Virus record (IMG/VR): IMGVR_UViG_3300029967_000162
Location: 1-64,000 of that record
Length of the DNA stretch: 64,000 nt
Origin: a virus
Taxonomy: Duplodnaviria > Caudoviricetes
Direction: 5' to 3' (one strand)
This document shows positions 1 through 64,000 of this stretch, piece after piece; within the stretch, counting starts at the first letter, position 1, and the number at the start of each line of letters is the position of its first letter. The notes under the pieces were generated by a model that was given only the letters and a program-made list of their open reading frames with translations, was not told the DNA's origin and did no database searches. The translations under genes were made by a program, and so were the position numbers.

Positions 1-8
1 CTTGTCAT

Positions 9-47
9 TTAAGTTTCACCTACTTGCCCAGATTTTTCTATGCAGAA
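9..47 (-). repeat. 39-bp conserved site, copy 1 (TTCTGCATAGAAAAATCTGGGCAAGTAGGTGAAACTTAA on - strand)
   Basis: Exact reverse complement of 156-194; positions 1-47 are identical to 4601-4647, suggesting a paralogous leftward gene just outside the window. Confidence 0.95.
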
Positions 48-155
48 CAAGATTGAGGTTGAAGGTCATTCTAGAAGGCATTCTGTTTCAACCAAACAAA
101 ATCTTTAAAGTCTTCAAGACTTAGTGACTGCTAATGACTTAAATCTCCTTTATTA

Positions 156-194
156 TTCTGCATAGAAAAATCTGGGCAAGTAGGTGAAACTTAA
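156..194 (+). repeat. 39-bp conserved site, copy 2
   Basis: Ends 11 nt upstream of ATG 206; 148-216 is identical to 8485-8553 (69 bp). Confidence 0.95.
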
Positions 195-205
195 CTAGAA
201 GAGTC

Positions 206-1063
206 ATGGCAAATGGACCGATGCTGACAGAAGAAGCGGTCAATACCCTTCTTGAGACACAAATGAAACAGGATGGCACAAGCACGTCTCCAAAGTACTT
301 TGACCCTGTGAGCAAGTTGAATGGAGCTGTGAGATGTCCAGTTGTAGATGACATGGATGATGGAGTAGAGACAAAGATTGGAAGTGTCACATACTTCTAT
401 TCATTCAACATCCCCTCTAAGTACCAAGCTGGTGATCTCTTCTTTGACATGGACATTGTCAAAAAAGCAAAAGAAAGAAAGACTGCTGGATCTCTTGTCT
501 TGACTTTCTCTTACTCTGCTTCTACAGCAGCAACTAAAGGAGATTCAATCACAGTGTGCATCATTGCTTCACAGTCACAAAGCCAAGGCAGCTTGTGCAC
601 ATCATTGACGCTCCCAGCAAATAACAGCTCTGTCACATGGACAATATACCAAGACGAGATTGATGACTTGAATGATGGCCATATCACTGGCCTCTCTGAC
701 TTTGACCAACTTGAGTGCTATGGCCCAAGCAACAAGTATCAGGCACAAGCTCAATTGCAGCTCACCAACAACACAAGCAATTCAGTCACTGTCAGGATTG
801 TGAAGAATGCAACAACATACTCAGCAACTTTGCAAGTCACCAATGACTACAGCTACACAGTCACTTACAATGTTGAGTGGTCTTCTGGTGCATCATATGG
901 CAATGAAGTGCAAGCTGGAAAGACTTCAAGCTTCACAGTCAACATGAGCTCATCTTCAGAGAGTGGCACTGTCACGTTCTACAATGGGAACACACACCTC
1001 ATAGATGAAGATTGGTCTGGTACATTCACATCAGGCAAGACAACAAAGATACAGATAGGCTAG
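206..1063 (+). CDS. Ser/Thr-rich virion protein, putative tail fibre/receptor-binding variant (MANGPMLTE type)
   Basis: 285 aa, beta-rich; N-terminus shared with the 8543 gene (MANGPMLTE..PKY..YFY..Y.AG.LF), C-terminus divergent. Confidence 0.55.
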   Translation: MANGPMLTEEAVNTLLETQMKQDGTSTSPKYFDPVSKLNGAVRCPVVDDMDDGVETKIGSVTYFYSFNIPSKYQAGDLFFDMDIVKKAKERKTAGSLVLTFSYSASTAATKGDSITVCIIASQSQSQGSLCTSLTLPANNSSVTWTIYQDEIDDLNDGHITGLSDFDQLECYGPSNKYQAQAQLQLTNNTSNSVTVRIVKNATTYSATLQVTNDYSYTVTYNVEWSSGASYGNEVQAGKTSSFTVNMSSSSESGTVTFYNGNTHLIDEDWSGTFTSGKTTKIQIG

Positions 1064-1088
1064 ACTAAGCTAGAGGTTGTCAAAGGCA

Positions 1089-1122
1089 AAAGAAAAGAGC
1101 ATGCAATGCATGCTCTTTTCTT
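1089..1122. terminator. Bidirectional intrinsic terminator
   Basis: Hairpin aagaaaagagcatgc-aat-gcatgctcttttctt between convergent genes. Confidence 0.75.
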
Positions 1123-1146
1123 GATCTACAACAGAGCAACTTGCTC

Positions 1147-2178
1147 CTAAAGCGTATTCCATACAAGGCCTTCAGTCACGACATAGTCTGCATAGTCCTT
1201 CACAGCTTTTGCAGTAGCAATGCCAGTCCTGCCATTTGCAACATCGGTGCTAGAGTCAACATAAGTTGCAGACACAACGACAGCACCATCAGTATTCTCA
1301 GCAGAGATGTACTGGTTATCACCTGCAACACTCACTACAGGAAGAGCTACACGATTGACACTAATGATACCATCAACTTCACCGACAAATGACACATAAT
1401 AGTTCTCAATACTGGTGTCAACATAGTCAAGATTTGAGATCTTATCATCAATCTCATCAATGTCGATGAGGTCAGTGACATTGACAGAGACGACATCACC
1501 ATTAGAATTGGCAATAGTGAGGTCGATGTAAGTAGAGCCATCAGAGTGAGTGTTGACCTCACCTTTCTTGACAACCATGTCTTTAGGGATGTTGATCACA
1601 CCAGCAGTCTTAGTGCCTTGAGTGATTGTGTAGACGGCTGCATAGTCGTTGGAATTTTCATCCTTTGTTATTGTGATAGAAGCATCAACTGCTGCATTAG
1701 CAAGGCGGGTAGAGATGTCAATGAGAGAGGCATCTACAGTCTCATAGACATATGTAGAGAGGTCAACTACAGTTGCTTCATCTGCAACAAGAGATGCATC
1801 TACCTTGCCAAGGCTTGTCTCAATTGCATTGACACTTGTGTCAAGCTTTCCAATGCTGCCGTCAACTACATCAAGGTGAGAGTTTATCTTGTCAAACTCA
1901 GCCTTAGAAGTGGGGTAGAAGCTGACAGAAGAGTTCACTACATTGCCATTGGCATCTACAGTCGTGAGAGTGAGCACCTTAGTAGAAGAGTCATCTGCTG
2001 TAGAGAGGACAGCATCAAACACATTGGAGGTGTAAAGCCTGCCAGTTCCATCTTTCACCTGGCCATAAACCCTAGCACCATTTCCATCAGTGAGAGCAAG
2101 ATAATAAAGGCCATTAACATTAGGAGAAGATTGTGGATAATTAGCAAACGCACCTTTATAAAATTTTACTTGTGCCAT
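1147..2178 (-). CDS. Putative virion fibre/structural protein with D[AT]S[ILV] repeats
   Basis: 343 aa; repeated VDASL/DTSV/DLST coiled-coil-like motifs; INIPKDMVV motif; ATAAATA upstream. Confidence 0.55.
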   Translation of the reverse strand: MAQVKFYKGAFANYPQSSPNVNGLYYLALTDGNGARVYGQVKDGTGRLYTSNVFDAVLSTADDSSTKVLTLTTVDANGNVVNSSVSFYPTSKAEFDKINSHLDVVDGSIGKLDTSVNAIETSLGKVDASLVADEATVVDLSTYVYETVDASLIDISTRLANAAVDASITITKDENSNDYAAVYTITQGTKTAGVINIPKDMVVKKGEVNTHSDGSTYIDLTIANSNGDVVSVNVTDLIDIDEIDDKISNLDYVDTSIENYYVSFVGEVDGIISVNRVALPVVSVAGDNQYISAENTDGAVVVSATYVDSSTDVANGRTGIATAKAVKDYADYVVTEGLVWNTL

Positions 2179-2292
2179 TCAAAATAACTTTAATTTTAAT
2201 ATTTATTAGACAATAGGAAAGAAAAGCTGAAGCAAATGCAATGACAGTCATCTTCTTGATAAATTTAATGAGTTAAAATTTCTCTTTTTAGA

Positions 2293-3018
2293 ATGATGTC
2301 TGTCATGAAGCATATAGATGAAAAAGTTCTTGGAAGGGCTGAAGGTAATGAATTGTACACCAAGATAGATGATGCAATTATCAAAGAAGAAGCCATTGCC
2401 AAGAACATCGTGCAAGTGAACAAAGAGTCTTGCTGCGTCAAGAGTGACTACACCCATGATCATCCAGCACAGATTTGGCTATATGGCAAAGATGAGAAGC
2501 ACAACCCTACACACCTTGTCAATGAGCCAAAGTATTGGAGGCTTGAAGGTGATGACATGTATCTAGACACCAAAGACCCAGGAGACTTGTTGAACATCCA
2601 AGTGTCTGGATATTATTATGGTCCAGTGAAAGTCGGGAACATAGCTGGTTCATACAAGATCAACTTTGTTGACCATAGCTTCACGCCTGGGAGGAGAGAC
2701 TTCATAGTGAGGTTGAAAGATGTGTTGAGGTGGCTTCCACAGCATGCAGAGCAGCTCACTGTCAGCTTTGGGAATCTCAAGTACTACCAAGTTGGGTTGC
2801 AATCTAAAGATGTCTTGGAGCTGTTCAAGAGCATCTCAGAGCGCTGCACAACTGTCACATTCTTTGGGCTTGGGCCAACCATCAAGAGGTCAGCTGTGCT
2901 GAGGAAGAAGATGGAAGCAATCTACAACAGCATGGAGAATCCAAGCAACATCCCATTTGAATGGTGAATAGACAGAGGAGACAAGTCCATGCTGATCGAT
3001 GCAAAAATGCTAGCATAA
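2293..3018 (+). CDS. Hypothetical protein, paralogue of 3023-3742
   Basis: TGA 2965 read as Trp extends the ORF to TAA 3018, 4 nt before the next start; shares EK.L..Y.KID and P.HA...T motifs with its neighbour. Confidence 0.7.
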
Positions 3019-3022
3019 AAAG

Positions 3023-3742
3023 ATGACACTGAATGAGAAGATACTTTCAAGCAATCCAACACAAAGTGCTTATGGCAAGATAGACAATGAGATAAAGAGA
3101 GATGAAGTGAGGAAGGAGCTTGATGCATGCAATTGGCAAGGCATGTTGAAATTCATGGGGGTCAAGCAAGCAATCATATTCCCACCATATGAGTCTAATC
3201 CAAACCCAGAGAAGAACAGCATCATCATACAAGACAATGCAAGAATAACATCTCTGGAAGGATATTTAAAGATAACTATATTCATACCAGAGTTCATCAG
3301 AGACTACCACATAAGAGTGGGGGAAGTTGATGAGTATGAGTTGGCTTGCAGAGAGAAGTGGTATTCAAATGAGATAGTGTGTGGGTGTCCAGGCAAGCGA
3401 TTGCATGGAGATGAGCTGCTTGTAGAGATGTTCCCAGAGCATGCAAAGATGTTCACCCTCAGGATTCCTGGTGCAGCGGTGGTCTTTGATGAGAGGCAGC
3501 TCTTGCAGGTCTTCAAAGAAGCTGTCAAGTGCTCAGACATGACTAGGTTCAGTGACATGGCAGAGCATCTTGAGAGATTGTGGAGAGCATGGCCGGAGAT
3601 GAAAGAATGCTTTGAAGCTGTCTGGAATGACAATAGAGCCAATATCAAAGGCAAATTCATGATAGACTTCTTTAGATACAGCTCACCAATGATAGACTGG
3701 AAGCCATATCTTGAGAAGTATGGCATTGACAAGCTTCAGTAG
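3023..3742 (+). CDS. Hypothetical protein
   Basis: 239-aa ORF beginning MTLNEK. Confidence 0.7.
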   Translation: MTLNEKILSSNPTQSAYGKIDNEIKRDEVRKELDACNWQGMLKFMGVKQAIIFPPYESNPNPEKNSIIIQDNARITSLEGYLKITIFIPEFIRDYHIRVGEVDEYELACREKWYSNEIVCGCPGKRLHGDELLVEMFPEHAKMFTLRIPGAAVVFDERQLLQVFKEAVKCSDMTRFSDMAEHLERLWRAWPEMKECFEAVWNDNRANIKGKFMIDFFRYSSPMIDWKPYLEKYGIDKLQ

Positions 3743-4591
3743 CTAAGATCTTGTAGATGCAGTCCAAGTCTGCGCTGTACCAGATATCATACTCCGCATT
3801 TCATACCATAGATTGTGTGTAGCAACCCTATTTTGTGTTTGTACACCTCCAGTAGCAACTACATAGATAGCACCATATGTCTGTTGGCTATCTGATGGGC
3901 TGCTTTCGGTTGCGAAGTTAGACCAAGTGAGTCCAGAGACAGACACCCCACTCTTCAATTCAGCTCCAGTACACCTACTCATGGTATAGTACTGTCCAGA
4001 TGAATTATAAAGTGCTTCTCCAGCTTTGGTGCAAAGACATACAATATATGATGTTGATGATGTTGCTCCAGCCCATACTATCTTCAATGCTCCTTGGCTT
4101 GAAGAGCCAGAAGTAGCTTTTATCTCTATTGTGTAGGTGCCCCCTACTGTCACATAGCCCGCCCCAGAAGTGTCTCCACTATAAGTGTATCCTTTCTTCA
4201 AGCTCGAGTCTGTTATCTTCCAGCCACATGGGTAGCTTGAAGTCTTAGAAGTCATTATGACCGACTTCTGTGTGTTTGTCAAGTCTAGTGTTCCAGACAC
4301 TGCTCTTTGGAGCTGCACTGTCAGCTTGTCCCATCCAGATGCACTGAGCTTGACATATCCAACTCATCCTCTAGTTATATCTACTAAGCACACAAGTTGG
4401 TTGTCTTCATATGAGGTCTTTGTTGCTGTACACAATGCATTGACTTCAAATGCTGCATTGCTAGCCCCATTCTTCTCTAGATCAACTGTCTGGTCATATC
4501 TAAGGCAATATGTGTTATCATATGTGTAGTTAGTGTTACTGTTAATGTATGTGGAGATGTCATCTCATTTTGCTATCACATAAGAAGCCAT
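3743..4591 (-). CDS. Ser/Thr/Gly-rich virion protein, putative tail fibre/receptor-binding variant (MASYVIAKW type)
   Basis: ATG 4591 with in-frame TGAs at 4565 and 4364; 282 aa; N-terminal IAKW..I...C..Y...SY.DNQLV.LVDI motif resembles Bacteroidota-phage tail-protein N-termini. Confidence 0.6.
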
Positions 4592-4608
4592 AGGATGTGC
4601 CTTGTCAT

Positions 4609-4647
4609 TTAAGTTTCACCTACTTGCCCAGATTTTTCTATGCAGAA
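4609..4647 (-). repeat. 39-bp conserved site, copy 3
   Basis: Identical to copy 1; ends 17 nt upstream of ATG 4591. Confidence 0.95.
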
Positions 4648-4719
4648 TAATCAGGAACCAAGTAGATTGTTAGCATTCAAACACTTGTAGAGACATTTCA
4701 ATCTCTTAAAATGTTTTGT

Positions 4720-4750
4720 TAAATTTGTTCTAACAATTTGAGTTATTTAT
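4720..4750. promoter_or_regulatory. Overlapping promoters: Bacteroidota-type -7 box (TAAATTTG, + strand, 4720-4727) toward the recombinase and late-type ATAAATA (- strand, 4744-4750) toward site copy 3
   Basis: Motif matches only. Confidence 0.4.
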
Positions 4751-4759
4751 CACAAGATC

Positions 4760-5575
4760 ATGAAAACGTCAGAGTTTGAAAAGGTATTCACACAGTGCTA
4801 TCCATCAATGCACAAGCTGCTCAATGAAATCAGAGTGGTCACTGGGAACCTCTCAACAGCTAACTTGAAGAGAGCATCTGTGCAGATGAAAGTCTTCAAG
4901 CACTTGCAATCTGCATATGTTGGAAACACAGCAAATGCTTACATCTCATGGACAAAGAGAGTCTTGAAGAAGATGAAAGTTGAGTGCATAGACTTCAAGC
5001 TGCACAAGTGTGACACGATGAACATATCTCTAGATGTTGATGAGCTGAAGAGGATAGAGAAGCTCAAATTGAAGAGCATGAAGATGGAATATGTGAGAGA
5101 CTTGTTCTTGCTCTCATGCTACACTGGGGCTAGGTTCTCTGATGTTGTGAGCTTCAGTGGGAGCAACATATGTGATGGAATGCTTGTCTGGCAACAACAC
5201 AAGACAAAGCGTAGGTGTGTTGTGCCAGCTACACAAAAAGTGAAGAGGCTTGTGTCACAAGTGAGCATGATGAGATGCAAAGCATTGCCAAACAACATAG
5301 TGAATGTGTGGCTCAAGGCAATATGCCAACTTGCAAAGGTTGACAATGAAGTGACTGTGATCAAGAATGGCAAAGTGATGAAAGTGAAGAAACATGAAGC
5401 AGTGTCATTCCACACAGCTCGAAGGACATTCTGCACAGTCTTGTATGAGAATGGAGTAGATTTGCTTGATGTGTCTAAGCTCGCTGGTCATTCATCTATA
5501 GAGATGACAAAGCGATATATCACATCATCAATCAAGCAAGTGTCTAAAGAAAAGTTGTTGAAGTACTTGATGTGA
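4760..5575 (+). CDS. Tyrosine recombinase (integrase/invertase family)
   Basis: TGARFSD (R), KT, SFHTARRTF (H-x-x-R), LAGHSS (H), TKRY (Y); terminal TGA probably a real stop. Confidence 0.92.
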   Translation: MKTSEFEKVFTQCYPSMHKLLNEIRVVTGNLSTANLKRASVQMKVFKHLQSAYVGNTANAYISWTKRVLKKMKVECIDFKLHKCDTMNISLDVDELKRIEKLKLKSMKMEYVRDLFLLSCYTGARFSDVVSFSGSNICDGMLVWQQHKTKRRCVVPATQKVKRLVSQVSMMRCKALPNNIVNVWLKAICQLAKVDNEVTVIKNGKVMKVKKHEAVSFHTARRTFCTVLYENGVDLLDVSKLAGHSSIEMTKRYITSSIKQVSKEKLLKYLM

Positions 5576-5580
5576 GCCCT

Positions 5581-6483
5581 CTATCCTTCCACCAAATATC
5601 TGTTTCGCTTTGCAATCTTCTCAATGACAACTTCATTCATGGCAAGCCCAAACTCATAAGTTCTCATCACTTTCTCTTCTGCTTTGTCAATCAAGAGAAG
5701 TGACTTTTTCTTGAAGAACCTCTTGAATCCTTCTATTGTTTGACATTTAGGTTCAAGCTTCATGAAACATGATATAGCTTTGAGCACATCATCATTAGAG
5801 GTGTTGTCGAAGTTGTTTGTTAGCCAAAGCTTGAAGTCTTTGTAAATCATGAGAATCTCCGGCTTCTCTCCTTTTCTTCCAATGATTCTATGCTTTCTTC
5901 CATCTATTGCGGCTTCGACAGAGAATGCATTCTTCTCTGTTGGGTCTCAAAGCATGTATATGATGTCTAGCATATATGCAAGATTGTTGCTCATAGGAAG
6001 CTTTCTTAGCTCTATCAACTCTTCATAGTCAATGTTGCCATCTTTCTTGAGCACATTGTCTATCTTTTCTTGCTTTTCATTCTTGTTCTGGAATCTTTCA
6101 TATATCTCATAGATATGGTTGATCTCATGACATATTGCTCTTTCAATTCCAATAGGATCTATAGATCTTGATATAATCAGATTGATAGAGACTTCACAAA
6201 GTTGATTGTTTTCTTCATCATACTGTACACAATTCTCACCTAAATACTCTACATATGAATTTGTGTATTCAACTGAAATAGTGATGTCTTTGAAGTCATC
6301 TCTCAACAATGGATACATCTCTTGTGGAATTTGCATTTGATTTCCAATGCCAACTTTTGGAAATGCATTGATGACATAGTTTCTTATTGCAATGACATCT
6401 GGCCAATATCTATAAGCAGCTAACCCACTTTTTTCACATATTAGATATGGTATCTTCTTCATTCTGTCAATTCTAAATATCAT
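5581..6483 (-). CDS. HExxH metallopeptidase-like family, paralogue 1
   Basis: AAYRYWPDV, CHEINH, YML*DPTEKNAF with TGA 5947 read as Trp. Confidence 0.75.
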
Positions 6484-6502
6484 AATATATTGTACAATTT
6501 CA

Positions 6503-7429
6503 TTATTGCAAAACATATTTGTGGCCTTCTGCTAAGTACCTATTTCGCATTGCTATCTTTTTCATTATGCTTTCATTCATAGAGAGCCCAAACTCATAAG
6601 TTCTCATCACTTGCTCTTTAGCTTTGCTGATCAAGAACAACGACTTTTTCTTGAAGAAATTCTTGAAGCTATCTATTGAATCATATTTTTGGTTGAGTTT
6701 CTTGAAGCAATCTTTAGCTTTAGATATGTCGTTGTTTGAGACTTTGTCAAAGTCATTCAACAAGAACTTTTCAAAATCTGCATAGATCTTGAATATCTCT
6801 GGTTTTTCACCTTTGCCTCTTCCATCTCTATAAAGTCTTCCGTCTAACACAGCTTCAGAAGAGAATGCATTCTTCTCAGTTGGGTCTCAAAGCATGTATA
6901 TGATGTCTAACATATATGCAAGATAGTTTGATATTGGTAGTTGTCTCAATTCCATGAGTTTGTCATAGTCGACATTTCCATCTTTTGCTAACAACCTTTC
7001 TATTGTTTTCTTTTCATTCTCTCTATCTTTAGGTCTTTCATATATCTCATACAGATGATTGATTTCATGGCAAATTGCTTTTTCAATCTCCACTAACTTG
7101 AGGTCTTTTGAAATATCTAAATTGATAAATGGATCACATAACCCTCTTTCTTTACTATATCCTACACCATTAGATCCACTGCATTCATTATGCAAGTTAG
7201 TGTATCTTACATTGATTTCAATTCCATTGAAATCTTCGCTCAACAATGGATACACTTCACAAGGAATGGTGAAGTCTTCATATAGCTTTACTTGTGGAAA
7301 GTGATTTATGATATAATTTCTTATTGCTATGACATCTGGTCAATATTTGTAAGCTGCTAGGCCGCTTTTCTCATATACTAGATATGTTTTTCTTTCTATT
7401 CTAATTCTTGGGCCGTTCCAAAGTAACAT
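6503..7429 (-). CDS. HExxH metallopeptidase-like family, paralogue 2
   Basis: ATG 7429; TGAs at 7340 (AAYKY*PDV) and 6887 (YML*DP) align with Trp in paralogues. Confidence 0.75.
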
Positions 7430-7452
7430 TATTCTTGTGTCTTTATTTTTGA

Positions 7453-8372
7453 TTACCACCAAAAGCCCTCTACAAGATATTGGTTCTTCCTTGCGAGCTG
7501 CTCCATCACTGATTCTTTCAGCTCTAATCCGGTCTCATAGCATTTCCTCACTTGTCTCTCAGCTCAATCTATCAATTTCAATGAAGTGCCTTTGAAATAT
7601 TTCTTGAATCTCTCAAGGTCTTTATATTTCTCTAGTAGCTCTTTGTAACAACTTTTTATAGTCTCAACTTGTTCAGCTGGCATGTTGTCTCATCTTTCAA
7701 GAATGAATTTTCTAAAGTCTTGATATGTCCAAGGATTCCAGGGATGCAAGTCTTGCCATATGGGTTCTTGTTTTTTCTTGCATCTATTGCTACTTCTGTT
7801 GAAAATGCATTTCTTTCAGATGGATCTCAAAGCATATACAAGATGTCAAGACAATATGCAACATCATTGTTTGTTGGGGTGTCTCTCAAGTTCATCAATA
7901 CATCATAGTTCAAGTTGCCATTTATTCCTAACAATGCTTTTATTGTTGCATCTTCATCTTTCTTGTTGTTAGGCATCTGATACATTGCATATAGATGGTT
8001 GATCTCATTGCAAAGCACTTTCTCTATGCCAACTAAAGAAAGACTGTATGAAATCCATAAGTTCATGTATGGCTCAATGAGAGTCTCTCCATCAATGTCA
8101 TAGCTTGCTCCAGAGTTTCCTTCATATTTGTAGTTCTTTCTGTATTCTACATGAATCTTCAAGTCTTCAAATGTATGCAAAAGAATTGGATACCTATCAA
8201 CAGGTATGTCTATTGCATTATTTGTAGCACTAGGATACAAGCATACAATTGCATCACGTATTGATATCACATCTGACCAATACTTGTAAGCGGCTAACCC
8301 TCTTTTTTCATAGAAAACACATGGATTTGATTTTTTAGTTGGATGGCTTATTGAACTGTGATAGAGCAACAT
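7453..8372 (-). CDS. HExxH family paralogue 3 (NEINH variant; frameshift near 7731)
   Basis: AAYKYWSDV, CNEINH, YML*DPSERNAF; C-terminal half (YQDFRKF...NQYLVEG) continues in another frame. Confidence 0.65.
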
Positions 8373-8492
8373 GATGTTGTGCCTAAATTTTAATTTATAA
8401 AGATTTATGAACTATAAGGTCAAAAATCAACTATAAATTTTTTAAATTCTTATTAAATATTTATCATACAATGACTTAAGCCTTCTTTATTA

Positions 8493-8531
8493 TTCTGCAT
8501 AGAAAAATCTGGGCAAGTAGGTGAAACTTAA
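8493..8531 (+). repeat. 39-bp conserved site, copy 4
   Basis: Identical to copy 2; ends 11 nt upstream of ATG 8543. Confidence 0.95.
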
Positions 8532-8542
8532 CTAGAAGAGTC

Positions 8543-9298
8543 ATGGCAAATGGCCCTATGCTGACTGAGAAAAATTGCAATGCAAACTCTCATGGAACTT
8601 TGTTTTCAAATGCAACAAACAGATGTCCTAAATATACTGAAGTCAATGGTGTGTTTTCTAAAGTTAGTGACTCATCATATTTCTATTGCACTGTGCTCTC
8701 TAATTATAGAGCTGGTCACTTGTTTTGGCAGATGCAAGTGCAAGGTGCACCATTGCTCACGGTTGATGCATCAAACTTTGACTCTATTTCAATTGCTTTG
8801 TCCCCTATAGCAACAACAGTTGGAAAGATAACAAAGCAAGTGATGCCTTACACTGGACAAATATCATGAGAAGTCAAAGATTTTTCAACAGCTAAAGGAT
8901 ATTCAGACATCTCTACAAACACTTCAACTGGCAAGGTAGTCTTGACTCCTGGTGTAGAATCAAAAATCAAAGTGTATGCAGTTGAGTCAACTGTTGGATT
9001 GACAATCACATTGAAAGGTTCTTCTTCATATACAGTGATTTTGGTTTGGTGTGCAAACACTGCAGTTGGAACTGTGCCTTCAAAGTATGATGTGATATAT
9101 AGTGGCATCAAAGCTACATACACCTACACACAATACAAGACGCAAAGTGGCTGGCAGTCACAACAAGACACTGGTAGAAACTGAGTTGCTGCTCTCAACA
9201 ATAACGGCAACAAAGTCCTTGCCATCATTAGTGGTGCCAGTGCAATTGGTGGGATGGCAAGCTATGGAACTGCTCAATCTCTTACGATTACAGTATAA
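8543..9298 (+). CDS. Ser/Thr-rich virion protein, putative tail fibre/RBP variant (MANGPMLTE type)
   Basis: TGAs at 8867 and 9182 read through give 251 aa ending at TAA 9298; N-terminus homologous to the 206 gene. Confidence 0.6.
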
Positions 9299-9342
9299 AT
9301 ATGAATGTTCCTGAATGGACATTTAATAATCAGACATAAAAC

Positions 9343-11991
9343 ATGCAAAACTTGAATGTGCCAGCAATGCTGAGATATGATGTGTCTAAGCCTGCATTGC
9401 CTGGAAAGATTCTCTCAATCAATGAGTCTGCCAACACATGCAACATGTCTTTCAAGCTCAGAGATGGGAGAACCAAGACATACAGAGACATACCAATGCC
9501 TTCAGTTGTGGTAGATGAAGGCTTCTTGGACACAGTGAAGCAAGCTGGCCAGAAGGTAGGCCGTGCTATATCTAAGGCAGTGAATTGAGTTGTCGCAAAG
9601 GTGAAAGGATGGCTTGTGCTTCAAGCTGAGGACGGCAATGTCATCCCTACATGCAATGCTCCTATCAACCTTGCGATCCAGCAAGCACAAGGCAAGACCA
9701 ACACTCACTCTATGCTCTTCATGCCTTCTGCAAGCCTCATCTCTCAAGCTTCTCAGCAAGGTGCAAAGATAGACAAAGTCACTTATGACGACCCGTCTGA
9801 CCGTGCAGCAGTCAACAAGTTCTGGAAGCGCGTCATCAAGGAGTATGGCACATCCAACAAGACTCTTGAAGAGTCTGTGAAGCATGTCAATGAGAGCTAC
9901 TATCGTGACTCTAGAGCTTTCAAGAGCTTGAATGAGTCTGCGATCGCTTCTCTTGACGCTCCTAAAGACATGGCAATCCACAATGTCAACTCTGCTGAGC
10001 TCATGGACCTCATCTACAACTCTATTGAGCAGCAGTGCGCAAATGCTCCTGGCAAGGCAGACATACACCCAGCAGTGCCAATGATTTGGGGTGCACCAGG
10101 CATTGGCAAGTCAGCAATCATCAAGCAGACTGCAAAGTTCATGCAGAAGATGAATGGATCATCTTTCAGCATGCAAGTAGTGAACTGCCCAACCATACAG
10201 CCAGAAGACTTCACACTCCCAGCTGAAGTCGAGACAGCAGTTGGATCTAAGGCAGTCGTCGACATACCTAAGAAGTGGCTTCCAGTCTATGATCCTAATG
10301 TAGAGAACGTTGAGGAAGTCGATGCATTCTACAATGGCAACTTGAGCATGAGCGGCAAGTATGACGGCGGCATACTCTTCATGGATGAGTACTCTCGCAT
10401 GAACTATCGCTCTTCAAACATCTTCCTCCAGCTGACTGAAGGCCGCATGTACAACTCTTATGTGATGGCATCTAGGTGAGCGATGATCGCAGCTGCCAAC
10501 AGGAAAGTCGACATGGATGCAACGAAGCGCCAAGACTACTCTTGGGACAATGCCACAGCTACAAGGTTCCAGTCTGTCAACTTCGTGCCTACTCTCCAAG
10601 AGTGGCTTGATTGGGCAACCTCTCCTGCCAAGGAAGGCTCCTCTGAGCCTAACGTAGAGCCAATCATCACAGACTTCATCAAGGAGATCGGTGAGTCAGT
10701 GTGGTACAAGTGCATCGCATTTGGCGGCTACACCCCGCAAGGCATTGAAGCTTCTCGTGCTAACATGGATGCTGCTGAAGCAGAAATTGAAGAGCTTGTC
10801 GATGATGAGCGACTCCAGTCTGAGACCACTGGCTACAACTCTCGTGAGTGGACACTCCTCTCTGACGACTACCGTGCTCGCAAGAAGAACTTGCTTGTAG
10901 ACCCGACTCGCTTTGCAGAAGGCTCTGAGAACTACAAGCGTGAAGCTGCTATCGCTGTAGACCCTGAGAAGAGAGATGCGGCTCGCAAAGCAAGGTGGCA
11001 GTTCTTCTACAACCAGAACAAGCAAGCGCTTGACCCAGGCAAGAAGTATGCAGGCGAGGATGTCTGGAAGGACACTGGCAAAGTGATGGAGTTCCTCGAC
11101 AAGTGGTTTGAGATGAAAGGCTTGCCTAAGTACACTGGTGAAGATCAGCTCCCATCTCAGAAGATCAAGGAGTACAACCAGTTCCTGAAGCTCTTCGATG
11201 CTGATGAGTGTGCACACATCTGGGAGACTGGCACGATGACCGTGCCTGAGGACATGAACAAGTACTCTTCTTCTAAGGAGATTGATGACAACCCAAGCCT
11301 CAAGTGGAAGAAGTCGTTCCAGACACAAGAGAAGGTGCTCCAGCAGCTGTTTAGCAGGTATCCTGGTGGCAACGATGCAATGAAGGCAGACTTCATGGCT
11401 GCAGTCGAGAAGACCCTCAAGTCTTGGGATGAGCCTCTTGCAGATGTCGTGGCTAGCAAGGCAGACATAGACAAGGTCAGTGATGAGTTCTTCACAATCA
11501 ACTACAACAAAGTCAGCAGAGGAAGCTCAAAGGAAGAGACAATCAACTTCTTTGTTGACAAAGATGGCGACTCTATAGAGAGCCAGTGAGGAGACATTGA
11601 GTCTGCTGCAAAGGCCGGCATTGACAAAGACAGTGCAGACTACTCTACAGTCTTCATGCTCTCGAATGGCTGCAACCTGCTTGCAGGTGGAGACAGCTTC
11701 ATGACTCGTGTGATGAACATCATCAAGTTCTTCAGCCGTGCTGCTGTGACCACTGGGTCTAACAAGGCAATCGGTGCATTCACAGCTTACATCTGTGGTG
11801 ATGCAAGCCAGAAAGCTGATGCAGAGACTGGTGAAGCTGCTTTTGACATCGAAGGCTTCAAGAGCTCTGTCCTTGGGAGCATCGTCTATGGTAGTGATGA
11901 GGTCAAGAGAGACCAGAAGAGAGTTGCAAGCTTCATTGCTGAGTTCCTTGCATTTGCAATCGCTGGTGTGAAGCATGCTCTCAATGAGTAA
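9343..11991 (+). CDS. Large AAA+ ATPase (MoxR/AAA_5-like)
   Basis: Four track ORFs join in frame via TGA 9586, 10477 and 11587 (882 aa); Walker A GAPGIGKS, Walker B ILFMDE, sensor AAAN, Arg finger TRF. Confidence 0.8.
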
Positions 11992-12014
11992 GAGGAATCT
12001 TCTCATGAATGATG

Positions 12015-12046
12015 AAAGGTCAAAGCTGAGAGCTTTGACCTTTTTT
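12015..12046 (+). terminator. Intrinsic terminator
   Basis: aaaggtcaaagc-tgaga-gctttgacctttttt. Confidence 0.85.
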
Positions 12047-12057
12047 CTTTTGCTTGA

Positions 12058-12519
12058 TTTTTCGGGAGGGCCTGTCAGTCTCTAGAAGAAAAGAAGAGTC
12101 TTCCAGTCAGTCTCTCTCATACTCTCTCTGCTAAGCCTACTAGATCTGTCTAGTTTAGTTAAAGTTTTAACTAGATCTAGTTAAAACTTTAGCTAAAGTT
12201 AAAGTCTTAACTAGATCTAGTCTAGTTAAGACTTTAACTAGATCCTTCACCGACCTTGTCCCAGACAAGAATTATATCGACTTCAGGGCGGAATGTCTAC
12301 AAAATTTTGTTAAAGTTTTATTAAAGTTTTGTTTCAAAATTGTTACAAAACTATTTCAATGGATTCTTATCTCATAATTTTCTATACTTCAAAGGCATCT
12401 CCTGAAATCATGTTCAAGAGATGCCCTAGGAATGCGACATTTTGCCCTAGTGGGCGGCTAAGCATAAGGATGATTAACTAATCAAAAGTTGGATTTTGAA
12501 GGTTTGCCGCTCCCTGGCA
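12058..12519 (-). repeat. ~460-bp non-coding element, copy A (promoter + 4 dyad repeats; candidate origin or ncRNA)
   Basis: Inverted, closely similar copy at 59937-60396; TAGACA-N17-TATAAT on - strand at 12299-12271; AGTTAA-N4-TTA(A/G)CT dyads at 12157, 12179, 12197, 12224. Confidence 0.9.
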
Positions 12520-12536
12520 CAAAGTTTCTAGAGGCC

Positions 12537-13625
12537 CTACTTCAGCGGCTTGTGCACTCCAACCATGTGGTTCACCACGACAGGCTTTGTTGCTTTCTGC
12601 TTGTATTGGACCTTTGGCCTGCTTGTGATCCTCTGGTATGGTATCTTTGTCGACTTGATTGTGTGCACTACATTGCGCTGTGTCCTCTCCAAGAAGATGT
12701 GAGTCGGCTCTGGCATCTTGCCTTCCAAGTTGTCTTGGAGTGCTTCATTTACACTATTCTTCACATGCTCAAAGTCTCTCACACCAAAGTCATTCACGCA
12801 TATGACTTGCCTGTGGCTCACTCTGATTGCTCGACATATTCGTGTGAGGTCTCTGTCTTTTGCTGCAAAGTACTCAAAGCTTGGACCTCCATCAACATGC
12901 TTGCCTAGCAACATGTTGAGGTATGTCCACACATACTGGTTGCAGTTCTTCCCATCTCTGACAGGTGTGACCCTCTCATAGAGGATGCCCCTGCACTTCT
13001 TCCAAGCTTCTTCTTGCATGCTCTTGAGCATTGGGAACACTGAATGATCAAGTGACATGAACTTCTCTCTAGAGAAGTCTCTGCCTGTGAGCTCGCCTGC
13101 AATCCTCTGAGCGACTTTGAATGATGCCCTGACTTGAGACCCAAACATGTTCCTACCATAGCAGTCTCTCCTGAATGTCCTGAACCGCGGCTTGCCATCT
13201 GTGAAGAAGTCTTCAGGTGTGCACATAGAGGTGAAGAACAAGTCATCATTCACATAGATGAAGTGCTCTGACAAGCCTGGGACAGACGACAAGAACATCT
13301 CTATCGTGCAAGAGTTGAACGTCGGCAAGAACTTGCCAGGGATGAAGTCCTTGTGGAACACCACTTTGACTTTAGGGTCATCAAGCCAGGTAGGCACTTG
13401 TGACTGCTGCATGACTACCAAGAAGATGCTGTTGATGAATGGCAAGTTCTTCTCAGCAAGCTTGATGAGCAAGTTGAGGTTGTCCCATGACCTGTACCTG
13501 TTGAGGCTGTCACCAGACTCTTCCTTCTCATGGTTGAGCTTTGTGAACTTGCGATGCACACTCTGCCACTCTGGGTCAGTGCCGTCGACATATGGCACAA
13601 CAAGGTCTATAGGATAGTCTACCAT
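12537..13625 (-). CDS. Stealth-family hexose-1-phosphate transferase
   Basis: CR1 PIDLVVPYVDGTDPEW; CR2 LPTFNSCTIE and SEHFIYVNDDLF; CR4 ICVND. Confidence 0.9.
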   Translation of the reverse strand: MVDYPIDLVVPYVDGTDPEWQSVHRKFTKLNHEKEESGDSLNRYRSWDNLNLLIKLAEKNLPFINSIFLVVMQQSQVPTWLDDPKVKVVFHKDFIPGKFLPTFNSCTIEMFLSSVPGLSEHFIYVNDDLFFTSMCTPEDFFTDGKPRFRTFRRDCYGRNMFGSQVRASFKVAQRIAGELTGRDFSREKFMSLDHSVFPMLKSMQEEAWKKCRGILYERVTPVRDGKNCNQYVWTYLNMLLGKHVDGGPSFEYFAAKDRDLTRICRAIRVSHRQVICVNDFGVRDFEHVKNSVNEALQDNLEGKMPEPTHIFLERTQRNVVHTIKSTKIPYQRITSRPKVQYKQKATKPVVVNHMVGVHKPLK

Positions 13626-13629
13626 CTCA

Positions 13630-14559
13630 CTATGCTTTCTTTGTTGGCTTCCAGGTCCTGACCTGAGAAGTGATGTGAGCAACCTTTGGAGCAGACACAA
13701 CTCTTGTGCACGTCTTCCTCACGTTGAACTGTGAAGTGCTCATAGTCCGAGGCCTAACAGGCACTCTCTGTGGGATTGCCTGCCGCTTTGGGATGCTTGT
13801 GTCTGGCTTGATCTCTGAGAGAGGCTTTGCTTTGTTGAGCAAGTCATTGAACCCCCTCTTCACTCTGTCTTGTGAGAACCTGTAATGCCCTCCTCAGCCA
13901 TGGAGCCTGTTCTCTTTGCCAAGCCTCTTCTTTTCATCACCATACCGAGACAAGACATAGTCTACAGACAAGAACTTGCAATGGAGCAAGAAGAGTGGCT
14001 CTGTGCACCACTTCACATTGCCAATCGGCTTGCAGATGTGGTGACCTTCATAATAGTTGATGTCTTTGATCTCTTTGGGGTTGAACAAGCAGCATTTGCT
14101 GAATGACCTGTCCACAGCACCTCTTGTCACTTGCTCTGTGATGAGATGCTCTTCTTCATAAGTTGGAAACTTCGTCGACACCATCTGGATGCCAGTCGGC
14201 TTGGCAATCGTCTCTCCACGAGACTTCATCCTCTCACACCACTCTCTGAAGCTAGATCCATCTGGCACACACGGAATCTCATCCATGTCACAGCACCAGA
14301 CAAAGTCTACATCTCCACTCTTGTGCTCTTTCCAGCAGGAGTTGAGGACTTCTTTGTTGAGCCTGTCATTCAGCTCTTTGCCATTCCCAAAAGTCCTGAC
14401 TTCTACAAATGGAGATTGCTCTCTCAAGAACTCTACACTGCCATCACTAGATCCATTGTCATACACAACTGCATGGACTGCAAAAGTCTTCCACCAGTCA
14501 AGCATGAATGGCAGGATCCTCATCTCATTCCAGCAAAGTGCATAGACTCATATCTTCAT
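13630..14559 (-). CDS. Glycosyltransferase family 2-like protein
   Basis: MKI*VYALCWNE, YDNGSSDGS, CDMDE (DxD); TGAs at 14548 and 13894 read through. Confidence 0.8.
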
Positions 14560-14560
14560 C

Positions 14561-15670
14561 CTATGCTACAAGTCCTTTTTCTTCATGTGTCTTCTCGACA
14601 TGCATCTTAGACAGCTTGTCAAGAGCAATGCTCTTCGTGATTCGCAATGTCTTCACATCAGTGCCTGGCAGCTCAAACATGTAGTCATGGAAGAGCACCT
14701 CAAAGATAGATCTCAAGCTGCGAGCACCGGTCTCCATCTCATGTGCACACTCGGCTATCTCATTAATCGCAGCACCATCTACCTTGAGTGTGATGCCATC
14801 AAATGCAAACATCTTCTTGTATTGTGAGAGGATGCCATCTTTTGCATCTCTGATGATAGAGGCATACTGCTCAGCAGAGAGTGGCTTGACATTTGTGAGC
14901 ACCGGCCACCGCCCGATGAACTCTGGGATCATCCCATACTCTTTCAAGTCAGCTTGAGTGAGTGAAGAGATGAGTGAGATGTCATCTTCCTTCTTTTGAG
15001 ATAGAGATGTGTGGTTGAAGCCAATGTGCGGCTCTTGGTGGAGCCTCTTTGAGATGATCTTCTCTATGCCTGAGAATGCTCCAAGCCCAATGAAGAGTAT
15101 GTCTTTTGTGTCGACATAAGTGAGTGGCTCATCTGGGTGCTTTCGGTTGCCTTTTGGCACACCAATGTAAGCACCTTCTAGCATAGGGAGCAGAGCTTGC
15201 TGCACACCTTCGCCAACTACGTCTCTTGTGATGTTCATGCCAGCCTGCCGTTTTGCAAGCTTGTCGACTTCATCAATGAACACAATGCCATATTGAGCAA
15301 GGGCCACGTTCCAGTCGCACTTCTCAAGGAGCCCTTTGAGGAGTGTCTCAACATCATCACCAACATATCCAGCTTGTGTGAGCGAAGTTGCGGCTTGGAT
15401 GTAGTAAGGGATACCCATGTAAGATGCCATGACTGTAGCAAGGTATGTCTTGCCACATCCTGTAGGCCCTGCGATGATTATGTTGCTCTTAGATATCTTG
15501 TCTTCTGGTGAAGCCAAGAATATACGCTTGTAGTGGTTGTAGATGCCGACTGCAAGCGTCTTGATTGCTTCATCCTGCCCTATCACATACTGAGCTGTGT
15601 AGTCATACAGCTCCCGTGGTGTGTAGAGCTTTATTGTCTTCTCACTTCCTCTTATCTGGAACTCTTTCAT
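14561..15670 (-). CDS. clpX: ClpX-like ATP-dependent protease ATPase subunit (no N-terminal Zn domain)
   Basis: [46 protein letters not shown] loop, IGF loop, TGARSLRSI. Confidence 0.92.
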
Positions 15671-15722
15671 GTTGCTAAAAAGTTGGCAAAGCTGCCTGAC
15701 TAAATTTATCTAATCTTTTGAC

Positions 15723-16145
15723 TTAAGACTTGAACTTGTGCTCTGCTTCATCTGCCACCCAGAGCTCATAGAAGAGCAGCTCTAGTGATGGGTACCCTCC
15801 TCTCACGGCAGCATTGCATGATGCTAAGAACTGCCACACTACACTTTTCATGCTCTGAGCAAATGCAATGAACACGACAAATGCCTCTTGGTCTCTTGGA
15901 TTTGCATCTTTGAGCCACCTGCTGAGCATCTCATAGTACTCTGGGTACTCACCAACAAACACCTCCATCAGTGCATATGTCACTTCAAGATAGTTGATGA
16001 CTTCATTGTTGTAGTAGATGACATAGTGGCTTGTGTCTTCAAGGTCTTCTGGCTTGTCTGTGTAGATGCCAACATCTAGGAACCCAAGGTATGAGTCACT
16101 TATCTTTGTGTACTTGTTCTGCAATCCTTGCTTCTTCTTTCTCAT
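15723..16145 (-). CDS. Hypothetical protein
   Basis: 140-aa ORF co-oriented with neighbours. Confidence 0.65.
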   Translation of the reverse strand: MRKKKQGLQNKYTKISDSYLGFLDVGIYTDKPEDLEDTSHYVIYYNNEVINYLEVTYALMEVFVGEYPEYYEMLSRWLKDANPRDQEAFVVFIAFAQSMKSVVWQFLASCNAAVRGGYPSLELLFYELWVADEAEHKFKS

Positions 16146-16299
16146 CTCTCTGTCTTAGTCGTCTCTAGTTTCTATTGGGTTCCACCACACTTGTCACTCT
16201 ATGCAAAGAGAGCGCTAAGCTCACACCCAGCACTCTCTAGTGACCCTCTTGAAAAAATGAATCTTGTGAAATCCTGAAGCTAAAAAATAAAGTCTTGTG

Positions 16300-16737
16300 C
16301 TAGAGGGTCTTCACCTCCCAAATCTCTTGCTGCTTCTGTGGGCTCTCGATGTATGACATGAACTCACGCACTTGAGCATATGGCAGACTTACAAGCATGC
16401 TGATGCATTGGTTCATGATTGGCACATCTACCTGACCAGTTGCTGGAAGCATCATCTTGGCAAGGTCTGTGAGCTTCATCTCACTGTTCCCGTTCCTGAA
16501 CACAGTGTTGTAAGGAAGCCCATCAATCACTTTGTGGAGCAACGTCGCATAGAGTGGCTTGGTGAACACAACTTGCTTGTACTGCCGAGTCTTCTGCACT
16601 GGCATGTCGCTGTCATCATCTTCTTCATCATTGCTCCTTGTCTGAGCAGCTCGCTCTTCAACAGCTTTTGCTATTGCTTGAGCTGCTTCTGGAGAGACAT
16701 CCAATCTCTCTTCCTTCTTTTCTTCTTTAGTATCCAT
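16300..16737 (-). CDS. Hypothetical protein
   Basis: 145-aa ORF, acidic N-terminus. Confidence 0.7.
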   Translation of the reverse strand: MDTKEEKKEERLDVSPEAAQAIAKAVEERAAQTRSNDEEDDDSDMPVQKTRQYKQVVFTKPLYATLLHKVIDGLPYNTVFRNGNSEMKLTDLAKMMLPATGQVDVPIMNQCISMLVSLPYAQVREFMSYIESPQKQQEIWEVKTL

Positions 16738-16754
16738 TCTTTGTCTATTGAACT

Positions 16755-17160
16755 TTAAAAGTTGAACTTCGGCATCTCCATCTTAGGCATCTCTGGCATC
16801 TTGAACTGTGGCTGCTGAGTGTTGAACTGCTTGCTCATGTCATCTGTCATCCTCCTCATGTCTCTCTGTTGGCTTGACATTGACTTGCTCTGTGCTTCAC
16901 TCTCCTCATTCTGCTTCTTGACATCTTCCTCAAACTTGTCGAGGACCATCGTTATATCATAGAATGGCATGCTGCATACATCTGAGTATGGCTGGTGAAG
17001 CTCTTTGCCAAATATGTACACAATGTTGACCCACTCATCATACTCAATCTGGAAGAACCTCAAGCAGTATGTCCCACACTTGAAGAGCCATGCCCAGCAA
17101 GGTCTCCAGACAATGTATGCATCTTGGCCCCAGTTGATTCCAAATGCCTTGAAGACGACA
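16755..17160 (-). CDS. Baseplate/tail assembly chaperone-like ORF (T4 gp51-like); start unclear
   Basis: FFQI...MPFY...EEDVKKQNEE pattern directly after a gp26-like gene; no suitably placed ATG. Confidence 0.45.
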
Positions 17161-18183
17161 TTATAGTATGTCGTCCAGGTCAACCAAGAATATTGATCTG
17201 ATCCCTCCACGAAAGTTGAGTGGCGCAGTCTGCTCCGCCCCTGCCTCATCTATGTACTTGATGTGTGGATCAATGCTTGCCTGTATGAGGTCTTTCACAC
17301 GAGCGATCAGAGAGTACTCAAATGTCCCAAATGAATAGCAGTCTATGATGAACTGCTCATAGCTGCTGTCATTGAGCCCACGATAGTCCTTGATGAGGAG
17401 TGGAGCGATCGACAAGAAGTCCGCATCCACACCTTCCTGTGCACGGGTCTTCTTGATGTAGTAGTTCTTGAGCCACTGTGACACACCAACTGAAGGAATG
17501 TAGATGTTGAGCTCTCGCACAGCTGCATTCTTGGTCTGGAATGTGAAGCACCTCTGCTGTGGGTTGTAGTGCTTCATCAGTTTCTCACTGAACTCTGCAA
17601 CCTGCACATCACCACAGTGCACTGGCACCGACTTGCCTTCAGAGATGTTGATCTTCAAGTCATTGGTGCCCTCAGGGAATGTGAAGTCACGGATTGCAAG
17701 GATGATGTAAAGCCTGTCTACCTCCTTGAGGTCCTTCCATGTAGCTGCCTCTCCAGGAAACTTGACTGAGCAGCATCTCTCAAGGACATAGTTGACCGCA
17801 TCATCAAACTCATTCACATCATTGTCAGAGATTGTTGACCAGTGGCGTATCTCACCACCAGATGCTGCACGGATAAACACCTCTGCCCCTTCAGGATAGA
17901 AGAGGCCTTGAGTTGGGAGCTGCTCTACAGGGATCTTGTTGAATCCTGCACCAATTGCATCCATGCGTGCACGAGCCTCTTGTGCTCGCTCCTGCCTAGC
18001 TTCCTGGATAGAAGCCCTTGCAGAAGGCTGCTCTCTCCTTGGCTGCTCTGCTTGCACAGGTGCTACAGCATTTGGAAGTGGTGGGTTTATCTTCTTCGTC
18101 TTGATTCCTGGCTGTGACTCTTTCACATTGTTCTCTTGCTCTGCTACAAATCCAGCAAGCAAGTCTTCACGGTTGTCTGCCAT
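17161..18183 (-). CDS. Baseplate hub/tail assembly protein (T4 gp26-like)
   Basis: LPTQGLFYP...IRAA...E, DRLYIILAIR, C-terminal PLNFRGGIRSIF. Confidence 0.55.
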   Translation of the reverse strand: MADNREDLLAGFVAEQENNVKESQPGIKTKKINPPLPNAVAPVQAEQPRREQPSARASIQEARQERAQEARARMDAIGAGFNKIPVEQLPTQGLFYPEGAEVFIRAASGGEIRHWSTISDNDVNEFDDAVNYVLERCCSVKFPGEAATWKDLKEVDRLYIILAIRDFTFPEGTNDLKINISEGKSVPVHCGDVQVAEFSEKLMKHYNPQQRCFTFQTKNAAVRELNIYIPSVGVSQWLKNYYIKKTRAQEGVDADFLSIAPLLIKDYRGLNDSSYEQFIIDCYSFGTFEYSLIARVKDLIQASIDPHIKYIDEAGAEQTAPLNFRGGIRSIFLVDLDDIL

Positions 18184-18233
18184 GTATTGTTGAAAATTTT
18201 CTTATTGATTTTAAGAGTGTATGTCAAGAATGT

Positions 18234-20291
18234 CTACGAGTAGTACTCGACTTTCCCTTCATAGAGTGTTGTAGTAGTCCCTTCAGCAGACCCATTGTCA
18301 CAGACTATCGCAAAGTACCTCTTGTCATCTGGCACTGCCATGATGGTCTTCACATTTGCCTCTGTGATGTAGAAGAGCATTGACCCAATGCCTAAGTCTG
18401 TAGAGTCTGAAGTTACAGTTGGTGCAATCTTCACTTTAGAGTTGCCAGTGGTTGGGAACACAAGCCAATAGTCATAAGCACCTGTGATGCTGTATGGCAC
18501 TCGTGACCCAGTGTTGCTCAAGCTGTAGAGCCTGAGCACATAGTTGTGCGACTCTCTGTGAAGCCTCAATGTCATCTGGCCTTGTGTGTAAGCTGTAGCA
18601 CCATCAGAAGCTTGCATGACCAAGTCTGTAGCATCATAGTACTCTCTCAAGTATGTGCTTGTATTGGCAGTGCCTGCTGCCTGCACAGTCACATCAGTCT
18701 TGGGTGTCTTGTTGACAATCTTCCATGTATAGATGTTGCCTGTGTCTATCATCACAGGGTTCTCGCCATACTTTGCATCAGCATTGCTCACAACAAGTGA
18801 TGCCTTCCTGATGATGTCGGTGCCGGTCATCCTGTTGTAGAGGTGGGAGACAAGCTGCACATCTATGGTGTCACACACCTTGCCATAGTACTCAGTGATG
18901 ATTGGCTTCCACTTTGTGCGCCAGAAGTTGCCATCACCTGTCCCTTTGCCAGCATAGTCAATGTAGTCGACTCTAGTCTCTGTCTTGGTGTACCTGCTGT
19001 TCTCTGACCTTCATGACTTCAAGATGCTAGAGTAGTTGTATGTGACTGAGATCTCATTGATGATCATCCACTTCCTAGCATCCTCTCCATAAGTGTCATA
19101 GAACTCATCAGCTGTGAGGTTGGAGTCACGCCATGCATCATCTGTCATCGGTATCGCTCCTGACTCTATGTTGTACATCACAGTCGTGTTGAGGTCGACC
19201 GCATCATATGCTTCGCCATACACTGGGTAATAGACAATGCAGTTCGTGTCAGTGTCCTCATAGAGCCTGACATTGAACATGTCTGCATTCGAGTTGAGCT
19301 TCAAGTTGCCTTCCACCTTGTTAGTGCCAAGTGTGAAAGACATTGTGTTCAAGAGCAGAGATGTGTCAAGGTATGACCTGTCAAGCAACTTGGAAGGAGC
19401 TATGGTCTTGTCATCTTTCGGCAGTGTGACAGCATCATCTTCGATTGTTGCAAACTCAATCATGATCTTGCTGTCTTGGCTCACATTCAGCCAGTCTGCA
19501 AGCACCTTCACCTTGCCAGTGAGAGTAGAAGTGTCATGATACCTACCAAGAGCATAGATGGAAGGCACTTCTACTTCAATGTACCTGTCATAGAACTTAG
19601 AGTTGATGTAGAGAGGTGTAGTGACCCATTGCGTGAGCTTGCCGAGCTGCTCTTTGAGGAAGACCCAGTTGCCAAGCACCGCATACCGTGGCACATACTT
19701 GCCGATGCTGTTGACATAGTAGTCATTGGTGAGAGCCTTGATCTTCACAGAGATGCCTGTGCAGTTGTTCATGAGGTACCCAGAGAGGAGGTAGATCCTG
19801 AGCTTGTCATATGCAAGCGTGCCTACATCCCAGTGCAGCTCTCTCTTGGTCTCAGATATCCCATCATATGTAGTCTTGTCCTCAGCATATGGCACAGAAG
19901 CATCTTCTTGGTATGAGTAGACTTTGCGAATCCAGTTGTCGTCAAGCAGATCACTCATTGCCTGCTCTGTCCATGAAGTGACTTCGCAAGCACCATAGTC
20001 TACAGACTCAACTCCATCTCCATACCATCCAAGGTAGAGGTTAGTATCATTGTTAGCATTCTCAAACTTTGTGTGGAAGATGTTGTTGTGCAAGTCTCCA
20101 AGTATGCTTTCATTCGCACAGTCAAGGAAACAGATGCTCCGGTCTAATGACTGGTAGAGCATCGGCCTATGGTAGGTGAGCTGGAAGTCATTCTTGTTGC
20201 TCGCCTCCGAGCCTTCCGTGGAAAATTTATCATACGAGTAGGTCAAAATGATCTGTGGAGTGACCTGGAATATCTTGCTAATCTCTGCCAT
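18234..20291 (-). CDS. Putative virion structural protein (685 aa)
   Basis: Two track ORFs joined by in-frame TGA 19011; ATAAATA upstream. Confidence 0.65.
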
Positions 20292-20320
20292 TAGTCTCTA
20301 GCTGGTTCTACTTTGAATAT

Positions 20321-21733
20321 TTATGTGGATAACTTAAACAAAGTATAATCTAATGTAACTATGCTTTGTCTAGAGCTAAGCCTGAAAGACTCTAGAATGA
20401 ACCTATCTAGAGGAACTCGATATAAATTTTTCGAGTTCTTTATATCCATGTATGCTTGGAACAAGTCCTTGACTTTCCCAACTAAGCTAAATTCTTCCAA
20501 CGACTTAGCCCAGTCAGTCTTGAAAGTTTCAAGACTTGGCCAAAGAATGCATTTCTTTGTTTCTTTGTTCTTTCTAATGTATTGACTTACAAACTCATAA
20601 GCTCTTCTACCTATCTCAAAGGCTGAAAGGCACATGTCTGGCATGTCTAGTCTCCTAAACAAGAAGTTGCCAACAAATGATGAGTAGTTTGGCATGACTT
20701 CTTGGAAGTGAATGCCTGCAATATTGCATCTCTTCTGAATGTTATTGAAGAGTATAGCCCTATTTCAGCAATTGTTGCAAAGCCTGTTGAACTTTCTACC
20801 TTTGCCTTTGCCTGAAGACTTGATATTTAGATCTTCAATGCCAAAGATAGAGCATTGATAATATGCTGCCTTGTTGACAAGCCACTTGCAAGCTTGAAGA
20901 AGCTCATGTTTTCTCTTGTTATTTAAGTGTATGCTCTTAGGATCTTCACTTGAAGCCTCTAGGCTTTCTTGCTTGTCATTCAAAGCTTTGAAGTCAACAA
21001 CCCCATGGTCAATGATCTTGTAGCTTGACTCACTCTTCCACTCAGTGCAGCACCATCCAATGTAGTTTGGGTTCAAGTCAACACTGAACACCGTGTCCTG
21101 CCTTGTCTTGACTTGCACTTCATCTTTTAGAATCTTCTCATCAAAGCAAAGCCAGATGAAGTCTTTAGAGATTCTATATGTGATTGGCAATGCTCTTCCT
21201 TCTTGTGCAATGAAGAGCTTCTTCAAAAGCTTCTTCCTTGAGTCAGAGACCTCAAGCATGAGATGGAGGTCTTTAGTTGGCTTGAAGAGTATGTGCTTCA
21301 AGCCCTCTTGGATCTGGAACTTCTGGTTGCCTTTTCTAAGAGAATCTCCTATTGAGAATAAAGGATGTAATCTTAAAGATCTGATTTCATCTTTAGAAAT
21401 TAAACCTTTTTGTCTTAATAAAATATTCTTCTTTCCTCCAAAGCAGACTTTCTTTTTCTTGCTTGTCAGCTGGACAAAAGCTCAAGCTTCAGAGATTGCT
21501 TGTTGCCTGAAGAAGTAGCCTGACTCACCAATGATGAGCTCTATGTTATTTAAAGAGTTGAGCTTTTGGTTCAGCTCAGAGTCTTTTAAGAGAAGCTTTG
21601 TCTTTGTGATCTCTTGATGCTCAAATATGTAGTTGTATGCAACATGGAATGCTGAAGTGTATTGCTTGACATATTTTGCAATGACTTCAGCATCTTCAGT
21701 TGACACTTTGTATTTGAGCTTAAGTGTGATCAT
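20321..21733 (-). mobile_element. tnpB: TnpB-family RNA-guided nuclease (IS607/IS200-605 type), no adjacent TnpA
   Basis: MITLKLKY start; RuvC motifs VDLNP, IEDL, PDM; in-frame TGAs at 21482 and 20765; 470 aa. Confidence 0.85.
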
Positions 21734-21758
21734 CTCATTATTTATTGCTATTTTATCT

Positions 21759-23003
21759 TTATAGCTCAACGACTTTGTTGATTCTCTGGCATTCTCTGTT
21801 GAAGACCTTCTTTGCATAGATGTCAGATCTCTGCATGCTCTCATCCCAGTCTGGGTCATCATATCCCTTCTCTAAGAGCTTCTCATGCACAGCTTTGTCA
21901 TACTTCCAATAGAGCAGCCTGCACACCCTCTGTATCTCTCTGTTCCTGACTGCCTGTGTGCTGCCACCAAGGTGTTGGTAGTACAAGCACTTAGGTATCT
22001 TCACCATGACACCATCATTGAGGAATGTCCTTATGATGATGTCCATGTCATCTAGCACAGAGAGGTTAGTGAGATGCCCATTGATCTTGTGGTAGAAGCT
22101 CTTCCTCCATGCACGCAAGTGGTTCGGCTGGTAGTAGATTGTCCTGATTGACTTGTAGTTGATGTCATTGCTCAAGTACTCATTGAACTCTACACCATTG
22201 TAAGTTGCCTTTCCATATTCTGGCTTGAGAGCCATGCCTGATGTCTCTGCATCTCCATACCATACTGACCTTGTGTCTCCATCATAGAGCTCCAAGCAGT
22301 CAGAGTAGATGAAGTCTGCATCTGGGAACTGCTCAAGAGCCTTGCACATGCACTCTAGCATAGCTGGATCTGCATCATCATCATGATCTATCTCTATAAG
22401 CCAGTCACCATCAGCTGCCATTGCCACAGCATGCTTGTTGAAGCCGATCACACCATGGTCTGTGACATTCTTGATGATGTGGATTCGTGGGTCCTTCTTG
22501 GCAACCAAGTAGCTAGATGGGCTCTTCTCATCATCAGAGCTGTCATCGATGATCCACCAGTTCCAGCTTGAGTATGTCTGCGCAACAAGAGAACTATAAA
22601 GTCTCTCTACCTGCCAAGTTGGTGTGTTGTAAGTCGATGTGAAGAATGAGAACACTGGTGAGTTCTTGTAGCTCTTGCGACCAATGTTGTATGTGAATGT
22701 GCTGATGATTGCATTGTTGATCTTGCCGATGTCATAGTCTTTGAACCACACCCAGCGCTTCCTCCACTCAAATGACATTCATGAGAGGTCTGGCGCAGCT
22801 CTGCCCACTGTGATGATGATGTCCGGCTCTCTGAACTCTGTGAGCTTCTCTAAGATGTGTGATGCATCTTCTATCACACAGACATTGTACTCACACTCTT
22901 GCCAATCTGGGTTGCAGCACCATCTAGAGTTCAAGACTTCTGGTGAGTAGTCATGAGACTCTGCCTGTGAGTCTATTATGAGTGCACTTATTCGTTCTTG
23001 CAT
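21759..23003 (-). CDS. Glycosyltransferase family 2
   Basis: FTSTYNT, IIDDSSD, EIDHDD, DDMDI; TGA 22779 joins the N-terminal ORF. Confidence 0.88.
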
Positions 23004-23105
23004 GGCCTAGTTCTATCATTTTCACTATTACAAAAAAGACATCTCTTAAAATCTAAAGTTTCCTACTTCAAATTTTAAGAGATGACTTCAACTATGTCTT
23101 CTGAC

Positions 23106-23453
23106 TTAGTGCCTTCTTAAGTGTTCAAATGACTTTCTTTTCATCAACTCATTTCGAGCACTTCGAGAACTTCTAAGCATCTCCTTCCAGTCTTCTACAG
23201 ACTCACCTGGATATCTCTTCCACCAATATTCAATGACAAAGTCTTCACTCCATGGATCAAATGGACTTGCACAACTTAATGAGAAATAACACATTATTGC
23301 AAAGAAGAAGGCGACAATCACAGGACAAATAAGCCAAGTGTGATTTGCCATGAGATAGAATAATCCAATGAAAGCACCAATGATGAGCCCCGCAAATATA
23401 ACTGTACCGACGCCAATCAAGATGTTGCCAACTAATGAGTTAGGTGTGTTCAT
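23106..23453 (-). CDS. Small membrane protein (2 TM)
   Basis: Two hydrophobic segments. Confidence 0.65.
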   Translation of the reverse strand: MNTPNSLVGNILIGVGTVIFAGLIIGAFIGLFYLMANHTWLICPVIVAFFFAIMCYFSLSCASPFDPWSEDFVIEYWWKRYPGESVEDWKEMLRSSRSARNELMKRKSFEHLRRH

Positions 23454-23457
23454 TATT

Positions 23458-23637
23458 TTAAAGATTTAATTGTGAAACTTCTTCTCTTGCACTCTCAAGC
23501 AATGACTTCCAATCATTTGCATATCTAGTGCTTGTGACTTTCTTGCCTTTCATGATGTCAAGCTCATAGAAAGTCAAGCTTTCATCAACTGATGCCTTCT
23601 TCCTAATCAAAGGATTATAGTAATATTTCTGTCTCAT
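23458..23637 (-). CDS. Small hypothetical protein
   Basis: MRQKYY ORF in tight operon spacing. Confidence 0.5.
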   Translation of the reverse strand: MRQKYYYNPLIRKKASVDESLTFYELDIMKGKKVTSTRYANDWKSLLESAREEVSQLNL

Positions 23638-23642
23638 AGTCT

Positions 23643-23873
23643 TTAGTCTTCTAAGAGTGTCAAGAACTCCTCCCATCCAGAAGGATTATCTATGATGTTG
23701 AACTTGTTGTCTGGCAATGAGAACCAGACATCATTTGCAATCTGCAAGAGCTTATACTCATCTCTCATCATTGCTGCTGAGACCATTTCGTCTAAGGTCT
23801 CATTCCCAAAGTACTCAGGAATGAACCAAAAGAGCTCAACATTCTCAAGAAAGTAGTCGCATTTTGTTTTCAT
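23643..23873 (-). CDS. Small hypothetical early protein
   Basis: ORF directly downstream of a Bacteroidota-type promoter. Confidence 0.6.
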   Translation of the reverse strand: MKTKCDYFLENVELFWFIPEYFGNETLDEMVSAAMMRDEYKLLQIANDVWFSLPDNKFNIIDNPSGWEEFLTLLED

Positions 23874-23893
23874 GTCTTGTTTGTTTTTTGTCA

Positions 23894-23918
23894 TTGCAAA
23901 TATAACACAAACTTTCGA
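23894..23918 (-). promoter_or_regulatory. Bacteroidota sigma-A type promoter (TAnnTTTGCA)
   Basis: tcgaaagtttgtgttatatttgcaa on - strand; the same 25-mer occurs at 38316-38340 (+). Confidence 0.7.
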
Positions 23919-24068
23919 GACTTGAAAATTTTTTTGAAGAAATTTGTGAAAGTTTTAGAGATCCTTAGATAGATTGATTTGCACTGTGTGACCCTAAACT
24001 AAAATCCTCTGAAGATTTGTCATCTCCAGAGGATTGACTTACAATTGCTTATACTTGCAATCTATCTC

Positions 24069-24707
24069 TTACTCCTTCTCATAGACCTTACCGGAGTATG
24101 CACCAACAGCAACATAGAGACCTTCACTATTGTTGCCAAAGATGTACTCAGGCTCTACTACACTAGGATAGAGTGCATGTCGGAGGGTCAAGACTCCAGT
24201 CTTAGGCTTCACGATGTCAGAAGCATAGAGGTTAGTGACTGCCTGTTCAAGAGTCATGAAGCTGCGTCCTTTGATGAGCCGATCTTCACACCATGGACTG
24301 TGCACCTCTTGCACAGATGGGTTGAGCTCGCTGTCAAATGTCACGACAAGAGTGCCGCACTCCTCAGCATATTCAGCTGCAAGAGTGTATACTTCAGTTG
24401 TGCTGTCAGCCTGCTCAACTACAAGCCCATCAGTCGGCACATCCTCATAGAGGTAGTAGTAGATGATGTTAGTCCCATCAGCTGGCACAAGAGCCTGGAT
24501 GTTGCCTTCACCATCTACATAGCAAGTCGTCTCTACTTCATAGAGAGTTGCAGAGTTGTAGCCAGCTACGACTGAGTCTGCAACTGCAAGAGCCTGTTCA
24601 AAAGTGTAGTATCCTTCAGGCACGACTTCGGTCTTCTTAGAGTTGTTGCATGAGCAGCTAACAATTGTTGCAAGTGCTGCACAGATTACAAAAAGCTTCT
24701 TAAACAT
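24069..24707 (-). CDS. Putative lipoprotein
   Basis: MFKKLFVICAALATIVS-C type II signal peptide; acidic mature part. Confidence 0.75.
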   Translation of the reverse strand: MFKKLFVICAALATIVSCSCNNSKKTEVVPEGYYTFEQALAVADSVVAGYNSATLYEVETTCYVDGEGNIQALVPADGTNIIYYYLYEDVPTDGLVVEQADSTTEVYTLAAEYAEECGTLVVTFDSELNPSVQEVHSPWCEDRLIKGRSFMTLEQAVTNLYASDIVKPKTGVLTLRHALYPSVVEPEYIFGNNSEGLYVAVGAYSGKVYEKE

Positions 24708-24739
24708 TTCTTAAAAATTTTAAGTTACAAATAGTTCCC

Positions 24740-24930
24740 AAGAAAGGTGGTTGGTCTTCAGCCAAGCACATGAATTGGGAACTTAAAGTTTATACTAAAT
24801 TTTCAAAATCTGTCTTGCCTTGGTTCTGTATGTACTTCTTGACAATGTCTTCATTGTTTATGCCAACTGTTGCAACAAAATAACCTCCTGTCCAAAGCTT
24901 CTTTTTCTTTCAATGATAACATAAAGTATT
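24740..24930 (-). pseudogene. tnpA: IS200/IS605 TnpA (Y1 transposase) C-terminal remnant with end hairpin
   Basis: YH*KKKKLWTGGYFVATVG..IVKKYIQNQ ending at TAA 24790, followed by attcat-gtgcttgg-ctgaaga-ccaaccac-ctttct, an IS200-like subterminal hairpin. Confidence 0.75.
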
Positions 24931-24940
24931 TAGAACATAA

Positions 24941-24967
24941 AGAGGACCTAATAAAATTAGGTCCTCT
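24941..24967. terminator. Hairpin after nrdD
   Basis: agaggacctaat-aaa-attaggtcctct. Confidence 0.65.
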
Positions 24968-24992
24968 AAATAAATGATTAGCAATTTAGTTA

Positions 24993-27317
24993 TTAAAAAT
25001 AGATTCGCTTCTTCTGTTCTTTCTGTCTTCCATCAGACCATGACTTAATCTTTGTGAGGTATCCAATTGGACGATCATATAAGTCTATCCTTTCAGATCC
25101 ACAAACTGGGCACTTAGTTATTGGAACTTTTGTAATATATTGACAATCGCAACACTCAGAATTTGGTATATTAAAAGTAATATAACTTGTTCCATTCTCA
25201 GCAGCAAAAGTCAGAAGCTTCTCATATTGTGGCTCTGTGAGATGCTCACTTAAGTTGAGGTGCGCTGCTGACCCACCATCAAGATAGTCACCAATGTAGT
25301 CTCTTCCATGCAAGACGATGTTGTCAAGGATAGACTTTGAGTCATAAGGCTTGAATACATAGCTAGTGTAGAGATTGATGTCTTTAGGCACTACATATCC
25401 ATCTGCTTTGTCCCAATTGTAGTTCTTCAACCCTAGACTTTCTCCTGGAACTAGCTCTGTGTTAAATTTTGTCTTGTCTGAAAGATGCTTCTCATTTTGT
25501 TCTTTTACGCAAGAGAATATCCTCTGACAGAACTTGCTATATGTTTCATTTGGCGACACATCAATCTTCAAGTAGTCTGCAGCGGCAGTGAGGCCATTCA
25601 AGCCAATTGTCAAATATTGCTTGTTGAGGTCTATGAATCCCGCCTTGTAAGCTGGCAACAAGTCCGCACTGTACATGTCCCAAAGGAGCTCATTGTAAGC
25701 AGTCTGATACTTGTATACTCGTTCAAGTATCTTTGTAAGATATGTTTCAAAAGACATTGTGCCTACACTTGCATCATCAACAGTTGTATTGAACACTTCA
25801 AGAGACTTCTTAGTTGAGTTGCAAGACCTGACATAGTTCTGTATGATCCTGTTGAGGTTCAATGAGATGACACTCTTGCTTCCAGTAAGAAGCCCCATAT
25901 TTCCTAGGGTATAGTTGAATTCTTTGGTTTGAATCTTGCTTTTAAGACGGCAACAGCTCGATAGGCTATCAGCTGTGTCGCTGATGTACAAGAAGAATGA
26001 GTTGCCTTCTGCATACTCTTGGCAGATGAACTTGAATGTGTCTTCATCCTGGAACTTTCCATCTATGTAGAGCACCGCATAGCTTACGACTGGGAATGTC
26101 AAGATGCACTTAAGACGCTCTTGGTTGAACCAGTGAAGGAAGTGCTGCTGGAGCCAGTTGAGTGAGCTTCAAGTCGGAGCTGTTCCATCTGGGAACCTGA
26201 ACTCACCAAACATCGCCTCAAAATAGCCTTTGTCAAAGAGTGAGAAGTTTGTGAATGCAGACTGTGAGCCACGAGAAGCTGCTGGCTGGTTGATGCTGTA
26301 GATGACTTGCTGAAGAGACTGGTTGATCTTGCCAAGTGTGGTGCGAGAGTTGTCAGAGAGCTTCTCATCTGGATTCTCTACATCAAGCAGGTTATTTGCA
26401 AGCTCTACTGCTTCTCTCATCTTTGTGGAAGTGCAGATGTACGGCTTTGGGGTCTCAGCTATTGCTCTGAGCTCCGCCAAGCTCTGCACTCCTAAGCCAG
26501 TGATCTCTCTAAGCTTCCTGAGCTTAGAGCCACAAGTGACAAAGTCTCCAAGCCTAGATGTGTAGTCTTCTCCAAACTCTCTTCTTGTGAAGTAGTCAAA
26601 GTACATCAAGAACTCTGATGTTGCAACAGCACCAGCAAACTGAGCACTTATTGCAAAGATGAGGTTGATGTAGATTCCACAGAAAGAATCAAGGTTCTTT
26701 GGAGTCGCTGACAATCCTCCAAGCTTCTTGATTCCATCTATCAAGAATGGATACATTGAGATAGAGCTACAGTATGGAGCGATTGCTCCAGCAAATGAAG
26801 ACTCGTCATGCTTGTAGATTATATGGTTGTTGAGGTCTTCTTCATACTGCTTAGGCTCAAAGTCTGGATATAGCTGTGAGAGCTTGTCCATGATCATGCG
26901 ACGAGAGATCTGGATGTTGTCTTCTTTGTGGATTTCACTGTTAAGGCAGGAAATATTCTTTGAAGTCACATTAGCATTGTCATCAATCGTAGAGTTTGCG
27001 TTGTTGCTTGACTGCTTGTACTTGTTTATGAATTCAATCTTCTTCTTTGTCCAGTCTCTGAGCTGTGTGTGCTTCTCTCTGTAGATGATGAAGTGCTTTG
27101 CCGTCTCAACGTAGCCAGCTCGCATCAAGAATGCCTCAACTTTGTCCTGTATGTAATCTATTGGATAGTTCTCTTCACTCTTGAACTCAACAACAAACTC
27201 TTTGACTTGCTGTTGGTCTAGCACCTCATCAGTCTCTGCATTAGCTCGCTTTATAGCATTTGTGATCTTTGCAGCACTGAATTGCTGTATCTTGCCGTTT
27301 CGTTTTATTACACCCAT
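24993..27317 (-). CDS. nrdD: Anaerobic (class III) ribonucleoside-triphosphate reductase
   Basis: ATP-cone, YKHDE, APYC, LSSCCRL, LTIGLNG, Zn-binding C-x-x-C pairs, RPIGY glycyl radical; joined by TGA 26169 (774 aa). Confidence 0.95.
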
Positions 27318-27359
27318 ATATTGCCTTTATGATTTGTTTCAAGATCTAGTTTTATATGA

Positions 27360-28397
27360 TTATCTCACATCACAGACTTCATCTAAAGACCTTAAAATCT
27401 TCAAGAATGGTCGATTGCTTCTAAAAGATGAGATGTTTGGTCTTCACCAAAAGCTTGGAGTGCTCCCCTTTAAGAACCTTTCATCAATCTTCTTCAATTC
27501 TTCCTTTCTTCTTTCTTTTTCTTTAGTGATTCTGTCTTGCTCTCCTTTTATTATAGCCTTGACATTCTTTTCATATCTTTCCATCAACTTCAATGATGTT
27601 GTCTTGAAATATAACTTGAAGGATTTCCAATCATTCAGCCAAGTCCTCTTTGTTCCTTCCTTGAAGCATCCTTTCATGACAACTTCAAACTCCCATCTCT
27701 CAATAAACTCATAGTCTCTGAAGAATGCTTTGAAGTGTTCAAGATTCTCAAATGCTTTAGTGTCTTCATATCTTGCTTGCAACTCTTGGTCCAAGACTAA
27801 AGACATCTCTTCACTAGTGAATGCATTTCTTTCTGATGGGTCCCAAAGAGTGTACAATATTGTACACATTGTTGCAATGAATTGATTTCTTTGATGTTTG
27901 TTGAATGTATCTATCAAGCTATCAAGATCTATGATTGACATGCTTGCATCCATTTGCACATAGCCATCTGCTGACTTGTCTTCACGGCTTTTCATTCTTT
28001 CTAGTTTTTCATATAGATGGTTGAGTTCATGCATGAGGGTTGTTCTTATCTTTTTCTCATTTACATCATCAACGGGAATCTCAAGAAAGATTATAGCTCC
28101 ATAGATGCTTGGAGCATTCATATCAACATGCCATTCATACTCATCATTGAAGCCAGACTTTGCAAAATGCTCAGCCCCAGGAGAGGTGAACTTCACTTCT
28201 ATGCATATCTTTGGAAAGTCTTTTTGGATTGTGTTCATTGTGCATCTGTCTGGAACAACAACACAATCTTCATCCATGTGCATCCTATGATATTGCAGTA
28301 TCCATGATGTGACCCAACATATGTCATCCCAATACTTGTAAGCTGCTGCATGAAGCTTCTCAAGCAATTCACTTCTCTTGTACCTCTTGGTTATCAT
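27360..28397 (-). CDS. HExxH family paralogue 4
   Basis: AAAYKYWDDI, MHELNH, YTLWDPSERNAF; terminal TGA 27444 read through to TAA 27360. Confidence 0.75.
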
Positions 28398-28426
28398 GTT
28401 TCAGAATTTAGTCGAAGTACCAAAAT

Positions 28427-28930
28427 TTATTTGCCAATCCCAACCACCTCAACAACTTTCAAAGCAACTTCTTGTGGACTAAGTCCATCAATGTCAACAA
28501 CATAATGAGCTAGCTCATAGATTTCTTTCCTTTCTTCAAAAAGTTCTTTTGTCTTTCCAGCTAAAGGCCTAGACTTATCCTCATCATGTAGTCTCTTCAC
28601 AACAGTCTCATAACTTATCTTCAAGAATACACACATGGTCTTTGCAAGCACCAAGTCTCTAGCTTCTTCAGAGATGACAGTTCCACCACCTAAAGAGAGC
28701 ACAACTAAATCTTCATCCTTAATCTCTTCTAGAACTTCTTTCAAAGTCTCGAGCTCTATCTTCCTGAACTTCTCTTCACCTCCATTTGAAAAAATTTCTA
28801 GTATGCTCTGTCCACTTCTGTTGACAATCTCCTGGTCTAAGTCGGCAACTTTGCAACTCAGCATCTTGCCGAGTTCTCTTGCGACTGTGCTCTTTCCAGC
28901 ACACATGAAACCAACTAATGATATTATCAT
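28427..28930 (-). CDS. aroK: Shikimate kinase
   Basis: GFMCAGKS, DLD, IF..GEEKFR..E, SLGGG, RPL, ERK.IYE. Confidence 0.88.
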   Translation of the reverse strand: MIISLVGFMCAGKSTVARELGKMLSCKVADLDQEIVNRSGQSILEIFSNGGEEKFRKIELETLKEVLEEIKDEDLVVLSLGGGTVISEEARDLVLAKTMCVFLKISYETVVKRLHDEDKSRPLAGKTKELFEERKEIYELAHYVVDIDGLSPQEVALKVVEVVGIGK

Positions 28931-28934
28931 TTCT

Positions 28935-29435
28935 CTAGAATAGCGCTTCTGTTAGACTTCCTATGCTTGAAGGCTTCTTCCTTTTCTGCTCTTCTATCAT
29001 CCTCAATGACAGCTCTCTGCATTGCCCATCTTGCAAGTACTTGTTCAGCAAGGCTCTCAACACTTTGCGCTGCAGCTCTGCTCGTGAGGTGTCATCTCTT
29101 GTCATGAACACCACCACATCATACTTCTGAGCATAGACTACCAAGAAAGTCTGGATCCAAGCTTTCCAGTCATGGGACTTTGCCTTAGTCTCTATCATCC
29201 CTTCAGTCATCTCTTTGAGGTACTTCTCAGCAAACTCTCTGTCATCTTCTAGCTTGTATGTCTCCAGAGATGGATACAAGAAGTTGGTTCGCTTGAGCTC
29301 TAAGTTTGGGAACCTGAGCCACTCATCCCCAACCTTCAAGTCTTCTGGCAGCAGCTTCCATGGTGTGATGTTCACACAGAGCCAATCTCTTGGGATGCTT
29401 GTGTAGAGTGTTGATTGTGCAGTGTAGAAGTCCAT
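28935..29435 (-). CDS. Hypothetical protein (possibly DUF488-like)
   Basis: Likely start MDFYTAQ; divergent from the next gene. Confidence 0.55.
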   Translation of the reverse strand: MDFYTAQSTLYTSIPRDWLCVNITPWKLLPEDLKVGDEWLRFPNLELKRTNFLYPSLETYKLEDDREFAEKYLKEMTEGMIETKAKSHDWKAWIQTFLVVYAQKYDVVVFMTRDDTSRAELQRKVLRALLNKYLQDGQCRELSLRMIEEQKRKKPSSIGSLTEALF

Positions 29436-29528
29436 TTGTACAGCCCTCCTGTTAATATGAGAACAATACTTTATAAGACTTGCCTTTGCCTTTTTCTTAA
29501 AATTGAAAAGTGCAAACACATCAACACC

Positions 29529-30731
29529 ATGATACAGAAAGAGTACAATGACCCTGAGAAGTTCATCACAGAGAATCCTGATGGGATGCTCCTGTCAACA
29601 AAGACAAAAGACCTCATCAGAGAGTGTGCAAGGCTCATACCTGAAGAGTATGGCAAGCTCTATATCATAGACTTCAAGGAGGTCCACAATGATGATCTGA
29701 AGATGCCACTCTGGGAGCTTGACAAAGAGAAGATATACTTCCCATGTGTCATTGAGAAAGTCGCAAAGATAGAGTCACCAATATATGACGACACAATATA
29801 TGAGACTCTTGAGAAGTTTTACAGCTATGATGGGTACAACTCAGCAGAGAACTTCTGGAATGGTCTCTTGAAAGTTAAGGAGTATTTCACAGAGAAGTAC
29901 AGTTGGTGGTTCAAGCAGAGAGAGCAATGCCCTTTTGTCAGGATCTGGGAGTCTTACCACAAAGAAGAGCTAGTTGAGAAGTTCCATATACAGAAGACTG
30001 ATAAAGTCACCCCATACTTCACGAATGACTTGGCTGAGGCAGAGCACAGCATCAACTTCCTCAACCCATATTGGAGTGAGCTTGTGACACTCTACAGAGT
30101 CTGGAAGTGTGGATGGAAGAGCGACATAGTTGGGTTCCAGCATTACCGTCGCAGGTTTGCTACAATCCCAGACAAAGTCAATGAAGGTGAAGCCTACATC
30201 ATGAAGTTCAACTACTTCACCAGAGACCAAGATCCTGTTGATCCAACTAGGTGGTGGGTGAACATACATGAGACAGCTGATGAGCAGGAAGCAATCGCTC
30301 ACGGACAAATGACTGTGTATGACCAGTTCAAGATGCGACATGGAGAGAAATACATAGACAAGGCAATCGAAGTGATGCAAAGAGACTTTGCTGGATGCAA
30401 CAGACAATGCATTGACTATCTCAAGCGCTCTAATGTGCTTGTGCCTTGGTGCTCATTCATCATGAGCTGGGATGACTTCTGTAGCCTAGCTCATTGGCTG
30501 TTTGGTGTGCTTGGCAAGCTGATGGAAGACATGCAGCTCAGCCTCAGCCTTGAAGCGTACAAGTGCAGGTTCAAAGAAGAGTATGGAGATGACAAGTATC
30601 AATGGAGGATGTTCTCATTCCTTGGTGAACGCCTCATCTCTGCATACCTTTACACAAACTTCAAGTGCATTCCGCTGAATGGAGATGTAAAAGAGTCATA
30701 CATATTCAAAGACAACTATTACAATGAATAG
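29529..30731 (+). CDS. DUF4422-like glycan biosynthesis/glycosyltransferase protein
   Basis: INFLNPYWSELVTLY.VWK, IVGFQHYRRRF, R..SFLGERLIS. Confidence 0.8.
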   Translation: MIQKEYNDPEKFITENPDGMLLSTKTKDLIRECARLIPEEYGKLYIIDFKEVHNDDLKMPLWELDKEKIYFPCVIEKVAKIESPIYDDTIYETLEKFYSYDGYNSAENFWNGLLKVKEYFTEKYSWWFKQREQCPFVRIWESYHKEELVEKFHIQKTDKVTPYFTNDLAEAEHSINFLNPYWSELVTLYRVWKCGWKSDIVGFQHYRRRFATIPDKVNEGEAYIMKFNYFTRDQDPVDPTRWWVNIHETADEQEAIAHGQMTVYDQFKMRHGEKYIDKAIEVMQRDFAGCNRQCIDYLKRSNVLVPWCSFIMSWDDFCSLAHWLFGVLGKLMEDMQLSLSLEAYKCRFKEEYGDDKYQWRMFSFLGERLISAYLYTNFKCIPLNGDVKESYIFKDNYYNE

Positions 30732-30737
30732 AGAGCT

Positions 30738-31568
30738 ATGGAGAATATCATAGAGAAGATCAACAGAGTGAACAGTGAGCAGTTTGCAGGAGTGAAGAGC
30801 ATTTCAGTGTCTAAGCTCATCAGCTACTGCCACAAAGAGTTTGACAAAGAAGGGGTTGCAAAGAAGACTTGGGAGAAGCACTTCAATGATGAGAGCTCTA
30901 AGTACTTCCAGAAGAGCCCTGAAGAGATAATAGAGATGTGGGAACGAAAGGCGGATGAGAGTAGGATGCATGGGTCATTGCTTGATGAATATGCTGAAGC
31001 TTGCCTTGAGCATAGAGATGACATGAAGATGAGAGAGCTCTGGAAGCTGGACCACAACATTGGTGGTGAAGATGAGAAGCTGAACAGTGTAGTGCAGGGC
31101 CTTGACCAGTTCTTGAGTGACATAAGCAAGTCTGGCATCATTGAGTATGTTGGGCGTGAAGTGCAGGTGTATGCTAAAGTTGGAGATGCAATAGTGAATG
31201 GAAGGCTTGACTGCTTGTTTGTGCACAAGCCTGCCGGCATCCCTATGGTAGTTGACTGGAAGACAAATGAGAAGATTGAAGAGAGCAACAAATTCAACAA
31301 GATGCTAGGACCATGCTACATGCTAGATGACTGCAACTTGAACCACTACTCTATGCAAGTCGGTATCTATCGCATGGCTCTTGCTCAGACATATAACTTA
31401 GGAAAGTTTGAAGGCATCAATGCATACATTGTGCAAGTTGGGTGTGAAGGCATGAATGGGAGGAAGTACAAAATTTGGAAGCCAGCGGAGAAAGTCAACA
31501 TAGACCTCATCAAGAAAACTGTTGACTTTGCTTGGCAGAAAGAACAAATTTTAAAAGACAAAGACTAA
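30738..31568 (+). CDS. PD-(D/E)XK (RecB/Cas4-like) nuclease
   Basis: SVSKLI, GSLLD, GRLDCL, VVDWKT, HYSMQVGIY. Confidence 0.8.
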   Translation: MENIIEKINRVNSEQFAGVKSISVSKLISYCHKEFDKEGVAKKTWEKHFNDESSKYFQKSPEEIIEMWERKADESRMHGSLLDEYAEACLEHRDDMKMRELWKLDHNIGGEDEKLNSVVQGLDQFLSDISKSGIIEYVGREVQVYAKVGDAIVNGRLDCLFVHKPAGIPMVVDWKTNEKIEESNKFNKMLGPCYMLDDCNLNHYSMQVGIYRMALAQTYNLGKFEGINAYIVQVGCEGMNGRKYKIWKPAEKVNIDLIKKTVDFAWQKEQILKDKD

Positions 31569-31574
31569 GAAGTC

Positions 31575-32633
31575 ATGGAAATCATAAACGAGAAGAAGTC
31601 TGTAGCTGCAGCTTTGTTCTGGGCAGACATACAAAAAATCATAGCTTACATACAAGAAGAAGGCAAGAAAAAATGGTTCGGGTATAAGTTTTCTATTCCT
31701 AAAGATGTCTATAGTAATCAACTAGGAAAATATTTTGAGAACCTTAAAATCAATGTAAAAATAGTCAATGATTTAGTCTACAATGGTGAAACCTTTCCAA
31801 ATGAAATGTATTATTGGACATCATATGAAGAAGAAAGGCTCAAAGAGCCAGATAAAGCTAATGATTATCCTGACAAGATGTCAAATGCAGTCATTGAGTT
31901 GAGTGTATATAAAGACTTGAACCATGATGGTCTTGAGATTGTGTTAGTTCATGAAATCAACCATCTATGGAGCACATACAATAAGATGAAGACTGAGATG
32001 ACTAAGCCTGATGATCAAGAGATAGATTCAAGTGCATTGTTGGTGATGGATGGGCCAGTCAATGACCAAAAGTTGATGGGAATGATAAACTACTATGGGT
32101 ATTCAAAGATTTGCAAAGATCTAATGTATTTGATATACCAATTATGATCTCCAACAGAAAGAAATGCATATGTTGCAGAATCTATCACAAAGTTGAAGAA
32201 TGAAATCAAGTGGGAATACTATTATAACAAAGAACTTTCAGACAATGATTTGTGGAGGTTGTTCAAGACAACAAGCATACATGAGTTCATTGAAAGGTGC
32301 AAAGATGCAATCAACAAAATTCCATTCGTATCTAATGAAGAGTTAGCTGCAATGCTGGATTCATGCCACAATCTTAGAAATTATGAAAGATTAAAGCATC
32401 ATCCAGATGAGTTCAGAAAAGTGCTTAGAACAAAGAGCTTAGATTATCTTGAGAAATATCAGAAGAAAATGTTACATGTCATGAAACTATGCAGAGAGAT
32501 GTGTGAACATTATGCATTGAGACATGCAAAGGGCATTGGGTTAGTTGGCTCAAGGTCTTCAACAAATAGTTCCTTTCTTTTTGAAAGAATTGATGAAGGG
32601 ATAGAGAAAGAAAGGATAGAAAACAAAGACTAA
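31575..32633 (+). CDS. HExxH family paralogue 5
   Basis: VHEINHLWST; YQL*SPTERNAY with TGA 32145. Confidence 0.78.
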
Positions 32634-32639
32634 GAAGAC

Positions 32640-33722
32640 ATGGAAATCATAAACGAGAAGAAGTCTGTAGCGGCAACTTTGTTCTGGTCAGATATACAGA
32701 GAATCATAGACTACATGCAGGCACATGGAAAGAACAAGCCTGTTGGAACAATCATTAAAGTCCCTGAAGAGATTTGTTTTACTCTGCTTGGGAAGTATTT
32801 TGAAAATCTCAAGATAAGCTTAGAGATATCTAAAGAGATTGTATACAATGGAGAAACCTCTCCATTAGATGGCACCCAATATAATTGGGTTTCATATGAG
32901 GAAGAAAGAACAAAAGAGCCTGACAAAGCATTAGAGTTTCCAGATAAGCTCAAAGACATATCAATTAAGATAAAAGCTTTCAGAGACCTGAGCCATGATG
33001 GTCTTGAGCTAGTCTTAGTGCATGAAATCAACCATCTGTGAGAGACATACAACAGAGCAAATGTTGAGATGCAGAAGCCAGAAGATGAAGTCGATGAGAC
33101 TTCTATGCTTGTCATGAATGGTCCAATAGACTTGAAGCTACTATTAAATGCACAGCAACTTCCTTGGATTTCAAAGAGATGCAAAGACATGCTAGGCTTG
33201 ATGTATCAGATATGGTCGCCGACAGAAAGGAATGCATATGTTGCAGAGTCTATCTCTATCCTAAGAAGAGAGATACCTTGGCATGAATATGAAAAGAAGA
33301 CTATATCCGATGAAGAGCTACTGAAGATGTTCACTACAACTAGCGTATACAGTTTCATACAAAAATCAAAGACCTTCATAGATGAAGACATTGAGAAACT
33401 CACAGAAAGAGAGCTAGAAGTCATCTTGTCTGTTTGTGTGTGCTTCAAGAATCCAAAGTCATTGCTTAAGTCTCCGGAGAAATTAAAAAAGATTCTAAAG
33501 ACAAAGAGCTTAGACTATCTTGACAAATATCAAAAGAAGATGTTGCATGTTATGAAGCTATGCAGAGAGATGACAGAGAATTTCATGGTCAGGCACTTAA
33601 AAACAAAGGGGTTGCTTGGATTGACACTTGCAACAGAAAGGCACTTCTTGTTTGAGAAGATTGATGAAGAGATAGAGAAAGAAAAGATAAAGATAGAAGA
33701 CAAGAAGGCATGGAGACTATAA
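32640..33722 (+). CDS. HExxH family paralogue 6 (tandem duplicate of paralogue 5)
   Basis: VHEINHL*ET with TGA 33039; YQIWSPTERNAY. Confidence 0.78.
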
Positions 33723-34903
33723 GTGAAAAGATAAACTGAACATCTCCAGAAGTCACAAGATTAGTTGAAGAGATTAGAGAAGTCTGCTTCAAGGATGATG
33801 TGCACACTGATTGCTCAAAGAACCGAATCAAGCATTTTAAAGTGCATCATCTAAATCTCTATGAGCAAATCAAAAAACAGTTTCCTGAAGTCACAAAGCC
33901 GGCTGAGGTAGTTTGATGGTGAGAGTTCTATGTGAAAGGCTTGCACAAGTGCAGTGCATGTGGAAAGATGCTTGAATACGGCAGAGGGGACCATCACTAC
34001 ACCTGATGTGATGAGTTCAAGTTCACACCATTCTGCTCTATAGAGTGCTCAAGGTCTGAGAAAGGCAATGCTTGTAGGATGGAGAAGACAAACAAGGCTT
34101 TCAAAGAGAAGTATGGCTGCACATTTGGTGGCCAGTATGCTGGAAATGAAGAGTTGAGGAGAAAGCAGAGAGAAAGCTTGAAGAGTCACTTTGGTGAGGA
34201 TGTTGAGAACCCAAGCCAGGCACAAGCAGTGAAAGACAAGAAAGTCAAGACATGCACAGAGCACTATGGTGGATATGGGTATGGAAGTGAAGAGCTGAGG
34301 AGGAGAGCTGAAGCAACATATAAGCAGAAGACTGGGTATAAGAATGCACAGCAAAATCCAGTGGTGAAAGCAAAGACTAAGCAAACAAACATTGAGAGAT
34401 ATGGCACAATCCTTCCAGCAAATGCAAAGCAATGGGACAACTATAGAAAAGAGTGGCTTTGGAAGTCTTGAGATACAAAGAGAGCAAACGGCACATTTGC
34501 ATCATCTAAGATCCAAGATGAAGTTGAGGAGTACTTAAAAGAAAAGTTTGGGAAAGTTGAGCATGAGTGGAATAAAGACAAGAGATATCCATGGCATTGT
34601 GACTTCTATGTTCCGAGCTTAGATCTATTCATAGAAGTGCAAGGGATGTGGACACATGGAAAGCATCCATTTGATATCACTAACAAAGAAGACTTAGCTT
34701 TACTTGAAATGTTGCAGGAGAAATCAAAGACTTCGAAGTTCTATCAAAATGCTGTTGATGTTTGATCTATTCGAGATGTAGAGAAAAGAAAGAAAGCAAT
34801 AGAAGAGAATCTCAACTTCTTTGAGTATTTTGGAAATGATTTTGAAGATTTCAAGTTACTCTTTGAAGACTATCTAAAAAACAAGAAGATGGAAGTGAAA
34901 TAA
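33710..34903 (+). CDS. Putative free-standing homing endonuclease (Zn finger, E[RK]YG repeats, Vsr/PD-(D/E)XK-like C-terminus)
   Basis: CSACG..FCSIEC; EKYG/EHYG/ERYG repeats; RYPWHCDFY...IEVQGMWTHG; six in-frame TGAs. Confidence 0.75.
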
Positions 34904-34916
34904 CTTCCATCTTCTT
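34883..34916. terminator. Bidirectional terminator hairpin
   Basis: aagaagatggaagt-gaaata-acttccatcttctt between convergent genes. Confidence 0.7.
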
Positions 34917-34936
34917 TGAAAAGTTCAACCAGGAGA

Positions 34937-35542
34937 TTAAAGGGACACCTCATCTCAAAAATCCGCGCGGTATGTCATCTGAGCCGTCCAAAGATTGTCA
35001 TTGCCATAGTCAAAATCACCAAACCCAATGTTAGTAGTTGGGAATATGTTGTAGAATATCCACTGCATGAATGGGTTGCCTACCCTGTCATGGCGGGTCA
35101 CTGTCATGCTTGGTGCTACATAGTCCTTCTTGAGGCCCATCCTGCCAGTGAGTGGATCATAGATCAAGTCATTCCATGCACGCAAGAAGTTGTATGTGTA
35201 GTTGGATGGTGTGTCAGAAGTGTACCGAAGGTTGAGCTGCCAATTGATTTGGAGATCAACAGTAGTAGATGGCTGCGCACCTGCAAAGCTACGAACTGCA
35301 AACTTGTATTTCTGCTCTTTCACACTTCCAGAGCTCTTTGCGGTGTCAATGCCACTTACACTCTGTGCACCTTCAAGGATGACAAGCACTTCTTCATCAG
35401 AGGAAGACAGCCCAAGGCCAGTTGGAGGGTCCAGCTGGATCGTGAACATGTTTCCATATATAGGCTCATACAAGGATGTAGAGACACGTGAGCTACGGTA
35501 GTTGCTGAGTCCCAACAGTCCTTTTGACTTTTGTTCTGCCAT
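34937..35542 (-). CDS. Tail tube protein (T4 gp19-like)
   Basis: FLRAWNDLIYDPLTG..GLKKDY; YNIFPT; C-terminal ADF*DE with TGA 34955. Confidence 0.85.
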
Positions 35543-35705
35543 ATTTCTAAATAACTAAAATTTCATCTGTATGGTATTTATTTTGTTGTGGCTAGAAATA
35601 TGAAGCAAAAGATCAATGAAAGATTTTTTGAGATTTTTCATCTTCTTCCAAGACTTCTTCCTCTAGGACAATAAAAACTTTGAACATTTCAAAAAATTGA
35701 AGAAG

Positions 35706-36266
35706 ATGAAAGTCATCATTGTAGAAGGTCCTGCTGGACTTGGAAAGAGCTTGACAATAGACAACTTGCTTGACAAGATAGACAAAGAGAGTGATGGGAA
35801 GGCATTTGTGAAGTATGTGCGTTGCCAGCTTCCTGAGCAGAAGTCAGACATCATGACAATCAAGAAACCTTATGTGAGCCTCATAGATGAGCTCAAGGCG
35901 GATGCTGAAGATGAAGAGTTTGACTATGTCATCATTGAAGGATTCATTGAGAATGCAATTGTACATGTGCCTTCTCTGAGGGCTGAGCTCCAAGAGTTCT
36001 CCGACAAAGTTCTTGCAAGAGACTTCATCTCTGCTCTTGGTGAAGACAATGTGCTCTATGTCCAGCTTGCTGCATCTCCTAAGTGGGCTTATTCTACAGA
36101 TGGTTCAATGACGGAAGCAGAGAAGGAAGAAGAGGCAAAGCTCTATGATGAAGCTTTCGAGCAGGCTCCTTACAAGCACAAGAACAAGGTGCATGTAGAG
36201 CAGAACAATGGCTGGAAGGTGAACTTCAGAGTGCTTGATGAAGCTCTTGGAGGATTTGAGCTCTAG
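35706..36266 (+). CDS. P-loop nucleotide kinase-like protein
   Basis: MKVIIVEGPAGLGKS, VIIE. Confidence 0.6.
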   Translation: MKVIIVEGPAGLGKSLTIDNLLDKIDKESDGKAFVKYVRCQLPEQKSDIMTIKKPYVSLIDELKADAEDEEFDYVIIEGFIENAIVHVPSLRAELQEFSDKVLARDFISALGEDNVLYVQLAASPKWAYSTDGSMTEAEKEEEAKLYDEAFEQAPYKHKNKVHVEQNNGWKVNFRVLDEALGGFEL

Positions 36267-36383
36267 CTCAAGGCTTCAAGCTTTTTCATATTTTCATTTT
36301 GTGTAGTTTGGTTTTGGCCACACCTGAGAGATAAATCTTCTTGGTGTGGCATTTTTGTGCCATCTAACTTGTCTATCACACAC

Positions 36384-37232
36384 ATGGCTAAGAAGAAGTA
36401 CAATGTAGAGTCAATCCTTGAGGAAGTCTCCTCTGAAGACATACTCCAAGATGGGGAAGTCAACCTCAACTCATTCATATTGAAAGACGAGCTCTGCCCA
36501 GAGATTTGGCATGAAGGAAAGCTTGACAAGAGAATCCTCTCGCAGCTCGAGAAAGTCGCAAATGACTTCTTTGAGAAGCTTGACCTTGGGGACATACTCC
36601 CAGAGCTCTCTGAAGAAGAGATCCAGACTAAGCTCAGAGACATATACTTTATAGGGAGCCTTGCCTCTTACAACTGGTCTAAGTACTCCGACATTGACTT
36701 GCATCTTGTGATGGACTTCACAGAGCTTGCAGATGAGCATGACATGCCTCTCCTCAAGAAGTACTTCACTGCTTGCAAGAATGAGTGGAATCTTGCACAC
36801 CCTGACTTGAAAGTCCTTGGCTATGAAGTTGAAGTCTATGTCCAAGACATCAATGAAGAGAATGCGGCAAATGGCATCTACAGTGTGATGGATGATGAGT
36901 GGGTCAAAGAGCCAGAGACGATGGTCGAAGCAAACCTTGACAAGAGCCTTGTGCTGAAGAAAGTCAAGGACATCATGGTGCAAGTCGACATGCTTGAGAG
37001 ATTGGTAGAAGGTGCCCAGACTAAAGACTCGCTTGCATTGCCTTCTGAGTTTGCAAGCTCACTCTGGTCAAAGATCGTGCTCTCTAGGAGAGAGTCGCTT
37101 GCAGCCGGCCTTGGTGAGATGAACACGGACAACATCATCTTCAAGTGCTTGCGCAGGCTTGGCTACCTTGAGAAGCTCAAGAAGCTCAAGAACAAGATCT
37201 ATGACTTAGAGAACAGCACTGAGAGAGACTAA
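36384..37232 (+). CDS. Pol-beta superfamily nucleotidyltransferase
   Basis: GSLASYNWSKYSDIDLH, YEVEVYVQD. Confidence 0.8.
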   Translation: MAKKKYNVESILEEVSSEDILQDGEVNLNSFILKDELCPEIWHEGKLDKRILSQLEKVANDFFEKLDLGDILPELSEEEIQTKLRDIYFIGSLASYNWSKYSDIDLHLVMDFTELADEHDMPLLKKYFTACKNEWNLAHPDLKVLGYEVEVYVQDINEENAANGIYSVMDDEWVKEPETMVEANLDKSLVLKKVKDIMVQVDMLERLVEGAQTKDSLALPSEFASSLWSKIVLSRRESLAAGLGEMNTDNIIFKCLRRLGYLEKLKKLKNKIYDLENSTERD

Positions 37233-37237
37233 GAGCT

Positions 37238-37810
37238 CTACAGCACCCCTAATGAGTGGAGGGTCTTCTCTGTGATGATGACAAACTCACAACCCCTCTC
37301 ATTCACATACTTCTTGGCGGCGTTCCACTTTGCGACATTCACTAAGTAAGTGTTTGCCTCATTGATGTATCTTCGGTGGTCTTTGAGCTTTGCACCTTGC
37401 TGGAGCGGCTTTGGGGCTTGTGTCTGAGCATAAGGCTTCACTTCACCGAACACTTTCTTCACTGTGCCATCTTGCTGCTTCACTTCCCACCAGAAGTCTA
37501 GGTAATATGTAGCTGGTGCAAAGTTGTGTGGGTCATTTGGATCTAAGCCTTGAGCCCTGCACTTAGTGAGGTTCTTGACTGGGTTGAGGTATGGTATGCC
37601 TATAGGCTCTGATGCTCACCGCACTATAGATGGAGACCGGTCAAGCCAAGACATGAAGGCATACTCTCATGATGACCGATACTCATTCACTCTAGAGATG
37701 CACTTCTCTGGATGGAGGGAAGGGATGAAGTACCCTTGCTTGTATCGAGTCTTGGACTCATCTAGTATTGGTGCATTCCTCTTCTTGTATGCAGCTAGGC
37801 TGCTTGCCAT
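37238..37810 (-). CDS. Head completion nuclease (T4 gp4 / TnsA-like)
   Basis: YKQG.F.P.HPEK, YRSS*E, R*ASEPI.IPY, YYLDF, EVKP, NVAKWNAA; TGAs at 37667 and 37616 fall at family-conserved Trp. Confidence 0.88.
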
Positions 37811-37813
37811 GTG

Positions 37814-38248
37814 CTATGAGATTGGGTTCCACTCTGGGATGACAGATGTGTCACCAATGACATCCCAGTCATTGCCGGTAAAGACATACTCTTCATATGT
37901 GCCATCTACCTGCTTTACAAGATAGAATGTGTTTGACTCTGGTGTAGATGGGAGTGCACTCACGACTTCCATCTTCCATGCAGAAGCAGAAGCATTTGCA
38001 ACATACTCTTCAAAAGCCTCTTTGGTGACATATCCAGATCCTTCATCATCACTTCCTGCACTGTACCTATGCACACGGCGGTCATTCTCAAAGATTGAGC
38101 CTAGCACTTCTAAGTTGACTTTAGAAGAGATCTTAGCATATTTAGGGAGAGCCGTACTTGGGTCTGGGATGAGAGCAGCTTTAGAAGTGTCTTCTGGTGT
38201 CACAGTAGTGACATCGTATCTTGGATATGATATGACTTTGACTGACAT
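37814..38248 (-). CDS. Putative virion/fibre-associated protein
   Basis: VVSALP..NTFYLV..YEEYVF..WDVIG motif common in phage fibre proteins. Confidence 0.55.
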   Translation of the reverse strand: MSVKVISYPRYDVTTVTPEDTSKAALIPDPSTALPKYAKISSKVNLEVLGSIFENDRRVHRYSAGSDDEGSGYVTKEAFEEYVANASASAWKMEVVSALPSTPESNTFYLVKQVDGTYEEYVFTGNDWDVIGDTSVIPEWNPIS

Positions 38249-38315
38249 GTCTAGATAAAATCTTTATATCTAAATTTATCTAGAGGAGGCATTTGTGAAA
38301 AAATATTTCACAGTT

Positions 38316-38340
38316 TCGAAAGTTTGTGTTATATTTGCAA
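38316..38340 (+). promoter_or_regulatory. Bacteroidota sigma-A type promoter
   Basis: TATATTTGCA; 25-mer shared with 23894-23918. Confidence 0.7.
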
Positions 38341-38361
38341 CAGAAACTAAAAGACAAGAAC

Positions 38362-38600
38362 ATGAAGAGAACCCACAGTATGTGTCATGGCTCTTCACTT
38401 CAGGTGCGGCAAACTTCTCAAAGACTTGCTTGAAAGAGATTGTAGCTGCTGGGCATGAAGACATAGTTGAGATGATCAACAAAGAGAAAGACAAGAAGGC
38501 GCAAGCTCGAAAGCTGAAGAGGGAGAAAGCCTTGAAGACAGAGAAGTTCAACGAGCTTATAAAACAAGGAAACTGGGAAGAAGCCGAGAAGTACATCTAA
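38362..38600 (+). CDS. Small hypothetical protein (probable frameshift just after the start)
   Basis: ATG 38362 downstream of the promoter is out of frame by 1 nt with PQYVSWLF... Confidence 0.45.
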
Positions 38601-38604
38601 GCAG

Positions 38605-39066
38605 ATGGAAGAGCAAGAGACCATAGAGCAGCAGTCACTGGCAGATAGGCTCCAGATGATACAAGAGAGATGGACAAGCAGGGTCACAGCTCTGAATGAG
38701 AAGATGAAGACTCTGTATGACATTGACTCTCTGCTCAATGTTGTGTATGCAGACAGGCAGGATCTTGTCGACTACTACACAAACATCATGTTCACTCTTG
38801 CAAAGCTCACCAAGCAGTACAATGTGAAAGCAGCTGAGTGCTACAACAAGCTCAAAGTTGGTGAGAATGGCATCAGATACACAAATGAGAGTGCAATCAA
38901 CAACCAGATAGAAGCACAGCTCAGTGAGTTCAAGCATCCGATTCAGCTGCTCAGCTCACACATTGAGTATCTCAGGGAGACGATGAAGACCATAGACTCA
39001 CTCATCTTTGGGATCAGCAGCAAGATAAAGGTGTATGAGCTTGTGAATAGCAAGAGCACAAAGTAG
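38605..39066 (+). CDS. Putative UvsY-like recombination mediator
   Basis: Helical 153 aa; C-terminal IEYLRETMKTIDSLIFGI pattern; near SSB and primase. Confidence 0.45.
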   Translation: MEEQETIEQQSLADRLQMIQERWTSRVTALNEKMKTLYDIDSLLNVVYADRQDLVDYYTNIMFTLAKLTKQYNVKAAECYNKLKVGENGIRYTNESAINNQIEAQLSEFKHPIQLLSSHIEYLRETMKTIDSLIFGISSKIKVYELVNSKSTK

Positions 39067-39107
39067 CAACCCTCAGATAGATAATACATAATTAAGAAAC
39101 AAAGAAG

Positions 39108-39689
39108 ATGGAAGTCAACAACAAATATTCATTCTCTCTTGAGCTTGCTATAGTAGCATTGCTTGCAGCTCAAGGGCTCTCATTCACTTACTATGTCGTA
39201 GGTGAAGCTAAGAAGAGGAAAGTGAAGAAGATCCTGCAAGAAGTTCTTGATGGTGGATCTTGGTCAAATGTGGAGGTTGTCGCACAAGACACTGATCGTG
39301 AAAATGAAGTTTCTGGTGACATTGAGATAGATGGATACCACATTGATATAAAGACAGGCAGTGGCGAGAACACTACCGGCTCGGTGTCTGCATATCTTGA
39401 CAGCCCGATCCACACTGATGTAGACTACTACCTCTCTACAGATGCAGATGGCGGCAATGTGAAAGTCTACTCTGCTATAGATGTGAAGAACTCTATGGTG
39501 AGAGGCACTGAATGGAGAAAAAGCAAAATCAATCCTGGCCAGTCATACATCCCTCTCTGGAAGTTCAATGACATCAGCAGCTCCCTCACAGATGAGACTC
39601 TTCGTGAAGTATATCACACTGTCAGAGATGGCTCTGACTGGATTGCTAAGAATGTCGTGCCAATCCACAACATGCTTTGGAGGCAATAA
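39108..39689 (+). CDS. Hypothetical protein, possible restriction-endonuclease-like fold
   Basis: GDIEIDGYHIDIKT resembles a D...(D/E)xK motif. Confidence 0.45.
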   Translation: MEVNNKYSFSLELAIVALLAAQGLSFTYYVVGEAKKRKVKKILQEVLDGGSWSNVEVVAQDTDRENEVSGDIEIDGYHIDIKTGSGENTTGSVSAYLDSPIHTDVDYYLSTDADGGNVKVYSAIDVKNSMVRGTEWRKSKINPGQSYIPLWKFNDISSSLTDETLREVYHTVRDGSDWIAKNVVPIHNMLWRQ

Positions 39690-39692
39690 GCC

Positions 39693-39863
39693 ATGAAAGA
39701 GAATGAGATGATAGGGACAGAGAACTACAAGGTGAAAGACTGCCCATTCCATGTGCCTAAGCAGAACATGAAGTTCTTCAAGGCAATGCAAGATGCAGTA
39801 GCTGGAAACACACTCTCTTCAGAGTTAGCTGACATGTTTGTGAAGTCACAATCTAAAAGTTAG
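39693..39863 (+). CDS. Small hypothetical protein
   Basis: MKENEMIG... in tight operon spacing. Confidence 0.5.
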   Translation: MKENEMIGTENYKVKDCPFHVPKQNMKFFKAMQDAVAGNTLSSELADMFVKSQSKS

Positions 39864-39868
39864 ATACT

Positions 39869-40018
39869 ATGGACTACCACTACGCACCACAGCAGGTGAA
39901 AGATGAAGGAGCACTTGCACTCTTAGGAGAGATCAGAGATCTCCTCAAGAAGCTCACAGAGCAGAATGGAGAGATCTTAGAGAAGCTCAGCAAAGGCAGC
40001 AATGCCCTGAATGGATAA
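39869..40018 (+). CDS. Small hypothetical protein
   Basis: MDYHYAPQQ... in tight operon spacing. Confidence 0.5.
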   Translation: MDYHYAPQQVKDEGALALLGEIRDLLKKLTEQNGEILEKLSKGSNALNG

Positions 40019-40024
40019 GGTGAC

Positions 40025-40690
40025 ATGATACTCAATGGCAAGCATAGTAATGGAATCACAAAGATAGGAAACCTCATTGAGTGGTTCCACCAACTTGCTG
40101 TGTGCTGCCAAGTCTCTGATGAAGAAGCCCAGAGCTGATGCGCTTCAACTGTAGAGGTTGATGGCTTGACTTATGTGAACCTCAACAAGATGAAGTATAG
40201 TCTGTCATTGCCTTCATGGAGTGATTTGTTTGATGTTGCACCAAGTGTGAGGTTTGGCTATGTGCCTTCTGTGAGGTTCTACAGTGTGCCTTCTTCTGAC
40301 AAGCTTGTGCCGATGTGCTGCAACAACATCTTGATAGAAGACAACTTTGTGAAGGACTTAGGTCTTCTCTCAAAGCTCTACATTGCAAAGAATGGAAGCC
40401 CAACACAGTCTGTGCACATCATTGCAAACAAGCTCACAGACTTCTCATTCCTTGGCAGCTTCTTTGCAACATATGAGAGAGATGAAAAGCCAAGGCTCAC
40501 TCTCAAGATCATTGACTATGCAGATGTTCCAGATGAGCAGCTCAGGAAGATCGCACGGTGCACAGCAAAAGTGAACTGCACATTGCTAGTTGCAATGGAA
40601 GACAATGTGTGGTCTAAGCTCCTCAAGCTCTGTGAGGAAGAAGGATGCAACATGAAGTGCATCCACTCAATATCGACAGGCAAAGCCTAA
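40025..40690 (+). CDS. Hypothetical protein
   Basis: ATG 40025 in frame with the track ORF through one TGA. Confidence 0.6.
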
Positions 40691-40782
40691 GACTTTCAAG
40701 TTTCAGTTTGATAAAATCTAAGCTTGGTGAAAGACCAAGCAAAGTTTAAAGTTTTTTATAAAAGTTAAAGTTAGTTAAAGTT

Positions 40783-41817
40783 ATGAGCAACAACCCAATG
40801 GACATCTTCAATGTTGTCCCGACAATCCAAGATGCACAGGTGAACAAAGTCTCTGATGAGTTCCATCCTAGTCCGAAGAACTCTAAGAATGGAGTCTATG
40901 AAGCTGTGGTTAGGTTCCTCCCGAACCCAGATGATCCAGCAAACAAGTCTGTGCTCAGGAAGAATGTAGCATTCTTGACGAATCCAATCACAAATGAGAG
41001 CAAGCTTGTAGACTGCCCTTCGACTGTGGGCAAGCCTGACCCGATAGTGAACACCTTCTTCACATTGAGGAAGTCTAACTCCGCTGTCAAGCAGGAGCAA
41101 AGCAAGATGTTCAGCCGTAGGCAGAGGTATGCAAGCTTGGTCCAGGTGCTGAAGTGCACGACAAATCCAGACCTTGAGAACAGAATCCTCATCTGGAACT
41201 ACGGCATCAAGATCTATCAGAAGCTCCAGAATGAGATGGCACCCGCAATCGGTGATCCTCGCAACCCGTTCGATGTGCTGAATGGCCGTGCATTCCTTGT
41301 TAAAGTGAAGGAAGTAGGCGGGTTCAGCAACTATGATGACTGCCAGTTTGTCGATGTCGACAAGAGTGTGAGTGCATTCAGGATTGAGACTTCTAAGGGA
41401 TTCATCCCTGTGACCCAGGAGCTCATTGCATCAGAGAAGGGCAGGAATGCAATCGTCACATATCTCAAGGAGCACATGCCTGACACGACACCTTATGAGT
41501 ACCATGAATGGGATGAGCAGACTGAGCAGTTTGTGTCTCAGGTCATCAAGATGTACATAGATCCAAACTATGTGCCTAGCTCTGCAACTTCTGCTCCAGC
41601 ACAAGGACCTGCAGCGACTCCGACTATTGGCAGCTTGACACCTAGTGCTGACATAGTGTCAAGCGCTCCTAAGCAGCAGAGCTCTGGCTCTCTTGACCTT
41701 GACAGCCTTGGGATTGGCAATGTCGCAGAAGTAGTCAACCAGAGCAATGTAGCTCCTGCACCTCAGCCGAGCACTGAGATGCCGGATCTGTCTGACATCC
41801 TCTCGAACATCCTCTAA
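40783..41817 (+). CDS. Single-stranded DNA-binding protein (T4 gp32-like)
   Basis: AVVRFLP, DCPSTVG, WNYGIKI, NPFD..GR.F.VKVK.VGGFSNYD, low-complexity tail. Confidence 0.9.
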   Translation: MSNNPMDIFNVVPTIQDAQVNKVSDEFHPSPKNSKNGVYEAVVRFLPNPDDPANKSVLRKNVAFLTNPITNESKLVDCPSTVGKPDPIVNTFFTLRKSNSAVKQEQSKMFSRRQRYASLVQVLKCTTNPDLENRILIWNYGIKIYQKLQNEMAPAIGDPRNPFDVLNGRAFLVKVKEVGGFSNYDDCQFVDVDKSVSAFRIETSKGFIPVTQELIASEKGRNAIVTYLKEHMPDTTPYEYHEWDEQTEQFVSQVIKMYIDPNYVPSSATSAPAQGPAATPTIGSLTPSADIVSSAPKQQSSGSLDLDSLGIGNVAEVVNQSNVAPAPQPSTEMPDLSDILSNIL

Positions 41818-41910
41818 GCCTGTTCTTGTTTTTCATACTTACATAACATGCAAGCCTTGTGTCTAGATGATGCAAGACTTGCATCTTTCTTTTGCATACA
41901 ATCTTGTGAG

Positions 41911-43020
41911 ATGGAAGCAACAAATGACATGTTCAATGTGAGCATCAATGCTCTGCAAGACACCAATGTCTCAATAGAAGACACAAAGGAAGAGCTTGCA
42001 GACAGAGTGAGCATGATACTCAAGAGAGAGTTCCCGCACAACATGCAGAAGCAGAGAGTGAAAGTGACTCGAGAGAGCCTCAACTTTGCATGCCCATACT
42101 GTGGAGACTCTGCAATAGATGACTCTCGCAAGCGTGGGTACCTCACATTCGCTGGCAAGTGGGCAGGACACTACAAGTGCTACAACTGTGGCAAGCACAC
42201 ATCAGTGCTTAGGTTCTTCAAAGACTTCAATGAAGAGCCAAGCTTGGCAGCTGTGGCATTGCTTGCAGATGTGTCTTCAAACTCTGCACAGAGGATGCAA
42301 AGCAGTACAAGAGCATTCAATGGATTTGACAGAGAAGAAATCAAGAAGTATGGAGTTGAAAAGATCAAGCTTGCGGCATTGCTGAGGGCATTTCCAATAG
42401 ATGATCCTATCAGTGCGCCATGCAAGGCATATCTCATTAAGAGGAGGCAGCTTGACCTCTCAAAGTTCATGTACATCCCATCACTCAAGTGGCTTGTCAT
42501 CTTGAACTTTGCAGATGACATTGTCATTGGTATGCAGCTCAGAGACTTGACCGGCCAACGACAAGCGCGATACAATACTTTCAATCTGTCAAGAATCCAC
42601 TCAAGCATATTGAGAAATCATGTTGAGGTCCCAACTAAGCTTGATGAGTCATCTCTCATCTACAACTTGTACAGCATTGACTGGAACAAGCCAGTCATCG
42701 TGACTGAAGGGCCGCTCGACTCATTCTTAGTGCCAAATGGCATTGCGACAGCTGGAGCAAACAAGCATGTGAGCTTGCCAATGAAGCTCTGGTGGCTCTT
42801 TGACAATGATGAGACTGGAAGGAAGCATGCAATCGAGAAGCTCAACAACAATGAGCAGGTGTTCATGTGGGACAAGCTCATGAGAGACTTAGGTCTGCCA
42901 CAGCGCAAGAAGTGGGATGTGAATGATGTTGTGATGTGGATGCACCTGAATGGAATCAACAAGAAGGTAGACTGGCTGAGCTACTTCAGTGATGACCCAT
43001 TCGACATGCTCTCTATCTAA
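41911..43020 (+). CDS. DNA primase (T4 gp61-like)
   Basis: NFACPYCGDS..YKCYNCG Zn domain; TOPRIM VTEGPLDS, FDNDETG, DVND. Confidence 0.9.
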   Translation: MEATNDMFNVSINALQDTNVSIEDTKEELADRVSMILKREFPHNMQKQRVKVTRESLNFACPYCGDSAIDDSRKRGYLTFAGKWAGHYKCYNCGKHTSVLRFFKDFNEEPSLAAVALLADVSSNSAQRMQSSTRAFNGFDREEIKKYGVEKIKLAALLRAFPIDDPISAPCKAYLIKRRQLDLSKFMYIPSLKWLVILNFADDIVIGMQLRDLTGQRQARYNTFNLSRIHSSILRNHVEVPTKLDESSLIYNLYSIDWNKPVIVTEGPLDSFLVPNGIATAGANKHVSLPMKLWWLFDNDETGRKHAIEKLNNNEQVFMWDKLMRDLGLPQRKKWDVNDVVMWMHLNGINKKVDWLSYFSDDPFDMLSI

Positions 43021-43032
43021 GTCAGGGTGTAG

Positions 43033-43130
43033 GATGCCCTAGGAATGCGACATTTTGCCCTAGTGGGCGGCTAAGCCCAATTCTGAATAACTAATCAAAA
43101 AGTCAAATTTGAAGATTTGCCATCACCAGG
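43033..43130. repeat. Partial copy C of the non-coding element
   Basis: gatgccctaggaatgcgacattttgccctagtgggcggctaagc is identical to 12420-12463; further similarity through aactaatcaaaa..ttgaag.tttgcc. Confidence 0.88.
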
Positions 43131-43204
43131 CGGCAAACTTTCAAATACAAAGAGAGAATATCTTATGACATCCTCTCTTCATTATTAAAAAAACGAGTGC
43201 TTGC

Positions 43205-43577
43205 TTAGTCAGAGTATCCAATTGCAGACAGCGGGCAGTACCAAGCCTCAAAGATCTCTTTCTCATCTGTTCCATTGAGAAGCCTCTCTGGGAAGAACAT
43301 CACAAGCAGCAGGCCAGAGTCTGAAGAGTAGTGTCCTTCAACTTCACTGTCTTGGCATGCAGTCTTGATGAGCTCATTGCACTTATTCACAAGCTCTTCT
43401 TTGATGTCACTTGCTTCTGGGACAGATGTTGGCCTTGTGTCCCCAGCAGAGTTTGCCCAGACATAGCCATGCTCTGCCATCTGCCTTGACATCTCCTCAG
43501 CATCAAATGCCATTAGCAAGCTCGTGATTGCTTTCTGGCATGCAAGCCTATATTCTAAGTTGTCTCTCAACCAGTTG
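43205..43577 (-). CDS. Hypothetical early protein
   Basis: ORF preceded by TAAATTTGCA promoter at about 43619-43628. Confidence 0.6.
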
Positions 43578-43740
43578 TTGCCTCTTGTCTTTTCCATGAG
43601 CCTAAAAGTTTTGTATGTTGCAAATTTAACAAAAAACTTTGAACTTTGTCTTAGTTTCCATGAAAAAGTTAAGGGACAAGCATTCTTGCTTGTCCCTCTT
43701 GGAAATGCTATTTCTCATGGCAAAGTTCTAGCAATCCATC

Positions 43741-45813
43741 TTATTCACTTGGTATCTTCCAGTTGTATGTCGACCCATCTACAGTCAGCCAGCCATCTGC
43801 ATATGTCGCTCATGTCGGTGTAGAGTCTGCACCGACACCAATGTAGAATGTTGATGTGTCTGTCACCTCAGATCATTTGTATCCAGCTCCTCATGCTGCC
43901 CACCACCAGTCTGTCTCTTGTGCATTACCACTCTCATCTACATAGTTTGGATTCAGATACTGGAAGAATGGTGTGCTTCCAGAGTCAAGAATCTCCATCT
44001 TTGAAGAGTCAAGTATGAATGTGATCTCACCAACTGAAGTATCTAAGAGAGTGACTTTAGTTGTCTTCCCACCTTGAGCTGTCAATGGAGCAACTTCAAT
44101 GACTTTGTTTTGACAATACCAATCAATATAGAGCCAAGCAGGAGCAAGAGGCTCTTCAGATGCACGATTGTCTCATGACTCAATGCCTTTCTTGTTGCCA
44201 ATGTAGAAGATGTTCTCTTGCTTGTTCTTGGAGGTAGAGATGTTGATCTTTGCAATGACTTGAGGTGGCTCAACTGCCCACACCGAAACATCATTCGCCC
44301 AGTCATATCTCAAGAACTTGCTCATGTGATAGCTCTGCATTTCTTGGTATCCATCCAAGACATTGATAGTTGTTGATATTTGGTAGAGTGAGCCACAAGT
44401 GAATGTCACTGGCACAATGTCATAAGTGTCATGAGAGTGCATCTTGATTCTGACAATGCAAGCTGGATCTTCTTCTGTGCTGCCAGAATCTGTGAGAGCT
44501 TCACTTATGTCATATGTGATTGACTCTATGCTGACCAAAGTCTCATCAATTGAGACGTCAACTGTCTGCCACTCATTCCACGGCCAGATGTTGAGAGAGA
44601 TCTCAAACTCTTCATCTGCAATGACAGACTTGCCAGTCTCTAAGTTGAATGAAGCAACCCACCAGCTCTCAGCATCTGCCATGTCTTGGAGCGTCCAGCC
44701 TTCTGGCACACCAGAAGCAGAGTTAAGTGGGAACAAGTCTTTTGAAGCAGCTGGCAGCTTGTAGAGTGTGCCAGAAGTCGAGACATCTACAAGCCAAGCA
44801 TTGATGGCAGCATTGCTTTCATCTTGTGTTGGAGCAGTCGTCTGTGTTGTCACGACACGTGAAAGGCTAGTGCAGCCACTGAACATGCTGTTAAATGCAT
44901 GCTCAGCCGGAGCTGAGACATTTAGACGCTGTGTAGCTGTGAGTGAGGTGCAGCCACTGAACATCCTCTCACAGCCATAAGATGCAACTGAAGTCGCAGA
45001 CATTGCTGGCATCGCCCTCAAGCTTGTGCAGCCTTCAAACATGCTGCTATATGCATTCTCTGGAACATCTGTTGCAGAGAGAGACTTTGGTGGTGTTGTG
45101 AGTGAGGTGCAGCCTTCAAACATGCTTTGCATCGAGCCATGTCCGAGTGTTGTTGCAGCAATGCTAGGGCCTTTCACCAAGCTTGTGCAGTCTTTGAACA
45201 TCCCGGCATAAGTGTGCTTTGCAAGAGCAGCATCAGAGAGCTTTGGCACACTTGTGAGTGAAGAGCATCCATCGAACATGTGCCAAAATGCACCAACTGA
45301 AGCATCAGCTGGCACTTCAATCGACAGCTTTGATGCTGATGCCAACCCAGTGTCACCACCAAAGAGCCATGCATAGCGATACTCATCAGTGCTTGACAGC
45401 ACTCCATCTGCATATGCAGCTGACAGAGGTCCAGACACAGAGTGCTTGCTCTTAGAGTTGATCTTCCAAGCCACATTGTCTTTCTGTGTCGTTGCACTTG
45501 TCTTGCTTGTGAACTGCAAGCATGCAGACTTCCCTTCAGCAATAGTGATTGAAGTTGATGTGCTCTCTTCCCATGTCGTGCCACTGTCATAGGACACTTT
45601 GTATGCAAGAGATGGAAGCTGTGCAGGGTCATCTGCAACGCTCACAAAAGACAGAGTCATCTCACCGGTGTCCTCATTAGTGATCTTGAACCATGAGCCT
45701 GTGTCTTCTGGCCAGATTTGCACGTCATTCCAAAAGATTGCCTTCAATGGCAAGCCATTGTATGTGCCAGTTGCTGTGTTGCTGACTTGTATGTCACCTA
45801 TCTTGAGAGCCAT
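43741..45813 (-). CDS. Virion surface protein with BspA/LRR-like repeats
   Basis: Six MF.(G/D)C[TS]SL repeats; TGAs at 44173, 43891, 43873 and 43810 read through (690 aa). Confidence 0.75.
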
Positions 45814-45822
45814 GCCTTCTCT

Positions 45823-47214
45823 TTATGCTTTGATTGTGAGAGTCTCAGTGTCAGCATCATATGTGAACATGCTGCTGATTGCTGACTTGTATGTGTCTGA
45901 CGCATCTGCGCAGCCACCTTCTGCTCCACGTATGCTGAGCCCGGCTATAGTGCAGCTGCCAGTGCCTCATGTGCTAGAGTCACAGAAGACCATGTTGCTT
46001 GTTGGGCACAGCACATCAGCTCCATAGAGTGTGAATGTTGCTGTAGAGTTCTCCATCTTGATGAAAGTCGGCACAAGGCTGCCGTAGTCCCAGGTCTCGC
46101 CGTTCACAAAGAACCTCGCATTCGTGATCATCGTGCCAGGCCCACTGAGCTTGAATCCGGTCTGGTATGTGTCTATGTAGCAGTTCGTTATCATGTCTGC
46201 ACTGCCAACATAGAAGACAGAGCCTTCAACAATCTTGTAGTCCTTGGAGCTCTTGAAGTCATATGTCCATGCATGCACATTCACTATAGAGCAAGAGCCG
46301 CCTGAGTTGATCGCTGTGTGGCAGTTTATCATGTTGACATCTGAGATTGCGCAGTCACCATTCAGTGCGATGCCTGTGCTCCAGAGGCCACCCCATGCAT
46401 GGCTGTCATCATAGTCATTGTCAAGCAGCAAGTGGTGGCAGTTCACCTGGAATGAGAAGTATGCATTCTTGGTCGTGCCATTGTCATCATAAGTGTATGT
46501 GATCGCCGGCTGGTGGATGCCGTAGTTGACGAAGTTGCGAATTGTAATGTGTGAGATGTCAGTGTCCATCTGTGTGCCTACATAGATGCCAGACTTAGCA
46601 CATTGATTGCACTCAATTGTGCCACCACGGCCAGTGATGAAGCTTCCAAATGTCGGCTTGTGGCCATTGATGACATTCATCGAGCCAGAGAACCCATTTT
46701 CACCTAGAGCTGGCTCGCCTGGCAAGTAGCCATTCATCTTGATTGCATATGACACACTGCAGTCTTTCCATGAGAGTGTCGCTCTATCAAGGTAGATGTG
46801 CATGAGCCCAAGAGACACCTCATCCTTCATGACATATGTGCCGGCTGGGAAGTAGAGTGTCTCATAAGGGTGCTCTGCATAGAGATCCATGAGAAGCTGT
46901 GCATTGTCTGTCTCACCATCATTCACAAGCCCATAGTCAAGCACATTCACATATGGTGCAGACATCATCCCTGCGATGATCGGATCTGGATCTGCTTCAG
47001 TGATGTCCTTTGCAACTCTCTTGATTGAGAGCACTTGGCCAAGAGAAGCATCAAGCAGCACACTAGCATCTATGACTTCAGATGTGAAGAGCTCATTGCC
47101 TTTGAAGATTGAGCCGCCTCCATCTGGGCTGTGCTTGAACCCAATCGCATTCTCTGGAAGCTCAACACTGCCAGAGTACACAGAAGATATGTCATAGAAG
47201 AGAACTTTGTCCAT
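45823..47214 (-). CDS. Tail spike / pectin-lyase-like beta-helix depolymerase
   Basis: VNVLDYG..NDGETDN..TLYFPAGTY followed by beta-helix rungs; TGA 45967 read through. Confidence 0.78.
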
Positions 47215-47366
47215 ATAAGTGTCTTGTTAAAGATTAAACCAAGATATTTATTCTTAATTGTGAACTAGTGTGTTATTTGAGATCTAGCTGATCACAGAAA
47301 ACACAACTGTTCAACTACTTGACAATGTGAGCATTAATGAGATAAAAACAGAAATGGAAGTTCTAA

Positions 47367-47744
47367 GTGATGGAAAGTCGATATTTCATAGATCCTGTGG
47401 AAGTGCAGGATGTTGAAGGAAGGATGGTGAACGGCACTTCATACTTTGGTGACACAGTAGAAGCTTCTACTTCTCAGCTCAAGAGCTTGTTCCCAAGGCA
47501 TATAAACAGTGCTGGGTCGGGTGATGGCAAGGTCAAGCATGAGATGGTGTGGGCAATCCATGACATGAAAGAAGGAGATGTCAAGTATGTCACACTCTAT
47601 GACTGGAAAGAAGACTGGGAGAGCTTGACAGAAGATGACAAGATTGAGTTTCATGTAGGCGGCAGAGGCAAGCGCTGGACAGAAGTTGGAGCAAAGCTCA
47701 TTGAAGAAGAGATCAGGAAGGCTTCAGAGCCAGAGATCTTCTAA
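47367..47744 (+). CDS. Hypothetical protein
   Basis: GDGKV..E, TLYDWK, FHVGG motifs. Confidence 0.65.
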   Translation: MMESRYFIDPVEVQDVEGRMVNGTSYFGDTVEASTSQLKSLFPRHINSAGSGDGKVKHEMVWAIHDMKEGDVKYVTLYDWKEDWESLTEDDKIEFHVGGRGKRWTEVGAKLIEEEIRKASEPEIF

Positions 47745-47759
47745 AAAGAAAGCATTGTC

Positions 47760-48743
47760 ATGATAGTGGAGAGCTCCAGTCCATTAGATGAGAAGCAGAG
47801 TGTTGCTGCTTTCATGTTCCTCAAAGGGATAGAGGCTATTACAAAGAAGATACGGAGAGACTGTGCTGGGTTCAGGCCTGGTGAAGTCATCTCATTCCCT
47901 GTCACAAGGAGCCTTGCTCCGGACATCACAAAGTGGTTCTCAAGCTTCTCTGTTGAAGTCTGGATCTCTGATGAGAAGATGGATGGTGGTGAAGTTGGTC
48001 CTGCTTCTGATGCTGGATATGAGTGGATAGACAACTCTGACATGAGAGCAAGCGGGATAGATGCGCCAGACATGATAGATGGCATCTTGCTGAAGATGTG
48101 GGTTGCACCATCTCTAGAGAAAGAGTCAATAGAGATGGTGCTCATCCATGAGCTCAACCATCTCTGGACAACTTATGAGAGGTTCAAGAAGCTTGAAGCT
48201 AAAGATGATCAAACCAAGCAGCTTGCAATGCTCATGAGGATGAATGGAAGTGTAGACAATCAGATGACTACAAGGCTCTTGAAAGCAGCTCAGCCGGGTA
48301 CAGCTTTCAAGACATTGCTCACACTTGTCTACAGGCTCTGGAATCCTGAAGAGAGACATGCATTCACAGCTGAGGCTCTCTCATGGTTCAAAGACTCTGT
48401 TGACTGGTCTGTGAAGAGAAGCAACAGTGAGCTGCAAGACCTTATACATGAATCTCCTACATGGAAGTTCATCAAAGAGACTAAAGATCTCATAGAGAGT
48501 GACTTTGCAAATGTCAGTGAGTCAGACTTCAAGAAAGTGAAAGTCCTTTGCTTCAGAGACAAAAAACTAAAGGCAATGCCGATAGATAAGTTCATCAAGC
48601 TTTTCAAGGAGAGGACTAGAGAGCTCATCACAGACTATGAGAAGAGAGTCTGGAAAGTTGTGGCTCTTGGCAGAGACTTGTCAGAACACTGGGAGATACG
48701 AAACAACAAGAAGATTAGGTTCCAAGACTTTAGGAGGGTCTAG
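47760..48743 (+). CDS. HExxH family paralogue 7
   Basis: IHELNHLWTTY, YRLWNPEERHAF. Confidence 0.78.
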   Translation: MIVESSSPLDEKQSVAAFMFLKGIEAITKKIRRDCAGFRPGEVISFPVTRSLAPDITKWFSSFSVEVWISDEKMDGGEVGPASDAGYEWIDNSDMRASGIDAPDMIDGILLKMWVAPSLEKESIEMVLIHELNHLWTTYERFKKLEAKDDQTKQLAMLMRMNGSVDNQMTTRLLKAAQPGTAFKTLLTLVYRLWNPEERHAFTAEALSWFKDSVDWSVKRSNSELQDLIHESPTWKFIKETKDLIESDFANVSESDFKKVKVLCFRDKKLKAMPIDKFIKLFKERTRELITDYEKRVWKVVALGRDLSEHWEIRNNKKIRFQDFRRV

Positions 48744-48889
48744 AGACTAGAGGGTGTTGGTACGACTTCATGGAAGCTTTCAGAAAGTGGGGAGATAGAC
48801 TTTAGAGAATGGGCTTAAGAGAAGAGAGTTCACAATCTTTAGAGGATGATAGTACTGAGCATTTCGATTGAAGATAATGTCAGTTCCTA

Positions 48890-50176
48890 AGAATTTCCAG
48901 ACCTAGTTTTCTTTGCTTTTTCTTGGAGCTCTCTAGATGCCATTCCTCATCCACCATATCTTTCTTTCATAGTCTTCATAGCCTTCTTCTTGATCTCTTC
49001 AGATTGATTTCAAACTCCACCATGACGCTTGATAGAGGTCTCAATCATCTTTGCTTTGATTACTTCATTTCCAGCCGGGGATGTTGAGCCATATTTCTCA
49101 AGATTGGTCTTCATTCTCTTCTCATGGAACTCTTTTTGTTGAAGTCATTCACTCAACTCCATATTTTTCTTTGTTTGTCTCCTTTGTCTTGTTTTTTATC
49201 ATCTCTATGCAAATCTGGGATTTCTTGCATTCATTTGAACATACCATTGGATATCCTAAAGCAAATCTGGAGAAAGGAAGAAAGTCTCCACACACAGGGC
49301 ATGTTAATGGAGAATTGATTCCATAGATCATCCTATACAAAATCTCTTGTGGCTTCATCCCAGGCTTATCATGATATCTGTTCATCAGATAGTCATAATA
49401 GTCTGGCTCATGAGCTTTGAGCCATTTTGTTCCAATATGAGTATGGTTATACCAGGTTCTTGTTGAAGGATCAATGAAATGGTTTATTATATCTTTCAAG
49501 GCATGTCTCTTTTATCTTCTCTTTAGTCTCTTTCGATTTCAAGACATTGTCTACACCATACCTCTCAATGCAAGTCCTCTTTGCTTTCTCCTGAAACTCT
49601 CTTGACTTCATTGGGTTGTCAACACCATATTTCTCAACAAGTGTTGCTTTTATCTTTTCTTTGACTTGATCTGAGCTCCATGAACATTCAGTGCCATATC
49701 TCTTCAAGCAAGTCTCTTTTGACTTTGCTTTTGCTTCTTTTGTCTTTGCAACATTGTCAACTCCATATCTGTCAAGACAAGTCAATCTAGCTTTCTCTTT
49801 AGTCTGTGCAGTTTTTGCTAGGTTGTCAATACCATATCTTTCTAAAGATGTCTTTAGACTTCTTGACAATAGCTTTCTTTCCTTCGCTTGAGTATTTGCA
49901 CTCTTTAGAGCAGTATGTCTGATATCCTAAAGAGAACCTATGAAATGGTATTTGATTGTTGCACACTAGACATTTTGGCGCTTCATCAACTTTGTTCAAA
50001 ATCCGGTAGATGACTTCTTGAGGGTCCATGTCTTCTTTATCATGATATCTGTTTATCAAGTAGTCATAGTATTGAGGCTCATGGACTTTTAGCCAGGTTG
50101 ACCATAGATGCAAACGGTTATATCATAAACCAGTAGAAGGATTGATGAAGTGATCTATTATGTCTTGGTCTGTCAT
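48890..50176 (-). pseudogene. Degenerate homing-endonuclease-related protein: duplicated Zn-finger domain + ERYGVDN repeats, no nuclease domain, several frameshifts
   Basis: Two homologous N-domains (NPSTGL*YN / DPSTRTWYN; CLVC..YCSKEC / CPVC..VCSNEC); frame changes near 49860, 49500 and 48960. Confidence 0.6.
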
Positions 50177-50207
50177 TTTCTTGTCATTTTATCTTTATAC
50201 AAACAAA

Positions 50208-50248
50208 AAATTAAAGGTTCATATATTTCTATATGAACCTTTAATTTA
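50208..50248 (-). terminator. Terminator after tail sheath
   Basis: aaattaaaggttcatata-tttc-tatatgaacctttaattt. Confidence 0.75.
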
Positions 50249-50265
50249 AATAGACTAAGCTAAGT

Positions 50266-53200
50266 TTAAGATTCTGAAGAACTTATGGTCCCTAACTTTT
50301 GCAAAGTGAATGACATCACAATCTTCTCCATGCCTTTGCTCATCTCAAGATCGATATCAACAAGTCCAAAGGAATTTTGGATGACCTCGCTTGTATTGTT
50401 GCTTTCATCGCATACAATCGAGTAGGCTTGGATTGCACCACTGTTACGTGCTGCTTGGAGGATAGGAGTCAGCTTCGTCACAATTGCTGCCCTTGTCGCT
50501 GCAGTGTTATAAAGAAAGTTGAACTGCTTTAGCACTGCCTCACACTCAATCTCAAGAGTGTTGAGGTTCTCACGGACATGCAGCTTGTTGAAGTCTGACT
50601 TCAATGTCTGATAGCAAGTCTGGTTGCCATAGATCATGATCTGCCCATTCCTCTTGATGAGAGTGTTGACACCCATCGGCTCAAGGTAGTCACGGTCCTC
50701 TTGGTCAGCAAGATACTCGATGTCATTGATCTTCGAGTTGGTCAAGATGCCATTGAGGTTTGCTACGATCATCCATGGGTCACCACCTTGGTACTTGTGC
50801 ATGAGAGTGTTGGACACATCAGCTGCAGGTGGCACGCTGAGAGTCTTCGACCCAACCTTGTAAGTGAGGTATGGCCAGAAGGCAGCGGCAAACTTGGCGC
50901 CATCATCTTCAGAAGGCAAGCTGAAGCTCTTAGTTGCATAGAGCTCACGGTTGCCACCTTCAGGGATGTACTTCGTGTTGAATGCTGGCTTCACTTCCAT
51001 TCCTTGCACATAGCTGTCGCAGAAGTATGGGTTCTCACTGCAAGCAAACTCCTTCATAGATGGGAGGTTGAGGAGAGCCGTGCACTTGCCACGTTGCTTA
51101 GCCACACGAGCAAGGTGTGTCTTGCCGCCGAGGCCAGAGTCAAGGCCATAGCCCATAGAGTCGACGATGTACCTGAAGTCAACCATCTCATTGTTGCACA
51201 AGCCACGCAGGATGCCTTCATCCTCAAGCACCGCATAGATCTTCTCGATGCCACCTTCAATGTCGATGTTGCCATCAGCATCATAGCCTGGCTTGTGGCG
51301 AGAAGTGATCTTCAATCCCTTGAGAGGAATCCAACGGAGAGAGGTAGACACAGCGTCATCAGTGATTGGGAGCTGGCGAACTACACTATCTTCGAGAGTG
51401 TTCACGAAGATGCTTGAAGTTGCCTCAGTGCTGCCGACACCACCAATCGATGCGTAGTCGACGCCTGCCGTAGGCCATGTAGTGATCTCAGCAGAAGAAG
51501 AGTCATAGTCGACGCCATACTCATCTTCCCATGTGCTGATCTCCTTGATGTAGCCGTCTTCAACCTCATCCTCATACATGTTGTTGCCATCCTCATCCCA
51601 GATTGCTGGATAGAACTTGATGAAGGTGCCAGTGCTATTTCCGGATGCATCTTTCTGCTCAACCTCAACAAAGTCACGCTCAGTTGCATGCTGCTCAATG
51701 AGCACTGGATCGACAGTGGTGAAGAGGTAGAATCCCTGGGTGCCAAAGTCAGTGTTGACAATCATCTTAGACTGAGTGTAGTCATAGACAGTCGACTTGT
51801 AAGTGAACTGACTAGAAGCATTCACATTGACGAAGATCTTGTCAATCACACGGGTGATGCCTGGGATTGTCTTGTACTTCTGAGCAACACCAACCTCATT
51901 GTTGAAGGCGATGTTGTTGACATAGTCGCCGATCTTGATAGAAGAAGCTGCATCATCATCCATCACGATGAAAGTGGTGTAGTTGTCTTCCTCAACAGGG
52001 GTCTTGCCATCAGAAGTCTTGCCTGCATCATGGAAGTATGCTACAGAAGGCACATAGCTGACGAGCTCGCTTGTCCCAACGCCTGCCTCAGCGGTGTAGT
52101 TGTAAGAGAGGAAGTCAATTCCATATGTCTGGTCTACAGAGCCATACTCAGCAATGACGAGGTTGCCAAGAGAAGCATCTGCCTCAGCTGTGATGGTGTA
52201 GGTGACAGGATTCTTGGAAGTTGGGTAAGTCACCTCATAGCTCTCGACCTCATCCTCATCATTGACGTTGACGTCGACGTTGATGTCAGAAGAAGTCTGC
52301 TCAAAGACATCATAGTAGGTGGTAGTCCCACGCACTGTCTTAGCCTTCTCATAGAGCTTGTAGATGTCAGAGTCGACGACTTCGCCATTCGAGTCAAAGT
52401 CAAGCACGAGGTAGTTGCCATAGTAGGCACCACCAAACGATGCAGACTGAGCGTCATCAGAAGGAGATGTGTAAGTGATCTTCTTGGCAAGGCTGCCATC
52501 GCTGATCGTGAGGATGACCTTGTCATTGCCAGTCACCTGGCTGACAGTGAAAGTGTCATAGAGAGAAGGATCAACCTCGAGCTCTGCTTCTTCAGTGTCA
52601 AGCTGAGTGTAACGGATGATGCTGCCACTCACCTCAACATATCTGTAAGACTCATCAGAAGTGTCTTCTGCATTCACATAGACAGAGATGTCAGAAGTGA
52701 TCTGGCACGTGAGCACATCTTCCTCAGGATCATAAGAGAGCATGTAGCCGTACTTCTCGCCATTGAGGGTGAACTCATCTTCTACAGTGTAAGCTGCGGT
52801 GCCAGTGAGGTCATCATAGCTCTTGAGGTAGTAGTTGGAGCTGTTAGCAAACCTGACCGAGAGGTAGGATGAGTCGATGTCATTGCTGTAGTAAGTAGAG
52901 GCATTCGGCTCAGAGCCACCCCCAGTGAAGCCCTTCTGGAAGTTGTGGCCGACCATGTCGATGAGGTATGCTGTAGAAGAAGCCTCACCCTGAGAAGTCG
53001 TCATCTGGGAGTCACCGTCGATGTCATAGAACCAGCATCCCTTGCCACTCTCAGAGCCTTCATCTGCTGCACCATTGTAGTCATATGCAAGCACCTCTGC
53101 TGCATCTTCATTGAATGTAGCAAGGAGGCCGGTCTTCTCAGTCACAGCATTGATCTTAGCGACCAAGTTTTGCATGTTGCCTTGCTTGTCTTGGAAGTCT

Positions 53201-54120
53201 GGGATGATAGAGCCGGTTCAAGTGCCAAGGAGCGTTATGCCTTCAGCTCCGACAAATGAAGAGACTTTGTCTTTGAGGATGCCCTTGTTGTCGAAGTAGG
53301 AAGCCCAGATTGGGTCTGTAGCAAGGTGCGGATAGTTAGACCAGTTGCCCTTCACACAAATGACAGTCAGGAAGTACTCGGACATGTAGTCTGATGGACG
53401 GATCCAGCCATAAGGGATGTTCTCTGCACCGTTATATCATTCGGCTGCAGTGATGTCGTAGCCAGTCAGCCCTTCAGTCTTGTAGACCAAGATAGAGATC
53501 TCCTCAGTGCCGGTGTTGCCGAAGTTGAGGAAGTTAGAGTGCTCAAAAGAGCCAGAGTCGCCAGTAGAGAGCTTGTTGGCAGCGACTGCCATCAAGTTGT
53601 GGCTTGATGGAATCCAGAACCTAGACCTGTCAAACAGAGAAGAGTAAGGGGTCTTGCCAATGTATGGCACCATGTCACCTTCCTCTGTGCCATAGACCGT
53701 AGCATCTACAGATCCATAGAGGTAGTCATACTCACCATAAGCAGTGCCAGCTGAAGACACCTTTGGATTAGGTGTGCCGGCATCAAGTGAGAGCGCCGCA
53801 AAGTTGACTTGGTCAGGGCCTGACTCAGAGTCATCTACTGCAAGAAGGTTGAGTGCCAAGATCGGAGAGTTAGAGAGCATCGTCTGGGCAAAACGGTTGA
53901 AGAAGCAACCTTTGTGCTCAAGCTTTGTGTTGATCTCACCAAAGATCTGCTGGCGCTCAAGGTCAGAGTCAAGGTACACCGGCCTGTTGAATATACCCTT
54001 GTTAGCAAAGCCGACAAGCAGACGATAAGAGTCTGTAGTTGTGCTTATTGCTTCTTGGGTATTATCAAACTCCAGGGTGTAGACACCCGCACTCTTGAAT
54101 GAATCAAAGTTGATTACCAT
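50266..54120 (-). CDS. Contractile tail sheath protein (T4 gp18-like), 1284 aa
   Basis: SAGVYTLEFD, LVGF..KG.FNRP, VPPAADV, GVNTL, YGNQT, LHVRE, FLYN, VCDESNNT; TGAs at 53437 and 53218. Confidence 0.92.
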
Positions 54121-54225
54121 GAATTTGATAATAAATTTTGCAAAATATGTCTTACAACTTTTGCATTGCAGAATTCCAAGTCCTATTAAAGACTTAGATG
54201 CATATTTCACAAATATTTATTAGAT

Positions 54226-55531
54226 TTAGATTGTAGTGATGAATGAGCTGAACTGCTCTTTGAACTCTTCAAGGTCATTTCCAAAGTACTCAAAGAAGTT
54301 GAGGTGCTCTTCTTTAGCTTTGCTTCGCTTCATGACATCTGTGTTTGTCCAGACTTCTAGTGCATTTGCATAGTACTTAGAAGTCTTTGCACAGCTTTCC
54401 CATAAAGTTTTCTTGTTGAAGTCTTCTTGGCATCTCTCATCATATGGGTGATTGCCATGAGTCCATGTGCCTTGGACCTCAATAAACAAGTCAAGCGATA
54501 GCACATAGAAGTCGACATGCCAAGGGTATCTTAGGTCTTTGTTCCAGTTTCTTTCAACTTCACTGAATTGTGCCTGCAGCCAATCATAGATTGCATCTTC
54601 AATCTTAGAAGTGTTGCATGTCTTGTTTCTCTTTCGGGTCTCAAATCCTTTCTTTGCAACTTCAGCTCAAAAAGCACCATCTTTGAGATCTTGGTAATAC
54701 TTGACACCATGCTCTTTCAAATATCTTTCTTGGTATCTTTCTTTGAGCTCTTTTGACTTGAACACATTGTCAACACCATATCTCTCTAAGTTTGTCTTCT
54801 TTATCTTCTCATCTATTTCTCTTGAGTTGAACACACATCTTTCACCATATCTCTCTCTAAACAAGTCTTCTCTATCTTTTCTTGAACTTCTCTTGATTTA
54901 GATGGTGATGTCTCTCCATATCTCTTTAGACTTGTCTTCTTTGCTTTCTCTTTGATGTCTTCAGATTGCATTGGGGTGGAAACCCCATATCGCTCTAAGT
55001 TTGTCTTTTTGGCTTTCTCTTTAAAAGCATCTATAGCAAATGGATTCTCAGCACCGTATCTTTCAATGCAGCTCTTCTTTGACTTCTCTTTGACCTCTTC
55101 AAGTTGCATTGGATACTTCCCATCATACTTTTCAAAGAAATGCCCTTTGTCTTTTCTTTGACTTTCTCCGACTTTGATGGATTGTCAACACCATATCTTT
55201 CAAGAGAAGTCTTCATCATCTTCTCTTTCATGATTAAGTGACCTTCTGGAGATCTCATGCATCTTGCTGAACAAAAGTCTTTGTATCCTCGAGAAAATTT
55301 CAAAAACTCTAGAATTGAGCCGCACACTGGACATCTTGGAACTTCATCAACATGGTTAGCAATCCGATAGATTGGTTCAGCTATCTTGTCAGTTGAGTTG
55401 TCTTTGTATCTCTCTTTCAAATACTTGCATATCTCTGGACATAAAACATCAAGTCTGGTTCACCTTGATCTGACAATCTTCTTCAAGTTCCCATCTGGAA
55501 AGAAATGCTCAATGATGTCTTTGTCTGTCAT
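54226..55531 (-). CDS. Putative homing endonuclease (Zn finger, ERYG repeats, Vsr-like C-terminus), frameshifted
   Basis: CPVCG..FCSARC; many ERYG repeats; RYPWHVDFY..IEVQGTWTHG, homologous to the 33710 gene; frameshifts near 55150 and 54850. Confidence 0.7.
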
Positions 55532-55647
55532 ATAGTTTTTATCTTCTCCACTTCTGGCTTGTCCAAATTTCAAGCCGCCCACACACAAAAATAAATAGTA
55601 TGCGGTGCAGCATTGTGTGCTGCAACAAGATTACTTTTATTTAGAAG

Positions 55648-56124
55648 ATGAAGAGTTTCAATGAAGCATACAGGCAAGCAAAAGCTGATCGTTCTCTCGC
55701 CCTCAAGCAGGTCTATGAAGAGCAGAAAGTCCAGCTCTGCAATGCACTCAAGATAGAATACATGGTTGAAGGCAAGATATCTGACCTTCCATATAACAAG
55801 CAGCAAGAGATTCTTGCAAAGCTTCTTGAGTATTGGTCACCAAAGACCGGCATCAACAATGCAGGTCTCAGGTTCCTCAATGAGGGTGTCATCAACATCA
55901 CACCAAGCTCTACCGGCCGTGAGATCAAAAGGTACATCACCAATGAGACTAAGAAGAACGCTTCTCAGATTGTTGAAGCTTTCAAGTGTGGGCATGGCAA
56001 TGATGTCATCGAGTCATTCAAGGAAGACCTTGAAGCAAAGTGTGGCAAGCACCTCAATGAGCATGTTGTCCGTGACATTGTCTGGAGCACAATCGAAGAC
56101 AAGATCAAGTTTGGCGACTGCTAG
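55648..56124 (+). CDS. Hypothetical protein, possibly internal head/structural
   Basis: MKSFNE, FLNE and HLNE motifs; ATAAATA upstream at about 55591. Confidence 0.6.
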   Translation: MKSFNEAYRQAKADRSLALKQVYEEQKVQLCNALKIEYMVEGKISDLPYNKQQEILAKLLEYWSPKTGINNAGLRFLNEGVINITPSSTGREIKRYITNETKKNASQIVEAFKCGHGNDVIESFKEDLEAKCGKHLNEHVVRDIVWSTIEDKIKFGDC

Positions 56125-56250
56125 TCTCCTCTAGATTAGAACACCTCCTTTTTTAGATATCATATTAGTTTGTTGAGTGATGCACGTCGTGAGATGAGCA
56201 TCACTCTTGTTTGTGCAGGTGGCATAAATAGAGGAAAGTAGAAGGCTAAC

Positions 56251-56928
56251 TTGTTCTTCGACTACTCTATAGACAACAAAGGCAAAGTCAGCGACCCATC
56301 TGGGAACCAGCTCGTCAACTTGGCATCTAGCATGTTCCAAGCTGGAGCTCTTGGCGTCTCTGGCTCTTATGTTAGGATAGGAGAAGCATTCCAGATGAGA
56401 CCAGACTTAGTCTCTATCATGGAGTATAGAGATGATGGCAAAGGCACAGAGATGATCCTCAAGTTCTCTGGCATCTCTAATCCATTCTCTCTTGCAAAGG
56501 ATGATGTCCTTCGAGTGCCAGACTATTCAGCAGCTGCTGCAAATGCAAAAGACAAGGCAGAGTCACTCTCATCTTCTGACACCTCGACTTCTTCCATGCA
56601 TGAGCAGCTCATCAAGAACTACTACAAGTTTGCTGTCACTGACTATGATGGATCTCCATCAAAGAGCTTGAAGGCTCTCATGGACACAAAGATTGCTTCA
56701 GGGAATGTCAACAAAGAAGCTGTGACATCAGGCTCTACACCTTACATCAACACAGCAGGCGGCACAGCAGTGACCATCAAGAATGGGAAGATCTACTTTG
56801 GTGATGGGCAGACTATAAGTGCTGAGACAATCGTCAATGCTGCTACAACGACAGAAGGGCTTGATGAGCAGATCTCAGCGATGGTCTCTGCTACAGCAAG
56901 CCTCTTCTCTAAGTCTTCTTCTGACTAA
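56251..56928 (+). CDS. Baseplate wedge protein (T4 gp53-like, LysM-like)
   Basis: MRPDLVS..EY...ILKFSGISNPFSL...VLRVP. Confidence 0.75.
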   Translation: MFFDYSIDNKGKVSDPSGNQLVNLASSMFQAGALGVSGSYVRIGEAFQMRPDLVSIMEYRDDGKGTEMILKFSGISNPFSLAKDDVLRVPDYSAAAANAKDKAESLSSSDTSTSSMHEQLIKNYYKFAVTDYDGSPSKSLKALMDTKIASGNVNKEAVTSGSTPYINTAGGTAVTIKNGKIYFGDGQTISAETIVNAATTTEGLDEQISAMVSATASLFSKSSSD

Positions 56929-58883
56929 GTCCTGTCAGCTCTGTCATCCCTCTCTAGCTCTTCCTGCATTGCAATGACTTGCTCCTTGCTCACTAAGTTA
57001 GCAGGGTTGTAGTTCCAGTTCTGTGTGTCAACTCTGCCTTTCATCTGGTCATTCTTTGTTGCATTGAGCATGTAGATCTGTGTGTCTTCACTTGCAACTA
57101 TGTTCTTCCTGATCTGCTCGATGTCATCATCAGTGAACTGCATAGAGTCATAGATCTCTTGTATCCTCACCATCTTCCGGCACTCATTGTCACGATTCAG
57201 TGATATGATAGTGTAGCCAACCTCAACAGCATAAGTCTGCTCAAGCTTCTGCCCATCTGCATCATTGATGTTCTTTGTCGTGATGAAGAGCTTGTGCATG
57301 AGCTTGTCTCTCCAGTCTTGGTCTTCATCTACGATGTCTTTCTTCATCTCATAGTCAAGGCCAAGTGACTTGAAGTGCTCTGCATAGTCAACACCAATTG
57401 TGAGATACCTTGAGAAGATGCAAGAAGAGATAGCGACGTCATCGATGATTCCTTTCTCATTGATTCCTTTGGGCACCCACTTCTGGTCTACAGTCACAAG
57501 CACATCTTTCCAGTTGAGGAGCAGCGAGGTGCCAGAGAGGTAGAGCCGATGGAATGTCCACCAAGCAGAAAAGAGAGCTCCAGCATAGTTGACTCTCTCA
57601 TTGTCTAAGCAGCCAATGAACCTGTCAAGTGCCCTGAAGTTGCACCAAGTAGAAGAGTTCATCCTAAGCACATACTCATACTTCCTTCCTTGCTTCACAA
57701 TGAAGTTGATGACTTCTTGCCACTTGTTGAATGTGAGCTGGAGCTTATCCGAGCAAGTCGTCCAGATCATGTGATGCTCTTCATCTATCTCAGTCTCTGT
57801 GATGCCATCCTTGTGCTTGTAGAAGTAGAAGTCGACATTTGGATACTTCCCGTCTATGATGTCCTTTGCCCAAGTCTGCTTGATAGTCTCTTCATAGCTC
57901 TTGAATGGCTCGACATCACAAGAGAGGACAAGCACAAGAGTCTTCTTCGCTTGGTAGCACTCTCTGAGCCTTGTCTTTATGTCTACAGCAGGGTGTATGT
58001 ACTGCTTAGGGAACTTCTCAATCTCTACCTTGTGTCCTGGTGTGTTGAAGAGCAGCTCAGCTGGCTCTTGCATGTTCTCGTCAGAGAACCTGTCATATCG
58101 ATGCACCGACTTGTCTATGAGCTCCTCAAAGCCTTCAAAGCACTTCTTTGAGCTCCAGTCGTTGAGCTTCTTCCTGATGTTTGCACGGATCCAAGAGAGA
58201 TGATGCATCTTTATCTCATTCCATTGGAACACATGCGGCTGCAGGTCATAGACTGTCACTTTCTTCACAGATCCATCTGCCTGTGGCTGGTCAACTTCAT
58301 GCTTAGGCAAGACATAGCGCCTAGTCGGATCAGAAGGCAGCTTGAAGTCATGGCTCTCAAAAGAGAACCTGAACTCTGTGCGAGTGACTCATGGCACATA
58401 CATTCCTTCCTGGAATGGATACACCAAGTAGTGCTCATAGTCATGCCAATAGTTGATGTACTGGCAATATGTCACTGGCCAGTTGCTCTCGTCTATGCTG
58501 TACAAGCAGCGCTCAAATGCCTTGTGAGTGTAGTACTCATCAGAGTCGATGATGAGTGCATGTGAGCATCCATGGTCTTGGATGTGCTGGATGAGCATGT
58601 TGCGCTTGTCAGTCTCTTGCTCACGAGGTGCCTTTGCAGGATCGAGCTCAACTTCTACTATCTCATCAACCAGGTGGTCCTCATCTCTGAGCCTGATCAC
58701 TTCATTGTAGTCAACTTGTGAGATTGGGTCTCCATGGTATGAGACTTTCTGCAAGCCAACGACTACATATGGCACTAAGTCTCGAATCTCTGATATGGTG
58801 TTGTAGAGGAGCTCAGTGCCTTCAAATGCTACAATCCCAAGTCCAACTCCCTTGATGTTCTTGTAAAGATGCTGATCAGCCAT
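56925..58883 (-). CDS. Two-domain glycosyltransferase
   Basis: N-terminal GT2-like (ETDKRN, IIDSDEYY); C-terminal galactosyltransferase-like (IKQTW, YVLRMNSS, IDDVAI); TGA 58389. Confidence 0.75.
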
Positions 58884-58934
58884 CTAGAATGAAAAGTACT
58901 TTTGAAGTTTATAGCATGCTGGTGCTGTGTTTGT

Positions 58935-59881
58935 CTAGAGCCATTTCATTGGCAGTCTAGGTGAGCTGCAAAGCCCAACAAACCTTCTCTTTGCATCTTC
59001 ATGCATTGCTCTCAAGTGCCCAAGGTCAGTCTTGAGCATTGACTTCACATTTTTCTCATACTTTGCCAGCAGCTTCAATGTTGTCTTCACAAAATATCTC
59101 TTGAATGCTTCAGGGCTCTTCAACCACCACTTAGTCTGTCTTGCTTTCATAGTGAAGCAGGTTTCAATCACTTCACTAAGCTCTTCTAGTGATACATTAG
59201 AAAATTCATTGTTGATGAATCGCCTTGTTCCTTCAATTTTCTTTAAAGCCTCAGTGTCATAATATGTTGGATTGATTTCATCATCTAAGACTAGCTCTAT
59301 CTCTTCTGATGTGAATGCCTTTATCTCAGACCAATCTCACAAAGTGTAGAGAATTGCACATTTTTCTGCACATAGTAGTCTCTTGTGTTAGACTCAAGTT
59401 CTAGAGTAGCACCAGTGTCAAGCACATCTCTCATCTTGTTGCACCCTTCTATATAGCCACCAATGCTGTAGTCTCTAGAGTTGCAAACTAAGTTGTACTT
59501 CTCTATGAGGTAGTTCATCTCATGTATGATAGTTTTCTTCACTTCATAAGGATTTGGTATCATGCATGGAATCTTCAGCTCTATCATTGCTCCATATATT
59601 CTTACTAATGGTGTGGATGCTTCAACTTCATATGAATCATAGAATCCAGATCTCCCATCACAATGCCTAGCAGTTGCATCCACAACCAACTCTATTGATA
59701 TGTCTGGAAAGATTCTCTTTATCTTGAATGGGAAGTCTAAAGACATCATTTGTCTAGCTCCATCAATGCCATTTCTCCAGACTCGTTCAATTCACCATGA
59801 AATTTCTTTCACATCACTCCAATACTCATATGCTGCAGCATGAGCTTTCTCTAATATTGGGTGTTGCTTTTGACAGATCAT
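58935..59881 (-). CDS. HExxH family paralogue 8 (HEMNY variant; frameshift near 59362)
   Basis: HAAAYEYWSDV, IHEMNY, ILYTL*DWSEIKAFTSEE; closest to the 27360 gene. Confidence 0.65.
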
Positions 59882-59936
59882 CTTAAGATTTGTACTTTTT
59901 ATTTTTATCAAAATGGTTTGTTTCTTCTTAAATTTA

Positions 59937-60396
59937 TGCCAGGGGGCGGCAAATCTTCAAAATCCAACTTTTGATTAGTTAATCATCTTTGAACTTCTCC
60001 GCCCACTAGGGTAAACCTACACAATCCTAGGGCATTTCATGAAAGAACTTGAAGATTTAAGTTGAATTAGAAAAGCTAAGGACCTTTGAAATAGTTTTGT
60101 AACAAAATTGAAATATCTTTGAAACAAAACTTTAACAAAAATTTAACAAAATTTTGTAGACATTCCGCCCTGAAGTCGATACAATTCTTGTCTGGGACAA
60201 GGTCGGTGAAGGATCTAGTTAAAGTCTTAACTAGACTAGATCTAGTTAAGACTTTAACTTTAGTTAAAGAACTTTAACTAAAGTTAAAGACTTTAACTAA
60301 ACTAGACAGATCTAGTAGGCTTAGCAGAGAGAGTATGAGAGAGACTTCTTTCTGATGCTGAATCTCTACAGGAGACTGACAGGCCCTCCCGAAAAA
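59937..60396 (+). repeat. ~460-bp non-coding element, copy B
   Basis: Reverse complement of 12058-12519; TAGACA-N17-TACAAT at 60157-60185; four AGTTAA..TTAACT dyads. Confidence 0.9.
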
Positions 60397-60410
60397 ATTC
60401 CTTGGATTCT

Positions 60411-62333
60411 CTAAGTCAGTGCGACTGCATTCTCGACACTCAGCTTGCTGCTTGAGCTATAGCCAGTCACCTTGAGGTTGAACCCGCTCAAGTTGTCCAT
60501 CTGCTGGTCATCGACATAATTCACTCCATTCACAGAAGTGAAGTCTCCACGGAACATTGGGTAGATGTCTCTCACAGTATATGAAGCGCCAGTCGTGTCA
60601 TTCAATGTCCTAGTGAGCATGACATCCCCATACTCATCTAGCCCATAGTAGTTGTCAATCCCATAGATTGCACTATTCTCCTTGTCTGGGTCAAACGAGA
60701 CTTTCACAGAGTCAATCCCATCTACAGCCTCAAAGAGTGCGACGATGTCAGACACCGGCACGATGTCTCTCCTATTCAGTGAGATCAAGTAGTCAGAGAG
60801 TGCATCTACACAGCTGTTGTAGACATCTTCCTTGTTGTAGTTCTCCCAGAGCTTGACTTGGGCATTGATCGCAAACCGAGGGGTCTTTGGGTTGATGATC
60901 TTGTTCTCTATGGTGATCACGCGCTGGCCAGAAGACTCAATCAAGTCGATGATTCCTTGCTGCTCGTCTGTAGAGAGCAAGAACAAGTCTTCATCACATG
61001 TGAAGTAGTTAGAGCCAGAAGATGTCCTCTTCTTCAAGTCGGGCACAAGCATCAAGTACACTGTGTTGTCATCAAGCTCGCTGTCAGCAATCCGAGACTC
61101 GGCTTCTCTCACAGCATCAAGCTTCTCTTGGAGCGCCTCATAGAGCTCTGTAGCTTGTGAAGATGACTCACCATACAAGCTCACCGCATTGAGGTAGTCT
61201 TTAGATGCAAGCTCGTATGCATTGTAAGCTGTTGTCCAGCTTGCTTGTGCTTGTATGTCAGAGAATGTGTTGTAGCCAGAGATGACTTCTATCACAGAGA
61301 ACATGTTCATCCTCTTGAAGAAGTACTTGTAGTTGGTCTCATTTGCAAGGACCATTGACCGTGAGGCATGTGGAGCGATCTCTTGGGTGAGAGTGATGTT
61401 CTCTGCATCTGTGCCGAAGATGATGTCAGACGTGGAGCGGATCTTGAAGTATGAGTTGAGGTCAAGCGTAGTCCCATCTACAAGGTACCCATCTGAAGTG
61501 AACTCCCAGTACTCATCAGAGTTCATTGTCTCCATTGGGATGTTGCCGGCGAAGCCATCAGACACGATGTACTCTACCATGATCGTAGAGCCTTTTGCCG
61601 GCATTGCTCCCATGTTGCCATTGCCAAAGAAGACATCGACACCACCAGTCATGCCAGTCTTGACTACAGCAGCATGTTGATCATATCCTAAGTCTAGCAA
61701 TGAAGAGACAATCTCCCATCGCTCATTGTTGACATAGAGGTTGATGAACAGCTCATCTACTTCCCCATAGTTGCGCTCTGTGAAAGAGAATGACTGGAGT
61801 GGGGTCCCAAGGCCTGTGGCAGTCTGGTATGCAAGACGGCCTTGCACAACACCTGCTTCTACAAAGTTAGAGCCTGTCATGGTTATTCTAGCGCGATCAG
61901 CAGAAAATAAAACAATATAACTGAAACCATTAATTTTATTATTGATTGAAATTTTATTTGGAATATAGCAAACCTGCCCATCATATTCTTGGTTCCCAGT
62001 GTTGTAGTATGAAATCTTGACAGATCCTCGTGAAGATATGCATCGAGAAGGTACATGCCCCGTCAAAGTTGCAAGGCCGCGAATCTGCTCCGGCCGATAA
62101 CTGCTTTTTATGTTCGTGGATCCTATCGCATCCTCGATGTAATAAAAGATCATTCTTCCAAGATGGAGCAACACTGTCATGAGCTGCGCAAATGGCGAAG
62201 AAGAGTTGAAGTATTGCTTTGCTTCTCTATAAGACTGCTTGATGTAGTCCATGGCATCAGCATAGAGCTCTTCGAACTTTATGCGATTCAGCTTGAAAAT
62301 CTTTATGTTGTAGAATGAGTTGTCTGTTGCCAT
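60411..62333 (-). CDS. Baseplate wedge subunit (T4 gp6-like)
   Basis: SSPFAQL, IRGLATLTGH.P, VFFGNG.MG.MP, YIVSDGFAGN, FGTDAE, VLANETNY. Confidence 0.85.
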   Translation of the reverse strand: MATDNSFYNIKIFKLNRIKFEELYADAMDYIKQSYREAKQYFNSSSPFAQLMTVLLHLGRMIFYYIEDAIGSTNIKSSYRPEQIRGLATLTGHVPSRCISSRGSVKISYYNTGNQEYDGQVCYIPNKISINNKINGFSYIVLFSADRARITMTGSNFVEAGVVQGRLAYQTATGLGTPLQSFSFTERNYGEVDELFINLYVNNERWEIVSSLLDLGYDQHAAVVKTGMTGGVDVFFGNGNMGAMPAKGSTIMVEYIVSDGFAGNIPMETMNSDEYWEFTSDGYLVDGTTLDLNSYFKIRSTSDIIFGTDAENITLTQEIAPHASRSMVLANETNYKYFFKRMNMFSVIEVISGYNTFSDIQAQASWTTAYNAYELASKDYLNAVSLYGESSSQATELYEALQEKLDAVREAESRIADSELDDNTVYLMLVPDLKKRTSSGSNYFTCDEDLFLLSTDEQQGIIDLIESSGQRVITIENKIINPKTPRFAINAQVKLWENYNKEDVYNSCVDALSDYLISLNRRDIVPVSDIVALFEAVDGIDSVKVSFDPDKENSAIYGIDNYYGLDEYGDVMLTRTLNDTTGASYTVRDIYPMFRGDFTSVNGVNYVDDQQMDNLSGFNLKVTGYSSSSKLSVENAVALT

Positions 62334-62481
62334 GCTATATTTCTAGAATATAAATTTGCCAAAATTCGCCTTTAAATATTATATTGCTTCTATATAAACC
62401 AATATAATATTATTCTTAAAATTACTTATTTTTTAATACTTTCAATTTCAAAATAAATAATTTAAAGAACATTATATTTAT

Positions 62482-63102
62482 ATGAAAGCTAAGGAGGTGA
62501 TGAAAGTCTTAGGCATTTCAAGACAAACTCTTTTCAACTATCTCAAGCAAGGCAAGATTACACTCAATGCAAAGTTGAACAAGAACTTCTATGACTATAA
62601 TGAAGACTCAGTTTATGCATTGATTTGCAACAAGAAGAACAAGCATAATAGACAGGTTGTATCATATGCAAGAGTTTCTTCTCAAAACCAAAAAGAACAG
62701 CTCAAGACACAAAACCAAAGAATTTATGAGTCATGCATATCTAGAGGACTTAATCTTGACTTGCAACTAGATGACATCAAGTCAGGCATGTCTGCTGATC
62801 GCAAAGGATTTCAAAAGCTTCTTAATATGGTACTACAAAATGAAGTAGAGGTAGTTGTCATTGAAAATAAAGATCGGCTCATCAGATTTGGATATGAAAT
62901 CATTGAATATGTCTTTAAATGTTTTGGAACTAAAATCTTAGTACTCAATGATGTACTAGAGAATAAGTCTTATGAGCAAGAATTGACTGAAGACTTGATA
63001 AGTATAATTCACTACTTCACTATGAAAAACTACTCACATAGAAGAAAGTTGAATAGATTGAGGAAAGAGCTTGAAGAAAGTGAAAAGTATCAAGATAAAT
63101 AA
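62482..63102 (+). mobile_element. tnpA: IS607-family serine transposase
   Basis: MerR-like HTH, YARVSS..QK, DIKSGM, KDRLIRFG, EL.EDLISII. Confidence 0.93.
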
Positions 63103-63126
63103 ACTGTAACAAATCTATATTGCTTG

Positions 63127-64000
63127 ATGAAGACAATTAAGCTTGACATAAAGAAGTCTTGTACTTTAGACATCCAAGACTTGACAAGTACCTACAACTC
63201 AATTGTCAGGTTCAGCTTCAATCGTTTTCAAGAAGGATATAGATTTCCAGAAGTTAGGAACTTAGCCAACCAAACTTTTAAAGAGAAGAATGACTTGAAC
63301 TGTTGGATCATTCAGTGTGCGATCAAAGAAGGGTTCGAGCTAGTCAAGAAGGTTGGCAATAAGCACATCTTGTTTGGCGGAAAAGCTTTGTGAAAGAAGT
63401 ACTTAAAGAAGGAGATCACAAAGAAAGAGTTCAAATATGCTAGGATGAGGCCGGTCTGTATTGTTGGTGAAGCTCAATATCACGGCAACAGATTGATAGA
63501 CTTTGACTTAGTGAATGACAAGCTGACTTTGAAGCTTTCAAGGAAAGATCATCAGCTGATTGAGCTTGAGCAGCCACACAAAAAAGTCCAAGCAGAGCTC
63601 AACAGAGTCCAAGAGCTTGCAGAGAACAAGCTCATGCCAGTCACAGTCATGCTCACAAGCGAGTATGTCTGGTTGACTTATGATGAAAGTCTTCTCAAGA
63701 TCCACCAGCTCTGCAACTTGAAGGCTAACAGAGTACTAGGCATTGACTTGAATCCAAATGCACTAGGCATCTCTATTCTTGAGTTTGAGGAGCAAGACAA
63801 CTTCAAAGTCTTGCACAAAGAAGTAATAGACACATTCAAGCTCAACCAAGACAAAGTCTCAACAAACAAGAGGAAGTTTGAGTTGATCCAAATCTGCTAT
63901 CATGTCAAGAACCTAGTTGACTGTTGGAAGTGCGGCAAAGTTGCCATAGAAGAGCTCAATATCAAGCCAGGTGACAAAGGCAAAGGTCGGTGGTTCAACA
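63127..64000 (+). mobile_element. tnpB: IS607 TnpB nuclease (runs off the window end)
   Basis: FGGKAL*KK (TGA 63391), GIDLNPN, IEEL, DKGKGR. Confidence 0.88.

Follow-up and report, generated by a model that had tools for sequence, protein, structure and literature searches.

A putative multi-site DNA-inversion locus among the tail-fibre genes of a TGA-recoded, T4-like jumbo phage

Genes and repeated sites at the locus

The window, that is the whole stretch of DNA that was analysed, comprises positions 1 to 64,000 (64,000 nucleotides) of the IMG/VR virus record IMGVR_UViG_3300029967_000162, and the locus described here lies at its left end (Table 1). It is carried by a T4-like jumbo phage of gut type that reads TGA as Trp and is situated among tail-fibre genes, which agrees with the large-phage, fibre-region setting put forward in an earlier first-pass annotation. 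Gene B is homologous to a collagen-repeat fibre of contig L018 (E 6e-12), which itself matches PHROG tail fibre at 1.4e-28 and is positioned between two further cassette genes, F and G; a T4-type portal gene adjoins another, cassette E.

An exact 39-mer is found four times in the window on alternating strands, where no copy is expected (100 shuffles), and both the coordinates of these sites and the short spacing of three of them to the ATG of genes A, C and D reproduced the first-pass description. The site-to-ATG distance ranges from 11 to 21 nt for genes A, C, D, E, F and G.

Table 1. Coordinates of the features at the locus.
Feature	Position	Strand	Remarks
Site 1	9-47	-	Points leftwards beyond the contig to gene X, which starts like C; X is seen in sister contig L017
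Hub between sites 1 and 2	48-155		108 bp; ends Q (left) and P (right) are degenerate upstream arms
Site 2	156-194	+	11 nt before gene A
Cassette A	206-1063	+	285 aa; MANGPM-class N-terminus; no in-frame TGA
Gene B	1147-2178	-	Tail-fibre-like; own ATAAATA at 2200-2206 (-)
Two genes, no assigned function	2293-2967, 3023-3742	+	Within the segment between sites 2 and 3
Cassette C	3743-4591	-	282 aa; MASYVIAK class; two TGA read as Trp
Site 3	4609-4647	-	17 nt before gene C; most symmetric copy
TAAATTTG box, Bacteroidota -7 type	4720-4727	+	40 nt before recombinase start; kept in L012
ATAAATA, late-promoter-like motif	4744-4750	-	Reads through site 3 into gene C; kept in L011 and L012
Xer-like tyrosine recombinase	4760-5575	+	271 aa; no internal TGA, stop is TGA; between sites 3 and 4
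Three tandem paralogues	5581-8372	-	About 310 aa, HEINH motif; third (7440-8372) frameshifted
ATAAATA	8458-8464	-	Faces the three tandem paralogues
Site 4	8493-8531	+	11 nt before gene D
Cassette D	8543-9298	+	251 aa; MANGPM class; two TGA read as Trp

Genes C and D are full-length only if TGA is read as Trp. The claim that the cassettes have related N-termini was borne out for A and D, which match over 84 aa (E 4e-10); C did not fit it, a weak mid-region match to D (E 0.018) being its only similarity. Likewise, the leader beyond site 1, which had been equated with that of gene C, agrees with it over the 8 visible nt and the gene beyond starts like C, but the leader in L017 diverges straight after. 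The cassettes are more heterogeneous than first read and fall into three classes of leader and N-terminus; each starts from an ATG and leader of its own, and the site is not entered by any constant reading frame from upstream.

Cassettes gave no match in Pfam or PHROG, and code-11 fragments of G and D, looked up by exact match, gave none either. A homologue search with cassette A returned a near-identical copy, cassette F and one weak repeat-protein match and nothing more, too few for a useful alignment. The ESM Atlas model of cassette A is a low-confidence beta-sandwich (TM ~0.45), and AlphaFold2 of cassette D, from a five-sequence alignment, reached a pLDDT of 34. Judged by their genomic context among tail-fibre genes, the cassettes are probably interchangeable fibre-associated or adhesin proteins.

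The recombinase and the promoter motifs

The gene lying between sites 3 and 4 has matches to PF00589 (4.6e-17) and to phrog_1 and phrog_216 (both ~3e-24), and its translation contains the complete R...HxxR...H...Y set (R125, H218, R221, H244 and Y253), which bears out the earlier assignment of a catalytically complete tyrosine recombinase. The nearest families are XerA, XerC and XerD (E ~1e-11), but the best score in the XerC/XerD/XerA equivalog test, 43.9 bits, is far below the NCBIfam cut-offs of 220-335, and the protein is Xer-like in size and fold only. It has no arm-binding domain and is the one recombinase homologue in 183 kb of lineage sequence, made up of the 134-kb contig and a 48.7-kb sister contig. 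Gin, Cin, Hin and Min are serine recombinases on 26-bp gix/hix-type sites; the sole recombinase here is of the tyrosine type, and the test for a serine invertase was negative.

A search allowing up to six mismatches revealed no further 39-mer in the 134-kb contig and none in the sister contig beyond its own pair. The lineage as a whole contains at least six exact copies, all of them in gene leaders and in alternating orientation, and the site is restricted to one locus rather than distributed genome-wide before unrelated genes, the finding that would have spoken for a simple leader. The site had no match among 185,579 prokaryote genomes, and thus no attB or prophage copy was found; GenBank phages gave no match either, nor did metagenome scans (exact and degenerate) of a collection that seems to lack near-identical records; contig G001 was the sole match in scans of viral contigs, and locus searches at the protein level, with the recombinase or with gene C as query, yielded nothing.

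These data bear on whether the recombinase could serve lysogenic integration or Xer-like dimer resolution, one site being an attP or dif-like site and the others incidental duplicates. Its nearest families, although far under their cut-offs, are in line with such a role, and it is free of recoded stops, as integrases of recoded phages are (Borges et al., 10.1101/2021.08.26.457843). We nevertheless consider this role very improbable, given exact copies that all lie in leaders and alternate, the empty prokaryote-genome search, which lends an attP/attB reading no support, and the missing arm-binding domain. T4-like phages, moreover, are not known to integrate.

At least 14 genes of the contig have an ATAAATA 23-39 nt ahead of their start. 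Within the locus, the copy at 4744-4750 is the only one that faces a site, and it is located on the segment that carries the recombinase; on the D side no ATAAATA faces a site. The earlier observations that this motif points at site 3 and that the 108-bp hub is free of ATAAATA were both confirmed. The motif may represent a single promoter for the cassettes, although other promoter classes are possible. It stands 153 nt from the ATG of gene C compared with 23-39 nt elsewhere, and it overlaps the 5' leader of the recombinase gene, which could explain its conservation. The TAAATTTG box upstream of the recombinase is not enriched genome-wide and is therefore weak evidence. TAnnTTTG as a general early promoter was rejected, with no enrichment before genes, and is a weak lead for the recombinase gene only.

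Anatomy of the site and its junctions in related contigs

At the upstream end of the 39-mer, dyad arms of ~11 nt flank an asymmetric GCAT centre. The gene-side arm is perfect in all site copies, whereas the upstream arm is conserved in part only; at site 3 the latter starts inside the 39-mer and extends into 4648-4654, and at this recombinase-proximal site it matches the gene-side arm at 9/11 positions compared with 7/11 at the other sites. In the relative L012, whose recombinase is 54% identical, a diverged site at the same position displays perfect 10-4-10 symmetry with a T-to-C change mirrored on both arms. On the gene side, identity is lost abruptly as the 39-mer ends, and the sequence continues as one of three unrelated leader classes. 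Exact identity extends ~11 nt past the dyad arm, and sites 2 and 4 are 94% identical across 99 nt, reaching into the coding region; an exact identity of 39 nt exceeds what a core site needs, and part of the 39-mer may thus be a leader element.

Such features would be expected if a paralogous family shared the 39-mer as a conserved leader or promoter cassette with a regulatory role, and if strain differences arose by ordinary homologous recombination, the recombinase being unrelated. PeSL cassettes of T4-type phages, in which shuffling of this type is documented, consist of an early promoter and a terminator stem-loop, are co-oriented with their genes across hyperplastic regions and have no dedicated recombinase (PMC2839356, PMC4122927). 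The present repeats share with them the position of short conserved intergenic repeats at gene boundaries and the exchange of unrelated genes between related T4-like phages. Conversely, the repeat shows no fold signal as a structured RNA (z -0.1 to -1.8) and no Rfam family above threshold, by which a structured leader RNA or known RNA family was rejected, and neither sigma-70 enrichment nor ATAAATA was detected in it. Its copies are restricted to one locus beside the sole recombinase gene and alternate in orientation, the protein-type dyad co-varies in a distant relative, and identity ends abruptly at three unrelated leaders. We therefore regard a regulatory leader as unlikely, and the data support the putative assignment of the 39-mer as a recombination site and not a plain leader. 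An integron-like array was also rejected, because the cassettes alternate in orientation and attC-type hairpins are absent.

Comparison of gene order in related contigs, a check put forward in the first-pass reading, revealed one site module joined to different genes in different assemblies. A 186-bp site-hub-site module, identical in all cases, has X and A as its neighbours in the window and in sample 3300029965, and E and F in sample 3300017492; three samples share a 100% identical hub. Contig L018, from sample 3300017492, has the order site-F-fibre-G-site and both its ends overlap the end of G001 by exactly 107 nt, so that hub end P leads to F and to G; L018 starts with the first site base, implying that the path branches upstream of F, and the contig of the window begins exactly at the first base common with the leader of gene C. 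The argument from contig ends hinges on assembler behaviour, and G001 passes through a vertex that is expected to branch. No contig carries one cassette in two upstream contexts end to end, and, as different strains may be present in the samples, the junction differences could have arisen by evolution and not be programmed. The relative L011 (89% identical) has the order site-recombinase-one paralogue-site on a single contig, compared with three paralogue copies in the window.

Contigs end at or inside sites in every assembly, and mis-joins at a repeat could in principle have created the repeats or the differing junctions. Five assemblies, from different samples and made with different assemblers, nevertheless yielded the same sites and flanks independently, and the genes are intact on both sides, which makes an assembly artefact extremely unlikely.

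Predicted promoter switching and its known counterparts

In light of the sites, the recombinase and the promoter motif, we consider it fairly likely that this T4-like jumbo phage, in which TGA is read as Trp, has a "promoter shufflon" here, a DNA-inversion system with multiple sites, and the phage can probably change which cassette protein is made. We infer inversion itself, the expression of one cassette at a time and the roles of the cassettes. In the proposed mechanism, asymmetric sites would be the substrate of the small Xer-like tyrosine recombinase. Each of them belongs to the 5' leader of an entire gene, and crossover between oppositely oriented sites would therefore exchange the upstream regions of whole genes. 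The 3.8-kb segment between sites 3 and 4 carries both the recombinase gene and the sole late-promoter motif reading outward through a site; as assembled it faces gene C, and when inverted it would face gene D. A, X and the further cassettes E, F and G, seen in sister contigs, could reach the promoter position by inversions involving sites 1 and 2. Sites 1 and 3, like sites 2 and 4, are direct repeats; recombination within such pairs would cause loss of DNA, the recombinase gene included.

Alone among the genes here, that of the recombinase ends at TGA and could be made in the standard code of the host, whereas most cassettes need TGA to be read as Trp, so that switching would be confined to an early, pre-recoding phase. 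We tentatively propose, as a reading that is less likely than not, that a lytic-type jumbo phage, by means of a movable late promoter on the invertible segment of its recombinase, expresses a single gene at a time from at least seven that are complete, unrelated and fibre-associated, with switching limited to the early phase and its outcome read late. If so, expression of the recombinase would be tied to the genetic-code switch of the phage.

The closest arrangement of whole genes is known from the vpma, vsp and vsa loci of Mycoplasma agalactiae, M. bovis and M. pulmonis, in which the tyrosine recombinases Xer1 and HvsR catalyse inversions that put one gene behind a single promoter. These loci likewise contain a small Xer-like recombinase, and each of their complete divergent genes has a short site in its 5' leader, an arrangement found here for A, C, D, E, F and G. 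They encode bacterial surface lipoproteins, whereas the present genes belong to a phage and inversion is predicted from sequence; in addition, the candidate promoter is here on the recombinase-carrying invertible segment, and sites are paired around a promoter-less hub of 108 bp. The R64 shufflon, with its recombinase Rci, uses sfx sites that have one conserved and one variable arm around an asymmetric spacer. The present locus resembles it in having a tyrosine recombinase and multiple sites of this conserved-arm, variable-arm type, but R64 is a plasmid that swaps C-terminal segments of pilV, and Rci is larger, with a C-terminal domain.

Among phages, tyrosine-recombinase shufflons are represented by Rin of Bifidobacterium prophages (PMC6109161) and the BV01-like tail-fibre shufflon (PMC13596623), in which, as here, the recombinase lies beside several short asymmetric sites, each before a variable cassette, in the tail or receptor-binding region. 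As in Rin and R64, at least three sites in both orientations are found near the recombinase (four in the window, more in the contigs of 3300017492). In the temperate Rin and BV01-like phages, alternative C-terminal pieces are joined in frame to one constant gene at sites of 10-11 bp, whereas the present locus has complete genes with their own start codons, a 39-bp leader site and a T4-like recoded jumbo phage as its carrier, and no C-terminal pieces fused to a constant gene were found. Known phage tyrosine-recombinase shufflons swap gene ends, and switching of whole genes behind a promoter is known from Mycoplasma. Published phage inversion switches of host range exchange the tips of one fibre gene; a promoter that moved among complete unrelated genes would give a far more diverse set of attachment proteins, here in a phage that is very large, uncultured and code-switching, and whose host range could not otherwise be known. 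The 271-aa recombinase and its defined site make a compact, testable pair.

An invertible segment with an outward promoter, as proposed here, is known from the Salmonella Hin H-segment and from Campylobacter fetus sap. The H-segment, as here, also holds the recombinase gene, but Hin is a serine recombinase and operates an on/off switch. The sap segment lies, as here, between oppositely oriented complete homologues with conserved 5' ends, and differs in its RecA dependence and its long conserved 5' regions.

Distribution and anatomy of the repeated site

Exact copies of the 39-bp site (39-mer) were recovered at all four positions, alternating in orientation, where they had been claimed (chance expectation 0), and the first-pass observation of the locus is confirmed. 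No further copy was found in the 134,147-bp IMG/VR contig whose first 64 kb form the window (CheckV completeness of 24%), and the 48.7-kb contig G001 of sample 3300017492 holds only its own pair, with up to six mismatches allowed in both searches. In these contigs the 39-mer is thus confined to the locus and the G001 pair, and it is no genome-wide promoter or leader.

The upstream end of the 39-mer contains a dyad with arms of about 11 nt flanking an asymmetric GCAT. On the gene side the arm is invariant in all copies, and the upstream arm extends into the flank and agrees with it at 9 of 11 positions at site 3, the recombinase-proximal copy, and at 7 of 11 at the others. Past the gene-side boundary of the 39-mer, identity between copies is lost at once and three unrelated leaders take over. 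In L012, a contig of a relative whose recombinase is just 54% identical, a diverged site, equally far from the gene, carries a perfect 10-4-10 dyad, and one base change relative to the window is found on both of its arms. L011 (89% identical), a single contig of 2,093 bp, starts within one site and ends within the other, with the recombinase gene and one paralogue in between. No RNA folding signal, Rfam family above threshold or excess of sigma-70-type promoters was detected in the site region. These features fit a recombinase target that combines a conserved arm with a variable one, the layout also seen in the R64 sfx sites, and do not fit a promoter or structured leader. Weak sigma-70-like matches (9 of 12) within three sites, directed away from the cassette and at site 3 towards the recombinase gene, could be due to chance.

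The main alternative is that the 39-mers are PeSL-like regulatory cassettes (PMC2839356, PMC4122927) combined with homologous recombination; against this speaks that the copies are restricted to the locus, alternate, bear a dyad and lie beside a recombinase gene. We consider it reasonably probable, and the best reading, that a recombinase flips the DNA between sites and thereby switches whole genes.

Features of the locus and of related contigs
Feature	Contig	Position	Strand
Site 1	window	9-47	-
Site 2	window	156-194	+
Site 3	window	4609-4647	-
Site 4	window	8493-8531	+
Sigma-70-like matches	window	4624-4651; 152-179; 8489-8516	+; -; -
Cassette A	window	206-1063	
Hairpin, 15-bp stem, between convergent genes A and B	window	1090-1122	
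Gene B (tail-fibre-like)	window	1147-2178	-
Cassette C	window	3743-4591	-
ATAAATA before cassette C	window	4744-4750	-
Tyrosine recombinase	window	4760-5575	
TGA stop of recombinase gene	window; L011; L012	5573-5575; 955-957; 947-949	
Three tandem ~310-aa paralogues, HEINH (HExxH-like) motif	window	5581-8372	-
ATAAATA before paralogues	window	8458-8464	-
Cassette D	window	8543-9298	
Dispersed ~100-nt repeats	window	12421-12527; 43034-43130; 59922-60038	
Dispersed ~100-nt repeats	G001	13606-13704; 22544-22666	
Collagen-repeat tail-fibre gene, 797 aa, two TGA read as Trp required	L018	699-3092	

The recombinase gene and the late-promoter motif

The enzyme previously described as a catalytically complete tyrosine recombinase matches PF00589 (4.6e-17) and PHROG integrase families (~3e-24), and its catalytic residues are present. 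It is small and Xer-like, and scores so far under the XerA, XerC and XerD cut-offs that it is no member of those families; no second homologue was found in the 134,147-bp contig or G001. A recombinase serving integration or dimer resolution finds no support; the 39-mer site was missing from all 185,579 prokaryote genomes searched.

Intact C, D, tandem paralogues and downstream ATPase need TGA to be read as an amino acid, and cassette A and gene B lack in-frame TGA codons. The recombinase gene is free of internal TGA and ends in a TGA stop, a trait common to its homologues in L011 and L012, where the stop is at the same position; neighbouring genes use TGA as Trp. Judged from this reading frame, the recombinase would be made in the standard code, as are integrases of recoded phages (Borges et al., 10.1101/2021.08.26.457843). 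Gene 2293-2967 likewise lacks internal TGA and has a TGA stop.

ATAAATA lies 23-39 nt upstream of at least 14 gene starts in the contig, as a T4-type late promoter should, and in the locus also precedes gene B and the ATPase gene. As the first-pass annotation had it, one motif is directed at site 3, and none occurs in the hub, the 108 bp between sites 1 and 2. The motif at site 3 reads on into gene C, at a distance of 153 nt, and the D-facing strand also has none. One late-promoter motif thus points out of the segment bounded by sites 3 and 4, and this motif is conserved in L011 and L012. As assembled, C would be on, and inversion of the segment would turn D on. A single expression site for the cassettes is plausible; the motif is short, stands unusually far from the start codon and overlaps the leader of the recombinase gene itself. 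The recombinase start is preceded at 40 nt by a TAAATTTG box, conserved in L012; boxes of this type show no enrichment ahead of genes in the contig.

Junctions between assemblies and known switches

The 186-bp site-hub-site module is 100% identical across three samples. Its neighbours are A and a C-like gene, X, in the window and the JGI contig of sample 3300029965, and a different gene, E, and an A-like gene, F, in G001. L018 (4,281 bp, also of sample 3300017492) reads site, F, fibre gene, cassette G and site, then 39 nt into the P (right) end of the hub, and overlaps the G001 end by exactly 107 nt at each of its two ends, which marks them as adjacent in an assembly graph of k=107; in that graph both F and G follow the P end. 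L018 begins on the site's first base, implying that F is preceded by more than one alternative, and the window contig begins exactly at the first base common to the site 1 flank and the leader of gene C, even though longer repeats in other parts of the locus were resolved in its assembly. The pattern is indirect evidence, of the kind expected from a population that contains inversion variants. Part of it could come from two inverted copies of the hub, G001 runs through a graph vertex expected to branch, and the strain differences between samples could be evolutionary in origin. A repeat family (80-93% identical, both orientations) common to the window contig and G001 shows that they are of the same phage lineage.

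Whole-gene exchange at a leader site, as proposed for the window locus, is the architecture of the Mycoplasma vpma/vsa loci and also of Hin and C. fetus sap, which use other enzymes. Phage tyrosine-recombinase shufflons are already known, namely Rin of Bifidobacterium prophages (PMC6109161) and that of a BV01-like phage (PMC13596623), but these attach interchangeable ends to a single constant gene, whereas in the window locus each exchanged unit would be a complete gene with a start codon of its own, an arrangement for which our literature search found no paper in a phage.

Cassettes and neighbouring genes

The cassettes had been described as having related N-termini, which holds for A and D (~80 residues in common, E 4e-10) and not for C, whose start differs and whose match to D is no more than weak. 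None of the three matched a Pfam or PHROG family, the ESM Atlas model of A is a low-confidence beta-sandwich and the AlphaFold model of D has a pLDDT of 34; their function is therefore read from context, in which a receptor-binding role is plausible. Homology (E 6e-12) links gene B, which lies between A and C, to the collagen-repeat protein of L018, which matches PHROG tail-fibre families (1.4e-28), and in G001 cassette E has a T4-type portal gene 1.3 kb away.

The L018 fibre gene has its own ATAAATA ~35 nt upstream, and by eye its C-terminus resembles the self-cleaving chaperone domain found in fibre and spike proteins. No family was found for the tandem paralogues of the putative invertible segment; a frameshift affects the third, which has NEINH in place of HEINH, and L011 has a single copy. 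The hairpin is probably a two-way terminator. Adjoining the locus in G001 (2770-8683) are the portal gene, a SET-domain-like gene, a papain-like protease and a 909-aa gene with no assigned role.

Follow-up and report, generated by a model that had tools for sequence, protein, structure and literature searches.

Gut phages that read TGA as tryptophan in hosts using the standard genetic code, such as Agate and Jade, have been described (Borges et al., bioRxiv 10.1101/2021.08.26.457843). A suppressor tRNA was detected in only 35% of TGA-recoded genomes in one study (10.1101/2021.08.26.457843) and in only 15% of such genomes in another (PMC11210395). All lineages of the Lak megaphages of Prevotella have been reported to use code 15 (Devoto 2019, PMC6784885; Crisci 2021, PMC8346664). 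The phage described here adds another case to the known phenomenon of TGA-to-Trp recoding by phages of standard-code gut hosts. The stretch of DNA analysed, hereafter the window, spans 64 kb and is the first part of an IMG/VR phage contig of 134,147 bp. Taken as a whole, the data very probably describe a fragment of a Lak-related jumbo phage in which TGA is read as Trp genome-wide, in a standard-code Bacteroidota host and with the decoding supplied or induced by the phage.

The 134-kb contig is linear and was estimated by CheckV to be 24% complete, which would imply a full genome of approximately 550 kb; Lak genomes measure some 540 kb or more. This estimate, together with the lack of a family match to PolB, the T4 portal or gp23 on the contig, indicates that the contig is incomplete. 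Megablast of 24 kb of the contig against GenBank phages gave zero matches, an Rfam scan across the 64-kb window returned nothing, and no close relative was found with TerL alone or with the ATPase alignment in viral and metagenome contig sets. The best matches among GenBank phages were Prevotella Lak phages, with identities of 43% for TerL, 56% for the tail sheath and 39% for the primase, and the contig is best explained as part of a jumbo phage with a distant relationship to the Lak megaphages. Its most likely host is a member of the Bacteroidota with the standard code, as a sequence-only reading of the window had proposed from its promoters. In addition to the kinship with Lak phages, the contig carries six copies of the TAnnTTTG promoter motif, shows no Shine-Dalgarno signal (GGAG precedes 1% of the genes) and encodes an Mfa_like_1 fimbrillin whose nearest clusters are in Bacteroidota. 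A transposase search of genome contigs for the host produced only a 27% match, to a Spirochaetaceae MAG, and was uninformative. The close relatives of the phage that are compared below come from runs ERR2144930 and ERR2144958; according to a paper, neighbouring run accessions are wild-primate gut samples with a Prevotella copri lineage, which is a hint only.

Genes were called with a codon-usage gene caller built for this analysis. Over the whole contig, code 11 gave 169 genes with a mean length of 217 aa and a coding density of 82.3%, as against 129 genes with a mean length of 302 aa and a density of 87.2% when TGA was read through; codes 4 and 25 gave identical ORFs, and no comparable gain was obtained on the contig by reading through TAG or TAA. 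The open frame past a TGA 'stop' had a median length of 121 codons, compared with 14.5 codons past TAA and 17.5 past TAG (Mann-Whitney p = 6e-10 for the longer run after TGA). Altogether, 105 in-frame TGAs were found in 59 genes of the contig, including 55 in 32 genes of the window (Table 1). The in-frame coding score exceeded the off-frame score on both sides of the codon for 77 of the 105 TGAs, 40 of which lie in 25 window genes, and approximately ten TGAs situated close to N-termini probably reflect miscalled starts. TGA recoding across the window, the main claim of the sequence-only reading, was confirmed; the ten peptide motifs cited there were all present as described, with a TGA at each position marked as such, and the end points given for the recoding were both found (first and last rows of Table 1). 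TGG, which had been noted to remain common, is the main Trp codon, with 559 occurrences against 105 for TGA.

Table 1. Features of the 64-kb window; TGA codons are numbered within their gene and positions are those of the window.
Feature	Position	Strand	Remarks
First in-frame TGA in the window	2965-2967	+	Codon 225 of gene 2293-3018; covered by a paralogue alignment
Tyrosine recombinase (integrase)	4760-5659	+	Pfam Phage_integrase over residues 91-257
Three tandem HExxH-motif paralogues	5581-6516, 6503-7567, 7656-8372	-	TGA where other copies have TGG
882-aa ATPase	9343-11991	+	TGA codons 82 (9586-9588), 379 (10477-10479) and 749 (11587-11589)
ClpX-like ATPase	14561-15670	-	TGA-free
NrdD, anaerobic ribonucleotide reductase	24993-27317	-	Whole only if TGA 26169-26171 (codon 383) is read
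Further HExxH-family copies	27360-28397, 31575-32633, 32640-33722, 47760-48743	-, +, +, +	
DUF7487 homing-endonuclease-like gene	33560-34903	+	Nine TGAs; TGA-rich family
Tail tube	34937-35542	-	TGA 34955-34957, five codons from the end
gp4-like head completion protein	37238-37810	-	TGA codons 48 (37667-37669) and 65 (37616-37618)
gp32-like SSB and primase	40783-43020	+	TGA-free; 2 and 9 TGG, respectively
Tail sheath	50266-54210	-	TGA codons 258 (53437-53439) and 331 (53218-53220)
Last in-frame TGA in the window	63391-63393	+	Codon 89 of gene 63127-64410

Under read-through, genes end at TAA in 70 cases and at TAG in 59, and TGA shows no C-terminal excess, the last 30 codons of genes holding 13 of the 105 TGAs and 70 of the 559 TGGs. 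TAA and TAG have kept their stop function, and TGA does not regularly serve as a stop, with one possible exception at 5573-5575, in the recombinase gene. This TGA lies 18 residues past the catalytic-Tyr motif, the 27-codon tail that follows it would run over the conserved 3' end of convergent gene 5581-6516, and of all the TGAs it is the likeliest to have stayed a working stop, which would give a 271-aa recombinase. A host-type promoter is located 32 nt upstream of the recombinase.

The conserved genes encoding NrdD, TerL, the tail sheath, the gp4-like protein and the ATPase are whole only when TGA is read, with NrdD showing a PHROG match and an alignment to PDB 4coi on both sides of its TGA. 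Every gene call on the contig hinges on the choice of code, as illustrated by the public code-11 calls of the ATPase, which are fragments with the TGAs as borders. At eight of the ten sites tested in conserved genes, W was the dominant residue of the homologue column. It occupies the column of ATPase codon 379 in 51 of 54 homologues; of 19 homologues of the gp4-like protein, 14 have W at codon 48 and 17 at codon 65. Prevotella phage Lak-A1 and other relatives have W at both sheath sites, as do Lak phages at TerL codons 276 and 365 and T4 gp17 at TerL codon 276. The two sites lacking W dominance are TerL codon 540, where F or Y is found, and ATPase codon 82, which falls in a variable column. 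In paralogue alignments, the residue facing TGA was W in 17 cases, another TGA in 8 and G in 1. In relative L052, with an ATPase 93% identical to that of this phage, TGG stands at each of the three ATPase TGA sites and TGA at one site where this phage has TGG, and the ATPase of relative L053 (64% identical) contains seven TGAs, two of them common to both phages and four at TGG positions of this phage. Together, homologue columns, paralogues and TGA/TGG swaps between relatives bear out the earlier choice of Trp over Gly, and show that TGA is Trp genome-wide and interchanges with TGG among relatives. TGA also obeys the next-base rule of NNA/NNG codon pairs and so behaves as a synonym of TGG: its share of Trp codons is 0.10, 0.05, 0.26 and 0.15 before A, C, G and T, respectively, an order that matches the Lys, Glu, Leu and Val pairs (Fisher p = 3e-6), and in three of the four next-base contexts this share is about that of other NNA codons. 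GC3 only weakly explained TGA use (Spearman -0.18, p = 0.065). The DUF7487 family and HNH genes hold 26 TGAs among 58 Trp codons, compared with 8.7 expected.

That TGA might instead encode Gly, under the code 25 used by phages of Absconditabacteria or Gracilibacteria, or selenocysteine, or mark decaying pseudogenes, is hardly credible. The identity of the ORFs under codes 4 and 25 would suit Gly, and at ATPase codon 82, a variable site, G is found in 5 of 51 alignments, but every conserved column is dominated by W with G essentially missing, and judged by these alignments such readings are refuted. Close relatives also exchange TGA for TGG, frames are interrupted by TGA alone and never by TAA, TAG or frameshifts, and up to nine TGAs occur in one gene with no apparent Cys columns. 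If TGA is Trp and the host a standard-code Bacteroidota, the phage would have to supply or induce the decoding. The decoding agent, like any timing of its action, is something we infer; it would most probably be a tRNA-Trp(UCA) encoded in the approximately three quarters of the genome beyond the contig. None of the candidates put forward in the sequence-only reading, tRNA-Trp(UCA), RF1 and TrpRS, is present on the 134-kb contig, which covers roughly one quarter of the genome expected: ARAGORN, Rfam RF00005 and a custom scan for anticodon loops detected no tRNA(UCA) there, and domain searches gave neither a release factor nor a TrpRS. The five elongator tRNAs of the contig each carry a U34 anticodon for an NNA codon, a set into which a UCA tRNA would fit. 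A 77-nt insert in the tRNA-Pro was considered as a hidden UGA decoder and rejected; it comprises an acceptor-like and a T-arm-like helix with no anticodon arm. A code-4 host, in which TGA already means Trp, would leave no phage-host mismatch and no need for a phage decoder; such a host is very improbable. It would fit the failure to find a decoder on the contig, the even distribution of TGA between genes behind late promoters and the rest, the occurrence of TGA in all gene classes, its share being about that of other NNA codons in three of the four next-base contexts, and the lack of clear stop use of TGA. However, the Shine-Dalgarno, promoter and fimbrillin signals favour Bacteroidota and the nearest phages infect Prevotella, neither a GC content of 43% nor a jumbo genome suits Mollicutes, and the absence of a decoder means little when the contig is about a quarter of the genome. 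To our knowledge, no member of the Bacteroidota uses code 4. The even TGA spread, the near-equilibrium NNA use and the decoder not being found are also compatible with constitutive decoding that dispenses with a conventional phage suppressor tRNA, which we regard as improbable. This decoding would be either the host's own, in an uncultured gut Bacteroidota that reads TGA as Trp, or the result of an unconventional conversion of the host by the phage, through an altered host tRNA-Trp or RF2 or through an atypical tRNA-like RNA.

A rival reading takes the code change to be a timed switch. Such a model has been proposed for other recoded phages (10.1101/2021.08.26.457843), and the sequence-only reading had found the distribution of TGA in the window compatible with it. 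The standard code would serve for early genes, and TGA decoding would be required by the late genes for virion and lysis proteins, whose synthesis would thereby be delayed; for this phage, such a switch is possible but rather unlikely. The division of genes on which the suggestion was founded holds for the primase, SSB and ClpX-like genes, which have no TGA, and for the sheath, tube, gp4-like and nrdD genes, which carry it. Eight replication or nucleotide-metabolism genes are TGA-poor, their 34 Trp codons including a single TGA where 5.7 would be expected (P = 0.013), and the integrase, preceded by a host-type promoter, apparently terminates at TGA, both of which favour the switch. The expected enrichment of TGA in late over early genes failed to appear: in units behind the T4-like late motif ATAAATA, TGA accounts for 17.2% compared with 15.2% elsewhere, and the virion and packaging genes contain 9 TGAs where 7.9 are expected. 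Moreover, 70 genes are TGA-free against 69.9 expected under random scatter, nrdD has a TGA whereas the baseplate wedge and prohead protease genes have none, and a 523-aa gene at 115939-117510, itself behind a host-type promoter, carries two. Depletion was seen only in the replication genes, and the lack of TGA enrichment in late genes calls for caution against assuming that recoding always serves as a lysis timer.

Compared with the described systems, the contig shares with Agate and Jade in-frame TGAs facing Trp, the use of TAA and TAG as stops with TGA rarely or never a stop, and a predicted host from a standard-code gut phylum. In Agate, which was compared by its published description, homing-endonuclease genes are likewise the richest in TGA. 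Unlike Agate and Jade, the contig has hallmark genes closest to those of Lak phages and late genes that are not enriched in TGA. TGA is likewise a sense codon in every gene class in phages of Mycoplasma and Spiroplasma, whose hosts use code 4, and in the code-25 phages of Absconditabacteria, but these follow the code of their hosts, whereas the contig combines Bacteroidota-like host signals with Trp rather than Gly at TGA and a GC content of 43%. With the Lak phages it has in common the same repeat-bearing endonuclease family, Bacteroidota hosts (probable for the contig) and a stop recoding that reaches terL and the sheath gene. Lak phages, however, read TAG as Gln, with 14-16 in-frame TAGs in terL, whereas TAG is used as a stop 59 times on the contig; their GC content is 26-27% as opposed to 43%, and they have no integrase whereas the contig encodes a tyrosine recombinase. 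A Lak-related lineage has taken the TGA-to-Trp instead of the TAG route, in the same orthologous genes, and setting the Lak phages beside this contig offers a natural comparison for studying the reasons and routes by which stop codons change in jumbo phages of Bacteroidota.

The full record, whose first half is the window, is one linear viral contig in IMG/VR (134,147 bp; 43% GC), and genetic codes were compared over it with a gene caller trained on long ORFs from the contig itself. Code 11 gave 169 genes with a mean length of 217 aa and a coding density of 82.3%, compared with 129 genes, 302 aa and 87.2% when TGA was read through; reading through TAG or TAA brought no gain in gene calls on the contig. 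With TGA read through, 70 genes stop at TAA and the other 59 at TAG, and a total of 105 in-frame TGAs lie in 59 of the 129 genes. The window accounts for 55 of these TGAs in 32 genes, where the sequence-only reading had counted more than 35, and the peptide motifs quoted in that reading were all found, with TGA at each starred residue. For 77 of the 105 TGAs (40 in the window), the coding score was higher in-frame than off-frame on both flanks, and the median open frame downstream was 121 codons for TGA versus 14.5 for TAA and 17.5 for TAG (p = 6e-10). There is no statistical sign of TGA as a surviving stop, since it is not commoner than TGG near gene ends, the last 30 codons holding 13/105 TGA and 70/559 TGG. 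The first 30 codons contain 17 TGA and 35 TGG, an excess which points to about ten N-terminal TGAs being start miscalls. A local exception is plausible in the tyrosine recombinase, whose TGA may be the true end of the gene: it sits 18 residues past the catalytic-Tyr motif, and the 27-codon tail beyond it is antisense to the conserved end of a convergent gene.

Several independent sources agree with the earlier assignment of TGA to Trp rather than Gly. The columns at the two TGAs of the gp4-like protein are W in 14/19 and 17/19 homologues, both sheath sites correspond to W in Lak-A1 as well as in a standard-code relative, and codon 379 of the 882-aa ATPase is W in 51/54 homologues detected when 1.8 billion cluster representatives were scanned. 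For TerL, T4 gp17 has W at codon 276, Lak phages and other relatives have W at codons 276 and 365, and the residue at codon 540 is F or Y. Within-contig paralogues place W opposite TGA 17 times, TGA eight times and G once. The most direct evidence for Trp comes from two related contigs, L052 and L053. L052 (ATPase 93% identical) has TGG at all three ATPase TGA sites and TGA at one site that is TGG here, and the L053 ATPase (64% identical) has seven TGAs, two common to both proteins and four at TGG here; public code-11 calls of the ATPase gene are pieces that start and stop at TGAs. Given W at TGA sites in homologues, relatives and paralogues, decoding as Gly or Sec and pseudogene decay are excluded.

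An alignment-free check of TGA identity was provided by codon context. The phage follows a very strong rule whereby NNG is favoured, with NNA used when the next base is G: the AAA share of Lys codons is 0.09, 0.09, 0.69 and 0.13 before A, C, G and T, and Glu, Gln, Leu, Val and Arg behave similarly. The TGA share of Trp codons takes the same order (0.10, 0.05, 0.26 and 0.15; G versus non-G, Fisher p = 3e-6), so that TGA acts as a synonym of TGG with A at the third position, with a usage approximating that of other A-ending codons in three of the four contexts. The sequence-only reading was right that TGG remains common (559 versus 105 TGA); this dominance is predicted by the genome's codon bias and is no sign of marginal recoding. 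Codons in general end in G/C, switching to A/T before a G or when the third position follows a C, and T makes up ~0.1 of NNY third positions before A or T and ~0.9 before G. CpG is very strongly depleted over the whole contig (rho 0.28; TG and CA 1.44 each), as in the TGA-recoded L052 and L053 (0.36 and 0.25) and unlike Lak-type relatives (0.63-0.89); possible causes include deamination of methylated cytosine and the avoidance of motifs.

The decoder was sought among six contig tRNAs, Thr(UGU), Met, Gln(UUG), Pro(UGG), Ala(UGC) and Leu(UAA), none of which has a UCA anticodon (ARAGORN, Rfam RF00005 and a custom scan), and no release-factor or TrpRS domain occurs on the contig, so that the tRNA-Trp(UCA), RF1 and TrpRS proposed earlier were not recovered from the 24% of the genome represented (CheckV). 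On a judgement only a little better than even, the most likely decoder would be a phage tRNA-Trp(UCA) encoded in the unseen three quarters or so of the genome. Such a tRNA would fit the set, since each of the five elongator tRNAs reads codons ending in A. Among code-4 phages, no more than 15-35% had a suppressor tRNA that could be detected (10.1101/2021.08.26.457843; PMC11210395). Two of the tRNAs are of unusual form (see table); intron-bearing tRNAs have been reported in recoded jumbo phages (PMC13037316).

The timed code switch with which the sequence-only reading had found its TGA distribution compatible is, in a strict form, at best partly supported, since TGA is avoided in replication genes yet not enriched in late genes. 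With expected counts set from codon context, eight replication and nucleotide metabolism genes (34 Trp codons) contain one TGA versus 5.7 expected (P = 0.013), virion and packaging genes (47) nine versus 7.9, and homing-endonuclease-like genes (58) 26 versus 8.7. The motif ATAAATA, which resembles the T4 late promoter TATAAATA, lies 19-50 nt before the start codons of ~20 genes, including tube, prohead protease and the gene preceding terL (17 occurrences in sense versus 1.4 expected). The TGA share of the units behind it is 17.2% versus 15.2% elsewhere, and TGA-free genes number 70 versus 69.9 expected under random scatter.

Coordinates of features on the contig (positions up to 64,000 lie in the window)
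Feature	Position	Remark
~43-bp site, four copies	9-50, 152-194, 4609-4651, 8483-8531	orientation alternating; each precedes a different gene
Tyrosine recombinase gene	4760-	flanked by the ~43-bp sites
TGA in recombinase	5573-5575	
Convergent gene	5581-6516	
ATPase gene	9343-11991 (+)	TGA at codons 82, 379, 749
DUF7487 endonuclease-like family	33560-34903, 48887-49869, 54226-55334, 64706-65779	internal repeats
ATAAATA, examples	35574-35580 (tube), 77005-77011	
phrog_506 transposase-like genes	72032-73345, 80390-81601	late-type motif upstream of both; no TGA in one, two in-frame in the other
UGU tRNA (Thr by anticodon)	82349-82433 (L008:349-433, L008 being a stretch of the contig)	85 nt; long variable arm, giving a class II shape (as in Leu, Ser and Tyr tRNAs)
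Fimbrillin-like (Mfa_like_1) gene cluster	82862-86995	TGA in two genes
Mfa_like_1 fimbrillin gene	83.9-84.9 kb	nearest protein clusters Bacteroidota
tRNA-Pro(UGG)	87405-87556 (L008:5405-5556)	77-nt insert after position 38: acceptor-like 7-9 bp helix and T-arm-like hairpin, without anticodon arm

The functions encoded on the contig are T4-like. In the window they comprise the tail sheath, tube and baseplate wedge, a head completion protein resembling gp4, a gp32-like SSB, primase, exonuclease, NrdD and a ClpX-like ATPase, and the UvsX, TerL and prohead protease genes lie outside the window. PolB, T4 portal and gp23 families had no match on the contig, in agreement with its being a fragment. 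The sites around the tyrosine recombinase resemble an invertible or shufflon-type switch. Host signals indirectly support a standard-code Bacteroidota host: Shine-Dalgarno motifs of the GGAG type occur upstream of 1% of genes, the phage carries the fimbrillin gene, and the best GenBank phage matches are the Prevotella Lak megaphages (TerL 43%, sheath 56% and primase 39% identity). The promoters had been taken earlier as a pointer to Bacteroidota, and the conserved GT[GT]TTA[AT]ATTTGCA preceding six genes, which resembles the Bacteroidota -7 box TAnnTTTG, points the same way.

Neither IMG/VR nor the JGI metagenome collection yielded a relative closer than Lak, and those closer are short Logan contigs only. 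Every Lak lineage is reported to use code 15 and to be without integrases (PMC8346664), whereas the contig here uses TAG as a stop and carries a tyrosine recombinase, and its GC content contrasts with 26-27% in Lak. The 14-16 in-frame TAGs of Lak terL face ordinary residues here, and the terL TGAs here face W in Lak. On these comparisons, the phage appears to be related to Lak without being a Lak phage proper. The multi-copy DUF7487 endonuclease-like family is the most TGA-rich gene set, and in Lak phages its copies adjoin terL. Phages with TGA read as Trp in standard-code gut hosts have already been described, as have homing endonucleases rich in TGA and the lack of a suppressor tRNA (10.1101/2021.08.26.457843; PMC11210395). 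New here are the codon-context evidence for TGA as a Trp codon, the exchange of TGA and TGG between three relatives, and the placing of a code-4 lineage beside the code-15 Lak phages.
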